Assembly (NCBI GenBank): GCA_027624915.1 | Contig: JAQBTR010000008.1 | Coordinates: 1-37,080, forward strand | Reading direction: 5' to 3' | Origin: a bacterium | GTDB taxonomy: Bacteria; Patescibacteriota; Minisyncoccia; Ryanbacterales; GWA2-47-10b | DNA length: 37,080 nt | In this document: positions 1-37,080 of the stretch, one piece after another | Layout of the letters: the number at the start of each line of letters is the position of its first letter | Position numbering within the stretch: the stretch's first letter is position 1 | Notes under the pieces: model-generated | Told to the model about the DNA's origin: nothing | The model's database searches: none | What the model saw: the letters and a program-made list of their open reading frames with translations, nothing else | Position numbers and translations under genes: made by a program

Positions 1-50
1 ATGTTATTGCACGTCGTCGACAAAAGGGACGAAAAAAACTCTCTGTTTAA
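1..50 (+). CDS. rpmH: 50S ribosomal protein L34, C-terminal fragment (5' end lies outside the window)
   Basis: Frame 3 reads VIARRRQKGRKKLSV* with the stop at 48-50, matching the basic C-terminus of L34. It sits directly upstream of rnpA, as in the conserved rpmH-rnpA arrangement. Confidence 0.7.
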   Translation, partial: VIARRRQKGRKKLSV

Positions 51-52
51 AT

Positions 53-379
53 ATGAAGACGAAAGCCGAGCGGCTTCGTATAAAGGAGGAGATTTCCAAT
101 GTTTTTAAGAAAGGAAAACGCCGCAAAACAGAGTATTTTACCCTGTGGACCCACAACAAAAAGAAGGGTCCTTTTCGTGTCCTTGTTATAACTTCGAAAA
201 AGACCGACAAAAGGGCAGTAAAGAGGAATACTATACGACGTAGAGTCCAAGAAATTATCCGCAAGGACTTTCAAAAAAAGCTTCCAAAAACAGATCTTAT
301 AGTACAATTACATAAGGAGTCTATCGGGGTTCCATTAAAAGACTTAAAAGAATCACTAACACATGTCCTTCCTGTTTAA
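53..379 (+). CDS. rnpA: RNase P protein component
   Basis: 108 aa basic protein with an RnpA-like motif (AVKRNTIRRRVQEIIR). Position is rpmH-rnpA-yidC. Confidence 0.9.
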   Translation: MKTKAERLRIKEEISNVFKKGKRRKTEYFTLWTHNKKKGPFRVLVITSKKTDKRAVKRNTIRRRVQEIIRKDFQKKLPKTDLIVQLHKESIGVPLKDLKESLTHVLPV

Positions 380-1118
380 TACGATATTTTATAAACCACT
401 TCTTAATGCTCTTGCGGGCCTAATTATCTATATTCCAGGCCACAGTTTAGGTTTTTCTATTATTATTCTTACTATCTTAGTGAATCTTCTTCTACTACCG
501 TTTACGCACAAAATGAAGAGTTCTCAGCGCAAAATGCAGGAGATACAACCAGAAATTGACCGAATTAAAAAGCAATTTAAAAACAAAAAAGAAGAACAAG
601 CAAAACTAACAATAGAACTATATAGAAAACACGGGATAAACCCACTAACTAGCATTTTGTTATTTATTGTTCAGTTGCCAATTATACTCGCTTTATATTG
701 GATTTTTCGTTCGGTAGACGTATCTCTAAGTACTGATTTATATGTGTACTTCACGGAAGTACCTATTTTTGATCCAAACTTCCTCGGGCTGTTTAATTTG
801 TCAGAACCAAGTGTAGTTCTTGCGGTAACTGCAGCTCTATTTGCTTATTTCCAAAGCTCTTTAATGATTCCTAAGAATATTCCTGCAGAAAATAAAAAAG
901 ATTTTTCTGTAATGTTACAAAAACAGTTCAAATATATGAGTCCAATTATCGTTCTTCTTGTTGCTCTCCCCTTTCCATCAGCTCTCGCCCTCTATTGGAC
1001 TACAATGAATGTTTTTGGTATAGTGCACGAAATGGCGGTACGTAAAATAGCACGCAACCAAATGGAGAATACCAATGGAAATAGCGAATCAGACAAATCA
1101 AAAGGAGAAAGCGCTTGA
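363..1118 (+). CDS. yidC: membrane protein insertase YidC/Oxa1 (short form)
   Basis: 251 aa polytopic protein with multiple TM helices and a charged loop (KMKSSQRKMQEIQPEIDRIKKQ) typical of short YidC. It overlaps the rnpA 3' end, as in the rnpA-yidC operon. Confidence 0.88.
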   Translation: MSFLFNTIFYKPLLNALAGLIIYIPGHSLGFSIIILTILVNLLLLPFTHKMKSSQRKMQEIQPEIDRIKKQFKNKKEEQAKLTIELYRKHGINPLTSILLFIVQLPIILALYWIFRSVDVSLSTDLYVYFTEVPIFDPNFLGLFNLSEPSVVLAVTAALFAYFQSSLMIPKNIPAENKKDFSVMLQKQFKYMSPIIVLLVALPFPSALALYWTTMNVFGIVHEMAVRKIARNQMENTNGNSESDKSKGESA

Positions 1119-1548
1119 ATGTGTCAAAGAATTTCTCAATAGAATGGACATTGATGCGCGAGTTGAAGAAGGAGTAATCGGCGACTCTGTAGCCTTTTTA
1201 ATTAAAACCAACGACGCAGGCCTTCTTATAGGAGAGGATGGCGGTAATTTAAGCGCCCTAAACTACTTGATACGAAAGGTTATCGACAAGCAAGTTGAGG
1301 GTGCATACGGGCAATATTTAATTGATGTAAATGATTATCAACGACGTAGGTATGAAGAGTTAAGAGATAAGGCTCGTATGGGCGCACAGCGGGTACGATA
1401 TTTTAAAAAAGATGTAAGTTTAGAGCCAATGACTGCGTTTGAGAGACGAATTGTTCATATGGCACTACAAGAATACTCAGACATAGAAACAGAGTCAACT
1501 GGAGAGGGGTTAATGAGACGGGTGGTAATAAAACCATCAGGACACTAA
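1075..1548 (+). CDS. jag: Jag/KhpB-like RNA-binding protein (KH plus R3H)
   Basis: 157 aa with an R3H-like C-terminus (FERRIVHMALQEYSDIETESTGEG). It is the conserved yidC-jag neighbour. Confidence 0.82.
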   Translation: MEIANQTNQKEKALECVKEFLNRMDIDARVEEGVIGDSVAFLIKTNDAGLLIGEDGGNLSALNYLIRKVIDKQVEGAYGQYLIDVNDYQRRRYEELRDKARMGAQRVRYFKKDVSLEPMTAFERRIVHMALQEYSDIETESTGEGLMRRVVIKPSGH

Positions 1549-1578
1549 AAAAATGACCGTGTAGGCGGTTATTTTTTT
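1547..1578. terminator. bidirectional hairpin terminator between the convergent jag and TolB-like genes
   Basis: AAAAAAATGACCG-tgtagg-CGGTTATTTTTTT forms a roughly 13-bp stem with one G-U pair, flanked by an A-run and a T-run. It overlaps both stop codons. Confidence 0.45.
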
Positions 1579-2818
1579 AATTTTCTACTTCCTCTGACGA
1601 TTCTTCAATAGCTTCTTCGTCATGGAAGAGTCTATAGCTCCACAAAGAAGAATCATCTTTGTTTATAAAGATAATATAGTTTTCGTCTGGAGTGAGAAGA
1701 AGGTCTGTCATATCAAAACCACCATTCTCAAGAAGAAGCTCAGCAGAACCGGATATAAGATCGATTCGCCACAATTCATCGTCAAACTCTACCGTTCCTT
1801 TCCACCAAGCATCTGGCAATGGTTCTCGAGAAAGGTTTTTTGGTACTGCACAGTAGATGTTATTTTTAGTGCGCATAGAGAACACACATTTTTCGGGAAG
1901 TGTTGCAAATGTTAATGTTGTTCGCACACCACTTTCCGTATTAAATACGCTTGTTTTTATATCTTGGCCACGACTATCTGTTTCTGATGATATATATTTT
2001 GTTCCATTGGGCGACCACACAACATCAAAGCCGTACTTACCAGAAGTGAGAACAGATGGGTTTCTGCCTGTTCGCGACATTGTTTCCAAGATAGTTGGAG
2101 CAAAACCAGATGTTTTTGTTTTTAGTGATATTAAGGAGTCTCCAGCCCAGGCCACTTCATAATCAGGAATAGGCGTTGAAAAAATTGTTGTGCCACCTGA
2201 ACCATCTGTGTTTGAAATATTTAATGAGTATGACGTTCCTGTTTTTGACAATGAAGCGAGGCGAGTCCCATCTGGAGAAAACGCTCGACTCAGGTGTTCC
2301 CCAGCATATACATCAGTTTCTATAGTTGTTGTTCCGGTCGGCTTAACCCAAAAATCTCTTTGAATGTCGTTGTTTAATGTTGTGATTGCAGCGGTATCGC
2401 CAGTACTCGTCCAACTAGCCCTTACAACGTTGCGTACAGTTATATTTGAGATACGAGCCTCTCCTGTTTGTCCATGAAAAGCGGACTCATAGATATGTCC
2501 CACCCCACGCCTAAAATATCTTACACGATCACCGTCGGGACTAATACCGACACCAATTGTTGGTTCTTTAGACAACTGAACGAGCCGTGCAGCCTCCTCG
2601 TCAGAGACAGGAAACCTCTCAAGAGAATAGTCATCATTTGGTATGGGGCTATTCCCAACAAATTGCAACGAGCCACTACCACCACTAGCAAATGGGTTTA
2701 AAGTAAAATCGCTCTCACTCCCTCTATCGCGGAAGGCAAAGTATAAAATCCCACCCACTATCAAGAGAAGGATAAGGCCTAGTATAAGCATGAATTTTGT
2801 CTGATTCTTTTCGTTCAC
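1577..2818 (-). CDS. membrane-anchored TolB-like beta-propeller (PD40/WD40-like repeat) protein; last gene of the T4SS-like operon
   Basis: N-terminal TM anchor followed by repeated SPDG/DGT motifs (FSPDGTRLASLSKTGTSYSL, SPDGDRVRYF, VWSPNGTKYIS) typical of TolB/PD40 propellers. Confidence 0.6.
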   Translation of the reverse strand: MNEKNQTKFMLILGLILLLIVGGILYFAFRDRGSESDFTLNPFASGGSGSLQFVGNSPIPNDDYSLERFPVSDEEAARLVQLSKEPTIGVGISPDGDRVRYFRRGVGHIYESAFHGQTGEARISNITVRNVVRASWTSTGDTAAITTLNNDIQRDFWVKPTGTTTIETDVYAGEHLSRAFSPDGTRLASLSKTGTSYSLNISNTDGSGGTTIFSTPIPDYEVAWAGDSLISLKTKTSGFAPTILETMSRTGRNPSVLTSGKYGFDVVWSPNGTKYISSETDSRGQDIKTSVFNTESGVRTTLTFATLPEKCVFSMRTKNNIYCAVPKNLSREPLPDAWWKGTVEFDDELWRIDLISGSAELLLENGGFDMTDLLLTPDENYIIFINKDDSSLWSYRLFHDEEAIEESSEEVEN

Positions 2819-2827
2819 AAATTTATT

Positions 2828-3505
2828 TTAATTTTTATAGCATCTTATATCGTTAGCAGTCTGGCATCCAGTTTGATCGGCATCCCCATCACAGCAACGA
2901 AGACCCAATTTTAGAACACAGGGTTTACAGGTAAAACCACTCCTACAAACTTGTGTGCTCGGGTCACATGGGAGTCCACCAAATACAGCCAAGCTACCTC
3001 TACAAGCAAAAACATTTGTATTTATCTCTACACACTTTGGAAAAAGCGGGTTTGTGCAGTCTATATCGTTAGTACAACCTCCGCTTGGTATAGTTGACCC
3101 ACCACCGGGTGGGGCCGTACCTATTGATACGGGAGCGATTTGGGGAATAGCGAGCTCTAGCTTTATTAACTCTGGGTTTATTGTTTCTAAAATAAGCACA
3201 GAAAAAACAGCAATCATGAGCCCCGCCAATGCTGACGTAATAGTACCCTTTGCTCGTGAGACTCGGTCAGAGCCACCGGCTGTCATATATTCAATCCCTC
3301 CATATACAAACATAACGAGAGCTGCGATCGCTGCAACTGAGAGCATAAAAGGAAAAAGAAACTCTACATATTGGATAAATCCACCATCAATCGGAATTTC
3401 GCTACCCCCACCAGGGATTGGTGCTGCTAATTTATAACTTGTCTCACCAAACACTACAGAGGGTTGTGTAAGGAAAAGAATGATTGTAAAAATATATTTT
3501 TTCAT
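2828..3505 (-). CDS. VirB2/TrbC-like pilin-type protein with a cysteine-rich C-terminal extension
   Basis: Signal peptide (MKKYIFTIILFLTQPSVVFG) followed by two hydrophobic helices separated by a short charged loop (GGSDRVSRAKG), the architecture of a T4SS pilin. The last roughly 80 aa contain 14 Cys. Confidence 0.45.
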   Translation of the reverse strand: MKKYIFTIILFLTQPSVVFGETSYKLAAPIPGGGSEIPIDGGFIQYVEFLFPFMLSVAAIAALVMFVYGGIEYMTAGGSDRVSRAKGTITSALAGLMIAVFSVLILETINPELIKLELAIPQIAPVSIGTAPPGGGSTIPSGGCTNDIDCTNPLFPKCVEINTNVFACRGSLAVFGGLPCDPSTQVCRSGFTCKPCVLKLGLRCCDGDADQTGCQTANDIRCYKN

Positions 3506-3508
3506 AAT

Positions 3509-4693
3509 CTAGAGTTCTAGTACGGTAATAATCGCTCCATTACCTCCACGCTGGAGTATATTTGATCTATTGCTGTACTGTAAGAAAATATCTTGTCTTC
3601 CTGACGAACCCTCTTCGGTGGAAAAACGAAAAATACGATTCTTTTTATCTCTATTATCAATTCGGTTTCTATTTATTCTCCACTCATAATCAATATTACT
3701 AAGGTCTACAAATGGCAAAAAGAATGGCTCTGCTTGAATTGCAACAGTATCTCCGCTTATAAGTTGAGCATTTTGTAGTTCACGCCACGTTATGAGCCCA
3801 TAGAGAGAATCTAATTCATAAAAATGCATTTCTGGGAGATGTGATAAAACAACAATCTGTTCTTCGTGCGAAACACGTCGTAATTGGTCTCTTACCCGCA
3901 CTGTCACCTTGTACTCGGAGTTTTGTACGGTTGTTATTTTTGCCTTGAATGTATTTTTCCCGACCCCCGAGACTTCTGGACTTTTGCTAAATTGTCCATC
4001 ATTGATACTCCATTCATATATGAGAGCGTTAGGGCTGATGCGCGCGTTGCCTATTTGGACCTCTGGAACTACCGCAAAATTTATTTCTGATCCCGGGGGA
4101 AGAAGTGCTTTTCCACGGTACCAGACAGGAGTTTTTGAATCAGAGAACCAAGTCATATGGGCGCGTGCGGGGTAGATGTCTTTTGATATCTCCTTTGTGA
4201 CAGATTTGTCTGGGGAGATTGCAACAAGTCTCAAAGATTCCAGCGTTCCTATAGGGCCGAGTGTTAATGAATAGGTGGCACTACCGACACCGGACAATAC
4301 ACTCTTACCGTTATGATACCAAGTATAGTCTATAAGCCTTTTGTCCACCGAGTCTGTATGAGCACTGATAGTAATTGTTTTTCCAGGAGAAAGATTCTTA
4401 GAGTCGACGTTCATTTGCAAATCTCCCATGACTCTGTTTAGAGGGTCTGTTGTGACAGCCTGTGTTGGGTATCGAAATAAATCAAGAACTGAATAGGGCG
4501 CATCGACTGGTAGTCCAAGTCGCTCAAGAAATTCTACCCGAATTGCCTCAACCTCCTCGGGTGTATATTCTATTGGAGTTGATGTTGCTGTTGGTACGGT
4601 TGTTGTCGCCGTGTTTTGAGCATATACAAAAGAAAATGATCCAAAGAGTATTGCCAGGTTAAAGAGTAGAAGTGTGCGATTCATTGTTCCCAT
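3509..4693 (-). CDS. secreted hypothetical protein (beta-rich, Ig-like repeats likely)
   Basis: Signal peptide (MNRTLLLFNLAILFGSFSFVYA) followed by a Thr-rich linker. Tightly packed inside the T4SS-like operon. Confidence 0.6.
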   Translation of the reverse strand: MGTMNRTLLLFNLAILFGSFSFVYAQNTATTTVPTATSTPIEYTPEEVEAIRVEFLERLGLPVDAPYSVLDLFRYPTQAVTTDPLNRVMGDLQMNVDSKNLSPGKTITISAHTDSVDKRLIDYTWYHNGKSVLSGVGSATYSLTLGPIGTLESLRLVAISPDKSVTKEISKDIYPARAHMTWFSDSKTPVWYRGKALLPPGSEINFAVVPEVQIGNARISPNALIYEWSINDGQFSKSPEVSGVGKNTFKAKITTVQNSEYKVTVRVRDQLRRVSHEEQIVVLSHLPEMHFYELDSLYGLITWRELQNAQLISGDTVAIQAEPFFLPFVDLSNIDYEWRINRNRIDNRDKKNRIFRFSTEEGSSGRQDIFLQYSNRSNILQRGGNGAIITVLEL

Positions 4694-4697
4694 TTTA

Positions 4698-5174
4698 TCA
4701 TTTTTTATTGTTAGTTGGTACGTGCGACTTAATCCGATCTCGTATTATAAGCGTAATAATATAGCCACTAATTCCAGGAACCAATGGAACCATATCAAGA
4801 ATTGCCGAAGTCCCCGCCCATTTTAACTCTCCGGTTTTTATTGAAAATGGATTACGATCTTTTCCTATGAGCCATAGATAAACAACTGTCCATCCTACGG
4901 TTGCAATCGATGCATTTATAATCAAGGCTAGCCAGAACAATATTCCAGCTGTGAAGAATCCTACTACGAAGGTTACAATATATTGTGGCAAATCAAAAAA
5001 AATAAAAATTGCCGCGGCAAAAATACCTGCTCCAGTAAGAGGAATGGAGTTTGATGAATCTGTATTAGCAACAGAGGTTTTTTTAGATTTTTTTTGGTCC
5101 CTTCTTCTTTCTCTAAGGAGGTCAGCAGAATATGCCGTTTCTTGATCTATTTGTGCTTGTGTGGTTTCTTCCAT
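4698..5174 (-). CDS. small polytopic membrane protein (about 3 TM), T4SS-like operon member
   Basis: Three hydrophobic segments; the stop is 3 nt upstream of the VirB4 start in the same operon. Confidence 0.55.
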   Translation of the reverse strand: MEETTQAQIDQETAYSADLLRERRRDQKKSKKTSVANTDSSNSIPLTGAGIFAAAIFIFFDLPQYIVTFVVGFFTAGILFWLALIINASIATVGWTVVYLWLIGKDRNPFSIKTGELKWAGTSAILDMVPLVPGISGYIITLIIRDRIKSHVPTNNKK

Positions 5175-5176
5175 AA

Positions 5177-6994
5177 TTAATTACCTCCGATTGCTATCTC
5201 ATCCTTAGCCTGTTTAATAGCCATAAGTTCTGCAGGGTCTGATGTAATAATTTGATGTTCTGTGTATGAAGCCTGAATTTTAATTGCTATATGCTTGAGT
5301 CCTGCAAAGAAGATTCCCTCACCTACATCGGACTCTAAGAGCAAGAATTTTTCTTCGTCGGTTAGATTAAACACTTCTTGTACCGAGTTAATAGATGCAG
5401 GAGACTGCTTTAAGAGCATTTGAATAGATGAGTTTGTTACAATCGGTTTTCCATAAGGAGAACTCATAAAGTCTGTTACATCCTGCGTAATTGTTGCAAG
5501 TCCCAAATAATATTTACGTGCGCGCTTAGCAATCCCATAGAGGAAGGACGCGCCATCGGGAGACTTCATAATGATCCACGCCTCGTCCACTACCAAGAGT
5601 CGCTTTTTTAGGGTTCGTCGAACAGCACTCCAAATATAGTTAATAATGAGATACATAGCTATTGGTCGAAGTTCTTCCTCCATATCTCTAATCGAGAAGA
5701 CGGCCAAACGTACATTGATATTTACGTTGGTTGGCCGATTAATAAACCCCGCCCATGTTCCTTCTGTATATTTTTTAATACGCATAGCGAGAGACTCTCC
5801 ACCTTCCATGTTTGCAAGAACGAGAGCGAAGTCCGACATGGTAGGAGAACTTATTTGAGAAAAGTCGGACTCTGGTGTTATATCTTTTGAGTTATATGTT
5901 TCTGTAATTGCTCGGTCCATCACGGAGTCCTCTTCTGGCGTAAGTCCACCCATCATAAGGCGGAACAAACCAACAAGGCCAATAGTGTGAGACCTCAACA
6001 CATCTGCGGCAGACTCATCTTCGCGGGGTATAGGGACATCAAACGGATTAATATGGTGTTTTGATGTAAGTGAAATATTAAAGTATCTTCCACCAACAGA
6101 TTCAGCCAAGTACTCGTATTCGCGCTCTGGGTCTATAACAAGAACATCTGTGTCGAACATCAAGGAGCGCAAGATTTCTAACTTTGCTGTGTATGATTTA
6201 CCAGAACCAGACTTTGCAAACATAATTGAGTTATAGTTTTCAAAGCCAAACCGATCAAAGAGAACGAGTGAATTATTATGTCGGTTGATTCCATACAAGA
6301 TTCCTTTATTGGATGTGAGGTCAAATGACACAAATGGAAAGGCAGATGATGCAGGGGATGTATTAAAGTAGTTATGAACTTTGATCTGGTCATCACCAAA
6401 AGGAAATACAGAGTTAATACCCTCTTTCTGCTGGAATAGAGCCGGCTTTGTATATACAAGTCGAGCCTCAAGCATGGAGCGAATCTCTCCTTCGTTGCGG
6501 TTTAGCTCTTCGAGGGTATCAGCATAAAGTGTTATATATATACCAAAAGAGAAAAGTTTTTCTTGTGCCTGGGAGAGCTTATCACGCAATGCTTCTAGGT
6601 CTTGGTATGCAGTATCGAGCATAGGGTCACGAACAAGCCCCTTTTCTTCACGAACAGTAATTTGTGACTGAACTTGAGCCACCTTTTTTCTGAGCGTCTT
6701 GAGAACAGCAGCTGTATCAACTGGATGAAAGAAGATAGCAATATCGAATACTTTGTCTAGATTGATAACTCCTGAGAACCAGTTTGTTGCTAAAAATCTT
6801 GGGTAGGCAAAAACAAAGATTGTTCGAGCCAATTTTTCACCAAGTCTAACGTAGTTAGAATTAATCTCAAAAGCAGATGGCGCAATAACATCCTTTAGGC
6901 CAAGGAGCCCAGATTGATATATTTCTTGAGGAAAAACTGGCAGAACACTTTCCTGCTGATTTTGCTTCTTTTTAAACATGTCTAACATTCCCAT
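5177..6994 (-). CDS. virB4: VirB4/TrbE/CagE-family type IV secretion ATPase
   Basis: Walker A (FAKSGSGKSYTAK), Walker B (LLVVDEAWIIMK), and an N-terminal CagE/TrbE/VirB4 motif (LKDVIAPSAFEINSNYVRLGEKLARTIFVFAYPRF). Confidence 0.9.
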   Translation of the reverse strand: MGMLDMFKKKQNQQESVLPVFPQEIYQSGLLGLKDVIAPSAFEINSNYVRLGEKLARTIFVFAYPRFLATNWFSGVINLDKVFDIAIFFHPVDTAAVLKTLRKKVAQVQSQITVREEKGLVRDPMLDTAYQDLEALRDKLSQAQEKLFSFGIYITLYADTLEELNRNEGEIRSMLEARLVYTKPALFQQKEGINSVFPFGDDQIKVHNYFNTSPASSAFPFVSFDLTSNKGILYGINRHNNSLVLFDRFGFENYNSIMFAKSGSGKSYTAKLEILRSLMFDTDVLVIDPEREYEYLAESVGGRYFNISLTSKHHINPFDVPIPREDESAADVLRSHTIGLVGLFRLMMGGLTPEEDSVMDRAITETYNSKDITPESDFSQISSPTMSDFALVLANMEGGESLAMRIKKYTEGTWAGFINRPTNVNINVRLAVFSIRDMEEELRPIAMYLIINYIWSAVRRTLKKRLLVVDEAWIIMKSPDGASFLYGIAKRARKYYLGLATITQDVTDFMSSPYGKPIVTNSSIQMLLKQSPASINSVQEVFNLTDEEKFLLLESDVGEGIFFAGLKHIAIKIQASYTEHQIITSDPAELMAIKQAKDEIAIGGN

Positions 6995-6995
6995 A

Positions 6996-7700
6996 CTATT
7001 GATTGTCCCCTAGTTGAGATCCTTCAGTAATTTGTGGTGCCTTACCTTTGCCAGAGCTCTCTGGGTTGTACAGACTATAATAAAGTTCAATTAACTCCTC
7101 GGTATTTAGAGGGACGGCGCGTACCCCAGTTCTCACAAGTCCACTTATGACGGTGTCCACCCTCTGATAGAGTTGTGTTTTATACTCTTCAAATTTAACC
7201 TGGTCTATTGTTCCGTCGGTGTTTTTGTTTCCTCCAAATATAGTTTTTACTGTTTGCATAATACCTTGTTGTTGAGCACCAGACAGAGCGTTTGGTGTGA
7301 ATGAGACTACTATATAAAAGGTTTTTGTAACGATATTTCCTGTCTCAACAAACTCTTTTACGAACGTTATATATTCTGTTATCTGGATTCTCAAAAGCTC
7401 ATTTACTTCCTCTTTTTTTCTTGTACGCAGAATTTCTAAATAAGGCTCAATATTAAGTCTTCGTGATTGTATCGAAAACTCAACAGAAAAATCGAGCGAG
7501 TTTAGAAAGCTTTGGTACTGTAGGATGATAGCGTCTTGTTCGTCGGGAGATTTGAGCGCGAAGTTGAGGGAGGAAGCCATAAGAACACCACGTAATGAAC
7601 CGTCCTTGAGTACAACAACACCATCCCGTATTTCTTCTATTGGGACAATCTCTTGAGATGCCTTTGCATTTTGTGCTAATTGTGATTCGCTTATAGCCAT
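6996..7700 (-). CDS. VirB4 N-terminal-domain-like protein, separated from virB4 by 1 nt and in another frame (split gene or frameshift)
   Basis: IRDGVVVLKDGSLRGVLMASSLNFALKSPDEQ resembles the extreme N-terminal TrbE/VirB4 motif. The TAG stop, one nt, then the ATG of virB4 follow directly. 234 + 605 aa equals a full-length VirB4. Confidence 0.55.
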   Translation of the reverse strand: MAISESQLAQNAKASQEIVPIEEIRDGVVVLKDGSLRGVLMASSLNFALKSPDEQDAIILQYQSFLNSLDFSVEFSIQSRRLNIEPYLEILRTRKKEEVNELLRIQITEYITFVKEFVETGNIVTKTFYIVVSFTPNALSGAQQQGIMQTVKTIFGGNKNTDGTIDQVKFEEYKTQLYQRVDTVISGLVRTGVRAVPLNTEELIELYYSLYNPESSGKGKAPQITEGSQLGDNQ

Positions 7701-7833
7701 TTACCCTCCTAAATTTTTAAGAACTATTAAAAGCACGGCATCATAATTCTTTATTTGCCGGACTGTCCTTATCTTATTGTTTATATTTGTTTTCATATTA
7801 TTCGCTTTATTCTTAAAAGTTTTGGCGGGTGAA

Positions 7834-8244
7834 CTATCTCTTCAATTTTTCATTAATATCCAAAGACCAAGATAGGTCTTGAAGTTTGCTTTTTGAAAAT
7901 TTTGGCACCATTGTGTTTGGCCCGCCTTGTATTTGTTGCTGTTCTCTTTGGATTTCTTTTTCCGAATGCTTCCAGATAAACAATCTTGAGTGCGATACAT
8001 GATTTGTCATGTTATTAAGCACGGTGATTGCTGGCTGCCCGTTTATTTTGAGGAAGGCGACAGATGCGAAGAAGCCCGCACCAACTGCCGCAAGAATCCA
8101 AGAGATTATACGTGGAAGCGGAAGGACAAGCACCGTTACAACAAATCCAGCACCACCAAGAACATAAATCAATTGCTTGACCGTAAGAGGACCTAAGATT
8201 TTGTCCTCTATATCTATAAATTGTGGTACTTGAAACTGTTGCAT
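7834..8244 (-). CDS. PrgI/VirB3-like small two-TM protein
   Basis: The N-terminus (QVPQFIDIEDKILGPLTVKQLIYVLGG) followed by two TM helices matches PrgI-family proteins that precede VirB4 in Gram-positive and CPR T4SS loci. Confidence 0.55.
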   Translation of the reverse strand: MQQFQVPQFIDIEDKILGPLTVKQLIYVLGGAGFVVTVLVLPLPRIISWILAAVGAGFFASVAFLKINGQPAITVLNNMTNHVSHSRLFIWKHSEKEIQREQQQIQGGPNTMVPKFSKSKLQDLSWSLDINEKLKR

Positions 8245-8245
8245 A

Positions 8246-8938
8246 TTATTCTACTTCTTCCCTATATGGGTCTGAATTTTTTGATTGAGTTGCCGTCTTT
8301 GTTCCAGGCTTGTTTGGGGTCGATAGGGTCGGAGGCTTTTGTACGACTGGCGCTTGTTCTTGTACGACCGGTTCTTTCGATTCAAATTTTGGGGCACTTG
8401 GAATTGTAGATCCACTACCACCTTTCTCTGGAAAAATTATTGATGGAATAGCTGTTTTTTCTACGCTTGGTTTTGGAGCCGGTTTTATTATTGGTGGCTG
8501 GAGAGGTCTTGTCTCTTTTATTTCTACGGGTTGTTGAGGAGGTGTTGGGACAGCTTTTTCTCTTACATGCGTTGCAAACGATTTTGGATGCTGAGGTATA
8601 AGTTCCGTTTCAGGCTCTTCATTTGGGGCGGTTTTCAAATTTTCTTGGATTTCTTTAAAGACTTCACTATTTACATCGTCTACAACTGCTTTTGCTTGAG
8701 CCTGAGTGATACCTAGGCTTTCAGTAAGTCGTCCTGCAAAGTTTTGCGGAGATGTAAGGCCGAGCATTACATATCCAGTTTCTTCTGCAAGCACTCCAAC
8801 CTTGTCGAGCATAAGACCGTGTCGCTTACCAATATTTAGCATCTTGTCGGTTGTGGCAGAGGCAAAAAGAGCATCACGAACCCGACGAGGCAATCGTTCA
8901 TAGCGTGATAAGACTTCTTCTTGTGAAAACGTTTTCAT
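8246..8938 (-). CDS. hypothetical protein with a globular N-terminal domain and a Pro/Gln-rich low-complexity tail
   Basis: About 100 aa structured N-terminus followed by PTPPQQPVEIKETRPLQPPIIKPAPKP...; no TM segment. Operon member. Confidence 0.55.
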   Translation of the reverse strand: MKTFSQEEVLSRYERLPRRVRDALFASATTDKMLNIGKRHGLMLDKVGVLAEETGYVMLGLTSPQNFAGRLTESLGITQAQAKAVVDDVNSEVFKEIQENLKTAPNEEPETELIPQHPKSFATHVREKAVPTPPQQPVEIKETRPLQPPIIKPAPKPSVEKTAIPSIIFPEKGGSGSTIPSAPKFESKEPVVQEQAPVVQKPPTLSTPNKPGTKTATQSKNSDPYREEVE

Positions 8939-8956
8939 TTTAGTTTTTTATTTTGC

Positions 8957-11344
8957 CTAAGTTTCTTTATCCGCCTTATCTCCCATCTCTCTTTTTAGTC
9001 TTTCTACTTCTTTCTCTATATCACTCTTTCCTTTACTTATTGTTGTGTCTAACTCACCCGGGGTTTCTAGGAGTATATTACCCGTGTATAGGCGAGGATT
9101 ATCAAGCTTTTTAATCTCTTCTTGGGTTTTTGTTTGACGCTCACCCTGGGCTGCTATTTGTCTATCAACGCTTTGGATACGATCATCGATACGATCCATA
9201 TCTCCTTGCAATCTTTCTCTTTCAGCTCTGTCGGGAGCCCTGTTTCTGCGCACCTCGATTATTTGTTTTTGGGTTTCTAGTTGTGACCTTTTTGTACCGA
9301 GGTCGCCCACTTTTTCGCTGGTGTTTTTCAGTGTGTTTGCGTGCGCGGTACGGATTCCTGGGTTTGCTGCGAATTGATTAGCAAGGTCTGCATTTCCATA
9401 CTCTTCTCTAATTTTTTTCTCAAGAGATGTGCCGTCGCTAGATTTGATACCGAATCGGCTTTTAATTGCACCCAACATTTTGCTTGTTTGGTCTATATCC
9501 TTGCGTGATGTCCTGAATTCATTAAAGCCTTTTTCATTTTTCATGAAATAGTCCTGTACGTGTGTGCTGGACACGCCTTCGTTTCTATAAATTTCATGTC
9601 GGTCTTCCTTGGACATTGCGTGCATTAGTTCTCCAAGTCGTCGGTCGTAATCAGCATTTCCGGTCGGGGCCTTATCTACCTTTCCATATTCTGGGTGCTC
9701 TAGTTTCATCGCCTCGTGGACACCACCACCAGCCGCTGCAAATGCCCGAAGGTCTCCATCACTAACCCCCTGTTTTTTGAGGTTTTGTGAAAGTCGTCCA
9801 ACGCCTTCAGGTCCCATAACATTTTTAAGCTCTTTTGCGACAGACGCACGTTCCTTGCCGTCTTTCATCTGGTCGAAGACTTCTTTTTGTGCAGAGGCAT
9901 TCATGGTTGCCATCATGCGGGCCTGTGTACGAGGATCTCTACCCTTGGCCTTTTTGGCTTCTGCCTTGGCACGCTCCTTGTCAGCATCCCTACCTTTGGC
10001 AGCGAGAGTTCTAAGCCCTCCACCAATTCCAAGTCCATTTATGAGAGCCTTGCCAACTCGGCTCTGTGGTAGCACGGCGAGACCACCACGGGCCGCAGTA
10101 CCCGCCGCCCTTTGGGCTGTACGACGGACAGGTCTGTAAAGTGCACCTCTCACCTTTCCACCTATATTTCCAGCAATCTTGAGTGCACCACTAGCTCCAT
10201 ATGCCCCCATTGATTTTGCAGCAATAAGAGATGCCATAAGTAAAATACCCAAGAATATAAAACCAAGTACGAGTCCAGCTTTTGCGGTGAGTTGTGAGGC
10301 AGCCTCACCCTGGAGAGCGATCGTAAGGTCGGTAGATAAAGACGCTTTATTGACAAGAGATTCTATTCCACCCCCCGCGATAATTTTAAACACGAGATAT
10401 AAAAAGAACATATACGCTGGATAAAAGAAGGATTGTTCAAAAAGATTTTTAAACCATTTTTGTGCCATGCCGCTTGTTGTTGGGAGTACATAAAAGAGAA
10501 ATGCAAAGGGCGCCAAAATAAATAAAATCCATATATACACAATTCGTATTACGAGAAGTATTGCCCCTGCCCCGATGACAAATGTAGCAATAAGAATCAA
10601 TATGATTCCCATGATATAAGCAATAATTGCGTTCGAAAGGCGCTCATAAGTACTAAAGGGTTTGTTTACCGTTGCTTCATTTGGTGCAATAATATTTTGC
10701 GGCTTGAAGCCACTCACAAATGTTGTTGCGATATCACGACCATCTGCTACACCATCGTTATCAAGATCTGCGTTTGGATTACCCATAGCCGAATAAAACT
10801 GATTACCAAGAGCATTTGACGTATCAACAATGATGCCTGCAATCGCTAAGCTAAAGTTAACTAAAAGTGCCGAAATAATAAGCTTAAAAAGAAGTGATTT
10901 CATTCCGTAAGATTCAATCCCAAGAATGGTGGCTATCGCGATAATCAAAAGAACAAAGATATAGACAATATTTACAACATCTCGTGAAATCATCCAACCG
11001 GCATTTACAATTGGCTGGTCATAAAAGGCCTCGTTTTGGATGCTAAGTGCGATATCAAAAAGTGCGGAAGCAAGTGTAATTAAATAACTAAAGATATCAA
11101 GAGCATAAGAAAGCCCATAAGCTAATCCAAGGACTAGACAGCCAGGGATGCTGATATCCGGAGGGATAACGCTATTAACACAATACACAGGGGAGCCCTT
11201 ACCGGCGCTTTGTGCGCGACTGGCTGCCCCTATTACTGAGCCACCCGCTGTTTGTGCATGCACACTCAAAACTGGAGCAAATACAAGCATTGCGATTACA
11301 AAGAATGCGAGAATGGGTACATATTTTTTAGCGAAGGAGTGCAT
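8957..11344 (-). CDS. VirB6/TrbL-like polytopic membrane protein with a roughly 350-aa charged or coiled-coil C-terminal tail
   Basis: Signal peptide plus 6-8 TM helices in the first roughly 420 aa, then a hydrophilic K/E/R-rich tail (KERAKAEAKKAKGRD...). Adjacent to the VirB3/VirB4-like genes. Confidence 0.5.
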   Translation of the reverse strand: MHSFAKKYVPILAFFVIAMLVFAPVLSVHAQTAGGSVIGAASRAQSAGKGSPVYCVNSVIPPDISIPGCLVLGLAYGLSYALDIFSYLITLASALFDIALSIQNEAFYDQPIVNAGWMISRDVVNIVYIFVLLIIAIATILGIESYGMKSLLFKLIISALLVNFSLAIAGIIVDTSNALGNQFYSAMGNPNADLDNDGVADGRDIATTFVSGFKPQNIIAPNEATVNKPFSTYERLSNAIIAYIMGIILILIATFVIGAGAILLVIRIVYIWILFILAPFAFLFYVLPTTSGMAQKWFKNLFEQSFFYPAYMFFLYLVFKIIAGGGIESLVNKASLSTDLTIALQGEAASQLTAKAGLVLGFIFLGILLMASLIAAKSMGAYGASGALKIAGNIGGKVRGALYRPVRRTAQRAAGTAARGGLAVLPQSRVGKALINGLGIGGGLRTLAAKGRDADKERAKAEAKKAKGRDPRTQARMMATMNASAQKEVFDQMKDGKERASVAKELKNVMGPEGVGRLSQNLKKQGVSDGDLRAFAAAGGGVHEAMKLEHPEYGKVDKAPTGNADYDRRLGELMHAMSKEDRHEIYRNEGVSSTHVQDYFMKNEKGFNEFRTSRKDIDQTSKMLGAIKSRFGIKSSDGTSLEKKIREEYGNADLANQFAANPGIRTAHANTLKNTSEKVGDLGTKRSQLETQKQIIEVRRNRAPDRAERERLQGDMDRIDDRIQSVDRQIAAQGERQTKTQEEIKKLDNPRLYTGNILLETPGELDTTISKGKSDIEKEVERLKREMGDKADKET

Positions 11345-11349
11345 ACGTA

Positions 11350-12348
11350 TTAAAAGAGACTTGTTGACTCTGCATCCAAAATGCTCTTGAGTCCTTCTGA
11401 GATAGCAAGATTAATAAGCGCCTGTATTACCTCACTCATTTCGTCAGCAAGATTAAGTCCCATAAAATCGAGGTCAAGGGAGTTTGCCACTCGGTCTCCG
11501 ATAGCCTTTGCTGGTGTTTTAATTCTAAACTTGCGACATCCAACTGCATTTTCTTCGAGACAGTCAACGACTGGCAAATATCCGCCACCTGATGCAGATG
11601 CATTTCGGAAAACAGATTCGGACTCAAAGCGTCGCATGCGGTTTTCTTCGAGTGTCATAAGATAAAAATCGAGTCGATTATTATTGGATTGGCGCGTTTT
11701 TACAAAGGCATTCCACCTGCCATTTGAAAAATCGTCATAGTAATCCTCAATATTGTCTACAACATCAGTTATGGTACAACGAGCTCGGTTTTGATAACTC
11801 TGAGTTCCATAGAGACCAAGGTCGAGTACAATTTCTGGTAAAAAATCACTACAGAAGTAATTTGGATCTCCCGCAACTTGAAGCCCAAGCTCTTCAATAA
11901 AAACACCCGTCGCCTGATCTCCAAATTCTTTAAAAAATCGTTCAGGGTCTTGCAAAAAGAAAGGCTCGGCATCATCAGCAAAACCACTCTGAATCCAAGT
12001 AATAAGTTCGTTCTTAAGCGTATTTATAAAAACATTTGCGAGCATTTTTGCAATTCCATCGTAGGAGAAGATAGAGCCCGCCGCGCCCTTAATCAGCTGG
12101 AGAATGCCACTGACACTAAAAATATTTGCAACTTGAAACTCTTTATCGAGCTGGTGACCTGCGTACTGAAGTCCAGGAACGGAAACGGCAGTAATAATCG
12201 TAGGTATAGCCCCGGTAAGTCCTACATCCCACGTAGGGACAGTGGCTCGCGCCTCTTTTTGTGGTAGAAACACAAAGAGTTCAAGAGAGATAATGCTCGT
12301 AAGCAAAATGGTTGTCACAAATCGTTTCATAAAAGAGGAGCCAATCAT
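11350..12348 (-). CDS. secreted hypothetical protein (T4SS-like operon)
   Basis: N-terminal signal or TM segment (FVTTILLTSIISLELFVFLP). ATGA start-stop overlap with the upstream gene. Confidence 0.55.
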   Translation of the reverse strand: MIGSSFMKRFVTTILLTSIISLELFVFLPQKEARATVPTWDVGLTGAIPTIITAVSVPGLQYAGHQLDKEFQVANIFSVSGILQLIKGAAGSIFSYDGIAKMLANVFINTLKNELITWIQSGFADDAEPFFLQDPERFFKEFGDQATGVFIEELGLQVAGDPNYFCSDFLPEIVLDLGLYGTQSYQNRARCTITDVVDNIEDYYDDFSNGRWNAFVKTRQSNNNRLDFYLMTLEENRMRRFESESVFRNASASGGGYLPVVDCLEENAVGCRKFRIKTPAKAIGDRVANSLDLDFMGLNLADEMSEVIQALINLAISEGLKSILDAESTSLF

Positions 12349-13346
12349 ATTTTGTTTACATAATCTTGTTGAAATTGATACCCAGGTTCTTTTGTGCCAA
12401 ACACTATTTTTTTATCATCAATAAGTTTTTTTATTTCAGTAAAGATTTTTTTACTATTTTCGATTTCACTTTGGTAATGGTTCATGCCACTCGTACCAAG
12501 TATAGGGTCACGGCCATATGCCATAATCGATCGAAGCGCGAGGCTAGTGTTTGCAAGAGAGTTAAGAAGAGCTACATGAATATGGGCGGTTTCGACTGGC
12601 GTCTCAACACCAGACAAATCCCTAACGGCATCTAGATATCGTAATTGATATTTTTCTAGTTTTTCTATATTGTCGACAAGATCTTGCTCGGTAACGCCCT
12701 CTCCTTTTTCGGTGATCAAAAATGCAAGTTTATATAAAACCGTAAATTCACTTTCATACTTTTCATCAGTTAAATTATCGGGGAAACTTTTTTCCGTAAC
12801 TATCGCAACATCATTTATATACTCTTTTTCACTTCGATTATTATTTAACACAACATGTTCAATTTTGTATGGATTGTAAAGCGAGTCAACCTTTTTAATC
12901 TCTTCAATTCCCCCAGTTATTAAGGCTTTGTTGAGTCGTTCATCAAAGTCAATCTCGTATTCTTCGCCTGGGACTACATGTGCTTGAACATACTGTGCAA
13001 AATCTTGAAGGATTACGCGAGTCGGAGACAGGCTATCAATAATTGTTGGGTTAACGAGATCATTTGTTGATTGACTGCTCACAGATTCATCGCCATCAAG
13101 AATTCCGTCCCCATCAGAATCTGGATTATTTGGATCGGTGTTTCTAAGTAGCTCTTCCCAGTCTTCGAGACCATCTGCATCAGAGTCTATTCCGCGAGTT
13201 CCGGCAACTGTATCAAAAGCTGTTTTACCTTGGGGAGCAGGCCTTGTTTTTGAGTTACGAAAAGAAGAAGCAAAATATAAAAATCCAGCAGCAATAACTA
13301 AGCTCAGCATGATAAGGGTTAGCTTTTTTGATGGTAGTGCATTCAA
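12345..13346 (-). CDS. membrane-anchored protein with thrombospondin type-3-like Ca-binding repeats; first gene of the operon
   Basis: TM anchor followed by DSDADGLEDWEE...DPNNPDSDGDGILDGDE (DxDxDG repeats). Confidence 0.6.
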   Translation of the reverse strand: MNALPSKKLTLIMLSLVIAAGFLYFASSFRNSKTRPAPQGKTAFDTVAGTRGIDSDADGLEDWEELLRNTDPNNPDSDGDGILDGDESVSSQSTNDLVNPTIIDSLSPTRVILQDFAQYVQAHVVPGEEYEIDFDERLNKALITGGIEEIKKVDSLYNPYKIEHVVLNNNRSEKEYINDVAIVTEKSFPDNLTDEKYESEFTVLYKLAFLITEKGEGVTEQDLVDNIEKLEKYQLRYLDAVRDLSGVETPVETAHIHVALLNSLANTSLALRSIMAYGRDPILGTSGMNHYQSEIENSKKIFTEIKKLIDDKKIVFGTKEPGYQFQQDYVNKI

Positions 13347-13515
13347 AAGAAAGTAATACGTATAGTTCTTTCCTATCGCGTTTTACTAGATATATTGTAT
13401 CATTTTTATTCTTCTTCTAATACGATTTTTTGTTTGGGGATAAAGGATATTTTGATTCCGAGTGCCTGAAATACTGTTTTTTATTAAGAATTGATTTTTG
13501 GTGTATAATGATTGT

Positions 13516-14754
13516 ATGAAAAACAGCAAAAAACCGTTTTTTGTACTCATTTTGCTCGTTTCTCTTTTGTGGGCGCTTTGGTGGCTTTTTAGTGTTTTAT
13601 ATAGCACACCGGGAGACATATCAAATGGACAATTTGAAGAAAACCCTTATATTACAACAGAATCGGACGTTTCTTTTGGAGAACGAAAACCGGCTGTTGC
13701 ACCCCCTTCTAACCTTGGTTTTGAGGAGCGAGCCATACAATCTGTAGAGAATGAAACATTTAGGCAATACTATGATTTTAAGGAAGAATTAGCCGTGGTT
13801 GCCAAAACCCTAGATAGATCAAGGACTCCACTCGAGGTTCAAGATTCTCTTGCCAAGGACCCAGACACATTACCAGCAAGTAATTTTCCAGATTACTATC
13901 TCGATGGGAGTCAAGACGTGAGAAGACTGCTTTTAATTGCAGATGCCTTCAAGAAAAAACCACCTTTACCCGCTGGCTTGAGTCTAGATGACCCAGATAT
14001 ACTAGAAAAGCTGTTTACGTCACTTCAGTCGTCAGGGTACATAGATAACGAAGCGATTCCACTGGAAACAGAGGGGGATATTTTTCGTTTAAATCAACAG
14101 GCTTTTGAATTGTTGGATGACCTTGGTATGTATAATTCCTCTTTTGCTCATGAGGGGGAAAGAGAACAGGCTAGACGCGCTGTATACGAAACCTCAATTA
14201 ATGCTTGGCGTGGAGAAGAGATTTTTCGTGGCGGTGGAAATTTTTTAAACTATAGGGAAAGCTCCGGAGGCGCCTCTTTAGAACATGCTGTTGGGCTCAT
14301 AAAAAAAATATCATCAATCTTTTTACCACATACGGCTCAAGCTCAATTAAGTGATATTGTAGACAATTTCGTGACCATTCCTGATTGTTGGAAATCTGTA
14401 GGGCCAGACGAGCCACTAGCTCGTGCTGAAAGAGGTCTAGAGGGAGGTAGTAACCTATATGCACCATGCTGTAATTGTGGTATTTACTATGGTGGTGGCT
14501 ATGATATTGAGTTTGTATATGATTGCGGTACGTATGATAACCTAGATTTTCCTATTAATGAGGACTGTAATATTATTCCTCTAGGATGTATAAATCTGAT
14601 TTGTTTTGGTGAGGAAGCGAATGCCATATTTGATGGTCCCCCAGGATATTTAGTTCCAGCAATAGCTGGTTATGGGGGAGGGTTTAATGTTGACTGGTCA
14701 TTTAAGTGTGGCTGTGACAGTGATATTAAGCTTGGGCCTGAAGCCAGTCCCTAA
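13516..14754 (+). CDS. membrane-anchored hypothetical protein with a cysteine-rich C-terminal domain
   Basis: TM helix (FFVLILLVSLLWALWWLF) and a C-terminal region with about 12 Cys (PCCNCGIYYGGG...CGCDSD). Start chosen at the ATG at 13516; the track ORF begins at a TTG at 13498. Confidence 0.6.
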   Translation: MKNSKKPFFVLILLVSLLWALWWLFSVLYSTPGDISNGQFEENPYITTESDVSFGERKPAVAPPSNLGFEERAIQSVENETFRQYYDFKEELAVVAKTLDRSRTPLEVQDSLAKDPDTLPASNFPDYYLDGSQDVRRLLLIADAFKKKPPLPAGLSLDDPDILEKLFTSLQSSGYIDNEAIPLETEGDIFRLNQQAFELLDDLGMYNSSFAHEGEREQARRAVYETSINAWRGEEIFRGGGNFLNYRESSGGASLEHAVGLIKKISSIFLPHTAQAQLSDIVDNFVTIPDCWKSVGPDEPLARAERGLEGGSNLYAPCCNCGIYYGGGYDIEFVYDCGTYDNLDFPINEDCNIIPLGCINLICFGEEANAIFDGPPGYLVPAIAGYGGGFNVDWSFKCGCDSDIKLGPEASP

Positions 14755-15515
14755 TCTTTTAAAAACTCAGCCCACTCGTCAAGCGTCACGTCCTGTGGGC
14801 GCTTTTCTGAACCGACTCCAATTGTGTTACTTAATTTTTTTCGTTTTTGTCCAAATGCTTTTTTTGCAAGTTTGAAGAATCTTTTTTTGTCTATATTATT
14901 TTTTACAAAAAATTCGTCCCCGATGTCTTTTATGGCGATTATAGCTGAGTCAACATTGGGCTGTGGTTTAAAATCCCCACGTGATATTTTTCTAACAAAG
15001 CGAGGCTTACCAAAAACTTGAACCGAAAGACCCAAAAGATTCATATTAGGTGGACGTGCCGTAATTCTGCGCGCAACCTCTAACTGAAACATGAGCGACA
15101 TGCTTTTTGGCGGGTTTTTGGACTCCAAGAAAACTTTTAAAAAATGTGAGGAGAGATAGTATGGGAGATTAGCAACAATTTTATATTCTTTTGGTAATTT
15201 TGAGTGGTCAAAATGTAGAATATCACCCTGGATTATTTCAACATTTGTACCTTTAAATTCTTTGTTAAGTTCTTCTACCCACCTTGGATCTTTTTCTATG
15301 GCAATAACACGAGACACTCGTTCGGAGAGCTCTCTTGTCAAAACACCCTTGCCCGGACCAACCTCCAAAACAACGTCTTCTGGCTCAAGGTCTGCCGAAT
15401 TAACTATATCCAGCAACGCTTTTTTGGATTTCAAGAAGTGCTGCCCCATTAATTTGTTGGAGCGATTTGTCCGATTAGATTTGGATCTTTTCTTCTTCAT
15501 AATCTTCTGTATCAA
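14751..15515 (-). CDS. rsmA: 16S rRNA (adenine1518/1519-N6)-dimethyltransferase
   Basis: GQHFL, EVGPGKGVLTREL (SAM-binding) and VANLPYYLSS motifs. The start codon is uncertain (M1, M6 or M23). Confidence 0.9.
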   Translation of the reverse strand: MIQKIMKKKRSKSNRTNRSNKLMGQHFLKSKKALLDIVNSADLEPEDVVLEVGPGKGVLTRELSERVSRVIAIEKDPRWVEELNKEFKGTNVEIIQGDILHFDHSKLPKEYKIVANLPYYLSSHFLKVFLESKNPPKSMSLMFQLEVARRITARPPNMNLLGLSVQVFGKPRFVRKISRGDFKPQPNVDSAIIAIKDIGDEFFVKNNIDKKRFFKLAKKAFGQKRKKLSNTIGVGSEKRPQDVTLDEWAEFLKD

Positions 15516-17478
15516 GTGATAAATCAGCCCCAGTTATTAAATGTTCTGGGATTTCTCCCAAGAATCGTGACGGGTCATTAAAGCTTGTTTCACCATAAAG
15601 CATTCGATGACGCGTGAGCGTAATAAGGACTTTATTTTTTGCTCGCGTGAGCGCTACATAAAAAAGACGCCTTTCTTCTTCTAGTTCTTGTGGGTCTTGT
15701 GACATAGAATGCGGAAACAGACCCTCTTCCATGCCCGCTATAATAATAACATTAAATTCAAGACCTTTGGCGGCATGTGCCGTAAGCAATGTTACCGAGC
15801 CATCTCTGTTTTCAACCTCCGTGTCCTGGGTTGAAAGAGATGCCTCCATCAAAAGTTTTTCGATTCCAAGCGGTGGTTTTTCTTCGTCGAACTTGTCGGC
15901 GACACTAAGAAGCTCTTTTATATTTTCAAAACGATCCTCCTCAAACTTATTATTTTTGTAATAATCATTAAAACCAGCCTCAGACATTATTGTCCTTAGA
16001 ACATCCTTTGGTTGTTTCGTGTTGATAGATTTTTCTATTTTTTCAATGATAGATTCAAACTTTTTTATTTTTTCGCTTTCTTTATTTGAATAATCCTTTG
16101 CGCCAAAATATTTTAGAGTTAAAACTTTTCCAATTCCTCGCGTTGGCGTGTTAAGAATTCGCTTGAGAGATACATCGTCACTCTTGTTTAGAGTATATCG
16201 CAAGTATGCGAGAAGATCTTTTATCTCTTTTCGTTCATAAAATTTAACACCAGCGATGAGTCTGTATGGAACCATTCTTTTTATAAAACCTTCTTCGAGT
16301 GCGCGTGATTGCGCGTTGGTTCTAAAGAGAACTGCCATTTCGTCAAACCCAACCCCCTCCCGTTTGAGTGATTTTAAGTATTCAACAATAAATGCCGCTT
16401 CCTGTTTTTCGTCTTCTAGGACTGTTAAGACAAGTGCATCCCCTTCCCCTTTTTGTGAATATAGTGTTTTTTCTTTGCGTTGCGTGTTGTTGAGTATCAC
16501 CGCATTCGCCGCCTCCAGTATGCGTTTTGTTGAACGATAGTTTTCCTCAAGTGTGATTATTTCCGCTCCACGCCAGTCGATTTCAAACTGTAATATATTG
16601 CGCCAATCCGCACCTCTCCACGAATAAATTGCTTGGTCTACATCTCCAACAACGGCTATGTTACGAGAATCCTGTGCAAGAATTTTTGAAAGCGTATATT
16701 GTGCACGATTTGTGTCTTGATACTCATCGATATGTATGTGTGACCATTTGTTTTGCCAATATTCTCGTACCGTATCGGACTTTTGTAGCATCATGACATT
16801 TTTTAATAAAAGGTCATCAAAGTCGAGTCCTTTTATCTTTTGAAGTTTTGCCTCATATGCGACATAGAGATCTCTTAGATGATTTTGGTAGGGAGATTGG
16901 TCAGCATCTCTCGCAAATTCATCTGCACTTATGAGCTCATTTTTCAATCTAGATATGTTTGCTTTAACACGAAGTGGCGCGAAGCTGTCTGGATCGAGTC
17001 CGAGCTCTTCCACAAGCTCCTTTATTATTTTTCTCGAGTCTTCGGAGTCCATAATAGAGAAATGTTTTGGTATGCCGAGCACTGAGCCATGTGCACGTAT
17101 CATATGAACACCAAGCGAATGAAACGTGCCCATAAAGGGTCCTCCCAAAGACCCCTGACTGATATGTTCACGTTTTAAAAGACTATGAACGCGCTCCTTC
17201 ATCTCGCCAGCCGCTTTATTTGTAAAGGTTACGGCCAAGATCTTCTCGGGCGCTACTCCGCCTTCAATAAGGTGGGCAATTCTATGAGCAATTGTCTTTG
17301 TTTTTCCCGACCCCGCACCAGCAACTATAAGAAGTGGGCCGTCAGTTTTTAGTACGGCCTTTTTTTGTTTTTCATTAAGTCCTTCAAGTATTGCCACGCT
17401 CACAGTATAGTCGTATTTTGACCCTACGGCAAGCCGAAAATCGTTGTAGAATATAGCGTTTTGGTATTCACAGAACAT
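15475..17478 (-). CDS. uvrD: UvrD/PcrA-family ATP-dependent DNA helicase
   Basis: Walker A (AGAGSGKTKTIAHRIAHLI), motif III (VGDVDQAIYSWRGA) and the UvrD C-terminal domain; 667 aa. Confidence 0.92.
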   Translation of the reverse strand: MFCEYQNAIFYNDFRLAVGSKYDYTVSVAILEGLNEKQKKAVLKTDGPLLIVAGAGSGKTKTIAHRIAHLIEGGVAPEKILAVTFTNKAAGEMKERVHSLLKREHISQGSLGGPFMGTFHSLGVHMIRAHGSVLGIPKHFSIMDSEDSRKIIKELVEELGLDPDSFAPLRVKANISRLKNELISADEFARDADQSPYQNHLRDLYVAYEAKLQKIKGLDFDDLLLKNVMMLQKSDTVREYWQNKWSHIHIDEYQDTNRAQYTLSKILAQDSRNIAVVGDVDQAIYSWRGADWRNILQFEIDWRGAEIITLEENYRSTKRILEAANAVILNNTQRKEKTLYSQKGEGDALVLTVLEDEKQEAAFIVEYLKSLKREGVGFDEMAVLFRTNAQSRALEEGFIKRMVPYRLIAGVKFYERKEIKDLLAYLRYTLNKSDDVSLKRILNTPTRGIGKVLTLKYFGAKDYSNKESEKIKKFESIIEKIEKSINTKQPKDVLRTIMSEAGFNDYYKNNKFEEDRFENIKELLSVADKFDEEKPPLGIEKLLMEASLSTQDTEVENRDGSVTLLTAHAAKGLEFNVIIIAGMEEGLFPHSMSQDPQELEEERRLFYVALTRAKNKVLITLTRHRMLYGETSFNDPSRFLGEIPEHLITGADLSLDTEDYEEEKIQI

Positions 17479-17525
17479 TGAAACGAGACCTCTTTTTGTG
17501 CTATTATCGTGAGATGGGATGTCCC

Positions 17526-18599
17526 ATGACGCCTGACGATATAATAGAAAAAAGTAAACGCAAACCTCTTTTTCGAAAGAAGTTTTTCCATTTTGGGACC
17601 ATTATACTCTTGCTGATTGCGTTTGTTATTGCCGCGCCAAGAACTGCGCGGGCCCTTGGTCTTTTTGATATTATTAAAACGATTTTTAATCTTGATGAAA
17701 CAGTTAAGTCTCCAAATCCAACACCTCTTGTTGGCGAAGAGTTGAAGCCATTTCCATTCTTGTCAGCGGCTCCAGCATCTAGTCGTGATGATTATGACCT
17801 TTCTATCATAGACAATGTTGCACTCGCATCAGTAATGGGTCCACTTGGCAATGCGGCAGAGGCTGCCGAACATCAAGTTTCATATCGAATTGCTACATAT
17901 AAAGTTCGTCCAGGCGATACCCTATCTGAAATAGCGCAATCATTTGGCGTTTCCGTCTCGACTATTCGTTGGGCGAACGACATTCCTAGGGGCAAGACAA
18001 TTCAGATAGGACAAGAGCTTGTTATCTTGCCAGTATCTGGTGTGCGACACATCGTTAAGCGTGGTGATACGCTGGCCAAGATTGCTACAAAATATGACGG
18101 AAACGTTGGTGATATTTCGAACTTTAATGATATAGATCCAGATGCTGATTTGGCTGTTGGCTCAACCGTTATTATTCCTGATGGTGAGGTTACTGAACCG
18201 CGCGTTGTAGTTTCTGGTGGCTCACAACTTATTCGAGGTGGTGGTCCCTCCCTCTCTGGTTATTACAGCTCCCCCCTCTATAGTTATCGAAAATCTCAAG
18301 GGCTTCATGGATATAATGGTGTAGACTTAGCAGCTCCACATGGAACAAACGTACGAGCAGCAGCCGCTGGGACAGCAATCGTTGTTCGATCTTCGGGATG
18401 GAATGGTGGGTATGGAAATTATATTGTAATTGCCCACCCCAATGGTACACAGACCTTGTATTCTCACCTGAGCGGCATCTTTATTGGCCAGGGCGTATCT
18501 GTTACACAAGGCCAGGCAATTGGTTCGGTTGGAAGCACTGGCAAATCAACAGGAAATCACCTTCACTTCGAGGTTCGTGGAGCTAGAAACCCCTTTTAG
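17526..18599 (+). CDS. LysM-domain M23 metallopeptidase (murein endopeptidase)
   Basis: Two LysM motifs (YKVRPGDTLSEIAQSFGVSVSTIRWAN; HIVKRGDTLAKIATKYDG) and M23 motifs (HGYNGVDLAAPHGT...; GYGNYIVIAHPNG; GNHLHFEV). Start placed at an internal ATG, because the track start at 17478 would overlap the divergent uvrD start. Confidence 0.85.
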   Translation: MTPDDIIEKSKRKPLFRKKFFHFGTIILLLIAFVIAAPRTARALGLFDIIKTIFNLDETVKSPNPTPLVGEELKPFPFLSAAPASSRDDYDLSIIDNVALASVMGPLGNAAEAAEHQVSYRIATYKVRPGDTLSEIAQSFGVSVSTIRWANDIPRGKTIQIGQELVILPVSGVRHIVKRGDTLAKIATKYDGNVGDISNFNDIDPDADLAVGSTVIIPDGEVTEPRVVVSGGSQLIRGGGPSLSGYYSSPLYSYRKSQGLHGYNGVDLAAPHGTNVRAAAAGTAIVVRSSGWNGGYGNYIVIAHPNGTQTLYSHLSGIFIGQGVSVTQGQAIGSVGSTGKSTGNHLHFEVRGARNPF

Positions 18600-18659
18600 G
18601 GGTTTCGCCCTATTAAGCATGGCTTGATTTAGAAGTGGGTAAATTTGTTCTAGCCAGTG

Positions 18660-18683
18660 TTGTAACGTAGCTTGTAACGTTAC
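18660..18683. repeat. tandem direct repeat TTGTAACGT-n3-TTGTAACGT containing the 10-bp perfect palindrome GTAACGTTAC
   Basis: Read directly from the sequence between the convergent genes. Confidence 0.5.
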
Positions 18684-18694
18684 AAAAGAAAAAG

Positions 18695-18720
18695 AACCCG
18701 CATGGTGCGGGTTTTAATTT
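18695..18720. terminator. bidirectional rho-independent terminator
   Basis: AACCCGCA-tggt-TGCGGGTT is an 8-bp stem. The minus strand is followed by TTTTTCTTTT and the plus strand by TTAATTT. Confidence 0.7.
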
Positions 18721-19286
18721 ACTTTGGTTTCTAGATAATAGATGAAGGTTCTGACTTTTTCTCGGAGTGCCTCTTCTGTTGAGTCATTTACGATTGTGTA
18801 ATCCGCTCTTTTGCCGATGGCTGGGATGTTTACCTCGGTTGCAACAATCCTTTCATTTTCTTCGTAGACCTCGAAAGACATTTCGGCTTCGCCAACCTTT
18901 TCACCCTGAGTTAGTCGTCTTGGGTAGCGAATTTCGACGGGAGCCGTTACAGAGACAAGTGTGTTTGGTTCGAATGACCGAAGACAGTCGTGATCTGGCC
19001 ACCAACGAATACCCTCAACGATTACTGGGCCATCGGCAACTTTTTTTACTTTATCGTATGTATGGCGACATATTGCATCAGGGCCAAGCTCATCTCTCAT
19101 AGCTATTGCGAGCTCTTGGAGCGCTGGGCGCGTTGCCTCAATGCCGGCATACTCTAAGGTTTCGAAGAGAACGTCAGAGAAACGAATTATAGGAATGGGC
19201 ATACCCATCATCTTGGGGAGCATACGAGAAAAAGTGCTTTTACCGGCGTGTTTCTCGCCCACAACTCCAATCACATGGGTTGCCAC
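18714..19286 (-). CDS. P-loop nucleotide or nucleoside kinase-like protein (dephospho-CoA kinase-like fold?)
   Basis: N-terminal Walker A (VIGVVGEKHAGKSTFSRML); 190 aa. Family assignment is tentative. Confidence 0.55.
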   Translation of the reverse strand: MATHVIGVVGEKHAGKSTFSRMLPKMMGMPIPIIRFSDVLFETLEYAGIEATRPALQELAIAMRDELGPDAICRHTYDKVKKVADGPVIVEGIRWWPDHDCLRSFEPNTLVSVTAPVEIRYPRRLTQGEKVGEAEMSFEVYEENERIVATEVNIPAIGKRADYTIVNDSTEEALREKVRTFIYYLETKVN

Positions 19287-19308
19287 ATGTATCTCCTCTG
19301 GTCTTTTG

Positions 19309-20814
19309 CTAGCTTATCTCAGTCGGTCGAAATTGCAAAGCTTCGAGTAAATGATCTTTTTCAATATTCTTTTTTTCTGAAAGATCTGCGATTGTGCGAG
19401 CCACCTTGAGAATGCGGTGATATGCACGAGCTGATAGGTCAAGTTTTTGTGCGGCCGTAGTAAGTAGCGCCTGCTCGCTACTTTCTAAATTACAAAACTT
19501 TTCTATTTCTTTGAGTGTAAGTTTGCTATTTGATTTTTTCTGACGCCCAACCTGAAGTGCTCGCGCTCGGATAACACGCTTACGTATGGTATCTGACGAG
19601 TCACACGTGTAATTTTTATCTGAGAGTTTTTTGTGGTCAATTTGTGGGACGGTAAGCCAAATGTCCACCCGATCCATTATGGGGCCAGAAATTTTTCGTG
19701 CATATTGCATCATTTGCCGTGGGGAACAGACACATTCTTTTTGTGAATCTTTATTTCCGCATGGACATGGGTTCATGGCAGCAACCAGCATAATATCTGC
19801 TGGAAATGTCGTTGTGCCCCGTGCGCGTGATATTGATACGAGCCTATCTTCGAGGGGCTGTCTAAGCGTTTCTATGACACGACGTTCAAATTCTGGAAAC
19901 TCATCTAAAAACAGGATTCCGCGATGGGCTAGAGTAACCTCCCCTGGGCGAGGAATCGTTCCTCCTCCAATAAGTGAAACATAAGAAGCTGTATGGTGAG
20001 GATTTCTAAACGGACGTTCACGTACCACATTGTTTTTTAGTGTTCCTGCGATGCTATGTATTGAAGTAAGTTCAACGGCCTCATGATAATTGAGTGGCGG
20101 AAGAATGGATTGAGTAGCTCGTGCAAGAAGTGTTTTTCCGGTGCCGGGTGGACCGGTAAATGCTACATGATGATTTCCGGCTGCTGCTATTTCAACGCCG
20201 CGTTTAGCAAACTCCTGACCCCTTATATCCTTAAAGTCCACAGAAAATGACATAGGAAATGTTTCCATAGAAAGAGGAGGCGAGGGAGTTAAGATCGCCT
20301 TTTTGGTGAGGTGCAAAATAAGATCACTGAGTTTTGAAATCCCATAAATAAAAATACCATCTATTAAAAGAGCTTCATGAGAAGAGGCTTCTGGAACAAA
20401 AACCTCTTTAAATCCCGCTTCGCGCGCTGCAAGGGCAAGTGGCAAAATCCCACGAACCGGTCGTACTGACCCATCAAGAGCGAGCTCTCCCACAAAAAAT
20501 TTTTCGGCGGGATTAAAATCTACTTGTTTAGACTCTCTCAGGTATGCAAGAGCGATTGGTAGATCAAAAGCAGCACCTTCTTTTGGGAGGTCTGCCGGCG
20601 CCAGATTAACTGTTATGCGGTGATTCTTTTTTTGAGGCGGGCGGAACCCAGAGTTTTTGATCGCAGAGGAAACACGTTCTCGAGACTCTTCGACCGCCTT
20701 GTCTGGCAGTCCAACAATGGTAAAGCGATGAAGTCCTGGGGTGAGATCTATCTCAACCTCAATTGGTGTTCCTGCGAGACCAACGATTTGGCCTGAGTAG
20801 AGTTTTGTAGACAT
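19309..20814 (-). CDS. comM: YifB/ComM-family Mg-chelatase-like AAA+ ATPase
   Basis: N-terminal Lon-like domain (MSTKLYSGQIVGLAGTPIEVEIDL...), AAA+ Walker A (FTGPPGTGKTLLA), and the C-terminal ComM domain. Confidence 0.9.
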   Translation of the reverse strand: MSTKLYSGQIVGLAGTPIEVEIDLTPGLHRFTIVGLPDKAVEESRERVSSAIKNSGFRPPQKKNHRITVNLAPADLPKEGAAFDLPIALAYLRESKQVDFNPAEKFFVGELALDGSVRPVRGILPLALAAREAGFKEVFVPEASSHEALLIDGIFIYGISKLSDLILHLTKKAILTPSPPLSMETFPMSFSVDFKDIRGQEFAKRGVEIAAAGNHHVAFTGPPGTGKTLLARATQSILPPLNYHEAVELTSIHSIAGTLKNNVVRERPFRNPHHTASYVSLIGGGTIPRPGEVTLAHRGILFLDEFPEFERRVIETLRQPLEDRLVSISRARGTTTFPADIMLVAAMNPCPCGNKDSQKECVCSPRQMMQYARKISGPIMDRVDIWLTVPQIDHKKLSDKNYTCDSSDTIRKRVIRARALQVGRQKKSNSKLTLKEIEKFCNLESSEQALLTTAAQKLDLSARAYHRILKVARTIADLSEKKNIEKDHLLEALQFRPTEIS

Positions 20815-20854
20815 AGATGTATTCCTAGCAGATGCGCCTAGGGTTTAGCAATAA

Positions 20855-20883
20855 TTGACCGTGAGAAATCAGCGTGCTATAAG
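20855..20883 (+). promoter_or_regulatory. sigma70-type promoter TTGACC-17-TATAAG for the GC-rich cassette gene
   Basis: TTGACC at 20855-20860, a 17-nt spacer, TATAAG at 20878-20883, then AGGAGG at 20895-20900 and the ATG at 20905. Confidence 0.55.
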
Positions 20884-20904
20884 GAGTCAGACGTAGGAGG
20901 AATT

Positions 20905-21342
20905 ATGTCAGGAGCACGTACTGGTTATTTTGGACCGGTGGATCCTTATGATCCGGTTGCGATGGATAGGACCCTAATGTCACCAAGCAATCGCCTAGAT
21001 CTGACGGTAGTCGTTGCCGCTAGTCGAGGCGTTCCCATGCACCCCTCGCTCCCTGCAGCGTGTCTTATAGATCCAGCTCTCTGGCCACTGCCCGCAGCGC
21101 ACCTTCCAGATCAATCCCACAAGAGACCAGAGAAGTCCAAGGGTGGATTCTCAATTCATTCAGCTGAGTTTTTGTATTGTGAGAAGGGGGCGATGGGATT
21201 GCCAACTCCTGCAGACCGAGTCGCAACATTTCTTTCCTGCAACTTGCCAAGCATGCACTTTAAGATGATTGGTATGGTGAATGGCAGGTCGGACTCAATC
21301 ATAATTTTCTACCAAAACCCAGAAGAGCTTCCATTAGACTAA
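20905..21342 (+). CDS. hypothetical protein (145 aa) encoded in a GC-rich islet; no recognisable family
   Basis: Strong SD (GTAGGAGGAATT-ATG) and an uninterrupted 145-codon frame in roughly 55-60% GC DNA. A rho-independent terminator follows immediately after the stop. Confidence 0.5.
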   Translation: MSGARTGYFGPVDPYDPVAMDRTLMSPSNRLDLTVVVAASRGVPMHPSLPAACLIDPALWPLPAAHLPDQSHKRPEKSKGGFSIHSAEFLYCEKGAMGLPTPADRVATFLSCNLPSMHFKMIGMVNGRSDSIIIFYQNPEELPLD

Positions 21343-21343
21343 A

Positions 21344-21371
21344 CTCCCGACAAGCGGGAGTCTTTTATTTT
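21344..21371 (+). terminator. rho-independent terminator
   Basis: CTCCCG-acaa-GCGGGAG followed by TCTTTTATTTT. Confidence 0.8.
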
Positions 21372-21381
21372 AGGGTGGGTT

Positions 21382-21573
21382 TTAGAGAAAAATTGAGAAG
21401 AGCCGTGGAGTAGCTGTTTGTCGTGTTTGGTGATAGGTAAGTTGTTGTAAAAGAAGCTTGTGACGTCTTGCGTCTTGTCTGTATGAACGACCCTTAATTA
21501 TTTTGAGGTCGATTCGATTGTTTACTTTGTCGAGCTCTGTTGTGATTACTCGTTCGAATTGTTTGCTGCTCAT
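21382..21573 (-). CDS. small basic hypothetical protein (63 aa) 9 nt downstream of lexA, probably co-transcribed
   Basis: ATG 9 nt after the lexA stop, with no hairpin between them. The next terminator-like hairpin is at 21344-21371. No clear SD. Confidence 0.35.
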   Translation of the reverse strand: MSSKQFERVITTELDKVNNRIDLKIIKGRSYRQDARRHKLLLQQLTYHQTRQTATPRLFSIFL

Positions 21574-21582
21574 GTTTTTAAT

Positions 21583-22152
21583 TTATGCGTATTTTCTAAT
21601 AACGGCCTTTACGATTCCTCCTACGCGGAGATACTCACGTGGGAATATAGAATCAAAGTTTTTGTTGGCGGGTTTCAGATAAGGTTGACCCCGTTTCGAT
21701 TCGTAATACTTGAGTGTCCAGTCTCCGTCTACTTCGGCAACGACGATGTCTCCTTGCTTGGCAACCGATGCTTGTTCAATTAGTATGCGGTCACCATCAT
21801 GTATACCGGCATCAATCATCGACTCTCCCTTAACTGTCAACATGTAAGTCTCACCAGGTTTTCGTATTAGGAAGTCATCAAGACTAATGGCATCGTTTAT
21901 ATCAGCTATCGCTTCATGTGGAATACCGGCCTCAACAAGTCCTAGCATGGCGACACCTCCGAAGATGTTTTGTGGTATGAGGTGCCCGCCCGAATCCTTT
22001 TCTACCATCCCCTCGTCTACCATATTGTTGATGAGTTTGTAGACGGAGTTTTTAGACTTGAACTTAAACATCTCCATAAATTCTTTGTAGCCTGGCATCC
22101 GACGATGCTCTCTATAAAAACTAACTATCTTTTGTTTGCGCTCTTTATCCAT
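21583..22152 (-). CDS. lexA: LexA repressor (S24 peptidase)
   Basis: wHTH N-terminus, cleavage and catalytic region (VKGESMIDAGIHDGD ... GGIVKAVIRKY). Start set at the first ATG (MDKERKQ); an upstream in-frame TTG at 22227 would add 25 aa. Confidence 0.85.
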   Translation of the reverse strand: MDKERKQKIVSFYREHRRMPGYKEFMEMFKFKSKNSVYKLINNMVDEGMVEKDSGGHLIPQNIFGGVAMLGLVEAGIPHEAIADINDAISLDDFLIRKPGETYMLTVKGESMIDAGIHDGDRILIEQASVAKQGDIVVAEVDGDWTLKYYESKRGQPYLKPANKNFDSIFPREYLRVGGIVKAVIRKYA

Positions 22153-22276
22153 CCCGTTAGTGATAGGTCGTCTGGGACGACCGTATTTGTTTAGTTGGTA
22201 ATTATTGGTTCTAAGTTTTGTTATCAATCCTGCTTTGTGATTTTATATACTAGTCACTAACAGGATCCATGAAAAT

Positions 22277-22305
22277 AGTATAGGTGAACCATAGTTCACC
22301 ATCAA
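22277..22305 (-). promoter_or_regulatory. lexA promoter TTGATG-17-TATACT with a LexA (Cheo-type) box GGTGAAC-n4-GTTCACC in the spacer
   Basis: On the minus strand: TTGATG GTGAACTATGGTTCACC TATACT. GAAC-N4-GTTC is the Gram-positive-type LexA box core. The layout is that of classic autoregulation. Confidence 0.7.
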
Positions 22306-22333
22306 CCAAATCCCTGTGGATAGCCTTAAGGTG

Positions 22334-22362
22334 TTGCAAATAAAGGATGTTTTGGCTATAAT
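22334..22362 (+). promoter_or_regulatory. sigma70 promoter TTGCAA-17-TATAAT driving the candidate sRNA
   Basis: TTGCAA at 22334-22339, a 17-nt spacer, TATAAT at 22357-22362. Divergent from the lexA promoter. Confidence 0.55.
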
Positions 22363-22368
22363 TTTTGT

Positions 22369-22585
22369 GGGCTGGGAGCTCATAAGGATTACTCATCGGG
22401 TGCAGCGCACCAGGATGGGGAAAAGGTTGCCTCTGGACCTAGCTCATGTAAATCTCATGACAATAAAGGTGAGTAAAGTGGCAAAGAGCCTTCGACCGTT
22501 CGTAACCAAGCTACCACTATCCAATAGGGATAGCCCAAGGGCTCCCAGTCCGCCGTTTCAATCGACCATGCGTGGTCGATTTTTT
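22369..22585 (+). ncRNA. candidate small RNA (about 215 nt) of unknown class; a 6S-like closed-end fold is possible
   Basis: A consensus promoter and an intrinsic terminator (ATCGACCA-tgcg-TGGTCGAT then TTTTT at 22561-22585) delimit a unit with no credible CDS. The 5' end GGGCUGGGAGC pairs with GCUCCCAGUCC at 22541-22551. No downstream gene on this strand. Confidence 0.4.
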
Positions 22586-22600
22586 AATGTCCGAATAACG

Positions 22601-22630
22601 AAACAAAAAATCCGGCTACCTAGTAGCCGG
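22601..22630 (-). terminator. rho-independent terminator for the 22616-23137 gene
   Basis: CCGGCTAC-cta-GTAGCCGG; the minus strand is followed by ATTTTTTGTTT. The stop codon lies in the stem. Confidence 0.6.
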
Positions 22631-23137
22631 CTCGATAAGTAGGTTGTGATGAACAAAGTGTACGACGTATGTCCCATCAATTCGTTCTCCAAGATCACTT
22701 AGCGTAAATTGTATGTTTTTGTTGGCTCGTTTTCTGACAGTAATCCATCCTTTGGCGAGCCCAAGTGGGGCGCCATTACCCTCTTGTGAATATGTGTGGG
22801 GGACAAAACATTTTTGTAAGCCCGCGCCTCCATTTGGGTCTGGCTTTCCATGCCTCATGATTTTATCCACGGATAAATCATTATCAAAATCTCCGTCAAA
22901 GAGCTCATACCGTAGTGGTATTATTACGCGACGTTCAAGTAGACGTTCAAACGCATTCCCCGGAAGCGTCCAAACAAATCTCCCGTCATGACCGTCCTTA
23001 ATAGTAAAAAAGCTAAATTTGCCGGCAACATCTTTAACCCAAGCATATTCAATTGATCGTATTCCCTCATGCTTGCCATATAACGAGAGGTGACTAAGAG
23101 CCTCTTCGTCAGTAAGTTTTATTGTTCTTTGGGGCAA
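22616..23137 (-). CDS. hypothetical protein (about 173 aa)
   Basis: Long ORF. Start reassigned to an in-frame TTG 7 nt after a strong SD (AAAGGAGGT), because the track GTG start lies in the T-tract of the upstream terminator. Confidence 0.5.
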   Translation of the reverse strand: MPQRTIKLTDEEALSHLSLYGKHEGIRSIEYAWVKDVAGKFSFFTIKDGHDGRFVWTLPGNAFERLLERRVIIPLRYELFDGDFDNDLSVDKIMRHGKPDPNGGAGLQKCFVPHTYSQEGNGAPLGLAKGWITVRKRANKNIQFTLSDLGERIDGTYVVHFVHHNLLIEPATR

Positions 23138-23169
23138 AAAGCCACCTCCTTTGTTCTTGTGAGATACTA

Positions 23170-23532
23170 TCACAAAAAAGCCCCGAGAAGTTCTCGGGGA
23201 AGGGGCTGGCCACCATCATCATTGGGACCCGTTGTTTCGTGTCTGAGCTTAATTAGTGAGGTTTGGATTTCTTGGAAGTGGATGGAAGCGCGCGGATCAA
23301 AAAACATATCTATATGTCGATCAAGAGCTTCGATACAGGCCTCGAGAAGCTCAAGCGCAACATGAGAGTCTGCAACACCGAGGTGTTCATTCGCGCCTCT
23401 CCAATCATCTAAAGCTTTGAATGCAGAGACGTAAGCATTTCGCGTGTGCTTAATTCCGGCTATTCGTAGGTAGATGACAAGGGTGAAAAACCCCAAAAGA
23501 ACTCCTCCCGTAAGAGCACCCTGAATGGTCAT
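23170..23532 (-). CDS. small single-TM hypothetical protein (GC-rich islet)
   Basis: Start moved to an internal ATG (MTIQGALTGGVLLGFFTLVIYL...) with GGAG 6 nt upstream. The track N-terminus is encoded by the upstream gene's terminator hairpin. Confidence 0.4.
   Translation of the reverse strand: MTIQGALTGGVLLGFFTLVIYLRIAGIKHTRNAYVSAFKALDDWRGANEHLGVADSHVALELLEACIEALDRHIDMFFDPRASIHFQEIQTSLIKLRHETTGPNDDGGQPLPRELLGAFL
23181..23199 (-). terminator. hairpin terminator (CCCCGAGAA-g-TTCTCGGGG) followed by T6 on the minus strand
   Basis: Perfect 9-bp inverted repeat with an A6 run on the plus strand. It overlaps the last codons of the 23170-23532 ORF. Confidence 0.55.
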
Positions 23533-23583
23533 GAGGATCTCCAAATCTTTTCCCAGTCTATGTAGATTATGAGAAAAAGAAAA

Positions 23584-23606
23584 GGGCCCCGCTTTAAGCG
23601 GGGCCG
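23584..23606 (-). terminator. GC-rich hairpin terminator (GGCCCCGCTT-t-AAGCGGGGCC) with the stop codon of the upstream gene in its loop
   Basis: 10-bp stem; the minus strand is followed by CTTTTCTTTTTCTC. Confidence 0.6.
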
Positions 23607-23947
23607 GGGAGGAGGCTTGCTTGGAGTGCGCCACAGATGCGATCGTTCTGTTCAAAAAGATGTCGTGCCATGCTGATGGCTAGGGCGACGTCGTCGGTGT
23701 CGTATGCGTCTCTCATGTGCTGACAACCTCCAAGCCCAAAGAACTTGTGTTCGTCGGGCATGAAATCGTCACGTTCTAGGCGGTCTACTTCTCGCATGTA
23801 GCGATTACGCAAAGGCCTGTACAGCACGAGCATGTCCTCGATGTCCTGACGTCTCAACAGGACGACGACTCTGGGGTCGAGTGGCAGGAATACTACGTCG
23901 GAGCGTTGCCCGACTGGCCAAATTGAGCTGCCAAGTTGTGGTGCCAT
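23594..23947 (-). CDS. hypothetical protein (117 aa) in a GC-rich islet
   Basis: Excellent SD (CCAAGGAGGAGTTTAA-ATG), its own terminator, about 55% GC, no recognisable family. Confidence 0.55.
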   Translation of the reverse strand: MAPQLGSSIWPVGQRSDVVFLPLDPRVVVLLRRQDIEDMLVLYRPLRNRYMREVDRLERDDFMPDEHKFFGLGGCQHMRDAYDTDDVALAISMARHLFEQNDRICGALQASLLPGPA

Positions 23948-24201
23948 TTAAACTCCTCCTTGGAAATGGAACTATGTAAAAAGAGATTAAAACAAAAAGA
24001 GCCACACGTCAACCCCCACATTAATATTTGTATTGTTGTGCTATAAATTTGATGACATAAACCAGGATTTGGCGCGTGTAATGTTTTTGATACAATCTAG
24101 AAATAAGGCACAACAAAAATTCATAATGCAAATATTAGTGCAGGGGGTCAAGAGCTCTTTTTGTTTTGAATTTAGAGTAGAGAAAAATTTTTGAGAATAC
24201 T

Positions 24202-24555
24202 CTACTTTGAGTGGTTAACGCAGGTTCGTGCCGCTGGATTTGCCCGAAGACGATTTTCTAGAATTTCTTCTTTCCCAACCTCGCACGTACCATATGTTCC
24301 ATCCTTGATACGGTTTAAAGCACCATTGATATTTACGAGTTTTGCCTCAAGTACGGCATTCACACCAAGTGCGTTACTGTATTCTTCAACCTCGTCCGCC
24401 ATATCGTTTTTGTCAGAGGGCTCAACATTAAGATCCGGGTATTTTGCCTCCCAGTCGTTAGGGTTATCTGGATTTTGCCGAGAGACAGAAGATAGAGTTT
24501 CCTCTATAGTTTTCTTCTCATCAAGCAAAAGCTTTTCAAATTCTTTTACATTCAT
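24202..24555 (-). CDS. DksA/TraR-family-like protein (degenerate C4 finger)
   Basis: Coiled-coil N-terminus and a C-terminus (GTYGTCEVGKEEILENRLRANPAARTCVNH) resembling the DksA/TraR zinc-finger region with only 2 Cys. Confidence 0.5.
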   Translation of the reverse strand: MNVKEFEKLLLDEKKTIEETLSSVSRQNPDNPNDWEAKYPDLNVEPSDKNDMADEVEEYSNALGVNAVLEAKLVNINGALNRIKDGTYGTCEVGKEEILENRLRANPAARTCVNHSK

Positions 24556-24567
24556 GGAGCTACTGTA

Positions 24568-25419
24568 TCACTGAGCAATTGGTAGGGCAAGCATTCTTTC
24601 TACCACCTCTTCAAGAGCACTTTCTGATGTAGATAATATTAAGAAACGACGCAAAATGAGTGAATATCCGAGAAAGTCACGTTGCACATTAAAGAACTGT
24701 CTTACGCGAGCATCATTATTTTTTATTACTCTATCGCGAAATTTTGATATGTCATCATTTGTAACAAATTGTCTCAAGTCTTGAGCTATTGTTCGTTCCC
24801 ATCCAAGCATACTCCCCCATGTTTGGAGTCCGTCACCGGTCTCAAAGATAAATACGAGCCCCTCTTTGGCCGCATACAAATTCCATCGTCCAGTTAGGCT
24901 TTGGAAGAAATCCTGAGGCGGACTTATTTGTAAAAAGGAGAAAAATTCTTCAGGACCTGCCAAGCGTGTTTTTATATTGAAGTCTTTGATGATGATTGGC
25001 GTATACAAAAATTCGTCTGAGCGAGCCTGTTTATCAAGGGCGTTGAGCAGGCCAGTTCTATCATCTGGTTCTACAGTAATTGATTCTGTATCGAAGTTAG
25101 TAAGCCATGGACGAGGGATATTTGGGTCTCTTGGTATGGCAGCATCACGTTTTTCCTGAAGAAATGTATACGCGCCATATCCACCACCTCCAACAATGAC
25201 TAAAACTAAAATACTCATAAGAGTCTTTTTGAGTATACGTTTTGCCTTAAGCCCACTTGAGGTTGGTGGCTTAAGAGGGCTCTGCCCTTTTTGTTTTTGC
25301 CCTGACTGTTTTTCAAAAAGGTCGAGAAAAGAGGACTTCTGATCATGAAGTACTTCTTGAGCATCTGAACGCATAGTTCGAATGCCTGCCGACTTTGGTT
25401 TTGGTTGTTCGTCTGGCAT
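24568..25419 (-). CDS. membrane-anchored hypothetical protein translationally coupled to pnp (TAATG overlap)
   Basis: 283 aa with a basic N-terminus and one TM (LMSILVLVIVGGGGYGAY). Its start overlaps the pnp stop. Confidence 0.6.
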   Translation of the reverse strand: MPDEQPKPKSAGIRTMRSDAQEVLHDQKSSFLDLFEKQSGQKQKGQSPLKPPTSSGLKAKRILKKTLMSILVLVIVGGGGYGAYTFLQEKRDAAIPRDPNIPRPWLTNFDTESITVEPDDRTGLLNALDKQARSDEFLYTPIIIKDFNIKTRLAGPEEFFSFLQISPPQDFFQSLTGRWNLYAAKEGLVFIFETGDGLQTWGSMLGWERTIAQDLRQFVTNDDISKFRDRVIKNNDARVRQFFNVQRDFLGYSLILRRFLILSTSESALEEVVERMLALPIAQ

Positions 25420-27623
25420 TAACTTCGAGGACGTCCGTGTGGTCTACTCCCTCCACTACCATTACGTGGTGATGGGCGGCGTGCATTTTTTTCAGCGAGC
25501 CGTTTTTTAGTTTCCTCCTCACTCTCCGTAAGAGCAATGAGTGAAAGATTGACACGACCCTGACCGTCTACGTCTAAGATTTTTGCTTCAACGTCATCCC
25601 CTACACCTACTATATCTGTTACTTTGCCAACACGGAAGTTAGCAAGTTCGGATATGTGTATGAGACCTTCTTTTCGTGGTGCGAATTCAACCATTGCACC
25701 GAATTCAAGTACACGACTCACCTTACCTTTAACGGTCTCGCCTGCCTCATAGTCTTTTACAATAGCCTTGATTCGTTCGAGTGCCCGCTCTGCCCCATCA
25801 GCGTTATTTCCTGTAACAAAAACGTCTCCGGTCTGCTCAATGTCTACTTGAGCGCCTGTTTCATCAATGATTTCGTTAATAGTTTTACCCCCGGGTCCGA
25901 TAACGTCTCTAATTTTGTCTATTGGGATTTGGAGTTGAAGAATTCGTGGTGCGTACTGTGAAAGCTCCTTACGTGGTTCTGGTAGAGCTTCAAGTACGGT
26001 TTTCATTATATGAAGTCGAGCTGTCTTGGCGTCAGCCACTACATCTTTCAAAATATTAATTGTTACACCTTTTACCTTTACGTCCATTTGAACGGCTGTA
26101 ATTCCCTCGGTTGTACCCGCCGCCTTAAAGTCCATATCTCCATGGTGGTCTTCTGGGCCTTGGATATCGGTAAGAATTCTATAGTTGTCATCATTTTCCA
26201 TCATAAGACCCATAGCAATACCTGTTACGGGGCGCTTAATAGGAACACCTGCATCCATAAGGGCAAGGGTAGAAGCACAAACAGAACCCATAGATGATGA
26301 ACCGTTCGATGCCATGGTTTCAGATACCAATCGTATTGTGTATGGGAATTCGCTCTTGCTTGGTATTACAGCCTCCAGTGCTTTTTCTGCCAAAGCTCCG
26401 TGACCAATTTCACGTCGTCCAGGAGAACCCATACGACCAGTTTCACCTACTGAAAATGGCGGGAAGTTGTAGTGATGCATGAAATGTTTTTTTGTCTGCG
26501 CTGTCATTCCCTCAATCAAAAGGTCGTCTCCAGGAGATCCAAGGGTCACGATAGAAAGAATGTGCGTGTCGCCTCGGAAGAATAGGCCAGAGCCATGAGT
26601 TCGAGACAAAAGACCAGTATCGGCCAAGAGCGAACGAACCTCGTCTAGTTTACGACCATCTTGTCGTGAACTATCTTTAAGTGCATGTTCGTGAACAATG
26701 CCATTAATGATTTCCTCAAACATGTCAGAGCCAAGGCTCTTAGACAGGTCAGGAAACTGTTCGTGTGATGACTCCATCCACTCGTGTTTTAGATCGGATA
26801 GGGCATGTTTTTGTGTAGACTCTTTGGACTTGTGTTCAAACAGGATGTCTGCGAGTTTTGCTGAGTAATCTTTAACTAGTAAGTCGTTAGCTCCTTCGGG
26901 GATTTGTTCAATTTCTGGCATTCGTTTCTCGTCTCCTACTTCTTTTCGGAGCTCTTCTTGGAATATGTTGAGTTCGTTTATGTGTGCGAGGGAGGCTTTA
27001 ACTACTTCCATAAATGTGTCCTCAGGGATTTCTTTAGCCTTACCCTCAAGCATATTTATGTAGCCATTGCCGCCAGATACAACAAGATCCAGAGTAGAAT
27101 TTGCTCGCTCCTCGCCGGTTGGGTTAAATAGAGTCTTTCCATCAACGATGACTGCTCGAACAGCGCTCACAGGACCACCCCAAGGGATGTCAGAAGTATG
27201 AAGAGCTAAAGAACCTGCCATGATAGCTAAAACATCCGGGCTATTTTCTGGGTCTAGTGAAAGCGTAAGTGCTGTCACTTGAATGTCGTGACGCATTTTT
27301 TTATCAAAAAGCGGACGAATAGTACGGTCAATTAAACGACCTGTAAGCACCGCCTCTTCTGATGGACGACCCTCACGACGCATAAAGCGAGAACCGAGGA
27401 TACGACCCGCTGCATAAAATCTTTCTTCGTAATCTACCTTGAGTGGAAAATAATCAATCGTTGTATTTGGTGCTGGAGACATGACTGATGTCCCAAGGAT
27501 AGTTGTCCCCCCCATAGATACCATTACCGATCCATGAGCCTGATGAGCAATTGAGTTAAACTCTACTTTAATTGTCTTGCCACCGATCTCTTTTTCAAAA
27601 ACCTTTCGTTCTAATTTATTCAT
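25419..27623 (-). CDS. pnp: polynucleotide phosphorylase
   Basis: 734 aa with two RNase PH domains plus KH and S1 domains and an RG-rich C-terminus; N-terminus MNKLERKVFEKEIGGKTIKVE. Confidence 0.95.
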   Translation of the reverse strand: MNKLERKVFEKEIGGKTIKVEFNSIAHQAHGSVMVSMGGTTILGTSVMSPAPNTTIDYFPLKVDYEERFYAAGRILGSRFMRREGRPSEEAVLTGRLIDRTIRPLFDKKMRHDIQVTALTLSLDPENSPDVLAIMAGSLALHTSDIPWGGPVSAVRAVIVDGKTLFNPTGEERANSTLDLVVSGGNGYINMLEGKAKEIPEDTFMEVVKASLAHINELNIFQEELRKEVGDEKRMPEIEQIPEGANDLLVKDYSAKLADILFEHKSKESTQKHALSDLKHEWMESSHEQFPDLSKSLGSDMFEEIINGIVHEHALKDSSRQDGRKLDEVRSLLADTGLLSRTHGSGLFFRGDTHILSIVTLGSPGDDLLIEGMTAQTKKHFMHHYNFPPFSVGETGRMGSPGRREIGHGALAEKALEAVIPSKSEFPYTIRLVSETMASNGSSSMGSVCASTLALMDAGVPIKRPVTGIAMGLMMENDDNYRILTDIQGPEDHHGDMDFKAAGTTEGITAVQMDVKVKGVTINILKDVVADAKTARLHIMKTVLEALPEPRKELSQYAPRILQLQIPIDKIRDVIGPGGKTINEIIDETGAQVDIEQTGDVFVTGNNADGAERALERIKAIVKDYEAGETVKGKVSRVLEFGAMVEFAPRKEGLIHISELANFRVGKVTDIVGVGDDVEAKILDVDGQGRVNLSLIALTESEEETKKRLAEKNARRPSPRNGSGGSRPHGRPRS

Positions 27624-27680
27624 AATAATTGTATCGAGAGTTTTATTCTCGTATGGTGTACCGTTCGTAGCGTACCACTA

Positions 27681-28196
27681 CTAATTACGGATTTTTAGAG
27701 TATATTTTCTTGGGTTTTCACCAAGGTCTACAAACTCATCTACCGACTCTTTGAGTTTGCCCGAAGTACTTTTGCCGAATGAAAGAACCTCTACACGTCG
27801 GCCGTTATTCTTCAGATATTCTACAAGAGGCACAAAGTCACCATCGCCCGAAACGATGATAACGACATCAACAATTTCTGCAGTTCTAATTGCATCAACT
27901 GCGATACCGACATCCCAGTCAGCTTTTTTTGCTCCCCCAAAGAATTCCTGAAGGTCTTTGGCGCGCGTTTCAATACCTAATTTTGTGAGTGCTTCCAAGA
28001 AGGGTTTTTCCTCCCCTGTCTTAGTCGTAATCACATACCCGAACGCTCTTACTAGCTTACGCCCCGCGGTCGCGGTATTCAAGATCTCCTTAAAATTAAC
28101 ACGCGCGCCAAAAAGACTACGTGCTGAGTGATAGAGATTTTGTGCGTCAATAAAGACCGCTACTCGCTGGTCTTTATGCTGTGCTAGGTTGGGCAT
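27681..28196 (-). CDS. NYN-domain (LabA/PIN-like) protein
   Basis: RVAVFIDAQNLYHS ... DVGIAVDAI ... VVIIVSGDGDFVPLVEYL are the acidic-residue motifs of NYN/LabA nucleases. Start taken at MPNLAQH to avoid overlap with rpsO. Confidence 0.8.
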   Translation of the reverse strand: MPNLAQHKDQRVAVFIDAQNLYHSARSLFGARVNFKEILNTATAGRKLVRAFGYVITTKTGEEKPFLEALTKLGIETRAKDLQEFFGGAKKADWDVGIAVDAIRTAEIVDVVIIVSGDGDFVPLVEYLKNNGRRVEVLSFGKSTSGKLKESVDEFVDLGENPRKYTLKIRN

Positions 28197-28206
28197 AACC
28201 AAACTC

Positions 28207-28473
28207 TTATTTCTTGATACCAAACTTCTTCTGTAGAGTAGAAAGCTGTTTTGTATCTCCCTTAGAAAGATATTCGAGAAGACTCTTTCGCTTGGCTACC
28301 ATTTTGAGTAGGCCTCTGCGTGAGTGATTATCTTTTCGGTATTTCTTTAGGTGTGCTGCTAATTGCTCAATCTGTTTTGAAATAATAGCAATTTGGACAG
28401 CCGAAGAACCAGTATCTGTATCGTGAATCTGGTTTTTCTCGATGACCTTTTTCTTTGACGCTGTTTTAAGCAT
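28207..28473 (-). CDS. rpsO: 30S ribosomal protein S15
   Basis: 88 aa; DTGSSAVQIAIISKQIEQLAAHLKKYRKDNHSRRGLLKMV is the canonical S15 core. Confidence 0.92.
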   Translation of the reverse strand: MLKTASKKKVIEKNQIHDTDTGSSAVQIAIISKQIEQLAAHLKKYRKDNHSRRGLLKMVAKRKSLLEYLSKGDTKQLSTLQKKFGIKK

Positions 28474-28572
28474 GGGAGGATTATAGCAACTAAAAACTCA
28501 AAAGTCAAGCCAGGAAACCCTTTATTTATAACAAATATGCATAGATAAGATTGTGCGACATGGTACAATTGG

Positions 28573-29463
28573 GTGGTGAGCATAGATAAGGCATTACGGG
28601 AATTTTTAGAGGATTTGGAGCTCGAAAAGGGCAGAAGTCAAAAAACGATTCAAAACTATGAGCATTATTTGGCGCGGTTCTTTCGTGAGGCCAAAATAAA
28701 GAAGCCTTCGGACATAACTGACGCGCGAGTACGCGAATTTAGGCTCAAATTAAATCGAACAGGACTTGGGGCTAAGACGCGAAACTATCACTTGATAGCT
28801 TTGCGCATGTTTTTAAAATATTTGGTGAAACGCGAAATTCTCTCACTCGCACCTGATCGCATTGAGCTTGCGAAACTTCCAGATCGAGACATAGATATCC
28901 CCCCATCTGAAGATCTTGATAGACTTTTAAAAGCACCAGATACAAATACGCTTCAAGGACTACGGGACCGTGCAATATTGGAAATGCTTTTTTCTACGGG
29001 TCTTCGCGTGTCAGAACTCACCTCTCTTGATTGTGACACCATCGATTTTTCACGAGACGAATTTTCTATACGCGGTAAGGGTAGCAAGGTGCGAATTGTT
29101 TTTTTGTCTCCTGACGCCAAGCAGGCATGTCAGGCATACACAAAAAAACGAGAGGACGTTGGGGAGGCGCTTTTTGTTGGCACGCAGAAAAAGAATCAGT
29201 CACGACTTACAACCAGGCAAGTCGAACGACTCGTAGCGCGCTATGCCGTTAAATCAGGAATCCCCGGCAAGGTAACTCCACATACACTACGACATATGTT
29301 TGCGACCGATCTTTTGATGAACGGTGCTGACATTAGGTCAGTTCAGGTATTGCTTGGTCACTCATCAATAACAACAACACAAATATATACTCACATGACA
29401 GACCGCCAGTTGCGGGATGTTCACAAGGCGTTTCATGGGAAGAGGAGACGAAAAACAAGTTAG
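28573..29463 (+). CDS. tyrosine site-specific recombinase, XerC/XerD family
   Basis: 296 aa with an N-terminal core-binding domain and catalytic R...HxxR...Y (LRHMFATDLL ... TQIYTHM). GTG start 4-7 nt after an extended -10 (TGgTACAAT), so possibly leaderless. Confidence 0.85.
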   Translation: MVSIDKALREFLEDLELEKGRSQKTIQNYEHYLARFFREAKIKKPSDITDARVREFRLKLNRTGLGAKTRNYHLIALRMFLKYLVKREILSLAPDRIELAKLPDRDIDIPPSEDLDRLLKAPDTNTLQGLRDRAILEMLFSTGLRVSELTSLDCDTIDFSRDEFSIRGKGSKVRIVFLSPDAKQACQAYTKKREDVGEALFVGTQKKNQSRLTTRQVERLVARYAVKSGIPGKVTPHTLRHMFATDLLMNGADIRSVQVLLGHSSITTTQIYTHMTDRQLRDVHKAFHGKRRRKTS

Positions 29464-29535
29464 GGAAATATCCACGATCTAATCCAGATGGTTATTATAT
29501 AAACCGCTCAATCAGAAGCTTATATTTCCCTAACT
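29458..29535. repeat. 14-bp inverted repeat (AGTTAGGGAAATAT / ATATTTCCCTAACT) flanking a 50-bp spacer at the xer stop codon
   Basis: Read directly; the arms are perfect reverse complements. Confidence 0.5.
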
Positions 29536-29657
29536 TGTTTTTCTTGGAGTGACGCGACTCAATAAAAAATGAAAAAGTAAATGGTTTTTATTTTGTGAGG
29601 GCGAAAACAAATTAAGAAATAATTTGAAGCAGAAAAACTCTACATTTCATTCTTCAT

Positions 29658-29695
29658 AATTTCCTTAACTATGATGCATCGTAGTTAAGGAAATT
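29658..29695. repeat. 38-bp near-perfect palindrome AATTTCCTTAACTA-TGATGCATCG-TAGTTAAGGAAATT (dif- or att-like candidate)
   Basis: 14-bp perfect arms around a palindromic 8-bp core GATGCATC with one T/G asymmetry. It lies at the boundary between AT-rich backbone and the GC-rich island. Confidence 0.5.
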
Positions 29696-29740
29696 GTAAA
29701 TCTATAAAGGGGATATCTATTTTTTAAAAAATGAAACGGG

Positions 29741-29763
29741 CCCCGATGAAGCTGGGGCCCGAG
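29741..29763 (-). terminator. GC hairpin (GGGCCCC-n9-GGGGCCC) followed on the minus strand by a T-rich tract
   Basis: Preceded on the plus strand by TTTTTTAAAAAATGAAAC; terminator for the 29879-30115 gene. Confidence 0.45.
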
Positions 29764-29878
29764 ACGGTGTGCTACCCACTGGGTTAGCATCCGGCTTTAC
29801 GTGAGCGAATTTTGGTCGCTCGTTATTCAATTTTTTTGTACGCTGCTCAAAAGAGTCAGCGTCGGGGGTTTGGGTGGA

Positions 29879-30115
29879 TCAGTGGGTGCAGAGAACGCGC
29901 TCGGCTTCGCGGACGTCTTCCGGGTTGATGTTGTGCTCACGGAGCACGACCTCAGCGGCGCGAACGGGGTTGTCGATTCCCATCGCGAGACACCGGAGAT
30001 TCCAGTGAGTCGAGACGAGCATGCCGTCCCGATCCCGTGGATGCATCCGCAGGATGTTCACGGCGGTCTCGACGCACGTACGCTCTCGGCCTCGGATACC
30101 CTGAGAAATGGTCAT
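29879..30115 (-). CDS. small hypothetical protein (78 aa) in the GC-rich island
   Basis: SD AGGGAG 9 nt before the ATG (MTISQGIRG...); about 60% GC. The overlapping plus-strand ORF was judged a shadow ORF. Confidence 0.4.
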   Translation of the reverse strand: MTISQGIRGRERTCVETAVNILRMHPRDRDGMLVSTHWNLRCLAMGIDNPVRAAEVVLREHNINPEDVREAERVLCTH

Positions 30116-30237
30116 TCCACTATTCTCCCTATGACGTTTTGGTGTCGCCCCCTGCGACACGTCAGAAACTACTAAAAAGCATTATAGCACAAGGGTTTTC
30201 AGCCGTCAAGCTCTGTAGCTGAAAATCCTTACCAGGC

Positions 30238-30266
30238 TTGACATTTAGATATATTTATGATATAAT
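30238..30266 (+). promoter_or_regulatory. perfect-consensus sigma70 promoter TTGACA-17-TATAAT
   Basis: TTGACA at 30238-30243, a 17-nt spacer, TATAAT at 30261-30266. It precedes a roughly 110-nt 5' UTR holding two hairpins (CTTTGACT...AGTCAAAG; AGCCGC-GAAA-GCGGCT) before the SPFH gene. Confidence 0.6.
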
Positions 30267-30384
30267 CCTGTCAGGTTAATACGGTATGTTCTTTGACTCG
30301 TCCTATAAGTCAAAGTGGAAATTAAAACCAAAAACGTAGCCGCGAAAGCGGCTCAAAAACAACGAAAGGAACAGGTAGAAGATA

Positions 30385-31527
30385 ATGAGTATGGGAATGC
30401 AGGTCGCATTAACGATTCTCACAATCTATGCCCTCTTTCTTCTGGTGGCTGGCGTCGGCATAGCGCTTCTCATGCACTATGCCGATGACGAACTCAAGAA
30501 GATTCGAGATCTTCTCCATACGGCAGTGGTCACGATTCGTTTGAAGGGCGTCGTGTTTCTCGTTCAAGAGAATCACTCGATTGTCTTTCGGAACGTATGG
30601 GCGACTGATATCGGTCACCTCGCAGGCTGGGTCTCTAAGACCATCGGAACGCGCGGGATCGCCAAACCTCTCTGTAGAAGAGAGAAGTGCCCTTATGAGG
30701 GCACAGATGCATGCACTGATGAACACCACCTAGGACTCGGCCCTCTCAAGTATAAGATTAGAGCCCCTGTCTATCTCACCGGCCCACAGCAGGGTCGTCC
30801 AGGGTCGGTCAAGCAGTCTACCTACAACGAGATTGCTGCCGGCACGACGAGGCAGTACAGAGGTTACAAGATCAAGCGCGAGGGGTATCGATTCTGGGTG
30901 CCGTCAGTGTGGCAGGATCTCTTCGACGTTGTGAACATGCGTCCCGTGTCGGTTTCGGTCGACCGGGATTACGAGTTCAACACTGGAGATAACCAGGAGG
31001 TTCTCATTAAGTTCCGGTACGTGTCGCAGGTTATCGACCCAATCGCTTTTCAAGTAAGGGTCGGTAATGATCAGCGCGCGGCCTGGGAGAAGGAGCAGGT
31101 CATCTCAATGATTCAGCAGATGACCAACGCCTACACGGCCGATCAGTTGACTGGCGCTGACGATGTTCAGCTCGGTTCGCTCGGTCAGATGCTTGCGGAG
31201 GTGTACAACTTCTTCATGATGGCCTACGGGCTTCAGGTTTCCGTAATTCAGATTCTTCAGATCTCACCGCCAACCGTAATCGCAGAGCGTGCAGCCCATG
31301 TACGTGCGGCTCAGCTTGCACGGAAAGCGGCGAAAGCCGAGGGTGAGAGGATCAGGGAGATCGTCGATATCACGGGCGCAACGCCCGATGAAGTCGTGCG
31401 CGCCATCAGCTATCAGAATATGGTCAACCAGGGTTCTACCACGTTCATCAGGGTCGCGGAAGCGATTAAGGATGAGTTTGCGGCGGGACGCCGAGAGGCC
31501 AAGAAAGCAAAGGAGAAGGCAGCATGA
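30385..31527 (+). CDS. SPFH/band-7 (stomatin/HflK-like) domain membrane protein with a Cys-containing insertion
   Basis: N-terminal TM, then SPFH-like segments (VVFLVQENHSIVFRNV ... GLQVSVIQILQISPPTVIAERAAHVRAAQLARKAAKAEGERI) and a coiled-coil tail. The roughly 90-aa insertion contains CRREKCPYEGTDAC. Confidence 0.55.
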   Translation: MSMGMQVALTILTIYALFLLVAGVGIALLMHYADDELKKIRDLLHTAVVTIRLKGVVFLVQENHSIVFRNVWATDIGHLAGWVSKTIGTRGIAKPLCRREKCPYEGTDACTDEHHLGLGPLKYKIRAPVYLTGPQQGRPGSVKQSTYNEIAAGTTRQYRGYKIKREGYRFWVPSVWQDLFDVVNMRPVSVSVDRDYEFNTGDNQEVLIKFRYVSQVIDPIAFQVRVGNDQRAAWEKEQVISMIQQMTNAYTADQLTGADDVQLGSLGQMLAEVYNFFMMAYGLQVSVIQILQISPPTVIAERAAHVRAAQLARKAAKAEGERIREIVDITGATPDEVVRAISYQNMVNQGSTTFIRVAEAIKDEFAAGRREAKKAKEKAA

Positions 31528-32996
31528 CCAAGGTCAAGAATTTCTTCAACGTAACCGGCAGGTTTTTACTTCGGTACCCCCTGCTGGTTGGATTCCTCGT
31601 AGTACTTCCGTTCCTCTTCGCCCTTGTATATGCCACCTGGGGTGGCATCGGGGCGGTCTTCTCGGGGGGTGCTGGCACTGGGCCTGTACCTATCCCCACG
31701 AGAGTTCTCACCTCGCTTGAGTGGGGCTGGATGGTGGCACACGTCGCCCTCTTTGCCCTCTTCTACTGTGTGTATCGTCACCGTCCATCACCCCCTGAGA
31801 AGGAATTCGATAAGGATGGTGAGCCGAGGCTTCATTACCTCGGTACAGATGGTTGGGAGCTTCGAAACGAGTACTGCCGGAAAATCCGTGAGACTCTCAA
31901 CATCCTCGTTGGATATTTCATCATCCTCTGGGCGGTGGAGCTATCCTCGTGGCCGATCAGTTCGTTCTGGCTGCCACGATGGCCGGTCGCCACAGCATGG
32001 ATCCTCATCACTCCGCTCGTTGCGGGAGGATTCCTTTCCTACTACGTCGACTGGACGAAGTCGTCTAGTCGACGAGCCCTTTGGGCATTCTATGCAGTAG
32101 CGTCCGTGATTTTTGCTCTGTCCCTCACCTTCGGGTGGATGGATGCACAAGATCCTGTCGCTGAAACACTGCGTCAGACCAAAGGCGAAATTCTCGAAGC
32201 AAGGTTAACTCCTTTAGAGGAAAAAGCCGAGCTCCTTCGTGAAGCATGGCGCGCAGGTTTCATCACTGAAGATGAGGCCGTAGAAAAGATCGCGAAGCTT
32301 CGCGAGATTCACCAGAGCGCCGAAAAGAAGTTCGGCAACCCCAACCCGCTTGCGGATGTTGTGGTTCCTGAGGCAGAAAAAGTCCTCGGCAAAGGTGGCG
32401 AATACATTGGCGGCGAGTTTTCCGAATTCTTCGGACCCTTCGTCAATGCCACCCCGTCGGAGTATCGGTACCTATGGTTTAACCCTTTCTTCTGGGGCCT
32501 TCTGATCATCGCTATCGCGGTCTTCGCGAAACTGGCGACCCGGTATGAAGGTGTTCGTACATTCATCGCGTGGATGACATTCCTTGCGGTCTGCCTTGTT
32601 CTTATCATCGTGTTTACAGCAGCTCATGAGCCAGGTGGACTCGCTCGGTTCAGCTCGGAGAAACAGACAGAGACACGAACAGATGCCGACTCTGTTGCCT
32701 TGTTCAGTCATCATCGAACCTTCGACATCAAGTCGGGAGATCGTATCCGAGTTTGGCCGAAAAATCATCCAAGGCCAAACATCACCGGAGGTGACGGGAT
32801 GTGGTATGTAACGTATGCCGCAGGGTCAACGATTCTCGGCTTCGAAATGTACCGATCGGGTGGCATGGTCGTTCAGGCTGGCACCGTTTCCGGGCCAGCA
32901 CAACTTCCAAACAATTTTTACGAGATGGATTTGGTGGCACAGAAAGGCGCTGTCAGATTCACTCTCCACTGCAATGGCTGTACCTACAGCCAATAG
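31524..32996 (+). CDS. polytopic membrane protein (about 8 TM) with a C-terminal soluble beta-rich domain; SPFH operon partner (NfeD-like role is speculative)
   Basis: ATGA overlap with the SPFH gene, many hydrophobic helices, and a C-terminal domain (FDIKSGDRIRVWPKNHPRP...). Confidence 0.5.
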   Translation: MTKVKNFFNVTGRFLLRYPLLVGFLVVLPFLFALVYATWGGIGAVFSGGAGTGPVPIPTRVLTSLEWGWMVAHVALFALFYCVYRHRPSPPEKEFDKDGEPRLHYLGTDGWELRNEYCRKIRETLNILVGYFIILWAVELSSWPISSFWLPRWPVATAWILITPLVAGGFLSYYVDWTKSSSRRALWAFYAVASVIFALSLTFGWMDAQDPVAETLRQTKGEILEARLTPLEEKAELLREAWRAGFITEDEAVEKIAKLREIHQSAEKKFGNPNPLADVVVPEAEKVLGKGGEYIGGEFSEFFGPFVNATPSEYRYLWFNPFFWGLLIIAIAVFAKLATRYEGVRTFIAWMTFLAVCLVLIIVFTAAHEPGGLARFSSEKQTETRTDADSVALFSHHRTFDIKSGDRIRVWPKNHPRPNITGGDGMWYVTYAAGSTILGFEMYRSGGMVVQAGTVSGPAQLPNNFYEMDLVAQKGAVRFTLHCNGCTYSQ

Positions 32997-33014
32997 GAGG
33001 ACGAGGGACTACAT

Positions 33015-33047
33015 GGGGCGTTGCGCCAAGTCGCAACGCCCCTTTTT
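33015..33047 (+). terminator. rho-independent terminator ending the SPFH operon
   Basis: GGGGCGTTGC-n8-GCAACGCCCC followed by TTTTT. Confidence 0.8.
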
Positions 33048-33124
33048 CATACCCAAAATTTTTTCGATAAAAGACTACCCATGAGGTATAATTTATGATA
33101 AAGTCGGTTCTACGGTTTTATTAA

Positions 33125-33196
33125 AGCGCTCGTGGTGAAATGGATATCACGACTGGCTTCGGACCAGTTGTTGGGGGTTCGAGTCCCTCCGAGCGC
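33125..33196 (+). tRNA. tRNA-Arg (anticodon TCG), no encoded CCA
   Basis: Manual cloverleaf: acceptor GCGCTCG/CGAGCGC, D-stem GTGA/TCAC, anticodon stem ACTGG/CCAGT with loop CTTCGGA, T-arm GGGGG-TTCGAGT-CCCTC, discriminator A. Confidence 0.75.
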
Positions 33197-33243
33197 ACAA
33201 CAATTAAAATAGCCGGTATTAATACCGGCTATTTTAATTGTTG
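33196..33243. terminator. 48-bp perfect palindrome (22-bp arms) acting as a bidirectional terminator after tRNA-Arg
   Basis: ACAACAATTAAAATAGCCGGTA...TACCGGCTATTTTAATTGTTGT followed by a T-rich tract. Confidence 0.6.
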
Positions 33244-33316
33244 TTTATTGCGGGACTCGAAGGGATTTTCTCGCCATTGGTTCAAGAGAAAATCCCCGGG
33301 CGAGCTGATGGAGCGA

Positions 33317-33333
33317 GCGAGTCCCTCCGAGCG
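33317..33333 (+). repeat. 17-nt exact direct repeat of the tRNA-Arg 3' end (CGAGTCCCTCCGAGCGC); att-like scar
   Basis: Identical to 33179-33195. No complete tRNA can be folded around the second copy. Confidence 0.6.
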
Positions 33334-33466
33334 CCATTTATGCATAATTGTAAGGAGTGCAACAACTATACAATTAGCGACTCCTGACCAAGCCCCCCGA
33401 GTCCTTACAACAACACTTGAAAACTTGCTACAATACTATAGAATTACAAGCTATTAAGAATTAGAC

Positions 33467-33539
33467 CCGCCTATAGCTCAGTTGGTAGAGCAGTCGCCTC
33501 TTAAGCGAACGGTCCTAGGTTCGAGCCCTAGTAGGCGGA
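33467..33539 (+). tRNA. tRNA-Lys (anticodon CTT), no encoded CCA
   Basis: Acceptor CCGCCTA/TAGGCGG, D-arm GCTC-AGTTGGTA-GAGC, anticodon loop CTCTTAA, T-arm CTAGG-TTCGAGC-CCTAG. Confidence 0.8.
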
Positions 33540-33551
33540 CAAATAACACTA

Positions 33552-35006
33552 ATGGAAATACCAAAAGAGATTCTCTCTATAATAAATACGCTCGAAAAGG
33601 CAGATTTCGAGGCTTTTGTCGTTGGCGGGAGCGTGCGTGATATTCTTATGGGCCGAAAGCCAAAGGATTGGGACATAGCAACAGATGCCCCACCAGAGGA
33701 AATTGTTAAACTCTTCCCCGATTCAATGTACGAGAACAAATTTGGCACTGTTAGTATTTTTCCAAAGAATGTTTCTGACCCAGCACTTGAGATGGTCGAA
33801 GTAACCCCCTACCGCGTTGAATCTAACTATTCAGACAAGCGTCATCCAGACAAAGTAGAATTTGGTAAAAGCCTAGAAGAAGATCTTTCGCGCAGAGACT
33901 TTACAATTAACGCGCTCGCCCTCAATGTCAAGACAGACGAGGTTGTTGATTTATTTCAAGGCAAAAAAGATTTTAAAGACGGGTTGATTCGTGCGGTTGG
34001 CGATCCAGAGGAGCGGTTTGAAGAAGATGCCTTACGTATCATGCGCGCACTCCGATTGTCAGCTGAACTCGGTTATGCAATTGAGCCAAAGACAAAAGAA
34101 GCGATAACTAACAAGGTTAAACTCCTAAGATTTGTATCCAAAGAACGAATTAGGGATGAGTTTTCCAAAATAATTGCCTCCTTCGAGCCACACTACATTC
34201 TTGATCTTATGAGAGAGCTCGGCATCATGAGTCTTGTACTACCCGAGCTCGAAGAAGGATTTGGTGTTGGTCAGAATAAACATCATGTATACACGGTTTG
34301 GGAACACAATCTTTTTGCGCTCAAGTATGCCGCCGAACAGCATTGGTCTCTTGAGGTGCGCATGGCGGCCTTACTGCATGACATAGGTAAACCCAGAAGT
34401 AAGCGTGGAGAAGGCCACGATTCTACTTTTTATGGGCACGAGATTGTTGGCGCCAAAATGACTCACACCATACTCACACGACTTAAATATTCAAAGGCTT
34501 TTATTGATAAGATCACCAAGCTTGTTCGTTACCACCTCTTTTATTACAACGTAGATGAGGTTGGAGAAGCTTCAGTAAGGCGTCTTATTCGTAAGGTTGG
34601 CCCAGAGGATATGGAAGATCTTATTCGTGTTCGTTTTTGTGACAGGATTGGGTCTGGCGTACCAAAAGCCGAGCCATATAAGTTGCGACACTTCCGTTTT
34701 GTTATAGAAAAGCTTTCTCGCGACCCCATCTCGGTAAAGATGCTCAAGATTACAGGAGAGGATGTGATGAAGGCAACAGAGTTAAAGCCCGGGCCAAGGG
34801 TCGGCATGCTTTTGAACGCACTTTTTGAAGAAGTTTTGGATGACCCAAAGAAAAACAAAAAAGCGACGCTCACCCGTCGCGTAAAGGAACTCGCTGAACT
34901 AAAGGATAGTGAATTAAAAAAGATGGCAGATGAGGCCAAAAACAAATCAGCAGGACTCGAAGAAGAAGAAGTCAAAAAAATCAAAGGCAAGCATAAGGTT
35001 AAGTAA
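33552..35006 (+). CDS. cca: CCA-adding tRNA nucleotidyltransferase (class II, with HD domain)
   Basis: Pol-beta NT motif (FVVGGSVRDILMGRKPKDWDIATDA), RDFTINALA, and an HD domain (LLHDIGKP); Lys-rich C-terminal tail. Confidence 0.9.
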   Translation: MEIPKEILSIINTLEKADFEAFVVGGSVRDILMGRKPKDWDIATDAPPEEIVKLFPDSMYENKFGTVSIFPKNVSDPALEMVEVTPYRVESNYSDKRHPDKVEFGKSLEEDLSRRDFTINALALNVKTDEVVDLFQGKKDFKDGLIRAVGDPEERFEEDALRIMRALRLSAELGYAIEPKTKEAITNKVKLLRFVSKERIRDEFSKIIASFEPHYILDLMRELGIMSLVLPELEEGFGVGQNKHHVYTVWEHNLFALKYAAEQHWSLEVRMAALLHDIGKPRSKRGEGHDSTFYGHEIVGAKMTHTILTRLKYSKAFIDKITKLVRYHLFYYNVDEVGEASVRRLIRKVGPEDMEDLIRVRFCDRIGSGVPKAEPYKLRHFRFVIEKLSRDPISVKMLKITGEDVMKATELKPGPRVGMLLNALFEEVLDDPKKNKKATLTRRVKELAELKDSELKKMADEAKNKSAGLEEEEVKKIKGKHKVK

Positions 35007-35015
35007 AGACTTGTC

Positions 35016-35086
35016 GCGGAGTATAGTATAGTGGTCGTACGCACTCTTCGGGAGGGTGTAGCCCCGGTTCGATTCCGGGTACTCCG
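35016..35086 (+). tRNA. tRNA-Pro (anticodon CGG), no encoded CCA
   Basis: C1:G72 acceptor (CGGAGTA/TACTCCG), anticodon loop TTCGGGA, T-arm CCCGG-TTCGATT-CCGGG. Confidence 0.75.
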
Positions 35087-35217
35087 ACAAAAAAAATCTC
35101 AAAAAAAGAGCTCGAGGTGTTGCATAGGCATTGAGTCATTTCGTAAGATTGATAAAATTAAATATTTGAGGTACTGTACGATCAAATTTGAGTGCAGTAA
35201 CCTACAAGGAGGCATTC

Positions 35218-35442
35218 ATGCCAATGATAATGCTTCTTGTTGTGTGTCATTGCGGTCATCGTAATCGACCAACCAATGGATACAGAAAATCAATTCAGAT
35301 GATCTTGCGAGGCGAGCTTGCTCCATGCCGAAGTTGTGGTGCTAGACTCAACCCAGAGTTTCCTAACACACTAACTGGACGTCGAATCTATCAGGAGCTT
35401 ATTGATACCGGGGAATTTCCAGTCCTTCATCCTAAGTTATAG
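35218..35442 (+). CDS. small zinc-ribbon protein (74 aa)
   Basis: SD AAGGAGG 6 nt before the ATG; CxC...CxxC pattern (CHCGH ... CRSCGARL). A hairpin plus T-tract terminator follows at about 35443-35475. Confidence 0.5.
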   Translation: MPMIMLLVVCHCGHRNRPTNGYRKSIQMILRGELAPCRSCGARLNPEFPNTLTGRRIYQELIDTGEFPVLHPKL

Positions 35443-35494
35443 TCGCCTCTTGAGGGCGACTTTTTTGTTTGTTTAAGATATAACTAGTTCATCA

Positions 35495-35565
35495 GGGCCT
35501 ATAGTTAAGTGGTATAACGGCGCATTCGCATTGCACAAGCGGGAGTTCGATTCTCCCTAGGTCCA
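35495..35565 (+). tRNA. tRNA-Ala (anticodon CGC), no encoded CCA
   Basis: G3:U70 wobble in the acceptor (GGGCCTA/TAGGTCC), anticodon loop TTCGCAT, T-arm GGGAG-TTCGATT-CTCCC. There is one mismatch in the anticodon stem. Confidence 0.7.
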
Positions 35566-35612
35566 CAAGAAAAAAGCCTTATTTAGAGCTATTTTTGGGC
35601 CCAGAGAGCCCT

Positions 35613-35641
35613 TGACAAAAGGATTAAAAAATAGTATAATA
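35613..35641 (+). promoter_or_regulatory. perfect-consensus sigma70 promoter TTGACA-17-TATAAT
   Basis: TTGACA at 35613-35618, a 17-nt spacer, TATAAT at 35636-35641. The leader contains the hairpin CGCAG-ttag-CTGCG, then GGAGG before a GTG start. Confidence 0.6.
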
Positions 35642-35710
35642 CCACCAGGAATTGAGTTTTTAGTACTTAGACAAACGCAGTTAGCTGCGTACAAATACGG
35701 AGGAATACGA

Positions 35711-35932
35711 GTGACCTGGCTTCGATTTTTTATCGGGACCCCACAGCGCCTCATGAGGACCCTCCTCGTGATTGTTGCTCTGGTGGTGTTCTCACACCTC
35801 TACCCCGGTACGATAGCGAACGGGCTTCACCAGCTAGTGTGGGAGATTCAGCCCATTGTGGGCCCGATCCTCACTCTCGTCCTCGTCGTTATTGGGATTC
35901 GAATCATTCTTACTGGAATTGGCAGGCGCTGA
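35711..35932 (+). CDS. small two-TM membrane protein (73 aa) in a GC-rich islet
   Basis: GGAGG 7 nt before the GTG. Hydrophobic helices (LLVIVALVVFSHLY ... ILTLVLVVIGIRIIL). The track start at 35612 falls inside the promoter. Confidence 0.4.
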   Translation: MTWLRFFIGTPQRLMRTLLVIVALVVFSHLYPGTIANGLHQLVWEIQPIVGPILTLVLVVIGIRIILTGIGRR

Positions 35933-35958
35933 TTCCCAAAGACCAAGAAGGAATTCAA

Positions 35959-36240
35959 ATGAGCACATTCGGCAATACGATCCTTCGAGTCTTCTCGTAC
36001 GTGGTGGGTGCCGCTCTCGTGGTATACGGCTGGTACGAGTTCTCTCCGTTCATGATTCAGATGCTTGACCTTAACCTCGTTGCCATCAAATTTGTCTGCG
36101 GCCTACTCCCAGATGAGTATGGCACAATGACAGAGGCAGCGCTTCGAGTCAGCTTGCACGCCGACAAGGCACTGTTGCTGGCCGAGGGTGGCTGGGTCGT
36201 CAGTGGCTTCATCCACCTGTTCAGAGTCGCCTTTCGGTGA
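35959..36240 (+). CDS. small membrane protein (93 aa) in a GC-rich islet
   Basis: AAGGAA before the ATG (MSTFGNTILRVFSYVVGAALVVYGW...), followed by a strong terminator. Confidence 0.4.
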   Translation: MSTFGNTILRVFSYVVGAALVVYGWYEFSPFMIQMLDLNLVAIKFVCGLLPDEYGTMTEAALRVSLHADKALLLAEGGWVVSGFIHLFRVAFR

Positions 36241-36272
36241 CCAACACCTGAGCTGTCAGGAATACAGCATAA

Positions 36273-36306
36273 GCGCCCCCAATTCATCGGGGGCGCGTTT
36301 CTTTTT
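36273..36306 (+). terminator. rho-independent terminator
   Basis: GCGCCCCC-aattcatc-GGGGGCGC followed by GTTTCTTTTTAT. Confidence 0.8.
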
Positions 36307-36634
36307 ATACCAAAGAAAAAAACCGCTCACTAAGAGTGGAAGGAGAAGTAACTCCAATCTTGCGAAAAATCATATGATTCGTAAGTCTCACAATGTCGTT
36401 GCGTTTCCAAATGAGAAAAATAATTGAAAATATTACGTGCGAAGATGAGCGGGTTTAAAAGAACCAGAGCCTGTCTTAGATATATCATGGTGTCACCCCC
36501 TGTCCTTATGTGAGGTTCTAGCTAAAAGAATAGGACAAAAAGGACATAAAGCCAATTGTTACGGCTCTTGTTTTTGGAGCCCCCGCATGATTAGATAAGA
36601 ATATTAGGCGTTAATCTATTTTTTATGAAAAAAC

Positions 36635-37080
36635 TTTCTTTTTTGTTGATAGCTCTATTTTCACTAACTGGGTTTGCCAATGCAGCCACCGAACTCAATG
36701 TTGTTGATTCTGACGGCAATGTAAAAACACAGTTTGATGTAGAAGACAATATCTATATCGAGGGTGTTTGCGACGCAGCATCCAATGATATTACAAAGGT
36801 ATATATTATGAATAACCAGCCAAGCTGGTCAGTGGGCATGGAGGTCTCTGATGTATCTGCTGGAATCGAAATTTTTGAGGTTAACGGTAACGGTGATATT
36901 ATCAAAAAACTTATTTGGAAGGGTCCAACCAATGCTGGAGAATATGATGTATTCCTTGATGTAAATAATAATCGCAAGGTAGATAATTTTGAAATTGAAT
37001 GTATTCTTGGGAGTGGTCCAGAATTTGCATTTCGTGTTGGGGCTGGAGCACTCCCACCTCCACCACCCCCACCCGTTGAA
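36635..37080 (+). CDS. secreted hypothetical protein, 3' end lies outside the window
   Basis: ATG at 36635. Signal peptide MKKLSFLLIALFSLTGFANA. The frame stays open to the window edge and the visible sequence ends in a poly-Pro stretch (PPPPPPPVE). Confidence 0.55.

What the first reader, a model, noticed from the sequence alone, without database searches (positions are those of the whole stretch)
1577..13346. 11-gene type IV secretion-like operon on one strand, without VirD4, VirB11 or a relaxase in the window
An 11.7 kb co-directional, near-gapless operon encodes VirB4, a PrgI/VirB3-like protein, a VirB6-like protein, a VirB2-like pilin, three secreted or Cys-rich or Ca-binding surface proteins, a TolB-like propeller and a Pro-rich protein. 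The coupling ATPase, relaxase and VirB11 that define a conjugative DNA-transfer system are absent here. In a reduced genome, this points to a surface appendage or effector-delivery machine, for example for host attachment, rather than a plasmid-transfer system. Several members (3509-4693, 8246-8938, 11350-12348, 12345-13346) have no recognisable family and may be lineage-specific structural components.
Basis: partly seen in the sequence, partly recalled or inferred. Interest (0 to 1): 0.7.

Follow-up and report, generated by a model that had tools for sequence, protein, structure and literature searches.

The report
Patescibacteria-type type IV secretion operon
This is a real 11-gene operon for the pilus-bearing, relaxase-less type IV secretion system that ultra-small host-dependent Patescibacteria carry next to their replication origin; the kind of system was already described in 2023-2025, so the finding is correct but not new.

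Summary
Window 1577-13346 (minus strand) carries 11 co-directional ORFs separated by -4 to +18 nt, apart from one 133-nt gap. Profile searches confirm a VirB4 ATPase of the CD1110 monoderm type, a PrgI/VirB3-like protein, a TrbL/VirB6-like protein and a PF18895 VirB2-like pilin. No T4CP, relaxase or VirB11 lies in the window or in 10 kb beyond its near edge. The organism is a Paceibacteria-class Patescibacterium. The operon sits between rnpA-yidC-jag and ksgA-uvrD, about 2 kb from dnaA. The same block in the same place occurs in dozens of related species, so it is vertically inherited chromosome, not a mobile element. This matches the published "Patescibacteria-clade" T4SS (Wang 2023; Quinonero-Coronel 2025). 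Its function is still unknown, but it is essential in one cultured Saccharibacterium. Modest additions here: the "orphan" genes are conserved accessory components across Paceibacteria; the pilin has a hypervariable, often Cys-rich C-terminal extension; and a cytoplasmic Pro-rich protein ends in a position-specific DPYRE tail. The kind of system is already known, so interest is low to moderate.

The parts
12345..13346 (-). g11: membrane-anchored surface protein with Ca-binding TSP3-type repeats and a C-terminal domain of about 230 aa with unknown fold
   Evidence: One N-terminal TM-like segment. PF18884 TSP3_bac scores E 5e-4. The family profile hits the Ca-binding repeat of the Bap surface protein 7c7u at E 1e-6. 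Syntenic orthologues occur in 20 loci.
11350..12348 (-). g10: secreted or anchored, mostly helical protein with conserved Cys; a large family with no known relative, always directly upstream of virB6
8957..11344 (-). g09: extended VirB6/TrbL-like polytopic membrane protein with a hydrophilic, charged C-terminal half of about 400 aa
   Evidence: PF04610 TrbL scores 32.6 bits against a cut-off of 25.9. Eight TM-like segments lie within residues 9-376. Orthologues of 517-1292 aa occur in 52 loci.
8246..8938 (-). g08: cytoplasmic protein with a conserved N-terminal domain of about 100 aa, a Pro-rich linker and an invariant C-terminal DPYRE tail
   Evidence: No TM segment or signal peptide; 11.7% Pro. 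No family or PDB hit. All 32 C-terminal DP[YF]R[ED] tails in the window plus 81 loci sit in the ORF directly upstream of prgI.
7834..8244 (-). g07: PrgI / VirB3-like small membrane protein
   Evidence: PF12666 PrgI scores 33.2 bits against a cut-off of 27. Two TM-like segments. Orthologues occur in 69 loci.
6996..7700 (-). g06: TrsD/TraD-like protein, the VirB4 N-terminal domain as a separate polypeptide
   Evidence: NF041427 TrsD scores E 1.4e-8. It matches the N-terminal parts of the VirB4 models NF045975 and NF045971. Residues 19-168 of a full-length clostridial VirB4 align here, while residues 197-757 align to g05. PF26593 TraC-like is on record for this product. It is a separate ORF in all relatives.
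5177..6994 (-). g05: VirB4 ATPase (P-loop part), Patescibacteria clade of the monoderm MPF-FATA class
   Evidence: NF045971 CD1110 family scores 361.7 bits against a cut-off of 325. PF19044 P-loop_TraG scores E 2e-23. Walker A AKSGSGKS and Walker B LLVVDEAW are visible in the translation. It is 58-88% identical to Paceibacteria proteins.
4698..5174 (-). g04: small membrane protein (3 TM-like segments) with a charged N-terminus; no family, conserved by position
   Evidence: TM-like segments. No meaningful Pfam hit: weak scattered single-member matches only. An ORF of 102-261 aa with the same hydrophobic pattern and an invariant Pro sits between virB4 and the Ig-like gene in at least 12 relatives.
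3509..4693 (-). g03: secreted protein with Ig-like/PKD repeats
   Evidence: Signal-peptide-like N-terminus. PF00801 PKD scores 25.3 against a cut-off of 23.5. The family profile weakly hits the Ig-like Hoc protein. Orthologues occur in 53 loci.
2828..3505 (-). g02: VirB2-like pilin core (signal peptide plus two TM helices, ending in a TINPxL motif), followed by a Gly/Pro linker and a C-terminal domain of about 85 aa with 12 Cys
   Evidence: PF18895 scores 26.7 against a cut-off of 26.6. Of 25 orthologues, 22 hit PF18895 and 4 hit TrbC/VirB2. In the alignment the core is conserved, while the C-terminal extension is unalignable and often Cys-rich; orthologues range from 129 to 557 aa.
1577..2818 (-). 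g01: membrane-anchored extracytoplasmic beta-propeller (TolB-like blades)
   Evidence: One N-terminal TM segment. TIGR02800 TolB propeller scores E 8e-5. The family profile hits TolB structures at E 1e-10. Orthologues occur in 53 loci, and the gene is duplicated together with the pilin in L026.
1546..1579 (.). Bidirectional terminator-like hairpin between jag and the last operon gene
   Evidence: A 15-pair stem flanked by A and T runs. This is a consensus match only.
13347..13497 (-). AT-rich upstream intergenic region, the presumed promoter, with an extended -10-like TGATACAAT at 13402-13394
   Evidence: Read directly from the sequence. Inference only.

Best explanation
**What it is (shown).** The operon is the chromosomal, vertically inherited type IV secretion system characteristic of Patescibacteria, here in its Paceibacteria arrangement. 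It encodes a monoderm-type inner-membrane platform and a VirB2-like pilin.
- The platform consists of VirB6-like, PrgI/VirB3-like and VirB4 proteins. VirB4 is made as two polypeptides, TrsD-like plus the P-loop part.
- Six conserved accessory proteins accompany them. Four are extracytoplasmic: a beta-propeller, an Ig/PKD protein, a Ca-binding TSP3 protein and a helical protein of a large orphan family. One is a small membrane protein. One is a cytoplasmic Pro-rich protein with a DPYRE tail.
- There is no coupling protein, relaxase, integrase or oriT-type context within 47 kb.

**How it probably works (inferred).** VirB4/TrsD, docked on PrgI and VirB6, extracts pilin from the membrane and polymerises a conjugative-type pilus. 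The variable Cys-rich C-terminal domain of each subunit would be displayed on the pilus surface. The propeller, Ig-like, Ca-binding and g10 proteins would form the wall-spanning, adhesive part. The appendage contacts, and possibly penetrates, the host cell on which the epibiont lives, and mediates exchange of macromolecules other than conjugative DNA.

**What I cannot decide.** The direction of transport is open. I rate protein export and import of host material as about equally likely, and adhesion alone as less likely.
For: **Core families.** The core families pass the curated cut-offs. The VirB4 split is shown by alignment to a full-length clostridial VirB4 and is conserved in relatives.

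**Chromosomal, not mobile.**
- The block UvrD-KsgA-[11 genes]-Jag-YidC recurs in dozens of Paceibacteria species whose VirB4 is 58-85% identical.
- The operon lies about 2 kb from dnaA/dnaN.
- Its G+C (0.38-0.46) matches the flanks.
- VirB4 is more conserved (median 66%) than the neighbouring Jag (49%), UvrD (44%), KsgA (39%) and YidC (36%). The surface parts are at 27-37%. This is the pattern expected of an important machine with fast-evolving exposed parts.

**Variable pilin.** The pilin C-terminal extension is hypervariable and often Cys-rich. The pilin and propeller genes are co-duplicated in L026.

**No transfer genes nearby.** No T4CP or relaxase was found.

**Literature.**
- The homologous cluster SEML1_0006-0019 is essential for epibiotic growth of Southlakia epibionticum. 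It has PF18895 pilins and lacks a recognisable coupling protein and relaxase (PMC10633639; supplements).
- A survey of 3,035 genomes describes the same clade, the TrsD, PrgI, VirB6 and VirB2 genes near virB4, the dnaA/rnpA/ksgA neighbourhood and the lack of relaxases (PMC12102498).
- Tubular structures that may be T4SS pili were seen at a parasite-host interface (bioRxiv 10.64898/2026.06.21.733656).
Against: - No experiment bears on this organism or on any Paceibacteria T4SS.
- The pilin assignment for this particular protein sits right at the Pfam threshold. The family profile does not hit any solved VirB2 pilin by sequence.
- No VirB8-like or VirB1-like component was recognised in the operon. 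The nearest cell-wall hydrolase (M23/LysM, 17478-18599) lies 4 kb away on the other strand and is rarely syntenic.
- A T4CP could be encoded on another contig of the same genome, which could not be searched.
- The roles given to the six accessory proteins rest on topology, domain hints and synteny only.
Confidence: 0.75

Rival explanations
1. It is an ordinary conjugative DNA-transfer system whose coupling protein, relaxase and oriT are encoded elsewhere in the genome.
For: VirB4 belongs to the conjugative MPF-FATA lineage (PMC12102498). The core gene order VirB6-PrgI-x-VirB4 is the same as in a clostridial conjugation module. T4CP homologues are common in Patescibacteria genomes away from virB4.
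Against: The position beside the origin is fixed across many species, and there is no integrase or G+C shift. Relaxases occur in only 103 of 3,035 Patescibacteria genomes. In Southlakia the T4CP homologue is dispensable while the T4SS is essential. A selfish transfer module would not be more conserved than the neighbouring housekeeping genes.
Confidence: 0.07
2. It is a DNA-uptake (competence) machine in the manner of Helicobacter ComB or the archaeal Ced system. Those systems also work without VirD4, VirB11 and a relaxase.
For: The component set (VirB2, VirB3, VirB4, VirB6, no T4CP) resembles ComB. There are weak partial hits to the CedB and CedD models. Patescibacteria lack nucleotide synthesis, and this role has been suggested for the T4SS (PMC11665869).
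Against: In Southlakia, competence depends on type IV pili plus ComEC. A comEC deletion abolishes transformation but not viability, whereas the T4SS is essential. The ComB signature parts VirB8, VirB9 and VirB10 are absent, and the Ced hits cover only the P-loop region.
Confidence: 0.12
3. It is a decaying remnant of an ancient integrated conjugative element and has no present function.
For: The transfer genes are missing. VirB4 is split into two ORFs one base apart in different frames.
Against: All 11 ORFs are intact. The split is conserved as two genes in all relatives, and TrsD is known as a separate protein in pGO1-type systems. VirB4 is 58-88% identical across the class. The homologous system is essential in Southlakia.
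Confidence: 0.02

Closest known systems
Patescibacteria-clade T4SS, as surveyed by Quinonero-Coronel et al. 2025 (PMC12102498) and shown to be essential in Ca. Southlakia epibionticum ML1, SEML1_0006-0019 (Wang et al. 2023, PMC10633639)
   Same: A VirB4 of about 600 aa with a separate TrsD-like gene, PrgI, extended VirB6, PF18895 VirB2-like pilin, and no relaxase or T4CP in the cluster. It lies in the chromosome beside dnaA, rnpA and ksgA, and has the core order VirB6-PrgI-TrsD-VirB4.
   Different: Southlakia has two VirB6-like genes, an NTF2-like (VirB8-like) protein, lysozyme-like hydrolases and a divergent array of six short pilins. This operon has one VirB6 and no recognisable hydrolase or VirB8-like gene. 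It has a single pilin with a Cys-rich C-terminal extension, plus a propeller, an Ig/PKD protein, a TSP3 protein, the g10 protein and a DPYRE-tail protein. The main text of the survey does not mention TolB-like or PKD-type components.
MPF-FATA conjugation modules of the CTn2/CD1110 type, for example Clostridium botulinum pCDC3875
   Same: The best-scoring VirB4 model is the CD1110 family, and the score is above its cut-off. The order VirB6-PrgI-(one gene)-VirB4 is shared.
   Different: The clostridial module has a full-length 797-aa VirB4, an adjacent VirD4 (CD1115), an SLT transglycosylase, an SSB and a MOBP relaxase typing, and it has no pilin. The operon here has none of these transfer parts and does have a pilin.
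pGO1/pSK41 Trs system (TrsD)
   Same: The VirB4 N-terminal-like protein is made as a separate polypeptide (NF041427 hit; PMC12102498).
   Different: The score is far below the family cut-off (34.8 against 200 bits). The Trs system is plasmid-borne and conjugative, and the published profile comparison finds no VirB6 homologue in the pGO1 subclass.
T4CP-less T4SSs: Helicobacter ComB (DNA uptake) and Bordetella Ptl (toxin export)
   Same: They work without VirD4 and without a relaxase. The review groups such systems together.
   Different: Both are diderm systems with VirB7, VirB9 and VirB10 outer-membrane cores. There is no sequence affinity beyond the shared VirB2/3/4/6 families.

Membership tests
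Type IV secretion system (general) | VirB4-family ATPase with intact Walker A and B motifs | tested here: met
   NF045971 scores 361.7 bits against a cut-off of 325, and PF19044 scores E 2e-23. AKSGSGKS and LLVVDEAW are present in the translation.
Monoderm MPF-FATA class | VirB4 groups with Firmicutes, Actinobacteria, Tenericutes and Archaea VirB4 proteins | tested here: met
   The best models are CD1110 (Clostridia) and Mbov_0397 (Mycoplasma), while the proteobacterial VirB4/TrbE models score only E 1e-4 to 1e-7. The best plasmid matches are Bacillota and Actinomycetota. No tree was built here; clade placement follows PMC12102498.
Monoderm MPF-FATA class | PrgI/VirB3-like and PrgH/VirB6-like membrane proteins next to virB4 | tested here: met
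   PF12666 scores 33.2 against 27, and PF04610 scores 32.6 against 25.9. The order is as in pCDC3875.
Monoderm MPF-FATA class | VirB8-like (NTF2-fold) bitopic protein | tested here: inconclusive
   No sequence or profile hit in any operon protein.
Monoderm MPF-FATA class | VirB1-like cell-wall hydrolase in the cluster | tested here: not met
   No hydrolase domain occurs in the 11 proteins. An M23/LysM peptidase lies 4 kb away on the other strand and is syntenic in only 2 of 81 loci.
Conjugative (DNA-transfer) T4SS | VirD4/TcpA-type coupling protein | tested here: not met
   None occurs in the window or 10 kb beyond it. tblastn with the CD1115 VirD4 found nothing in the window or the 81 loci. 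The rest of the genome could not be searched.
Conjugative (DNA-transfer) T4SS | Relaxase and oriT | tested here: not met
   No relaxase family hit occurs in the window or the extended flank. oriT was not tested. Genome-wide absence could not be tested.
Patescibacteria-clade T4SS (PMC12102498) | Separate TrsD-like gene directly upstream of a VirB4 of about 600 aa | tested here: met
   It is conserved in 74 of 81 loci.
Patescibacteria-clade T4SS (PMC12102498) | VirB2-like pilin (PF18895/PF04956) near virB4 in a monoderm | tested here: met
   PF18895 scores at threshold for this protein and is hit by 22 of 25 orthologues; TrbC is hit by 4 of 25. No sequence link to solved pilins was found.
Patescibacteria-clade T4SS (PMC12102498) | Chromosomal location near dnaA, rnpA and ksgA, and vertical inheritance | tested here: met
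ComB-type DNA-uptake T4SS | ComB8, ComB9 and ComB10 (VirB8/9/10) core | tested here: not met
   No such families were detected.

The most novel reading that the evidence does not exclude
The machine works as an import conduit. A VirB4-powered, T4CP-independent pilus pierces the host envelope, and host cytoplasmic macromolecules are drawn through it into the epibiont. These would be RNA in particular, later degraded by the PNPase encoded 12 kb away in this window. The cytoplasmic DPYRE-tail protein would act as an adaptor at the VirB4 ring, and the hypervariable pilin domain would set host range.
Probability: 0.25. Interest if true: 0.85.

Novelty: already known. Interest (0 to 1): 0.3.

Why it matters
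This T4SS is one of the few machines that nearly all Patescibacteria keep despite extreme genome reduction. It is essential in the one species tested, and its function is described as "completely unknown" (PMC11665869). Working it out would explain how a large share of bacterial diversity feeds on host cells.

This window adds no new kind of system. It does give a clean, complete Paceibacteria example with a defined 11-gene parts list. It also yields three testable leads:
- a conserved orphan secreted protein family (g10);
- a pilin with a hypervariable displayed domain;
- a DPYRE-tailed cytoplasmic partner.

Tried and rejected
- **Homologue search for g10.** Word-indexed searches returned only 7-10 proteins. 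The exhaustive representative search was needed to reach the family.
- **Profile-against-PDB searches.** These gave nothing for the pilin, g08 or VirB6. g03 and g11 gave only repeat or Ig-like hints.
- **Cys-rich domains.** I tested whether the Cys-rich domain of the pilin is related to the Cys-rich C-terminus of the divergent neighbour 13498-14754. It is not.
- **Small membrane protein g04.** I tested whether it belongs to a known family. It does not.
- **Regulatory signals.** Rfam found only the four tRNAs, and no RNA element in the 133-nt prgI-trsD gap. Promoter and terminator scans were not above shuffled expectation, apart from the terminal hairpin.
- **Mobile-element reading.** I rejected an integrated mobile element (ICE) because of the conserved housekeeping flanks, the absence of an adjacent integrase and the uniform G+C.
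- **Failed look-up.** The RnpA protein was not on record.

Full report
**1. The observation**

The window has 11 minus-strand ORFs at exactly the coordinates given: 12345-13346, 11350-12348, 8957-11344, 8246-8938, 7834-8244, 6996-7700, 5177-6994, 4698-5174, 3509-4693, 2828-3505 and 1577-2818. Neighbouring ORFs overlap by 4 nt or are separated by 1-18 nt. The one exception is a 133-nt AT-rich gap between 7834-8244 and 6996-7700.

A 15-pair hairpin flanked by A and T runs (1546-1579) separates the last gene from the convergent jag gene. The 150 nt upstream of the first gene are AT-rich and contain an extended -10-like TGATACAAT (inference only). Base composition of the operon (G+C 0.38-0.46) does not differ from its flanks.

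**2. What the genes are**

The table gives the Pfam and NCBIfam results, with topology from a hydropathy scan.

| Window coordinates | Assignment | Main evidence |
|---|---|---|
| 5177-6994 | VirB4 ATPase | NF045971 "CD1110 family" 361.7 bits (cut-off 325); PF19044 E 2e-23; Walker A AKSGSGKS and Walker B LLVVDEAW |
| 6996-7700 | TrsD/TraD-like protein | NF041427 E 1.4e-8; matches the N-terminal parts of two VirB4 models |
| 7834-8244 | PrgI/VirB3-like | 33.2 bits (cut-off 27); two TM segments |
| 8957-11344 | TrbL/VirB6-like | 32.6 bits (cut-off 25.9); eight TM-like segments; hydrophilic tail of about 400 aa |
| 2828-3505 | VirB2-like pilin | PF18895 T4SS_pilin 26.7 bits (cut-off 26.6) |
| 1577-2818 | Membrane-anchored beta-propeller | TolB blades; family profile against PDB TolB E 1e-10 |
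| 3509-4693 | Secreted Ig/PKD protein | PKD 25.3 bits (cut-off 23.5); weak Hoc-like hit |
| 12345-13346 | Anchored protein with Ca-binding TSP3 repeats | Family profile against Bap 7c7u E 1e-6 |
| 4698-5174 | Small membrane protein, three TM-like segments | No known family |
| 8246-8938 | Cytoplasmic Pro-rich protein | No family or PDB hit |
| 11350-12348 | Secreted helical protein | No family or PDB hit |

*VirB4 is split.* A full-length clostridial VirB4 aligns with residues 19-168 on 6996-7700 and residues 197-757 on 5177-6994. VirB4 is therefore encoded as two genes, one base apart and in different frames.

*The pilin assignment holds at family level.* The score for this protein is borderline. 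However, 22 of 25 syntenic orthologues hit PF18895 and 4 hit TrbC/VirB2.

**3. Where it sits and how it is inherited**

VirB4 homologues at 58-88% identity come from Ryan-, Giovannoni-, Kaiser-, Nomura-, Sungi-, Terry- and Campbell-bacteria and from unnamed Paceibacteria MAGs. The organism is therefore a Paceibacteria-class member of the Patescibacteria (CPR).

The window matches one end of an 85-kb ENA scaffold. Beyond the window start that scaffold carries rnpA (which also lies partly in the window), dnaA, dnaN, a class A PBP, ruvC, yebC, ruvB and a PilB-type ATPase. The operon is thus about 2 kb from the replication origin genes.

I compared the window proteins by tblastn with 81 related loci, one of which is this same contig. 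The block UvrD-KsgA-[TSP3 - g10 - VirB6 - Pro-rich - PrgI - TrsD - VirB4 - small TM - Ig/PKD - pilin - propeller]-Jag-YidC recurs in the same order wherever the contigs are long enough. Number of loci with a hit, out of 81:

| Component | Loci with a hit |
|---|---|
| VirB4 | 81 |
| TrsD | 74 |
| PrgI | 69 |
| Pilin | 54 |
| Propeller | 53 |
| Ig/PKD | 53 |
| VirB6 | 52 |
| g10 | 34 |
| Pro-rich | 33 |
| TSP3 | 20 |

Many loci are truncated contigs, so these counts are lower bounds.

Median identities show a strongly constrained motor with fast-evolving exposed parts:
- VirB4 66%.
- Neighbouring housekeeping genes: Jag 49%, UvrD 44%, KsgA 39%, YidC 36%.
- Extracytoplasmic components 27-37%.

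This is vertically inherited chromosome, not an integrated element. There is no adjacent integrase, and the only tyrosine recombinase (28573-29463) lies 15 kb away.

**4. The missing transfer genes**

No VirD4/TcpA coupling protein, relaxase or VirB11 family appears in any sizeable ORF of the window. None appears in the extra 10 kb either. tblastn with a CD1115-type VirD4 finds nothing in the window or in the 81 loci with their flanks of up to 10 kb.

Two qualifications apply:
- The monoderm clostridial comparator module also shows no VirB11, and from general knowledge monoderm T4SSs lack it, so its absence says nothing.
- T4CP homologues are frequent in Patescibacteria genomes but usually lie far from virB4 (PMC12102498). 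I could not search the rest of this genome.

**5. Comparison with what is known**

The system is already described.
- Wang et al. 2023 (PMC10633639) found an origin-proximal T4SS cluster in the Saccharibacterium Southlakia epibionticum. It has VirB4, a TrsD-like protein, PrgI, two VirB6-like proteins, an NTF2-like protein, lysozymes and six PF18895 pilins. It has no recognisable coupling protein or relaxase, and it is essential for growth on the host.
- Quinonero-Coronel et al. 2025 (PMC12102498) surveyed 3,035 genomes.
  - 2,425 VirB4s form a Patescibacteria clade nested in MPF-FATA.
  - TrsD, PrgI/VirB3, VirB6 and VirB2-like pilins are typically next to virB4.
  - Relaxases are present in only 103 genomes.
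  - In Paceibacteria the locus is near dnaA, dnaN, rnpA, rpmH and ksgA.
- A 2025 review lists these systems as the only monoderm T4SSs with potential conjugative-type pili and the first T4SS shown to be essential (PMC12857230).

Every defining feature of that clade was tested here and met. The closest genuinely conjugative relatives are CTn2/CD1110-type modules. In C. botulinum pCDC3875 the order VirD4-x-VirB6-PrgI-x-VirB4-x-SLT hydrolase is seen. The present operon keeps the VirB6-PrgI-x-VirB4 core, lacks VirD4 and the hydrolase, and has gained a pilin.

**6. What this analysis adds**

The published text does not mention a propeller or PKD component.

(b) g10 belongs to a very large orphan family, with 5,956 representative clusters at E<=1e-3. 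It has invariant Cys residues and sits directly upstream of virB6. A 70-sequence AF2 model (pLDDT 69.6, mainly helical with one beta-hairpin) has no convincing structural neighbour. Longer orthologues add carbohydrate-binding or Ig-like domains at the C-terminus. This suggests a surface-exposed, possibly adhesive role. A VirB5-like function is a guess only.

(c) The pilin has a conserved core of about 130 aa: a signal peptide, two TM helices and a TINP(D/N)L motif. This is followed by an unalignable, often Cys-rich extension, and orthologues range from 129 to 557 aa in total. Here the extension is a Gly/Pro linker plus a domain of about 85 aa with 12 Cys. If the fold is VirB2-like, this domain would decorate the pilus surface (inference). 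The pilin and propeller genes are duplicated together in L026.

(d) The Pro-rich protein has no TM segment. It has a conserved N-terminal domain of about 100 aa and an invariant C-terminal DPYRE(P/E)x tail. All 32 such tails found in the window plus the 81 loci (six-frame translation) sit in the ORF immediately upstream of prgI. I read the tail as a docking peptide or translocation signal (idea only).

**7. Mechanism**

*Shown.* The component set, the topology, the chromosomal fixation and the absence of transfer genes nearby.

*Inferred.* VirB4/TrsD on a PrgI-VirB6 platform assembles a VirB2-type pilus. The extracytoplasmic accessory proteins build the wall-spanning, adhesive part. The appendage contacts the host cell.

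*Direction of transport.* This cannot be decided.
- Effector export is the older suggestion (PMC10633639).
- Nucleic-acid uptake has been proposed because competence is dispensable while the T4SS is essential (PMC11665869).
- A 2026 preprint reports tubular structures, possibly T4SS pili, penetrating the host of a cultured Patescibacterium that takes up host RNA. The uptake route remains unresolved. A PNPase gene lies in this window (25419-27623). That fits the proposed RNA-feeding metabolism but proves nothing.

*My estimates.*

| Reading | Probability |
|---|---|
| Non-conjugative host-contact machine | 0.75 |
| ... of which export | about 0.3 |
| ... of which import | about 0.3 |
| ... of which adhesion only | about 0.15 |
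| ComB/Ced-like DNA uptake | 0.12 |
| Classical conjugation | 0.07 |
| Remnant without function | 0.02 |

**8. Verdict**

The system is of an already published kind, so the finding is a correct rediscovery. Its residual value lies in the complete Paceibacteria parts list and three testable leads: the g10 family, the variable pilin domain and the DPYRE-tail protein. Interest 0.3.

Noticed in passing
window 8246-8938 (minus strand), and the ORF upstream of prgI in L011, L017, L032, L034, L037, L038, L046, L048, L072 and others: A cytoplasmic Pro-rich protein ends in an invariant DPYRE(P/E)x tail. All 32 such C-terminal tails in the window plus 81 loci (six-frame translation) sit at this one operon position. 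The tail may be a docking or translocation signal.
   Followed up: partly
window 13498-14754 (plus strand): A divergently transcribed secreted protein of 418 aa with an 11-Cys C-terminal region and no family hit. It is syntenic in only 4 of 81 loci and is unrelated to the pilin's Cys-rich domain. It could be a variable surface protein or a substrate.
   Followed up: partly
window 30000-33000: G+C rises to 0.51-0.56 against about 0.42 elsewhere. The region carries an SPFH/Band-7 protein (30385-31527) and a 490-aa membrane protein (31524-32996). It lies between a XerC/D-like recombinase (28573-29463) and tRNA-Arg (33126). This may be a horizontally acquired island.
   Followed up: no
window 25419-27623 (minus strand): A full-length PNPase lies about 12 kb from the T4SS. 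A 2026 preprint proposes PNPase as the entry enzyme for host-RNA feeding in Patescibacteria. The proximity may be coincidental.
   Followed up: no
window 1546-1579: A 15-pair hairpin flanked by A and T runs lies between the convergent jag gene and the last operon gene. It looks like a bidirectional terminator.
   Followed up: no
L026 about 13.3-16 kb; L047; L006, L064 and L081: The pilin-plus-propeller pair is tandemly duplicated in L026. L047 has two pilins, of 145 and 557 aa. The order of the pilin and propeller genes is swapped in Kaiserbacteria-like loci.
   Followed up: no
L083 1-1289 (source scaffold, about 9-10 kb beyond the window start): A PilB-type (MshEN plus T2SSE) type IV pilus ATPase lies about 10 kb from the T4SS operon, on the other side of the origin genes.
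   Followed up: no
window 20905-24000: A run of ORFs without family hits (22616-23173, 23170-23655, 23594-23947) lies next to lexA (21583-22227), with slightly raised G+C of 0.46-0.48.
   Followed up: no

Follow-up and report, generated by a model that had tools for sequence, protein, structure and literature searches.

The locus upstream of comM raises the question of whether a 145-codon open reading frame without known relatives (ORF145) is a genuine gene and, if it is, how it came to lie beside comM. We analysed the frame within a stretch of 37,080 nucleotides (the window) from a metagenome-assembled genome of an uncultured, Paceibacteria-like member of the Patescibacteria. The features discussed below are collected in Table 1. 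We consider ORF145 likely to be a genuine monocistronic orphan accessory gene which encodes a 145-aa protein and which was acquired with, or arose in, a lineage-specific insertion. The frame is also called as a gene by public annotation pipelines, and its NCBI entry is hypothetical protein O2794_02825 ('MAG: hypothetical protein O2794_02825 [bacterium]').

Table 1. Positions of ORF145, its expression signals, the surrounding insertion and related elements (coordinates are those of the window unless a related locus is named).
Feature	Position	Strand	Remarks
comM/yifB	19309-20814	-	Mg-chelatase-like AAA ATPase, intact, 501 aa; Pfam Mg_chelatase, ChlI, Mg_chelatase_C
comM promoter	20822-20851	-	-35 TTGCTA at 20851-20846, 18-nt spacer, TGc-TAGGAA, -10 at 20827-20822
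Lineage-specific insertion	20852-24201		about 3.3 kb, bounded by dksA and the comM promoter; from comparison with relatives
ORF145 promoter	20855-20883	+	-35 TTGACC at 20855-20860, 17-nt spacer, TGc-TATAAG at 20875-20883; read from the sequence
ORF145 Shine-Dalgarno sequence	20895-20900	+	AGGAGG, 4 nt before the ATG at 20905
ORF145	20905-21342	+	145 codons, ATG at 20905, TAA at 21340-21342; from the ORF list
Intrinsic terminator of ORF145	21343-21371	+	stem ACTCCCG/CGGGAGT, loop ACAAG, then CTTTTATTTT; from the terminator scan
p63	21382-21573	-	conserved small partner of lexA, convergent with ORF145; tblastn
lexA	21583-22227	-	public gene call starts at 22098; Pfam Peptidase_S24, NCBIfam TIGR00498
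LexA operator	22284-22299		GTGAAC-CATA-GTTCAC, perfect palindrome upstream of lexA
LexA boxes in relatives	L017:4755-4772, L018:3086-3103, L021:5608-5625, L022:6084-6101, L023:5706-5723, L090:5847-5864
Orphan ORF p185	22616-23173	-	preceded by AGGAGG; no family match
Orphan ORF p161	23170-23655	-	called as 23170-23532; no family match
Orphan ORF p117a	23594-23947	-	preceded by AGGAGG; no family match
Imperfect palindrome	23989-24167		about 180 nt; dksA-side edge of the insertion, in the gap from the dksA stop to the p117a start
dksA/traR-type zinc-finger gene	24202-24555	-	PF01258 gene call; ancestral upstream neighbour of comM by synteny
TGnTAnAAT boxes (examples)	13501-13509, 28480-28488, 28561-28569		ahead of the gene at 13516, of rpsO (28473-28207, minus strand) and of xerC at 28576, respectively

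The promoter, the AGGAGG Shine-Dalgarno sequence, the 145-codon frame and the terminator were all found, on reading the sequence, where the initial annotation had placed them. The -10 element of the promoter is an extended one whose hexamer ends in G and lacks the usual conserved final T, and because of this G the promoter is absent from a consensus promoter scan. Its architecture (TTGACC-17-TGcTATAAG) is that of the S15-operon promoter of the same genome (TTGACT-17-TGcTATAAT). The AGGAGG starts 11 nt past the extended -10 and precedes the first ATG of the longest frame, and its spacing to this ATG is short. The terminator hairpin is formed by a GC-rich stem of 7 bp (21343-21361) and begins 1 nt past the stop codon. 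A start codon, an open frame, a ribosome-binding site, a promoter and a terminator, the features of a bacterial protein-coding gene, are thus all present in ORF145. In the mechanism that we propose, transcription would proceed from a sigma-70 promoter of the host type whose -10 is extended, and a 14-nt leader carrying the perfect AGGAGG would drive translation. The terminator placed right after the stop codon would end the transcript and would also shield the convergent lexA-p63 operon from read-through. We infer from these signals that ORF145 is actually translated. A 12-mer that contains its Shine-Dalgarno sequence (GTAGGAGGAATT/C; 20893-20904, plus strand) was observed to be repeated in inverted form within the 3' end of lexA (21614-21625, minus strand), and this recurrence is probably due to chance.

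The strength of these signals depends on how often they would arise by accident. A chance of about 0.001 had been given for the open frame, which assumes a uniform composition and one frame; in first-order Markov simulations with the local composition and all six frames, an open run of at least 146 codons occurred with P = 0.019. The hexamer AGGAGG is found at 20 sites in the window when both strands are counted (74,160 strand positions), and a perfect copy lying 4-12 nt before a start (a 9-nt window) is expected with p of about 0.002. Four of the 20 sites are located 4-7 nt ahead of ORFs of at least 100 codons, and three of these four belong to the insertion described below. A terminator within 30 nt of a stop has p of about 0.02, as the scan gave 2 sites in 2,600 strand positions where about 1 is expected from shuffles. 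The product of the three values for frame, Shine-Dalgarno sequence and terminator is about 1e-6 per site, a rough figure in which they are taken as independent. The expression signals of ORF145 are therefore no accident of composition, and their coincidence is far beyond chance.

Codon usage was assessed with a log-odds model, for which 20 confident genes of the window served as the training set. The score of ORF145 is +0.075 when it is read in its own frame, and in the five others it ranges from -0.09 to -0.41. The confident genes score 0.16 +/- 0.05 (leave-one-out), which places ORF145 1.6 SD lower; the score of p63, a gene with homologues, is +0.079 and those of the neighbouring orphans are 0.07-0.12. 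The codon usage thus picks the right frame, yet it is weak and not decisive, and the expression signals are the stronger argument for coding. The predicted protein is rich in Pro, Met and Cys, with 11.7% Pro against 4.6% in the genome and 5.5% Met against 2.0%, while Glu, Lys and Ile are low, and it has neither a signal peptide nor a membrane segment. The Pro-rich N-terminal two-thirds is probably disordered. AlphaFold2, which was run on the single sequence only, returned a mean pLDDT of 36 with no confident fold, as is expected for orphans whether real or not. Because of the single-sequence input this value is weak evidence and is uninformative either way, and at such a pLDDT a fold search is pointless.

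These weaker observations bear on an alternative that we regard as unlikely, although it is the main rival, in which the frame is spurious and the 550 bp are a non-functional spacer left by the rearrangement or insertion that placed lexA-p63 near comM. The promoter-like and Shine-Dalgarno-like motifs would then be idle, the terminator would serve the convergent lexA-p63 operon, and stop codons would be less dense because the GC content is slightly higher. A spurious frame would account for the complete absence of relatives, the atypical amino-acid composition and the lack of a confident fold; a codon score of at least 0.075 was also reached by 12% of the known-spurious open frames (n = 98), and wrong-frame open frames of up to 186 codons occur inside confident genes of the window. 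The hairpin is otherwise explicable too, since the stop of the convergent p63 is only 20 nt away. However, it is the ORF145 strand that carries the terminator's T-run, and the tail which follows the hairpin on the p63 strand, TTAGTCTAAT, is poor. An AGGAGG 4 nt before an ATG and 11 nt past an extended -10 of host consensus is very unlikely without a function, and the five other frames score clearly worse than that of ORF145. The initial annotation had also pointed to opposite-strand ORFs, and one of 61 codons was indeed seen in this region.

The compositional contrast is smaller than first described. The flagged interval has a GC content of 49.3% against a window mean of 43.4% (SD 4.6%), and 11% of equal-sized windows reach at least this value; of the 55-60% GC first described, in a backbone of about 40%, a value of 55% is reached only in a 220-bp core (20940-21160) and not in the interval as a whole. 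Other parts of the window attain up to 57% near 31 kb. The most GC-rich part (30385-32996) carries an SPFH/Band-7 gene and a 490-aa gene without a known family, and is located just upstream of a tRNA cluster. The codon scores of these two genes are the lowest among all the long ORFs (0.07 and 0.02), and the segment is therefore probably another compositionally foreign one. At the other end of the window, positions 1577-13346 contain a T4SS/conjugation-like cluster with TrbL/VirB6, a TraG/VirB4-like ATPase, PrgI and a T4SS pilin, between which family-less ORFs are interleaved.

The GC-rich patch does not represent an overlooked RNA gene. The initial annotation had named an Rfam match over the region as evidence against a protein-coding gene, and a cmscan of the whole window against Rfam 15 (4227 families) at the gathering thresholds returned four tRNAs only, all of them far from ORF145. 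When matches with E <= 10 were considered between 20600 and 21600, three were obtained, all at chance level, the best with 18.7 bits against a cut-off of 90 bits. All three are either driven by the terminator or lie downstream of it, and the two inside the cassette are both driven by the hairpin. ARAGORN found no tmRNA. The minimum free energy of the 496-nt transcript shows no excess stability over dinucleotide shuffles (plus strand, z = +0.26; minus strand, z = -0.40), and a scan with 120-nt windows gave none below z = -2 except that of the terminator, the sole element of the region with local stability (plus strand, z = -1.8; minus strand, z = -2.9). The reading of the region as a divergent form of some known structured RNA, such as RNase P RNA, tmRNA or 6S, in which the open frame would be incidental, is thus extremely improbable. 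Its sole backing was the prior expectation in the initial annotation that a GC-rich island in an AT-rich genome is often an RNA gene, and with no Rfam match at gathering, no tmRNA and folding z-scores near zero it is effectively refuted.

Relatives of ORF145 were sought widely. A word-indexed search of 5.8 billion proteins returned the self-match only, and no family match was obtained in Pfam, PHROG, NCBIfam or PADLOC, so that the earlier description of an ORF without a recognisable family is borne out. HMMER, run in full over 1.84 billion cluster representatives, gave no true homologue and one extra match, P0002 (E = 7.5e-5), which was rejected as it is a translated tandem repeat in which five weak matches are summed. 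There was also no match among JGI metagenome contigs, IMG/VR, the INPHARED (GenBank) phages or the PLSDB plasmids. We considered whether the region might be the remnant of a neighbouring or slot-resident gene and discarded this idea, as tblastn, tblastx, blastn and nhmmer comparisons with 93 related loci and with the rest of the window were empty. The closest available genomes have a ComM that is only 69% identical, so the search for conservation of ORF145 has low power, and at this distance, the best ComM identity found anywhere, non-coding DNA cannot be aligned. As the protein has no relatives, purifying selection cannot be shown. The evidence for a protein-coding gene is circumstantial and consists of the expression signals together with the frame-specific codon bias.

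In a bolder reading, ORF145, alone or together with the three neighbouring orphans, would found a new family of functional proteins, arisen de novo in a Patescibacteria lineage or derived from an unsampled mobile element or phage of these episymbionts, with a role in DNA damage, competence or host interaction. The gene would be maintained next to comM, which encodes a DNA-uptake helicase, and to the SOS repressor, and would be driven by a strong promoter of the host type. We give this reading a slim chance, and a strain-specific accessory protein is the most that can be said of ORF145. Were its expression demonstrated, the protein could serve as a candidate for work on the origin or persistence of orphan genes in extremely reduced genomes.

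The position of ORF145 relative to comM differs from that first reported. The cassette was said to lie at the 3' region of comM; it is in fact located 5' of this minus-strand gene and diverges from it. The comM product aligns with its homologues over residues 1-500, and its reading frame, which begins with the ATG at 20814, is uninterrupted. The comM -10 element is separated from this ATG by 7 nt, which implies that the comM mRNA may be leaderless or nearly so. A yTGCTAnrrA motif 7-9 nt before the comM start is common to the relatives that carry a spacer at this point (L082, L084, L088, L089 and L090), the form in L086 being degenerate. Since comM keeps its own conserved promoter, the insertion proper begins near 20852, and some 30 nt at the left of the flagged interval belong to comM. 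Of the interval 20820-21375 as originally delimited, the part with the gene therefore holds, and the left end (20820-20851) does not.

The promoters of comM and ORF145 are arranged back-to-back and are divergent, with their -35 hexamers 3 bp apart (20846-20851 on the minus strand and 20855-20860 on the plus strand). This arrangement, and the fact that the unit has a defined start and end, would suit a non-coding or dual-function transcript of about 480 nt which acts in cis, either on comM by promoter interference or towards lexA-p63 by convergent transcription. Such a transcript is nevertheless very unlikely here, as the region has no Rfam match, no excess structure beyond the terminator and no conservation in any relative. 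Transcription would be ended by the terminator before p63 is reached, so no antisense overlap arises, and the Shine-Dalgarno sequence, the ATG and the long open frame would be left unexplained.

ORF145 can be placed in its genomic setting by comparing the dksA-comM junction with that of relatives. Of 80 distant species representatives (ComM 48-58% identical), 63 have a dksA/traR-type gene upstream of comM, in nearly all cases as its direct neighbour, and the conserved string there is p283-dksA-comM-M23 peptidase-uvrD. In the closer clade (ComM 62-69% identical), ten distinct genomes were compared, and all ten share the backbone rpsO-NYN-pnp-p283-dksA-[slot 1]-comM-[slot 2]-M23-uvrD-rRNA adenine methyltransferase, with xerC before rpsO in most of them. 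Slot 1, between dksA and comM, measures 3-194 bp in seven of the ten (L084/85, L086/87, L089, L090, L091, L093 and L094); the distance in the window is 3,387 bp. Because dksA adjoins comM in most relatives, the DNA which separates them in the window is an insertion. The other genomes carry different cargo in slot 1, namely a 597-aa orphan (L082/83), an IS200-type Y1 transposase (L088) and a 266-aa fragment of a periplasmic-binding protein (L092).

Slot 2, between comM and the M23 peptidase gene, is variable as well. Its cargo was found to be a CBS protein (L084-87), lexA with p63 (L090), a transposase with prephenate dehydratase (L092), a PAP2 gene (L093) or a PaaX-like gene (L094), and it is empty in L088, L089 and L091. 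In the window this slot holds a 190-aa P-loop kinase-like gene (18714-19286, minus strand) with AAA_17/AAA_18 matches and a PHROG match of the deoxynucleoside monophosphate kinase type, and this gene has no counterpart among the 93 related loci. The data support the view that both flanks of comM are recurrently variable gene slots in this Patescibacteria family.

Three transcription units make up the insertion: the plus-strand ORF145, at the comM-proximal edge, and the minus-strand units lexA-p63 and p117a-p161-p185. In the proposed sequence of events, a segment of about 3.3 kb would have entered the normally tight dksA-comM junction in this lineage only, and it would have brought a relocated lexA/p63 SOS module together with three more orphan ORFs. 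The initial annotation had envisaged an interruption of 0.55 kb in a comM-lexA interval that relatives would show uninterrupted. The inserted unit includes lexA, so there is no ancestral comM-lexA interval to interrupt. Family and homologue searches with p185, p161 and p117a returned no relatives, and none of the four orphans of the insertion, ORF145 among them, is present in any of the 93 related loci. A phage or plasmid origin of the whole insertion was also considered and was not retained, given that no DNA match was found in phages and that p185, p161 and p117a have no relatives.

No integrase, transposase or recombinase domain was found in any ORF between 20852 and 24201 with Pfam, PHROG or NCBIfam. 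The nearest tyrosine recombinase (28576-29463) belongs to the backbone and stands next to rpsO in six of the ten closest relatives. A repeat search between 19000 and 25500 gave no direct or inverted repeats bracketing the insertion. At the dksA-proximal edge we noticed a long imperfect palindrome built of nested inverted repeats (I2 and I7; 14/14 and 18/22). Folded as a DNA hairpin it has z = -3.45, and none of 200 shuffles was as stable. Its right arm contains a promoter-like TTGACG-17-TAATCT ahead of p117a. The palindrome has no counterpart at the comM edge and does not match the IS200-type element of L088. It may derive from a MITE-like element as a relic, or form a symmetric promoter/terminator region.

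The translation signals of the inserted genes also set them apart from the backbone. A perfect AGGAGG precedes three of the four orphans (ORF145, p117a and p185) and is rare ahead of backbone genes. The backbone genes were observed to be mostly without any Shine-Dalgarno sequence, and several genes that are first in their operons carry, just 4-7 nt ahead of the start codon, an extended -10 box (TGnTAnAAT; examples in Table 1). This pattern suggests that leaderless mRNAs may be the default in this genome. The strong Shine-Dalgarno sequences of the insertion, as opposed to mostly none in the backbone, could be a cheap marker of recent acquisition in such genomes. ORF145 presumably came from an unsampled donor or arose locally, in either case with its neighbouring Shine-Dalgarno-led orphans. 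The earlier claim of a real foreign gene can be kept in part: a self-contained, family-less gene in non-ancestral DNA is a reasonable description, whereas the GC contrast is modest and the coding evidence circumstantial.

The lexA gene in the insertion was assigned with 115.4 bits against TIGR00498, for which the cut-off is 110.95. Homologues of p63 that are 41-49% identical adjoin lexA in five of the related loci (tblastn; L017, L018, L021, L023 and L090), and six further Patescibacteria loci likewise have a perfect GTGAAC-N4-GTTCAC box, of the 'Cheo box' type of Gram-positive bacteria, ahead of the lexA/p63 pair. In these loci as in the window, lexA was seen to be paired with this conserved family-less protein of about 60 aa. 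The order is box-p63-lexA in the Nomurabacteria loci and box-lexA-p63 in the window and in L090. The only perfect extended LexA box of the window is the one upstream of lexA. A second perfect GAAC-N4-GTTC at 23741-23752 lies inside the p117a frame and upstream of p161; about 0.6 such sites are expected by chance in the window, and this one may be a coincidence. The ORF145 promoter contains no LexA box, the best match between 20780 and 20920 having 5 mismatches in 12, and ORF145 is not beside lexA in any of the six other lexA loci examined. For these two reasons ORF145 does not belong to the conserved SOS module, and SOS regulation of ORF145 was rejected on the basis of its promoter.

The nearest known systems can now be compared with this locus. 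The SOS network of the Patescibacteria was reportedly the topic of work by Sanchez-Osuna, Barbe and Erill in 2017 (Environ Microbiol). ORF145 resembles a member of a LexA regulon in that it stands beside lexA-p63, with a lexA that has an operator of the GAAC-N4-GTTC type, and it differs in that its own promoter has no LexA box.

The initial annotation drew an analogy with insertion hotspots at comM in other bacteria. Islands that integrate into comM, such as those of the AbaR type in Acinetobacter baumannii, break up the comM frame, bring genes for transposition or integration with them and have target-site duplications on either side. The present locus shares with them the physical association of variable or foreign DNA with comM. 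Here, however, comM is intact, the insertion lies at its 5' flank upstream of the comM promoter, and there is neither an integrase or transposase nor a pair of bracketing repeats, so that the analogy does not hold and a comM-targeting island was rejected.

The closest likeness is with ORFans and strain-specific hypothetical genes that occupy variable slots and make up the accessory 'flexible' gene pool of prokaryotes. As in those cases, ORF145 has no homologues, its composition and its style of translation initiation are atypical of the backbone, and its slot carries different cargo in different relatives. Nothing about it is qualitatively different from such genes. ORF145 is an ordinary strain-specific ORFan, already annotated publicly as a hypothetical protein, and it stands out among them for its complete set of expression signals and for its host, a member of the Patescibacteria with a reduced genome.

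Follow-up and report, generated by a model that had tools for sequence, protein, structure and literature searches.

Short GC-rich orphan-gene cassettes in variable intergenic slots near the origin of a Parcubacteria genome

The DNA analysed here, a window of 37,080 nucleotides comprising the first 37 kb beside dnaA of a Parcubacteria (CPR) metagenome genome, contains several short GC-rich blocks of orphan genes, which raises the questions of (i) whether these blocks are real accessory DNA or products of the assembly; (ii) whether they form one family from one donor type, as the original prediction had proposed; and (iii) by what route they might have reached their present sites.

Position of the blocks in a conserved gene order

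A scan for GC-elevated segments (120-nt window, 52% threshold) recovered the predicted blocks at 20.8, 23.2, 29.7 and 35.6 kb, with one segment in the region of islet 1 (20921-21161), one in that of islet 2 (23561-23961), two in islet 3 (29801-30161 and 30441-33041) and one in islet 4 (35681-36281). The expected GC content of 55–60% proved too high, as the islets measure 50–54% overall and 55–62% in single genes only; likewise, the genome is AT-rich as described, but only moderately so (42% GC in the backbone and 36% beyond the origin). Among same-length backbone fragments (1000 samples), 1.7% exceeded the GC content of islet 1 and 0% that of islets 2–4. A fifth GC-rich patch (9641-10201) lies inside a TrbL-like gene with a GC3 of 0.40 and was rejected as an islet, since its Gly/Ala/Arg-rich amino-acid composition accounts for the GC content.

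The islets lie within a gene order conserved among related genomes: o373-comM-(slot)-dksA-o283-pnp-NYN-rpsO-xerC-(slot)-tRNA-Arg-tRNA-Lys-cca-tRNA-Pro-(slot)-tRNA-Ala-(slot). While the flanking core genes were matched by tblastn in 49–160 of 160 related loci, the islet ORFs had no match in any of them, and the islet proteins are orphans, a divergent SPFH protein excepted. The comM-dksA gap is shorter than 800 bp in 71 of 84 relatives, including the close relatives L084 (81 bp) and L083 (197 bp), versus 3387 bp in the window (20815-24201), and none of the ORFs of this insert were found in the 160 related loci. In addition to islets 1 and 2, the insert holds o63 and lexA (21382-22227, reverse strand; lexA passes TIGR00498), an ncRNA-like unit (22334-22590, forward strand) and o173/o185 (22616-23173, reverse strand). 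In 45 loci, the length of the slot between xerC and cca ranges between 69 and 5539 bp, and the slots of close relatives hold genes unrelated to those of the window. The presence/absence comparison thus supports the proposal in part: the short GC-rich orphan-gene blocks are real accessory DNA, wedged between genes that are adjacent in relatives, and represent an ordinary kind of genome variation.

Both borders of every islet are intergenic, and the core genes or tRNAs on either side are intact. Furthermore, over 16.7 kb only 2 mismatches and 1 indel separate the 37-kb NCBI contig from an 85-kb ENA scaffold, and all junctions are the same in both, although, coming from one sample, the two assemblies are not fully independent. 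The chimeric or contaminated assembly that had been offered as the alternative explanation is therefore unlikely. A splicing-in of another organism's GC-rich reads would be consistent with the abrupt GC steps and with orphan genes seen in this sample only; however, it would require eight precise intergenic junctions within 16 kb that leave neighbouring genes and tRNAs intact, each insert would have to be a complete promoter-SD-ORF-terminator unit, and the inserts would have to fall exactly in slots that are variable among relatives, at one of which independent assemblies of relatives from other samples also carry GC3-rich cargo. We give such a splicing event very little credence.

Gene content and predicted expression signals

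Islet 1 (20855-21365, forward strand), delimited by reading the sequence and by a terminator scan, is a marginal member. A promoter-like TTGACC-17-TATAAG (20855-20883, 10/12 matches), the SD AGGAGG (20895-20900) and a predicted terminator hairpin (21343-21361) surround ISL1_145 (20905-21342), an orphan ORF that forms a singleton cluster, has no match in Pfam, PHROG, PADLOC or NCBIfam, and is of uncertain coding status; the islet has a GC content of 50%, a GC3 of 0.47 and an RSCU near that of the backbone. The left half of islet 2 consists of the gene call ISL2_120 (23170-23532, reverse strand), an orphan in a singleton cluster with one N-terminal TM segment and a marginal composition (GC3 0.42), downstream of which the scan placed a terminator (23199-23181). 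The other half, the ISL2_117 cassette (23585-24011, reverse strand; sequence and terminator scan), has a -35-like TTGACG (24011-24006) with a weak -10, the SD AGGAGGAG (23959-23952; -11.2 kcal/mol), an orphan ORF (23594-23947) and a predicted terminator with a 9-bp stem containing 8 G-C pairs (23605-23585). Its GC content is 56%, its GC3 0.61 and its RSCU foreign-type, and no family match was obtained in Pfam, PHROG and further family searches.

Islet 3, originally taken for another mini-islet, is a single two-operon block of 3.3 kb (29.74-33.05 kb). Its left edge is a predicted terminator hairpin, GGGCCCC...GGGGCCC followed by a T-run (29738-29762, reverse strand), which was read directly from the sequence and is absent from the terminator-scan list; downstream of xerC, the relative L084 has an element similar to it at 18 of 19 nt. 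This hairpin would serve ISL3_78 (29879-30115, reverse strand; GC 62%, GC3 0.75), a small orphan protein that is divergent from the SPFH operon, lacks a match in PDB or Pfam and may be a regulator; its single-sequence AF2 model, four helices with a pLDDT of 60, is too weak to use. The control region defined in silico between the two operons (30181-30266) contains a TG-extended ISL3_78 promoter, TTGACG-17-TATAAT (30209-30181, reverse strand, 11/12), a TG-extended SPFH operon promoter (30238-30266, forward strand, 12/12) and a 13-nt inverted repeat (30191-30203 and 30218-30230) that looks like an operator.

The SPFH operon begins with ISL3_SPFH (30385-31527, forward strand), a 380-aa membrane-anchored SPFH/Band 7 protein (PF01145, E=6.8e-11; 43 bits, the cutoff being 23.6) with a single TM segment at its N-terminus and a GC3 of 0.64. 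A search of 1.84 billion representatives yielded only 26 matches to it at E<=1e-3, of which the best is 28% identical. The start of ISL3_490 (31524-32996, forward strand), a polytopic membrane orphan, overlaps the SPFH stop by 4 nt, and in four other contigs SPFH homologs are likewise followed by a membrane ORF with a 4-nt overlap. ISL3_490 has about five TM-like segments, is helical in its central region and beta-rich in its C-terminal domain, and matches only itself among 5.8 billion proteins; as the pLDDT of its AF2 model is 49.5, secondary structure alone was used. A terminator found in the scan, with an 11-bp stem, 9 G-C pairs and a T-run (33015-33042, forward strand), forms the right edge.

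Islet 4 (35612-36305, forward strand), directly 3' of tRNA-Ala, comprises a perfect TTGACA-17-TATAAT (35612-35640), ISL4_73 (35711-35932; SD GGAGGA), ISL4_93 (35959-36240) and a predicted terminator with 8/8 G-C pairs (36273-36296). Both proteins have two TM segments and form singleton clusters, the GC3 of their genes is 0.65 and 0.69, respectively, and the foreign-type RSCU of the islet correlates with that of islet 3. The gap between tRNA-Pro and tRNA-Ala holds a further accessory cassette (35218-35461, forward strand) of backbone-like GC, in which the SD AAGGAGG precedes o74, a 74-aa Cys-rich orphan without a match in the 160 related loci, and a terminator (35441-35461) follows. The cassette grammar is therefore not confined to GC-rich units.

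Promoters and terminators are predictions from consensus matches. TTGACA-17-TATAAT with at most one mismatch occurs four times in the window versus 0.16 expected, and three of the four sites lie in islets 3 and 4 (30238 and 35612 on the forward strand, both perfect; 30209 on the reverse strand, 11/12). The fourth near-consensus site is the rpsO promoter of the backbone. Near-consensus promoters were thus confirmed, although the islet 1 promoter scores 10/12 and that of islet 2 lacks the -11A; the motif called E. coli-like is no more than the common sigma-70 consensus, and the rpsO promoter of the host fits it as well. Strong SDs were confirmed, with a mean duplex energy of -8.5 kcal/mol in islet genes versus -3.9 kcal/mol in other genes (p=0.0017); since strong SDs are typical of slot genes across Parcubacteria, AT-rich slots included, they are no pointer to a GC-rich donor. 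Strong G+C-rich hairpins close the islets as foreseen (21343 in islet 1; 23605 and 23199, both reverse strand, in islet 2; 33015 in islet 3; 36273 in islet 4), and only one comparable hairpin was detected within 1–19 kb. Within its 16-kb region, the slot operon of the relative L098 likewise stands out, with the best-scoring promoter (11/12) and the strongest terminator.

Codon signature and origin of the cassettes

Foreign codon usage is clear at three sites, 23.59-23.95, 29.74-33.05 and 35.6-36.3 kb, where GC3 is 0.59–0.75 versus 0.36 in core genes and the RSCU correlation with the backbone is about 0 (null 0.67–0.85). For islet 3 this correlation is -0.09 (null 0.85±0.04) and for the small GC3-rich islet genes -0.04 (null 0.67±0.07), while the two sets correlate with each other at 0.44 (null -0.08±0.15). 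Consistent with this, the dinucleotide distance of islet 3 to the backbone is 93.8 (null 42.7±9.3), and the pooled small islets are nearer to islet 3 in dinucleotides than every backbone sample is. Islet 3, ISL2_117 and islet 4 therefore have a common codon and dinucleotide signature that differs from that of the backbone. Islet 1 and ISL2_120 (GC3 0.42–0.47) lack the signature and have near-backbone codon usage, so that they are marginal and not clearly of the same class.

One alternative to foreign genes, namely structured non-coding RNAs or an artefactual effect of amino-acid composition in the GC-rich patches, would suit the TrbL-like segment and islet 1, with its doubtful coding status and its GC3 of 0.47. 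In the islets, however, there is no Rfam match even at E<=5, the ORFs have GC2 as the lowest value (GC3 > GC1 > GC2 or GC1 > GC3 > GC2, with GC3 0.59–0.75) and one of them matches the SPFH domain, so we regard this explanation as scarcely credible.

At the slot between xerC and tRNA-Arg, the three nearest relatives (L098, L082 and L020) carry different genes that are also GC3-rich. The RSCU of the window cargo correlates with that of these slot genes (0.66, 0.55 and 0.48, respectively) versus 0.03 with its own core, and the slot cargoes of the window, L098 and L082 resemble one another (delta* 50–59, tetranucleotide r 0.71) more than they do any backbone (81–172 and 0.39–0.59). The slots of more distant relatives are AT-richer in 29 of 37 cases. 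The signature is nothing exotic, since among 124 Parcubacteria loci the backbone of the window itself ranks 12th in closeness to it, and no phage, plasmid, IMG/VR, PHROG or PADLOC match was found for the islets. The codon and k-mer signature common to three sites and to the cargo of relatives fits one donor type or one gene pool.

We therefore favour, with a probability of about 0.6, the reading that the islets are accessory cassettes of a moron-like kind, drawn from a common flexible gene pool that is rich in GC3. Each combines a predicted promoter and a strong SD with one to three orphan ORFs and a predicted intrinsic terminator, and occupies a variable intergenic slot of the otherwise conserved Parcubacteria gene order; ISL2_117, the 3.3-kb module of islet 3 and islet 4 form one compositional class (GC3 0.59–0.75). 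As their codon usage is unlike that of the host core and matches the cargo between xerC and tRNA-Arg in relatives, they would most likely have come laterally, from the gene pool of the subclade. The cassettes bear no recombinase; DNA uptake followed by homologous recombination via the conserved flanks may have brought them in, by replacement or addition, or they may have been deposited by an unrecognised element. Because each unit has its own promoter and terminator, it would be expressed and insulated, leaving neighbouring operons undisturbed. The cargo is mostly membrane proteins, the largest module combining an SPFH scaffold protein, a translationally coupled polytopic membrane partner and a small divergent putative regulator, and might serve to organise or vary the cell envelope.

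Alternatively, the islets could be ancestral, lineage-specific envelope genes that evolve very fast, with no GC-rich donor: the module between xerC and tRNA-Arg would have been present in the common ancestor of this genome, L098, L082 and L020 and have diverged beyond recognition, with selection, or GC-biased gene conversion at a hot spot of recombination, keeping its GC3 high. GC3-rich cargo, co-oriented with xerC, occupies the same slot in all four of these nearest genomes, and in each its last product is a 372–490-aa polytopic protein that is beta-rich in its C-terminal domain. The slot proteins of L098 and L082 are only 26–42% identical, versus 75% for their PNPases and 71–84% for core proteins, so that at the distance of the window (68% PNPase identity) homology of the cargo could be undetectable; o283, a syntenic core gene, is also fast-evolving (29–47% identity), and the islet signature falls inside the Parcubacteria range. 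However, the SPFH-domain gene of the window has no counterpart among the slot proteins of any relative, hhalign probabilities do not exceed 1%, and ISL2_117 and islet 4, the slots of which are empty or differently filled in relatives, are left unexplained. A GC3 gap of 0.26 and an RSCU correlation of about 0 to the host core are hard to reconcile with vertical descent; the slots of most of the more distant relatives are AT-richer. On balance, we consider fast divergence rather unlikely.

The accessory cassettes favoured here might instead be remnants of classical elements that integrate site-specifically (tyrosine-recombinase islands, prophages or IMEX), which used comM, a xer/dif site and tRNA genes as targets and have since been stripped of the recombinase and any further mobility genes. 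Beyond tRNA-Arg, at a distance of 138 bp, 17 nt of its 3' end recur without mismatch (33180/33318), and the two copies enclose a 48-nt palindrome; in L098 and L020, the tRNA-Arg and tRNA-Lys genes abut or are separated by 13 nt. Islet 4, directly behind tRNA-Ala, is bracketed by AAGAAAAAAGCC and AAGAAAAAAACC, weak A-rich 12-nt direct repeats at 35567 and 36313, and a copy of the comM 5' end (21/29 nt) is present 108 nt downstream from dksA, at the place where relatives have the start of comM. Nevertheless, these short repeats are A-rich or imperfect and may be due to chance (an estimated p of about 0.15 for the comM copy), no convincing att sites were found at the islets, and no integrase, transposase, excisionase or phage gene was detected in or beside any of them. 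The presumed integration landmarks also lose their force: xerC is a conserved core gene beside rpsO in 79 related loci and lies about 29 kb from dnaA, in an origin-proximal region and not at the terminus; the palindromes after xerC are not kept in relatives; and islet 3 sits 5' of tRNA-Arg without flanking direct repeats. Such remnants thus appear improbable.

Comparison with known systems

Integron gene cassettes are small and mostly single-ORF. The islets resemble them as small, mostly single-ORF orphan cassettes in series, but have their own promoters and terminators, share no attC-type repeats and are not accompanied by a detected IntI. Integrative islands that target tRNA genes or comM are also known, as are Xer-dependent IMEX elements; comM, a xer gene and tRNA genes adjoin the islets as well, and the tRNA-Arg 3' end is duplicated nearby. 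In contrast to these elements, the islets lack an integrase of their own, their neighbour xerC belongs to the core of an origin-proximal region, and islet 3 is not bracketed by a dif-like or att duplication.

Operons that couple SPFH proteins (stomatin/flotillin/HflKC) to a partner are known, SPFH-NfeD being one example. Islet 3 similarly couples a membrane-anchored SPFH protein in translation to a membrane protein whose C-terminal domain is beta-rich, an arrangement kept in the four remote homolog loci; however, ISL3_490 has no NfeD match in Pfam and no detectable homologs, and ISL3_SPFH is at most 28% identical to any of the 1.84 billion representatives.

Flexible or replacement genomic islands occupy conserved positions and sites beside tRNAs. 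Genomic islands and horizontally transferred genes have already been documented in Patescibacteria (PMC12455944), and the islets share with such islands a strain- or lineage-specific cargo in fixed chromosomal slots, an atypical composition, many hypothetical proteins and other CPR bacteria as likely partners. The islets differ in being very small (0.4–3.3 kb) and devoid of mobility genes, in being GC-richer than the host while most relatives' slots are AT-richer, and in having a codon signature common to the non-homologous cargo of relatives.

Phage morons, as defined previously (PMC3594210), are found in phages or prophages, whereas the islets lie between chromosomal housekeeping genes near the origin, with neither nearby phage genes nor PHROG matches. 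In other respects the likeness is close: like morons (PMC3594210), the islets are independent transcription units with a predicted promoter and terminator of their own and a GC content unlike that of their neighbours, stand out as additional DNA between genes that neighbour each other in related genomes, and carry the kind of cargo, often a small membrane or host-benefit protein, that is typical of morons.

Assembly context, gene content, and distribution of the islets

The first 37 kb of the 85-kb ENA scaffold MEHR18-1_SAMN03444961_METAG-scaffold_521 match the window, with two substitutions and one indel over the 16.7 kb compared, and each of the four GC-rich islets (I1–I4, near 20.8, 23.2, 29.7, and 35.6 kb) is present in identical context in both the NCBI contig and this scaffold; an assembly chimera is an unlikely source of the islets. 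At position 34469, a single C of the window is missing from the ENA scaffold, which breaks cca into ORFs of 333 and 131 aa in the ENA gene calls, while the window encodes an intact cca of 484 aa; the discrepancy between the two records is one of assembly or polishing.

Searches centered on PNPase returned only Parcubacteria/Paceibacteria (CPR) genomes, and the nearest relatives (63–68% PNPase identity) are the loci L098 (a Candidatus Ryanbacteria MAG), L082–L084, and L020. The region is origin-proximal, with dnaA, dnaN, rnpA, and yidC at window position 1 or immediately ahead of it. A T4SS-like cluster (1577–11344, minus strand, together with positions 1–10000 of L162) that encodes TrbL, PrgI-like, TraC-like, VirB4/TraG P-loop, and T4SS pilin proteins directly adjoins rnpA–yidC.

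Existing annotation combined with our own ORF reading places eight genes in the islets, named here by islet and predicted protein length: ISL1_145 (20905–21342, plus); ISL2_120 (23170–23532, minus) and ISL2_117 (23594–23947, minus); ISL3_78 (29879–30115, minus), ISL3_SPFH (30385–31527, plus), and ISL3_490 (31524–32996, plus); and ISL4_73 (35711–35932, plus) and ISL4_93 (35959–36240, plus). Five encode proteins with TM-like segments. SPFH/Band 7 is the sole family match among the eight (the 380-aa protein, Pfam E=6.8e-11), and Pfam, PHROGs, PADLOC, and NCBIfam searches with all islet proteins yielded SPFH and LexA matches only. At 90% clustering of about 15 billion proteins all eight are singletons; ISL3_SPFH and ISL3_490 gave self-matches only in a word-indexed search, and when 1.84 billion representatives were scanned in full with HMMER, 26 SPFH matches came up at E≤1e-3, the top one being 28% identical. 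No match was obtained in IMG/VR, INPHARED phages, or PLSDB plasmids (tblastn/blastn, including a concatenate of 11 accessory proteins), no Rfam family was detected in the islets at gathering or E≤5 thresholds, and a PDB sequence search with four islet proteins gave nothing usable. Apart from the remote SPFH matches, the islet proteins are orphans with self-matches only in these searches, and no donor or homologs in another lineage were identified for them.

The core genes o373, comM, dksA, o283, pnp, NYN, rpsO, xerC, and cca occur in 49–160 of 160 related loci with their order kept. Conversely, no islet ORF has any match in these 160 loci, the nearest of which has 68% PNPase identity, and o190, o63, lexA, o185, and o84 have no match there either. 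This pangenome comparison, which had been proposed as a check, with islet ORFs absent and the flanking core syntenic, supports an accessory status of the islets. Since the nearest genome is distant, a recent gain and an old gain followed by divergence are inseparable.

The extra DNA lies in variable intergenic sites between conserved core genes, referred to below as slots, and the genes in them as cargo. Adjacent dksA and comM were found in 84 loci, with a gap of less than 800 bp in 71 of them (81 bp in L084 and 197 bp in L083, both close relatives), compared with 3387 bp in the window. Over 45 loci, between 69 and 5539 bp separate xerC from cca, and in eight of these the interval is at most 518 bp and holds little beyond tRNAs. 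In L020, L098, and L082, other orphan genes occupy the corresponding slots; none has an SPFH domain or detectable homology to the window cargo, and hhalign comparisons of the L098/L082 slot family with ISL3_490 and with the L020 protein gave probabilities of at most 1%.

The comM–dksA insert also contains a bona fide lexA (21583–22227, minus; TIGR00498, 115 bits, cutoff 111), which is missing from the 10 kb on either side of pnp in all 160 relatives, making its placement here lineage-specific. Next to it lies a possible unannotated ncRNA (22334–22590, plus), read from a promoter-like TTGCAA-17-TATAAT (22334–22362), an RNA of roughly 185 nt, a closing 13-bp helix (GGGCUGGGAGCUC...GGGCUCCCAGUCC), and a subsequent 9-bp terminator (22560–22581). 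The candidate has an MFE of -81.1 kcal/mol (z=-3.56); it matches nothing in Rfam, nor did nhmmer or blastn detect it in the 160 related loci.

Composition and expression signals

Overall GC content is 43.3% in the window, 41.8% after masking of the four islets, and 36% in the 10 kb across the origin. GC-elevated segments were found at 20921–21161, 23561–23961, 29801–30161, 30441–33041, and 35681–36281, and the GC content of the islets was attained by 1.7% (I1) or none (I2–I4) of 1000 equal-length fragments sampled from the backbone (the window outside the islets). GC-rich islets, as claimed in the original prediction, thus do exist, but their GC content is 50–54% rather than the 55–60% given there, values of 55–62% being confined to single genes, and I3 is not a mini-islet but one 3.3-kb block. 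A fifth GC-rich patch (9641–10201), within a TrbL-like gene, is Gly/Ala/Arg-rich and has a GC content at third codon positions (GC3) of only 0.40; its GC content therefore stems from amino acid composition.

GC3 is 0.59–0.75 in ISL2_117, ISL4_73, ISL4_93, and the three I3 genes, as against 0.36 in the nine syntenic core genes; ISL1_145 (0.47) and ISL2_120 (0.42) are lower. In GC-normalized comparisons with the backbone, I3 has a dinucleotide delta* of 93.8 (null 42.7±9.3) and a tetranucleotide r of 0.43 (null 0.77±0.06), placing it far from the backbone. The three small islets, when pooled, are nearer to I3 than any size-matched backbone sample. The same was examined by codon usage (RSCU), a comparison that is independent of amino acid content: I3 correlates with all backbone genes at r=-0.09 (null 0.85±0.04) and the combined ISL2_117, ISL4_73, and ISL4_93 at r=-0.04 (null 0.67±0.07), while the correlation between I3 and these three genes is 0.44 (null -0.08±0.15, maximum 0.30). 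For ISL1_145 and ISL2_120 together, r is 0.49 with the backbone and 0.15 with I3. On GC3, k-mers, and RSCU, therefore, three sites (ISL2_117, I3, and I4) form one compositional class. All four islets had been predicted to belong to one family; by codon signature this holds for these three sites, whereas I1 and the left half of I2 (ISL2_120) are marginal members. Comparison of the islet k-mer signature with 123 Parcubacteria loci was not discriminating and picked out no donor.

Four sites in the window match TTGACA-17-TATAAT with at most one mismatch (0.16 expected): 30238 (plus) and 35612 (plus), both perfect; 30209 (minus), 11/12; and 28508 (minus), which belongs to the backbone gene rpsO. 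There is no site of at least 11/12 within 1–19 kb. I1 has a promoter-like TTGACC-17-TATAAG (10/12), and the promoter of ISL2_117 is weak, with a good -35 and a poor -10 element. The islet promoters are near-consensus, as predicted; their description as "E. coli-like", however, amounts to a match to the general sigma-70 consensus, and the host's own rpsO promoter follows this consensus as well. The rpsO promoter (28473–28508, minus; TTGACT-17-TATAAT, TG-extended) ends 7 nt upstream of the ATG, so that, judged from this spacing, the rpsO mRNA is probably leaderless.

The strongest G+C-rich terminator hairpins of the window (21343, 22630 minus, 23199 minus, 23605 minus, 33015, 35441, and 36273) close accessory units, and a further hairpin was read at 29738–29762 (minus). 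Energies of the SD–anti-SD duplex average -8.5 kcal/mol in the eight islet genes versus -3.9 kcal/mol in 30 others (p=0.0017); the core gene rpsO has no SD, and neither do most of the syntenic core genes (pnp, dksA, NYN, and xerC). With promoter, SD, and terminator signals confirmed in silico, the description of the islets as self-contained cassettes holds. The contrast between strong SDs in slot genes and weak ones in core genes recurs in three near relatives (means of -7.5 to -10.0 versus about -3, p=1.7e-4) and, although weaker, in 43 more distant loci with AT-rich slots (-5.1 versus -3.0, p=1.3e-5). Strong SDs are thus a property of accessory genes, as compared with these core genes, in Parcubacteria generally. 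We had considered strong SDs a mark of a foreign donor; as slot genes of distant relatives have them too, SD strength is no donor signature, and this idea was dropped.

I3 comprises, in order, a terminator (29738–29762, minus), ISL3_78 (minus), two divergent promoters (30209–30181 and 30238–30266) with a 13-nt inverted repeat between them, ISL3_SPFH, ISL3_490, with a 4-nt overlap at the SPFH stop, and a terminator (33015–33042). ISL3_SPFH matches PF01145 at 43 bits (cutoff 23.6) and has an N-terminal TM segment (residues 11–29). The four closest SPFH homologs that could be placed on contigs (28–31% identity; contig GC 33–47%, one contig with CPR-type T4SS pilins) are all followed by a membrane ORF with a 4-nt overlap; the SPFH protein and its membrane partner are therefore a conserved module. 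In one of the comparison loci, L163, the SPFH pair is 5–10 GC points above its neighbors. Operons of SPFH proteins with partners are known, and by analogy with them a membrane-scaffold function may be proposed for the I3 module. In SPFH–NfeD operons the partner carries an NfeD domain, whereas ISL3_490 has no Pfam NfeD match at E≤0.1. Single-sequence AlphaFold models of ISL3_78 (pLDDT 60) and ISL3_490 (pLDDT 49.5) were too poor for fold comparison. A 21-nt inverted repeat (19/21; 31375–31395 and 33007–33027) brackets ISL3_490, with one arm in the coding region of ISL3_SPFH and the other forming the left arm of the I3 terminator; it may be due to chance or indicate that the partner gene was acquired separately.

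Slot cargo and insertion landmarks

Slot DNA is AT-richer than the core in most relatives (29 of 37 for xerC–cca, 12 of 13 for comM–dksA). The cargo of the xerC–tRNA-Arg slot, however, is GC3-richer than the core in the window (0.62 versus 0.36) and in its three nearest relatives, L098 (0.74 versus 0.51), L082 (0.61 versus 0.43), and L020 (0.59 versus 0.54). Among the cargos of the window, L098, and L082, delta* is 19–59 (50–59 for the window's cargo) and tetranucleotide r is 0.71–0.79, compared with 81–172 and 0.39–0.59, respectively, to the backbones. The codon usage of I3 correlates with the L098, L082, and L020 cargos at r=0.66, 0.55, and 0.48, and with its own core at 0.03; the corresponding values for the small GC3-rich genes of the window are 0.42–0.63 to these cargos and 0.05–0.23 to the cores. 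The L098 slot (4436–7679, minus) is a self-contained three-gene operon with a GC3 of 0.74, strong SDs, and both the best promoter (TTGACT-17-TATAAT, 11/12) and the strongest terminator (16 bp) of its 16-kb region; its 468-aa protein has only three homologs among 5.8 billion proteins.

A signature common to these cargos would fit a shared GC3-rich gene pool, the "one donor type" of the original prediction. It fits equally an old island whose distinct composition has been maintained, GC-biased gene conversion being one possible cause: the cargo proteins of L098 and L082 are 26–42% identical while their core proteins are 71–84% identical, and at the distance of the window the cargos may have diverged past recognition.

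Insertion of the cassettes had been linked to neighboring integration landmarks, a link that appears mostly coincidental, as xerC is a core gene, I3 lacks repeats, and the other repeats are short. xerC, the sole recombinase, adjoins rpsO in 79 related loci and is therefore not island-borne. Pfam, PHROG, and gene calls revealed no integrase, transposase, or phage gene in or by the islets, and, with regard to integrons, no repeat family of the attC type is common to the cassettes and no integron integrase is present. A dif/IMEX scenario was dropped once dnaA was found beside the window start; xerC lies about 29 kb from the origin, not in the terminus region.

Downstream of xerC, a perfect inverted repeat of 22 nt, its arms 50 nt apart (29450–29543), overlaps the stop codon, and a 24-nt palindrome (88%; 29653–29700) follows 110 bp beyond. 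Neither is conserved in four relatives (alignment of five genomes), and both are possibly terminators. An 18/19-nt element, AAAAAATGAAACGGGsCCC, lies 3' of xerC in both the window (29727–29745) and L084 (reverse strand, about 840–822); it consists of an A-run and the start of a GGGCCCC hairpin, is kept despite 66% PNPase identity, and is probably a convergent bidirectional terminator.

I3, which lies 5' of tRNA-Arg, has no flanking direct repeats. I4, directly after tRNA-Ala, is bracketed by a 12-nt A-rich repeat pair; a perfect TAGAGAAAAATT pair occurs at 21383 and 24178; and positions 24066–24094, 108 nt 3' of the dksA stop, match the 5' end of comM (its first 29 nt, 20785–20813) at 21 of 29 nt. 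This copy lies at about the position where comM starts in relatives (estimated chance p of about 0.15) and may be left over from an insertion by which dksA and comM were parted. All three are weak candidate scars, short enough to have arisen by chance. Outside the islets, the tRNA-Arg 3' end (CGAGTCCCTCCGAGCGC) recurs as a perfect 17-nt direct repeat 138 bp downstream (33180–33334), bracketing 121 bp of non-islet DNA with a perfect 48-nt palindrome (33197–33244). The distance from tRNA-Arg to tRNA-Lys is 268 bp in the window, while in L098 and L020 the two genes are 13 nt apart or abut; from its sequence, the duplication looks like a scar of tRNA-targeted integration and excision.

Proposed cassette exchange and comparison with known systems

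CPR bacteria, whose genomes are tiny, rely on host cells; to our knowledge, which genes they exchange, and how, is poorly known. Once its numbers are corrected, the original observation is largely right, and its interpretation is right in part: the view that the islets are accessory cassettes stands, with a common codon signature at three of the four sites, and the role given to the landmarks mostly falls away. Donor, insertion mechanism, and function are inferred. We give roughly one chance in five to a model in which a Parcubacteria subclade has a dedicated GC3-rich pool of self-expressing cassettes, mostly for membrane proteins, that are swapped among a few fixed slots without a cassette-borne recombinase, as surface or envelope variation. 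Swaps would occur above all at the xerC–tRNA-Arg slot, by DNA uptake followed by homologous recombination via the conserved flanks. In this model, the codon usage that sets the cassettes apart would bear the mark of an unrecognised CPR mobile element or host donor or, alternatively, result from GC-biased gene conversion at slot hot spots, and the cassettes would serve to vary the surface and envelope in an episymbiotic lifestyle.

Four criteria that are independent of one another set the accessory genes apart from the core here, namely synteny, codon usage, signals for translation initiation, and terminators, and the cargo of one slot has a codon signature common to four genomes although the cargo proteins are otherwise unrelated. 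If this signature stems from a shared mobile pool or from a hot spot of recombination, it would offer a handle on the flexible Parcubacteria genome from sequence alone. Proteins such as those of the SPFH module are candidate envelope proteins for host-interaction studies.

The islets are genuine accessory cassettes and are similar to the morons of phages (PMC3594210). Like morons, I3 and I4 have predicted promoters (11–12/12) and G+C-rich terminators, ISL2_117, I3, and I4 differ in composition from their flanks (GC3 0.59–0.75 versus 0.36), and the extra DNA lies between genes that are adjacent in relatives (comM–dksA, xerC–cca). Unlike those of morons, which reside in phage or prophage genomes, the flanks are pnp, rpsO, xerC, cca, comM, and tRNAs, with no PHROG, phage, or IMG/VR match. 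Genomic islands have already been reported in Patescibacteria (PMC12455944), and the islets fit them, being absent from the syntenic position in 160 loci and atypical in composition. The locus is a normal instance of genomic islets, and a tidy rather than a surprising example of the flexible CPR genome.

What the first reader, a model, noticed from the sequence alone, without database searches (positions are those of the whole stretch)
22334..22585. Promoter-to-terminator unit encoding a candidate sRNA of about 215 nt divergent from lexA
A near-consensus promoter (TTGCAA-17-TATAAT) is followed roughly 215 nt later by a strong intrinsic terminator, with no gene beyond it. The only ORF through the region starts upstream of the promoter and reads through the terminator, so it is implausible. 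The transcript's first 11 nt (GGGCUGGGAGC) pair with nt 22541-22551 (GCUCCCAGUCC), closing the molecule as in 6S RNA and other stable RNAs. No RNase P, SRP or tmRNA signature motifs were found.
Basis: partly seen in the sequence, partly recalled or inferred. Interest (0 to 1): 0.6.

Follow-up and report, generated by a model that had tools for sequence, protein, structure and literature searches.

The report
Orphan small-RNA gene beside lexA
A strong promoter, a strong terminator and a 13-bp end-to-end helix mark a likely ~200-nt non-coding RNA gene next to lexA in a Parcubacteria genome, but it matches no known RNA family and none of the relatives examined has it, so it stays an unconfirmed, lineage-specific candidate.

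Summary
There is a TTGCAA-17-TATAAT promoter at 22334-22362 and an intrinsic terminator at 22560-22586. A 13-bp helix joins the predicted 5' end to the bases just before the terminator. No ORF fits inside the unit.

The host is a Parcubacteria MAG, and the divergent gene is a genuine, self-regulated lexA. The unit matches no Rfam family even at E<=10, so it is not a recognisable 6S, SRP, RNase P or tmRNA. Its only open frame has no homologue among 5.8 billion proteins.

The RNA has no detectable relative in about 600 kb of related loci, in viral contigs, phages or plasmids. A single 21-mer scan of metagenomes gave only a chance hit. It sits with three orphan genes in a hypervariable spot between the dksA-like gene and comM, where nine related genomes carry other inserts or nothing.

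Apart from the terminal helix and one hairpin, the interior folds no better than shuffled sequence.

Verdict: a plausible lineage-specific sRNA gene. The class is ordinary, the function is unknown, and there is no comparative support. The 6S analogy is not supported.

The parts
22334..22362 (+). Sigma-70-type promoter: TTGCAA (-35), 17-nt spacer, TATAAT (-10).
   Evidence: 10 of 12 consensus positions; one of only 12 sites this good in 74 kb of strand, comparable to the tRNA promoters at 33064 and 33417.
22369..22586 (+). Predicted primary transcript of about 217 nt. The start is inferred as 7-8 nt after the -10 element, and the end as the T-run of the terminator.
   Evidence: No contained ORF. 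No Rfam family.
22369..22381 (+). 5' arm of closing helix P1 (GGGCUGGGAGCUC).
   Evidence: pair probability 0.98-1.0 for 22372-22381; 0.56-0.58 for 22370-22371; 22369 outside the stretch scored; 12 of 1000 shuffles have an equal helix anywhere.
22539..22551 (+). 3' arm of closing helix P1 (GGGCUCCCAGUCC). It forms two G.U pairs, G22371.U22549 and U22380.G22540, which would be C-A mismatches on the other strand.
   Evidence: fold z -2.5 on the + strand against -0.8 on the - strand.
22392..22419 (+). Hairpin H2: CUCAUC/GAUGGG plus GGUGC-AGC-GCACC. This is the only internal element with high pair probability.
   Evidence: probability 0.90-0.99. (-15.3 kcal/mol, z -4.3).
22517..22533 (+). Weaker hairpin CUAUCC-AAUAG-GGAUAG.
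   Evidence: probability about 0.54. (-7.0 kcal/mol, z -2.65).
22560..22586 (+). Intrinsic terminator: 9-bp stem AAUCGACCA/UGGUCGAUU, UGCG loop, then U6.
   Evidence: (-11.4 kcal/mol, z -4.1).
22317..22325 (-). DnaA-box-like element CTATCCACA. It lies about -44 to -52 from the RNA start and about -47 to -55 from the lexA start. Its role as a shared upstream element is inferred. It belongs primarily to the conserved lexA control region.
   Evidence: TTATCCACA with 0-1 mismatch at this position in 24 of 30 Patescibacteria lexA loci.

Best explanation
The unit is a real, independently transcribed, non-coding small-RNA gene specific to this lineage of Parcubacteria.

Shown: RNA polymerase with the housekeeping sigma factor would start at about 22369 from a near-consensus promoter and stop at the intrinsic terminator at about 22586. 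The first 13 nt pair with the 13 nt that lie 8 nt before the terminator hairpin. This seals both ends of a roughly 183-nt body.

Inferred: the sealed ends protect the body from exonucleases. The interior carries one stable hairpin and several A-rich, AAGG-containing linkers that remain accessible. I think the most likely action is in trans as a regulatory RNA, through base-pairing or protein binding by those exposed linkers. It arrived with, or arose in, the accessory island it shares with three orphan genes.

Inferred regulation: the RNA is probably not SOS-repressed. The LexA operator (22283-22300) lies 33 nt upstream of its -35 element, inside the lexA promoter spacer. The RNA may instead share the conserved DnaA-box-like upstream element with lexA.

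In short, the signals and the absence of coding capacity are shown. Transcription, end-sealing as a stabiliser, trans action and co-regulation are all inferred.
For: Transcription signals:
- The promoter matches 10 of 12 positions with a perfect -10 and a 17-nt spacer. It is among the 12 best sites in the window, alongside tRNA and gene promoters.
- The terminator is strong.

Structure:
- The 13-bp terminal helix is anchored at the predicted 5' end and at the pre-terminator position. A comparable helix occurs anywhere in only 1.2% of shuffles.
- Both non-Watson-Crick positions are G.U on the + strand, and folding is strand-asymmetric (z -2.5 against -0.8).
- The core GC is 0.527, against 0.37-0.38 in the flanking non-coding DNA and 0.43 for the window.

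Not coding:
- No ORF fits in the transcript.
- The read-through ORF has no homologue other than itself among 5.77e9 proteins, no Pfam hit, and no translated similarity in related loci.

Context:
- The genome is compact, and this 463-nt gap is the longest non-coding interval listed in the window.
Against: - No homologue was found anywhere. Searches covered 93-96 related loci (about 0.6 Mb) by nhmmer, blastn and a single-sequence covariance model, plus viral contigs, phages and plasmids. A single 21-mer metagenome scan gave only a chance hit in an alanine racemase gene.
- There is therefore no covariation and no conservation.
- Nine genomes of the same clade keep the flanking synteny but lack the RNA.
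- Without P1, the inner 157 nt fold no better than shuffles (z -1.29).
- A fold z of -2.5 is reached by 8.5% of control windows.
- The raised GC could partly reflect the island, since neighbouring orphan genes are at 0.45-0.51.
- No significant antisense target was found in the window.
- No expression data are available.
Confidence: 0.5

Rival explanations
1. Non-functional DNA of an accessory island. On this reading, a fortuitous or relic promoter, a terminator that mainly insulates the convergent orphan operon and lexA, and a chance inverted repeat together look like an RNA gene. Any transcript would be noise.
For: - The segment is absent from all nine syntenic relatives, and the dksA-like to comM interval is a hypervariable hotspot.
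- All neighbouring genes are orphans.
- The interior is not more structured than shuffles.
- The fold z-score is unexceptional against contig background.
- Promoter-like sites in the 3-kb region are not enriched over shuffles (6 found against 4.2 expected).
Against: - Three independent signals coincide in the right order, strand and spacing: a top-tier promoter, a strong terminator, and a helix anchored exactly at the predicted 5' end and the pre-terminator position.
- The G.U-only imperfections favour the transcribed strand.
- The GC step against the flanks is sharp.
- The genome is compact.
Confidence: 0.25
2. It is the RNA component of an island-borne RNA-protein module formed with the adjacent orphan operon (117-, 120- and 173-aa genes at 23947-22616). 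This could be an unconventional toxin-antitoxin or defence system in which the RNA neutralises or guides a protein.
For: - The RNA and the orphan operon are convergent, with back-to-back terminators (22560-22586 on + and 22630-22612 on -).
- They share the same variable insert and a raised GC.
- The same hotspot holds a PhdYeFM/PemK toxin-antitoxin pair and a decayed toxin-like stretch in L087.
Against: - No PADLOC, Pfam, PHROG or NCBIfam hit for any of the three proteins.
- No tandem repeats as in type III antitoxins.
- No promoter-equipped hydrophobic mini-ORF antisense to the RNA as in type I systems.
- No reverse transcriptase, TnpB, IscB or recombinase nearby.
- The 174-aa neighbour has no relatives, so co-occurrence cannot be tested. 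Its structure prediction failed (pLDDT 34).
Confidence: 0.1
3. It is a highly diverged housekeeping RNA, most plausibly a 6S-type RNA that sequesters RNA polymerase, too divergent in this CPR lineage for the Rfam model.
For: - The length of about 185 nt and the 5'/3' closing stem resemble 6S RNA.
- A rod-like, interior-loop-only fold is only about 8 kcal/mol above the MFE (-61.4 against -69.3).
- CPR housekeeping RNAs are poorly charted. This point rests on my own knowledge.
Against: - No 6S hit even at E<=10 on a 191-nt query.
- Once P1 is removed, the rod fold is not better than shuffles (z -1.05).
- The MFE and centroid are multi-branched and lack a large central bubble.
- A core RNA would not be expected in a strain-specific insert missing from nine syntenic relatives.
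- SRP RNA is excluded separately. Parcubacteria are reported to lack both ffh and ffs (PMC4508563).
Confidence: 0.07
4. It is a small protein gene. The frame open from 22400, 22415 or 22478 to 22642 (54-80 aa, very basic) would be translated, with the terminator hairpin leaky.
For: - A 108-codon open frame spans the region, and the source annotation called a 103-aa gene there.
- GTG 22478 is preceded by AAGGUGA at a 5-nt spacing.
Against: - The frame runs through two terminator hairpins and 27 nt into the convergent gene.
- Only the sequence itself was recovered from 5.77e9 proteins.
- No Pfam domain.
- The longer start codons lack a properly spaced Shine-Dalgarno sequence.
- A transcript ending at the terminator would lack a stop codon.
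Confidence: 0.05
5. It is a miniature inverted-repeat transposable element. On this reading the 13-bp arms are terminal inverted repeats, not an RNA helix.
For: - Inverted repeats of 13 bp flank a 157-bp body.
- The unit lies in a variable region.
Against: - No second copy in the window or in any fetched locus.
- No target-site duplication at the arm ends.
- The arms differ only by G.U-compatible changes on one strand.
- The arm starts exactly at the position expected for transcription initiation.
Confidence: 0.03

Closest known systems
Stand-alone bacterial trans-acting sRNA genes (own sigma-70 promoter plus Rho-independent terminator, 50-300 nt, often strain-specific or island-borne)
   Same: Own strong promoter, intrinsic terminator with a U-run, no coding capacity, a length of about 200 nt, intergenic position between divergent and convergent genes, and a narrow phylogenetic distribution.
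   Different: The 5' end is locked in a 13-bp helix instead of offering a free seed. No target complementarity, chaperone or conservation could be shown. No sRNA family from Parcubacteria is available for comparison.
6S RNA (Rfam RF00013)
   Same: Similar size, with the 5' and 3' ends paired into a closing stem.
   Different: No covariance-model match at any threshold tried. The interior is multi-branched and not significantly rod-like. There is no large central bubble. The RNA sits in an accessory insert, not a conserved core locus.
SOS-locus-associated small transcripts and genes divergent from lexA (yneA in Bacillus, divS and chiZ in Actinobacteria; LexA-controlled type I systems such as tisB/istR-1). 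Named from my own knowledge.
   Same: It is transcribed divergently from lexA, out of a shared control region.
   Different: The single LexA operator lies in the lexA promoter spacer, 33 nt upstream of the RNA's -35 element, so LexA should not occlude this promoter. There is no small hydrophobic or LysM-type ORF. Relatives with the same lexA control region lack the unit.
Retron msr-msd RNA and bacterial Y RNAs (end-paired structured RNAs tied to a partner protein gene)
   Same: Terminal inverted repeats close the molecule, which is about 150-200 nt long.
   Different: No reverse transcriptase gene downstream and no rsr/Ro gene nearby. No Rfam match.

Membership tests
6S RNA (RF00013) | Scores at or above the family covariance-model threshold. 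| tested here: not met
   No 6S hit at gathering score, nor at E<=10 on 501-nt and 191-nt queries.
6S RNA (RF00013) | Extended rod: closing stem, large central bubble, terminal stem. | tested here: not met
   The closing stem is present. The MFE and centroid are multi-branched. The rod-only fold of the inner 157 nt has z -1.05 against shuffles. In the E. coli 6S control, the rod fold equals the MFE.
6S RNA (RF00013) | Binds sigma-70 holoenzyme and templates pRNA synthesis. | not testable with these tools
   Needs biochemistry.
SRP (4.5S/scRNA) RNA | Domain IV motif recognised by the Rfam SRP models, with an Ffh partner in the genome. | tested here: not met
   No SRP hit. Parcubacteria are reported to lack both ffh and ffs (PMC4508563).
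RNase P RNA | P4 pseudoknot with the conserved CR-I and CR-V sequences, and a covariance-model match. | tested here: not met
   No RNase P hit at any threshold. GAGGAAAGUCC and ACAGAA..GGCUUA are absent from the sequence. At 185 nt the RNA is about half the bacterial size.
tmRNA | tRNA-like domain plus tag-peptide reading frame. | tested here: not met
   ARAGORN finds only four tRNAs in the window. No Rfam tmRNA hit.
Stand-alone trans-acting sRNA gene | Own promoter and Rho-independent terminator, with no translatable ORF. | tested here: met
   (signals). (no contained ORF, no protein homologue).
Stand-alone trans-acting sRNA gene | A discrete transcript is detected. | not testable with these tools
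   No expression data are accessible.
Stand-alone trans-acting sRNA gene | A conserved seed or structure, or an identifiable target. | tested here: inconclusive
   No homologues were found, so there is no conservation test. There is no antisense match of 12 nt or more in the 37-kb window, but most of the genome is unavailable.
Type III toxin-antitoxin antitoxin RNA (ToxI-like) | Tandem direct repeats upstream of, and co-oriented with, an endoribonuclease toxin gene. | tested here: not met
   No tandem repeats. The neighbouring gene is convergent and matches no family.
Retron msr-msd | Terminal inverted repeats plus a reverse transcriptase gene immediately downstream on the same strand. | tested here: not met
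   Inverted repeats are present. However, a terminator and a convergent orphan gene follow, and no RVT domain appears in the called genes of the locus.
LexA-regulated (SOS) gene | LexA operator overlapping the promoter or transcription start. | tested here: not met
   The only GAAC-N4-GTTC box (22283-22300) sits in the lexA promoter spacer, 33 nt upstream of the RNA's -35 element. No box lies in 22330-22380.

The most novel reading that the evidence does not exclude
The RNA is a new, CPR-specific riboregulator wired to the replication and SOS control node. It would be transcribed back-to-back with lexA from a control region centred on a conserved DnaA-box-like element. It would act as an end-sealed, protein-sequestering or mRNA-targeting RNA, possibly together with the three orphan proteins of the same insert. 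That would make it the first described regulatory RNA of Parcubacteria and the founder of a family not in Rfam.
Probability: 0.1. Interest if true: 0.6.

Novelty: new member of a known kind. Interest (0 to 1): 0.3.

Why it matters
Regulatory RNAs of the Candidate Phyla Radiation are essentially uncharted. A validated sRNA in a genome of about 1 Mb or less, sitting in the lexA control region, would give an entry point to post-transcriptional regulation in these symbionts.

As it stands, this is a single-genome candidate with no comparative support, so its value is as a lead for transcriptomics, not as a discovery.

The by-product may be of wider use. A DnaA-box consensus is conserved just upstream of the LexA-repressed lexA promoter across Patescibacteria, which points to a link between replication initiation and SOS control that can be tested in many genomes.

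Tried and rejected
- Rfam at gathering score and at E<=10 on three nested intervals. Only weak chance hits appeared (CRISPR-DR5, Trp_leader on the neighbouring terminator, snoZ6, Mu-gpT-DE), none credible.
- Synteny-guided homologue search. I fetched 80 lexA loci from GTDB genomes, the closest lexA contigs and nine PNPase-anchored loci of the same clade. nhmmer, blastn and tblastx found nothing.
- Single-sequence covariance model R1. It found only itself.
- ORF-as-protein search to catch mis-annotated homologues. Only the sequence itself came back.
- Metagenome 21-mer scan. The one hit lies inside the 3' end of an alanine racemase gene and does not extend beyond 22 identical bases plus a few more, so I judged it chance. 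I considered an alr-pseudogene reading and rejected it: there is no Pfam hit and no extended similarity.
- Viral contig, phage and plasmid searches were empty.
- Function of the neighbour. The 174-aa protein is an orphan, has no defence, phage or NCBIfam hit, and its single-sequence AlphaFold model is unusable (pLDDT 34). I ran no fold search.
- Target prediction with RNAduplex gave uninterpretable full-length duplexes. An exact-complement search found nothing beyond chance.
- The repeated CUCAU pentamer (four copies in the 5' half) was considered as a protein-binding motif. Two copies are explained by the palindromic UCAUG/CAUGA hairpin, so I did not pursue it.
- A possible P4-like pairing (AAGGUUGCC with GGCAA-AGAG-CCUU) was considered as a minimal RNase P feature. 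I rejected it because the universal CR sequences are absent.
- The L086 unit upstream of lexA was tested as a possible inverted homologue. It shows no sequence similarity.

Full report
**What is there**

The window comes from an 85-kb scaffold of an uncultured Parcubacteria/Paceibacterota bacterium (ENA ERZ23495043, MEHR18-1 scaffold_521). A 1.6-kb Logan contig covering the region is identical to it.

The gene at 22152-21583 on the - strand is lexA. It scores 115.9 bits against TIGR00498 (cut-off 110.95) and contains a Peptidase_S24 domain. Its closest relatives are named Parcubacteria LexA proteins and are at most 63% identical.

The 463-nt gap between lexA and the convergent orphan gene 23140-22616 is the longest non-coding interval in the window.

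**Check of the observation**

- The promoter is TTGCAA-17-TATAAT at 22334-22362, matching 10 of 12 positions. Only 12 sites of this quality exist on the two strands of the whole window. Several of the others precede tRNA or protein genes, so this is how real promoters look in this genome.
- The terminator is a 9-bp hairpin at 22560-22581 followed by T6. It folds at -11.4 kcal/mol with z -4.1.
- From a start near 22369, the transcript would be about 217 nt.
- Its first 13 nt (22369-22381) pair with 22539-22551, giving 11 Watson-Crick and 2 G.U pairs. Pair probability is about 1.0 for ten of the pairs (0.56-0.58 for 22370/22550 and 22371/22549; the outermost pair 22369/22551 lay outside the stretch scored).
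- A helix with at least 11 Watson-Crick pairs occurs anywhere in only 12 of 1000 dinucleotide shuffles. Here it is also anchored at the predicted 5' end and 8 nt before the terminator.
- Both imperfect pairs are G.U on the + strand, which would be C-A on the other strand. Folding is strand-asymmetric, with z -2.5 on + and -0.8 on -.
- The core GC is 0.527 against 0.37-0.38 in the flanking non-coding DNA.

**Coding capacity**

The only open frame is 22316-22642. It starts before the -35 element, crosses both terminator hairpins and overlaps the convergent gene by 27 nt. Apart from an 8-codon ORF that begins in the terminator stem, no ORF of 5 or more codons lies within the transcript.

The source annotation did call a 103-aa protein here. 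That sequence has no relative other than itself among 5.77 billion proteins, no Pfam domain and no translated similarity in related loci.

**Known RNA families**

- Rfam 15 gives only four tRNAs in the window at gathering thresholds.
- At E<=10 on 501-nt and 191-nt intervals it gives only chance-level hits. None is to 6S, SRP, RNase P or tmRNA.
- ARAGORN finds no tmRNA.
- SRP RNA is additionally unlikely because Parcubacteria are reported to lack both ffh and ffs (PMC4508563).
- There are no tandem repeats as in type III antitoxins.
- No reverse transcriptase, TnpB, IscB or Ro partner gene is present.

**How structured is it really**

The whole unit folds with z about -3.2 to -3.5. This is less impressive than it looks, for two reasons.

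- Seven of 82 control windows of the same contig reach z <= -2.5.
- After removing P1, the inner 157 nt give z -1.29 for the MFE and -1.05 for a rod-only fold.

Only P1 and hairpin H2 (22392-22419; -15.3 kcal/mol; pair probability at least 0.9) are robust. The remaining helices compete with alternatives. For example, GGUGAGUAA at 22469-22477 can pair with several CUCAU sites.

For E. coli 6S, used as a control, the rod fold equals the MFE. Here the rod fold is 8 kcal/mol worse, and its interior is not significant. The 6S analogy is therefore limited to the closing stem.

**Comparative evidence**

I looked for relatives in four ways.

- Around lexA. Eighty GTDB loci and the three closest lexA contigs contain no similar sequence.
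- Around the nearby PNPase gene. This defines a clade of about 24 relatives at 62-68% identity. Nine of their loci share the backbone xerC-like / S15 / NYN / PNPase / ~275-aa / dksA-like / [variable] / comM / LysM-M23 / UvrD / RsmA. The variable slot differs in each:
  - it is empty in L092 and L096;
  - it holds a ~600-aa orphan in L089 and L095;
  - it holds 5.4 kb of other orphans in L090;
  - it holds a PhdYeFM/PemK pair next to lexA in L087;
  - in L086 lexA follows comM.
  None contains the RNA by nhmmer, blastn or covariance model R1.
- In public collections. A 21-mer from the RNA hits one metagenome contig. The hit lies in the 3' end of an alanine racemase gene, and similarity stops after about 30 nt. 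That is about what chance predicts for a collection of this size. Viral contigs, phages and plasmids give nothing.
- Through the neighbours. The adjacent 174-aa protein is an orphan in 1.84 billion representatives, and all three orphan proteins lack any family, phage or defence hit.

The RNA is therefore part of a strain- or lineage-specific insert. No covariation test is possible.

**Regulatory context**

The lexA promoter is TTGATG (22305-22300), a 17-nt spacer, then TATACT (22282-22277). Its spacer contains a GGTGAAC-N4-GTTCACC operator at 22283-22300.

This architecture is conserved in Patescibacteria, together with a TTATCCACA motif. That motif is the DnaA-box consensus, and it lies 6-27 nt upstream of the -35 element. 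It is present with 0-1 mismatch in 24 of 30 loci, and in none of the proteobacterial loci.

In the window the box (22317-22325) lies almost symmetrically between the two divergent start sites. The LexA operator is 33 nt upstream of the RNA's -35 element and should not occlude it. I infer that the RNA is not SOS-repressed but could share the upstream element with lexA. This is untested.

**Interpretation**

The coincidence of a top-tier promoter, a strong terminator, an end-anchored helix with strand-specific wobble pairs, a GC step and no coding capacity, all in a compact genome, makes a real non-coding transcript the best single explanation. I put it at about 0.5.

The most likely mode of action is a trans-acting regulatory RNA whose ends are sealed for stability. 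Its A-rich, AAGG-containing linkers would be the accessible parts. That step is inference only.

The rivals and their weights are:

| Rival | Confidence |
|---|---|
| Non-functional island DNA with fortuitous signals | 0.25 |
| RNA partner of the adjacent orphan operon | 0.10 |
| Very divergent 6S-like RNA | 0.07 |
| Small basic protein | 0.05 |
| MITE | 0.03 |

**Verdict**

The unit is a credible but unvalidated, single-genome sRNA candidate of an ordinary kind, with no family, no homologues and no assignable function. Interest is modest until transcript evidence or homologues appear.

Noticed in passing
window 22317-22325 (- strand CTATCCACA); same position in L001-L025, L059, L083-L087: A DnaA-box consensus (TTATCCACA, 0-1 mismatch) lies 6-27 nt upstream of the -35 element of the LexA-repressed lexA promoter. 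It is present in 24 of 30 Patescibacteria loci and in none of the proteobacterial lexA loci. This suggests that DnaA, or another factor, feeds into lexA control across the group.
   Followed up: partly
window 22277-22305 (- strand): The lexA promoter TTGATG-17-TATACT carries a Cheo-type LexA operator, GGTGAAC-CATA-GTTCACC (22283-22300), filling the spacer. This is classic autoregulation and is conserved in relatives.
   Followed up: yes
window 21382-21573 (- strand): A 63-aa ORF (MSSKQFERVITTELDKVNNRIDLKIIKG...) with no family hit is a conserved lexA partner. It lies directly upstream of lexA in many relatives (for example L001, L083, L085) and directly downstream in the window, L086 and L087. 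It may be an uncharacterised SOS-operon protein.
   Followed up: partly
window 20857-21361 (+ strand): A second self-contained unit lies between comM and the lexA operon. It has a TTGACC-17-TATAAG promoter, a GGAGG ribosome-binding site, a 145-aa orphan ORF (20905-21342) and a terminator at 21343-21361. No Pfam, NCBIfam, PHROG or PADLOC hit and no Rfam hit.
   Followed up: partly
window about 20815-24201; loci L086-L093, L095, L096: The interval between the dksA-like gene and comM is a hypervariable insertion hotspot within an otherwise conserved backbone (xerC-like/S15/NYN/PNPase/.../comM/LysM-M23/UvrD/RsmA). It ranges from 65 nt to 5.4 kb, and its contents differ in most of the genomes examined.
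   Followed up: yes
L086 5547-5790 (+ strand): A relative carries a different promoter (TTGACG-17-TATATA), about 215 nt of transcript, and a terminator unit. It sits immediately upstream of its lexA control region and also has a 5'/3' closing helix. It shows no sequence similarity to the window's RNA and no Rfam hit.
   Followed up: partly
window 23989-24167: A long imperfect palindrome lies in the AT-rich spacer downstream of the dksA-like gene. The outer arms are 14 nt and 100% complementary, and the inner arms are 22 nt and 82% complementary.
   Followed up: no
window 21383-21394 and 24178-24189: An exact 12-nt direct repeat, TAGAGAAAAATT, brackets the segment holding lexA, the RNA and the three orphan genes. 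About 0.4 such pairs are expected by chance in this region, so it may mean nothing.
   Followed up: no
window 29464-29800: The intergenic region after the xerC-like integrase gene contains a perfect 19-bp hairpin and a GC-rich hairpin. Fold z is -4.55, and there is no Rfam hit.
   Followed up: no
window 30500-33000: This segment has markedly higher GC (0.52-0.56 against 0.43). It holds an SPFH/Band_7 gene and a 490-aa orphan. The pair also occurs next to the xerC-like gene in relatives L092 and L096.
   Followed up: no
L094 2551-2571: The 21-mer CAGGATGGGGAAAAGGTTGCC from the RNA also occurs at the 3' end of an unrelated alanine racemase gene (...SRMGKRLPRIYVK). Similarity does not extend, so I treated it as coincidence.
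   Followed up: yes

Follow-up and report, generated by a model that had tools for sequence, protein, structure and literature searches.

A divergent SPFH gene and an orphan membrane protein in a variable slot between xer and tRNA-Arg of a Parcubacterium

A GC-rich island of two divergent transcription units

The window (the whole stretch of DNA analysed, 37,080 nt), whose sequence places the host among the tiny-genome Parcubacteria (Patescibacteria/CPR), carries a 3.3-kb segment, sharply bounded near 29740 and 33045, with a GC content of 53.6%, compared with 42.3% for the remaining window. A first-pass annotation had put these values at about 58–60% and 40%; the GC-rich island is real but the contrast is smaller, and 60–63% is reached only by 200-nt peaks inside it. 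GC3 of the three genes is 0.75, 0.64 and 0.59, against 0.26–0.47 (about 0.35) for all but one of the 30 backbone ORFs, the outlier being ORF 23594–23947 at 0.61. The raw tetranucleotide correlation of the island with the remaining window is -0.01, while backbone segments give 0.81–0.95; after Markov normalisation the z-score correlation is 0.35, within the backbone range of 0.18–0.49 (3.3 kb is short for z-scores). Windowed GC, codon usage and raw tetranucleotides thus all bear out a compositional island. It holds two divergent transcription units, a 78-aa orphan ORF on one side and an operon of an SPFH gene and its 490-aa partner on the other, and the GC edges coincide exactly with the terminators of these complete units.

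The two units start from a divergent promoter pair (30181–30266) in an AT-rich stretch of 39–41% GC. The minus-strand promoter is TTGACG-17-TATAAT (30209–30181, 11/12 matches in the promoter scan) and the plus-strand one is the perfect TTGACA-17-TATAAT noted at first pass (30238–30266, 12/12); both have the extended TG, and both are of the host-type sigma-70 consensus. The minus-strand unit contains the 78-aa ORF (29879–30115, NCBI O2794_02885; GC 62%), with a GGGAGA Shine-Dalgarno 8 nt upstream of its ATG and its own promoter and terminator, in accordance with the opposite-strand gene proposed earlier. Its terminator hairpin (29740–29765, minus strand; GGGCCCCAGCTTCATCGGGGCCC then TTTCATTTTTT) lies where the GC rise starts on the left, and the terminator scan gives a terminator-like match at 29752–29740. 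NCBI calls the ORF, which forms a singleton cluster, while the ENA pipeline calls a 97-aa plus-strand ORF in its place, so that its coding status is putative. No match was found in Pfam, NCBIfam, PHROG, PADLOC, PDB, phages or plasmids; the product may be a regulator, or non-functional.

On the plus strand a 118-nt leader (30267–30384) precedes the SPFH gene. The leader had been described as structured: a 6-bp hairpin with a GAAA loop does exist at 30338–30353, but the overall fold is no better than that of shuffled sequences (z = -0.96), and no Rfam family matches. The 380-aa product (30385–31527) matches Pfam Band_7 with E = 6.8e-11 (aa 160–321 to profile positions 19–173; 43.0 bits, cut-off 23.6), as the earlier assignment to the SPFH superfamily had anticipated. 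Hydropathy predicts one N-terminal transmembrane helix (aa 7–30), which is followed by the SPFH domain and a C-terminal helical region rich in Ala, Glu and Lys. The only PDB match is QmcA (E = 0.011), aligned through a PP..AE-rich helix, and a search of 5.8 billion proteins returned nothing but the protein itself. By these profile matches it is a very divergent SPFH member of the stomatin/QmcA type. After the first SPFH strand comes a putative insertion of about 80–90 aa (aa 73–160; 30601–30864) with C97, C102, C110, H114 and H115 and no PDB or Pfam match. When aa 73–150 are deleted, Band_7 aligns from profile position 3 instead of 19 and the score gains 2 bits (45.1 vs 43.0); the SPFH proteins of relatives described below match profile positions 2–174 with no gap. 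Of the earlier proposal of a Cys-containing insertion of about 90 aa, the Cys residues are present, and the insertion itself is plausible though weakly shown.

The partner gene (31524–32996, plus strand, 490 aa) overlaps the SPFH gene by ATGA, as first noted, and has its own strong AAGGAG Shine-Dalgarno, so the two products are probably made together. Hydropathy gives seven transmembrane helices; the eight or so counted at first pass appear only at a laxer threshold. The protein is polytopic, as had been proposed, with a charged helical loop of about 110 aa (aa 204–316) and a C-terminal beta-rich domain of 95–125 aa ending in CNGC. The search of 5.8 billion proteins again returned only the query, and an exhaustive HMMER search of 1.84 billion representatives gave only a marginal match to CUB repeats (E = 6.8e-4). 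There is no match in Pfam, NCBIfam, PHROG, PADLOC or PDB. The earlier suggestion of an NfeD or OB-fold C-terminus finds no sequence support, with no NfeD (PF01957), OB-fold or ClpP signal in Pfam at E <= 10 or in PDB. An AlphaFold (AF2) model of the partner has a pLDDT of 49.5 and a second AlphaFold model one of 42.2, both too low to inform on the fold. The partner is an orphan, without detectable relatives in 1.8–5.8 billion proteins. The operon ends in an intrinsic terminator (33015–33050) with a hairpin at 33015–33042 (11-bp stem, nine GC pairs, then TTTTT), which lies where the GC rise ends on the right.

A hypervariable slot in which SPFH pairs recur

To the left of the island lies xer (28573–29463, plus strand), whose product matches Phage_integrase (E = 4e-43) with a SAM-like N-domain and scores 237–243 bits with the XerC, XerD and XerA models; its GC3 of 0.41 is backbone-like. 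To the right lies tRNA-Arg(TCG) (33126–33198, plus strand; ARAGORN, Rfam 65.5 bits). Both had been reported at these places, together with the strong terminator, as the bounds of the island. However, they are conserved flanks outside the insert. The order PNPase-NYN-S15, Xer, tRNA-Arg(TCG), CCA enzyme is syntenic in many relatives; PNPase, NYN, S15, Xer and CCA enzyme are 45–78% identical, and of the 160 relatives most of those with sufficiently long contigs keep this order. The xer gene adjoins S15-NYN-PNPase at the identical position in dozens of relatives, and a tRNA scan of 19 related gaps placed tRNA-Arg between xer and cca in 16. Since both stand beside the slot with or without an insert, they are conserved neighbours and not parts of the island.

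The three island proteins are all missing from the 160 related loci. In 20 relatives xer and cca point the same way; from xer to tRNA-Arg their gaps measure 290–5540 nt, four are empty (290–520 nt), and there are at least six distinct, unrelated contents. The gap is a hypervariable cassette slot, its membrane-protein cassette differing in nearly every relative. Several other cassettes resemble envelope or pilus genes (T4SS_pilin, Ig/MG-like domains). By eye and without a profile test, RelE/ParE-like and antitoxin-like ORFs were seen in two relatives (L002, L090) and a DUF559-like endonuclease in three (L008, L097, L114).

The left border of the island carries two inverted repeats, which had been taken for one dif-like palindrome; they show no link to dif, and relatives are without them. 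IR1 (29450–29543) has perfect 22-nt arms around a 50-nt spacer, its left arm overlapping the xer stop codon, and carries AGTTAGGGAAAT twice; at its position relatives show nothing but short terminator hairpins rich in GC. IR2 (29653–29700), at the AT-rich left border, is a near-perfect palindrome (AATTTCCTTAACTATGATG|CATCGTAGTTAAGGAAATT) with two copies of AGTTAAGGAAAT. A 12-nt motif common to both repeats occurs four times in the window, always within them (chance mean 0.64), and was not found in the related loci. At the other end, 17 nt of the tRNA-Arg 3' end are duplicated close to the tRNA, on the side away from the island. The flanking direct repeats that had been proposed for checking are absent at a length of 9 nt or more, as are tRNA-derived repeats at the flanks. 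There are no mobility genes, the sole integrase being the conserved xer, and the island has no phage, plasmid or PADLOC match.

The closest relatives examined (L020, L088, L083 and L087; GC 48–53%) have flanking proteins about 75% identical to those of the window, yet their slot cassettes are unrelated and non-SPFH, which fits replacement better than divergence. Slot-gene GC3 is clearly raised in three of the four (L088, L083, L087; range of the closest relatives 0.55–0.77 vs 0.43–0.50) and only weakly in L020 (0.55–0.61 vs 0.52); more distant relatives have the slot without a GC3 rise. An SPFH gene with a polytopic partner recurs at the same slot in L103/L162 (Ca. Ryanbacteria, GCA_001819815.1), L108 and L004 (Ca. 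Niyogibacteria). These three relatives comprise a Ryanbacteria genome, a Niyogibacteria genome and one metagenome contig. In each, Xer is followed by a Band_7 gene, an adjacent or overlapping gene for a 362–370-aa polytopic protein, tRNA-Arg and cca. Their SPFH proteins match Band_7 (E = 8e-14) and are stomatin-like (E = 8e-12 to PDB stomatin). Neither the SPFH protein nor the partner of the window shows specific similarity to theirs by BLASTP, HMM or hhalign. Common descent is therefore not supported, and the recurrence could be due to convergence or chance. Between L103 and L004 the SPFH proteins and partners are 27–30% identical, and the flanking genes of each are about 55–60% identical to those of the window.

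Origin and function of the cassette

The reading that we favour, with moderate confidence, is that of a lineage-specific cassette in the hypervariable slot, swapped in from a higher-GC Parcubacterium, whose SPFH protein would form a ring or cage organising the partner. Replacement by a cassette of another, higher-GC Parcubacterium is the most likely origin; the cassette would have entered by recombination and not through a self-mobile element. Organisation of the partner by the SPFH ring or cage is, by analogy, the most likely function. The positive-inside rule suggests that the SPFH protein is anchored by its N-terminal helix with its domain and Cys/His insertion in the cytoplasm, and that the large helical loop and the beta-rich domain of the partner face outward. 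SPFH proteins are described as assembling into cages or rings (PMC12624060). By analogy with QmcA-YbbJ, FloA-NfeD and HflK/C-FtsH, the C-terminal helices would let the protein oligomerise, forming a ring or dome on the membrane. If the two proteins pair physically, this ring may enclose, cluster or stabilise the co-expressed partner, which would provide the specific activity, probably exposed in the envelope.

The view taken at first pass, that a genomic island of an unrelated, high-GC donor was recently acquired by horizontal transfer and integrated beside xer/dif or tRNA-Arg, we consider unlikely. The GC3 of 0.59–0.75 against about 0.35, the raw tetranucleotide correlation of -0.01 and the absence of the cassette from 160 related loci, four of them empty, agree with this view, but the normalised tetranucleotides are host-like, the promoters are of host-type consensus, the AT-rich intergenic DNA is likewise host-like, and 5.8 billion proteins include no donor homologue. 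The private 12-nt motif in the odd left-border repeats and the 17-nt duplicate near the tRNA would also suit an island of this kind; flanking direct repeats and mobility, phage or plasmid genes are, however, missing. The 17-nt tRNA-Arg duplicate, seen from the island, lies beyond the tRNA, and it is found in relatives with other slot contents (e.g. L007, L024, L088), and xer and tRNA-Arg are neighbours whatever the insert. The hypervariability of the slot, the SPFH cassettes of other Parcubacteria within it, the clearly raised slot GC3 in three of the four closest relatives and the host-like normalised signature together weaken the high-GC-donor reading. What stands of it is the absence from relatives and the raised GC3, for which a related Parcubacterium of somewhat higher GC is the more economical source.

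Somewhat less probable still is an ancient resident locus that diverged in place, its GC3 raised by some process acting on the locus, e.g. GC-biased gene conversion at a recombination hot spot, or selection. It would explain why Ryanbacteria and Niyogibacteria have SPFH-plus-partner pairs at exactly this syntenic place, although the similarity to them stops at the superfamily level. Fast cassette evolution, as between L103 and L004, and the host-like normalised signature are in line with it. The GC3 rise in three of the four closest relatives despite different proteins (weak in L020) also argues for it; against it, distant relatives lack the rise, the closest relatives hold unrelated non-SPFH cassettes between their similar flanks, and empty sites exist.

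As to function, an anti-phage or conflict module (e.g. abortive infection by membrane disruption), in which the SPFH protein would sense or scaffold and the polytopic protein would be the effector, is improbable. High turnover, orphan proteins and the RelE/ParE-like and DUF559-like ORFs seen by eye give the slot some resemblance to a conflict-gene hot spot. However, several other cassettes are envelope- or pilus-like, and no effector domain (nuclease, protease, NTPase or other) was detected. The defence context raised at first pass gains nothing from PADLOC, no model of which matches any of the three proteins, and no established SPFH-centred defence system was found in the literature.

The cassette is carried by one genome from one sample, and its abrupt GC change in a metagenome-assembled contig might suggest a chimera of assembly or binning; this is highly improbable, as another, independent assembly from this sample (85 kb) matches both junctions at 99.98% identity, the GC edges are terminators of complete transcription units, and both flanks are syntenic with relatives in which the slot varies too.

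Comparison with known SPFH systems and flexible islands

The closest known systems are QmcA(YbbK)-YbbJ of E. coli and the stomatin-type SPFH1-NfeD operons (PH1511-PH1510; FloA-NfeD). SPFH and NfeD genes form operons, and NfeD partners can be near-unrecognisable by sequence, with 21% identity (PMC2636767); a QmcA-YbbJ cage of 26 heterodimers is reported in PMC13086221, citing Tan et al. 2024. As in these systems, an SPFH protein anchored in the membrane appears to share its transcript with a membrane protein whose N-terminal part has transmembrane helices and whose soluble C-terminal domain is all-beta. Among solved structures the SPFH protein of the window matches QmcA alone, and the slot SPFH proteins of the relatives match stomatin and QmcA. 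Short NfeD proteins have 140–150 aa and three hydrophobic stretches (PMC2636767), whereas the partner has 490 aa, about seven transmembrane helices and a 110-aa helical loop, and carries no NfeD (PF01957) or ClpP signal; its beta domain is predicted to lie outside the cytoplasm, in contrast to the beta-barrel of NfeD, which lies with the cytoplasmic SPFH cage. The SPFH protein itself differs from the QmcA type by the putative Cys/His segment.

The pairs of Ryanbacteria RIFCSPHIGHO2_02_FULL (L103/L162; partner A3J55_03590) and Niyogibacteria CG10 (L004; partner COU46_02275) share with the window the whole arrangement from PNPase-NYN-S15 and Xer through SPFH gene and polytopic partner to tRNA-Arg(TCG) and cca, and also a strong promoter and leader ahead of the SPFH gene. 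No Pfam domain is found in their partner, whose family is tiny (10 clusters in 5.8 billion proteins). Unlike the window, they have an SPFH protein with a two-helix hydrophobic hairpin and without the insertion; the L103-type partner has five transmembrane helices and a 200-aa C-terminal domain (four Cys in L103), and GC3 of the L103 cassette is near its backbone (0.39 and 0.52 vs 0.39).

The HflK/C-FtsH cage offers a working model, by analogy, of an SPFH ring or dome around a polytopic or membrane-anchored client. Yet HflK matches the relatives' SPFH proteins weakly (E = 2e-3) and that of the window not at all, the partner is without an FtsH-like AAA or protease domain, and there is a single SPFH gene in place of a K/C pair. 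As for the slot, the cell-wall-associated island of Haloquadratum walsbyi is a replacement-type flexible genomic island encoding envelope components (PMC4535781). Like such islands, the slot is fixed between conserved genes and holds alternative, unrelated sets of membrane or surface genes without mobility genes; unlike in Haloquadratum walsbyi, the comparison here runs across species and genera of uncultured Parcubacteria and not across strains, the cassettes are only 1–5 kb, and the deviation is toward higher GC. Set beside these systems, the cassette belongs to a known operon type, of which it is a moderately unusual variant.

Composition and transcription units of the GC-rich island

The GC-rich segment singled out by the first-pass annotation is largely as described there, with numerical and interpretive corrections. 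In scans at 500 nt and 200 nt, GC stays at 52-60% and peaks at 63.5% between ~29740 and ~33045; the remaining window is at ~42%. Averaged over the interval first proposed for the island, GC is 53.6% against 42.3% elsewhere in the window; the island stands, but the 58-60% quoted for it exceeds the measured value. The shift is seen mainly at third codon positions: GC3 of the three island genes is 0.75, 0.64 and 0.59, compared with 0.26-0.47 for 29 of the 30 other ORFs. Raw tetranucleotide usage of the island correlates with that of the remaining window at -0.01, whereas equal-sized backbone segments reach 0.81-0.95. Once the counts are Markov-normalised, the z-score correlation of 0.35 (3.3 kb being a short sample for this test) falls within the backbone range of 0.18-0.49, and thus the island is a GC outlier and not clearly a "signature" outlier. 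A milder compositional outlier lies at 22600-24000 of the window. The small minus-strand ORFs in it match nothing in Pfam (23594-23947, GC 0.56 and GC3 0.61; 23170-23655, GC3 0.46), and they are adjoined by the genes of a LexA-like S24 peptidase (21583-22227) and of a DksA/TraR zinc-finger protein (24202-24555).

Both island junctions are reproduced in a second, independent 85-kb assembly of the sample, at 99.98% identity. Over 15.5 kb, 2 mismatches and 1 gap separate the two assemblies. The cca gene is a single 484-aa ORF in the window (33552-35006) and is read as 333-aa and 131-aa ORFs in the ENA assembly (L001, 12029-13482), so one of the two probably has an indel error or a population variant.

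The island comprises two divergent transcription units with an AT-rich promoter region (39-41% GC) between them. On the minus strand, the promoter scan gave TTGACG-17-TATAAT at 30209..30181, followed by a 78-aa ORF (30115..29879; O2794_02885 in NCBI) with a GGGAGA Shine-Dalgarno sequence and by a hairpin with a T-run at ~29765-29740. The ENA pipeline calls an overlapping plus-strand ORF at this locus instead, and both calls are singleton clusters. On the plus strand, the perfect TTGACA-17-TATAAT promoter reported earlier is present, with a TG, at 30238-30266. It precedes a 118-nt leader, the 380-aa SPFH gene (30385-31527) and the gene of a 490-aa membrane protein, the partner (31524-32996); the ATGA overlap described for these two genes is confirmed, with AAGGAGAAGG upstream of it, and the hairpin scan places a strong terminator at 33015-33042. 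The leader had been described as structured. Its 6-bp GAAA hairpin exists, but the leader as a whole folds no better than its shuffles (z=-0.96), Rfam has no matching family, and we reject a riboswitch or structured leader at this position.

The SPFH protein and its polytopic partner

The SPFH identity of the first gene product is borne out by Pfam Band_7 (PF01145), which scores 43 bits (E=6.8e-11) over a cut-off of 23.6 and aligns residues 160-321 to positions 19-173 of its 176. The protein presents the SPFH layout, with an N-terminal anchor (a single hydrophobic helix at residues 7-30 by hydropathy), the SPFH domain and a predicted C-terminal coiled-coil/helical region that may serve oligomerisation. 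Its sole relative in the PDB is E. coli QmcA (E=0.011), and this alignment continues past the SPFH domain into the Ala/Glu-rich helix behind it (residues 296-342, PPT..AERAAHVRAAQLARKAAKAEGERIREI); helices are predicted at residues 296-379 by a low-confidence, single-sequence AlphaFold2 model (pLDDT 42.2, unusable as a structure). No NCBIfam subfamily model matches the protein, and an affinity to stomatin/QmcA over HflK/C, flotillin or prohibitin is tentative. If residues 73-150 are deleted, Band_7 aligns from profile position 3 and gains 2 bits, which lends modest support to a putative insertion of ~80-90 residues after the first SPFH strand. This segment bears C97, C102, C110, H114 and H115 and matches nothing in the PDB or Pfam.

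The partner is polytopic, with ~7 TM helices by hydropathy and 8 at a laxer threshold; the earlier count of ~8 is thus slightly high, and the soluble C-terminal domain that accompanied it is consistent with a domain of 95-125 residues predicted to be beta-rich by single-sequence AlphaFold2 (pLDDT 49.5, an unusable model). Residues 204-316 form a charged helical region. The short loops at residues 84-123, 174-184 and 336-345 and the N-terminus are rich in K/R, and by the positive-inside rule this would give an N-in, C-out topology.

Searches with the partner against Pfam, NCBIfam, PHROG, PADLOC and the PDB matched nothing, and a word-indexed search of 5.8e9 clustered proteins returned only self-matches for the partner and for the SPFH protein. 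Exhaustive HMMER against 1.84e9 representatives gave the partner a single marginal match, to the start of the CUB repeats of an animal protein. We took this as too little for a CUB relationship, as the match stays in the first third of the repeats and hhalign covers just 37 columns, with 61% probability. The partner model, a poor query, found nothing in the PDB by Foldseek at E<=0.001. The suggestion of an NfeD-like partner gains no support from sequence: the NfeD profile (PF01957) has no match at E<=0.1 in the whole partner and none at E<=10 in its C-terminal 113 residues, and no NfeD structure in the PDB matches by sequence. For the island proteins together, NCBIfam, PHROGs and PADLOC were negative, with no PADLOC-DB v2 model matching any of the three at E<=1; a search of the literature gave no established defence system centred on SPFH, and the defence role that had been raised has no positive evidence.

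The xer-to-tRNA-Arg interval in related genomes

The host is a Parcubacterium. The best matches of its PNPase (56-63% identity) are in Niyogibacteria-like and other Paceibacterota MAGs, and those of its CCA enzyme reach 73-77%. The order PNPase-NYN-S15, Xer, tRNA-Arg(TCG), CCA enzyme is kept in many of 160 related loci recovered for comparison (L numbers below), and therefore xer (28573-29463, +) and tRNA-Arg(TCG) (33126-33198, +) are fixed neighbours and not the boundaries of a mobile element. By model scores the Xer protein is of XerC, XerD or XerA type, and its composition is that of the backbone; being a conserved chromosomal neighbour, it is rejected as the integrase of the island. The tRNA-Arg gene is rejected as its integration target, since it lies on the wrong side, no repeats are found and relatives keep this layout. 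The idea of a mobile island with xer/dif and the tRNA as its ends is not supported. Deviant composition and presence/absence polymorphism, as expected of an island, are both seen (empty and alternative sites occur in relatives). Neither att-type flanking direct repeats (no k-mer >=9 nt is shared between the two borders) nor a tRNA-derived repeat on the island side of tRNA-Arg was found, nor was an element-borne integrase or any other mobility gene in the island. The architecture does not fit an IMEX, a Xer-exploiting, dif-inserted element: the palindrome motif is present only at the left border, and nothing resembles it at the right. Phage and plasmid collections (tblastn) and IMG/VR pattern scans gave no match to the island.

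The motif in question, the 12-nt AGTTARGGAAAT, has four copies in the window, where the mean expected by chance is 0.64. All four lie between xer and the island (29450-29700) and form two inverted pairs; the right arm of the first repeats, in inverted form, the final 14 nt of xer and the 8 nt downstream. In related loci it was found only as one chance-level match (L027). The pairs may be a protein-binding site, a recombination site or a rearrangement scar.

On the other side, directly downstream of tRNA-Arg(TCG), a structured element occupies 33197-33337 (+). Its four parts are a perfect palindrome (24+24 nt), the segment GGGACTCGAA, which reverse-complements the T-loop and T-stem of the tRNA, a hairpin or two, and 17 nt that repeat the 3' end of this tRNA exactly and are followed by CA. 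This architecture occurs in 9-11 of 95 related loci (also L007, L024, L031, L049, L076, L077, L083 and L088; partial in L002 and L140). Each genome's copy agrees with the 3' end of the tRNA of that genome, and the inverted segment changes in step with it, with GGACTCG/CGAGTCC in four and GGATTCG/CGAATCC in four, and the 8-bp closing stem has three compensatory pairs. No Rfam family matches. A leader of cca is dismissed, as the element accompanies the tRNA even where the orientation of cca is opposite. The element may have been left behind by a miniature integrative element that targets tRNA genes, or may encode an RNA resembling a tRNA. The tRNA gene itself is co-oriented in the window, L103, L020 and L088, and points the opposite way to the SPFH cassette and cca, with its 3' end towards the cassette, in L004 (4549-4620) and L108 (2463-2535); the gene has therefore flipped inside a conserved neighbourhood.

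What lies within the interval is highly variable. It measures 290-5540 nt in the 20 relatives where xer and cca are co-oriented. The island is absent from relatives: at none of the 160 loci was a relative of its three proteins detected, and BLASTN of the island and its non-coding borders finds no similarity in any of them. The slot is essentially empty, with tRNA-Arg only, in L091, L007, L003 and L024. In L092, L101, L107 and L094 it holds an operon with three kinds of product: a beta protein of Ig/macroglobulin-like type (MG4, E=3e-5 in L092), polytopic membrane proteins, one or two per locus, whose C-terminal domains contain Cys, and a small protein of the T4SS_pilin family (PF18895, E=5.6e-8). 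The pilin is 64-94% identical among these genomes, and the genes upstream diverge much faster. By eye, we identified candidate DUF559-like endonuclease ORFs (L008, L097, L114) and candidate metabolic, regulator and toxin-antitoxin-like ORFs (L002, L090). Two- or three-gene sets without family match occupy the slot in L020 (5927-7779, -; 244 aa and an overlapping 372-aa protein with 8 TM), L088 (196, 199 and 441 aa), L083 and L087; the membrane proteins of L088 (441 aa) and L087 (402 aa) are 28% identical. The partners found at the slot share only a layout, several TM helices and then a soluble C-terminal domain, which has 2-5 Cys in most, not all.

A genuine SPFH gene occupies the slot in three relatives, a Ca. 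Ryanbacteria genome (L103/L162, GCA_001819815.1), L108 and L004 (Ca. Niyogibacteria). These proteins (Band_7, E=8e-14) are stomatin-like, with E ~1e-11 to solved stomatins. Each is directly followed by an adjacent or overlapping gene for a polytopic partner of 362-370 aa without Pfam domain, from a family of only 10 clusters in 5.8 billion proteins. By hhalign and HMM comparison, neither protein of the window is specifically similar to its counterpart there; the profiles are thin and the method is insensitive, since the SPFH comparison missed even the known superfamily relation. The 83-aa ORF between xer and the SPFH gene of the Ryanbacteria genome lies in AT-rich intergenic DNA and has an implausible translation, and is rejected as counterpart of the 78-aa ORF.

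The closest relatives (L020, L088, L083 and L087; 48-53% GC) bear on the origin of the cassette. Their flanking proteins are ~75% identical to those of the window, and unrelated cassettes beside them argue for replacement rather than in-place divergence. GC3 of the slot genes is clearly raised over the backbone in L088 (0.55-0.65 vs 0.43), L083 (0.69-0.77 vs 0.50) and L087 (0.76 vs 0.44), and weakly in L020 (0.55-0.61 vs 0.52). Given this raised GC3, the host-type promoters and the host-like normalised signature of the island, the most economical reading is that slot cassettes would be exchanged among Parcubacteria; here the donor would be a lineage of higher GC and the recipient a genome at 42%. 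A distant donor of high GC is less likely, as is a process specific to the locus that raises its GC. A broader combination of ideas strikes us as improbable: that the interval from xer to tRNA-Arg(TCG) may be a dedicated cassette-exchange locus of Parcubacteria, where small envelope modules would be swapped between lineages beside, and perhaps by, the single housekeeping Xer-type recombinase. The modules would be an SPFH cage with a surface-exposed polytopic partner, an Ig-like and a membrane protein with a T4SS-type pilin, and toxin-antitoxin or nuclease genes; recombination would take place at the private palindromes (29450-29700), and a locus-specific process would raise GC3. If true, the SPFH-partner pair would be one allele of a "variable surface" system for host or phage interaction in an episymbiotic bacterium.

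A proposed scaffold-client pair and comparison with NfeD operons

SPFH proteins are universal membrane organisers whose clients in most bacteria are not known, and CPR bacteria, with their minimal genomes, rely on cell-surface contact with their hosts. Three things are new here: an SPFH protein that is very divergent and has a putative insertion, the orphan protein that partners it, and the recognition that the slot between xer and tRNA-Arg is hypervariable in Parcubacteria. The slot offers a compact, tractable case of gene-content flux in genomes usually deemed streamlined and static. Practical value is limited, with one genome only, no homologues and no usable structure model. The recurrence of an SPFH gene with a non-NfeD polytopic partner at one syntenic slot, in several Parcubacteria lineages, points to a CPR-specific class of SPFH clients. 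In the best-supported model, the SPFH protein would be the scaffold and the polytopic partner its client in a putative pair; tight translational coupling and the recurrence of the SPFH-plus-polytopic-partner arrangement at the slot favour it.

SPFH proteins form rings or domes that abut the membrane (PMC12624060), and 26 SPFH-NfeD heterodimers make up the QmcA-YbbJ cage (Tan et al. 2024, cited in PMC13086221). Genes of the SPFH1, SPFH2 and SPFH5 groups typically stand in operon with NfeD partners, which are sometimes nearly unrecognisable by sequence (PMC2636767). The likeness of the window to these NfeD operons is equivocal: an SPFH gene is in operon with a partner that has TM helices and a predicted C-terminal beta domain, but the partner has 490 aa, ~7 TM helices and an extra helical domain, against 140-150 aa and 3 TM helices in NfeD (PMC2636767). 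As the partner fails the NfeD sequence test and departs from NfeD in size and predicted topology, we describe it as a protein that would work like the partner of an SPFH operon, and not as a member of NfeD.
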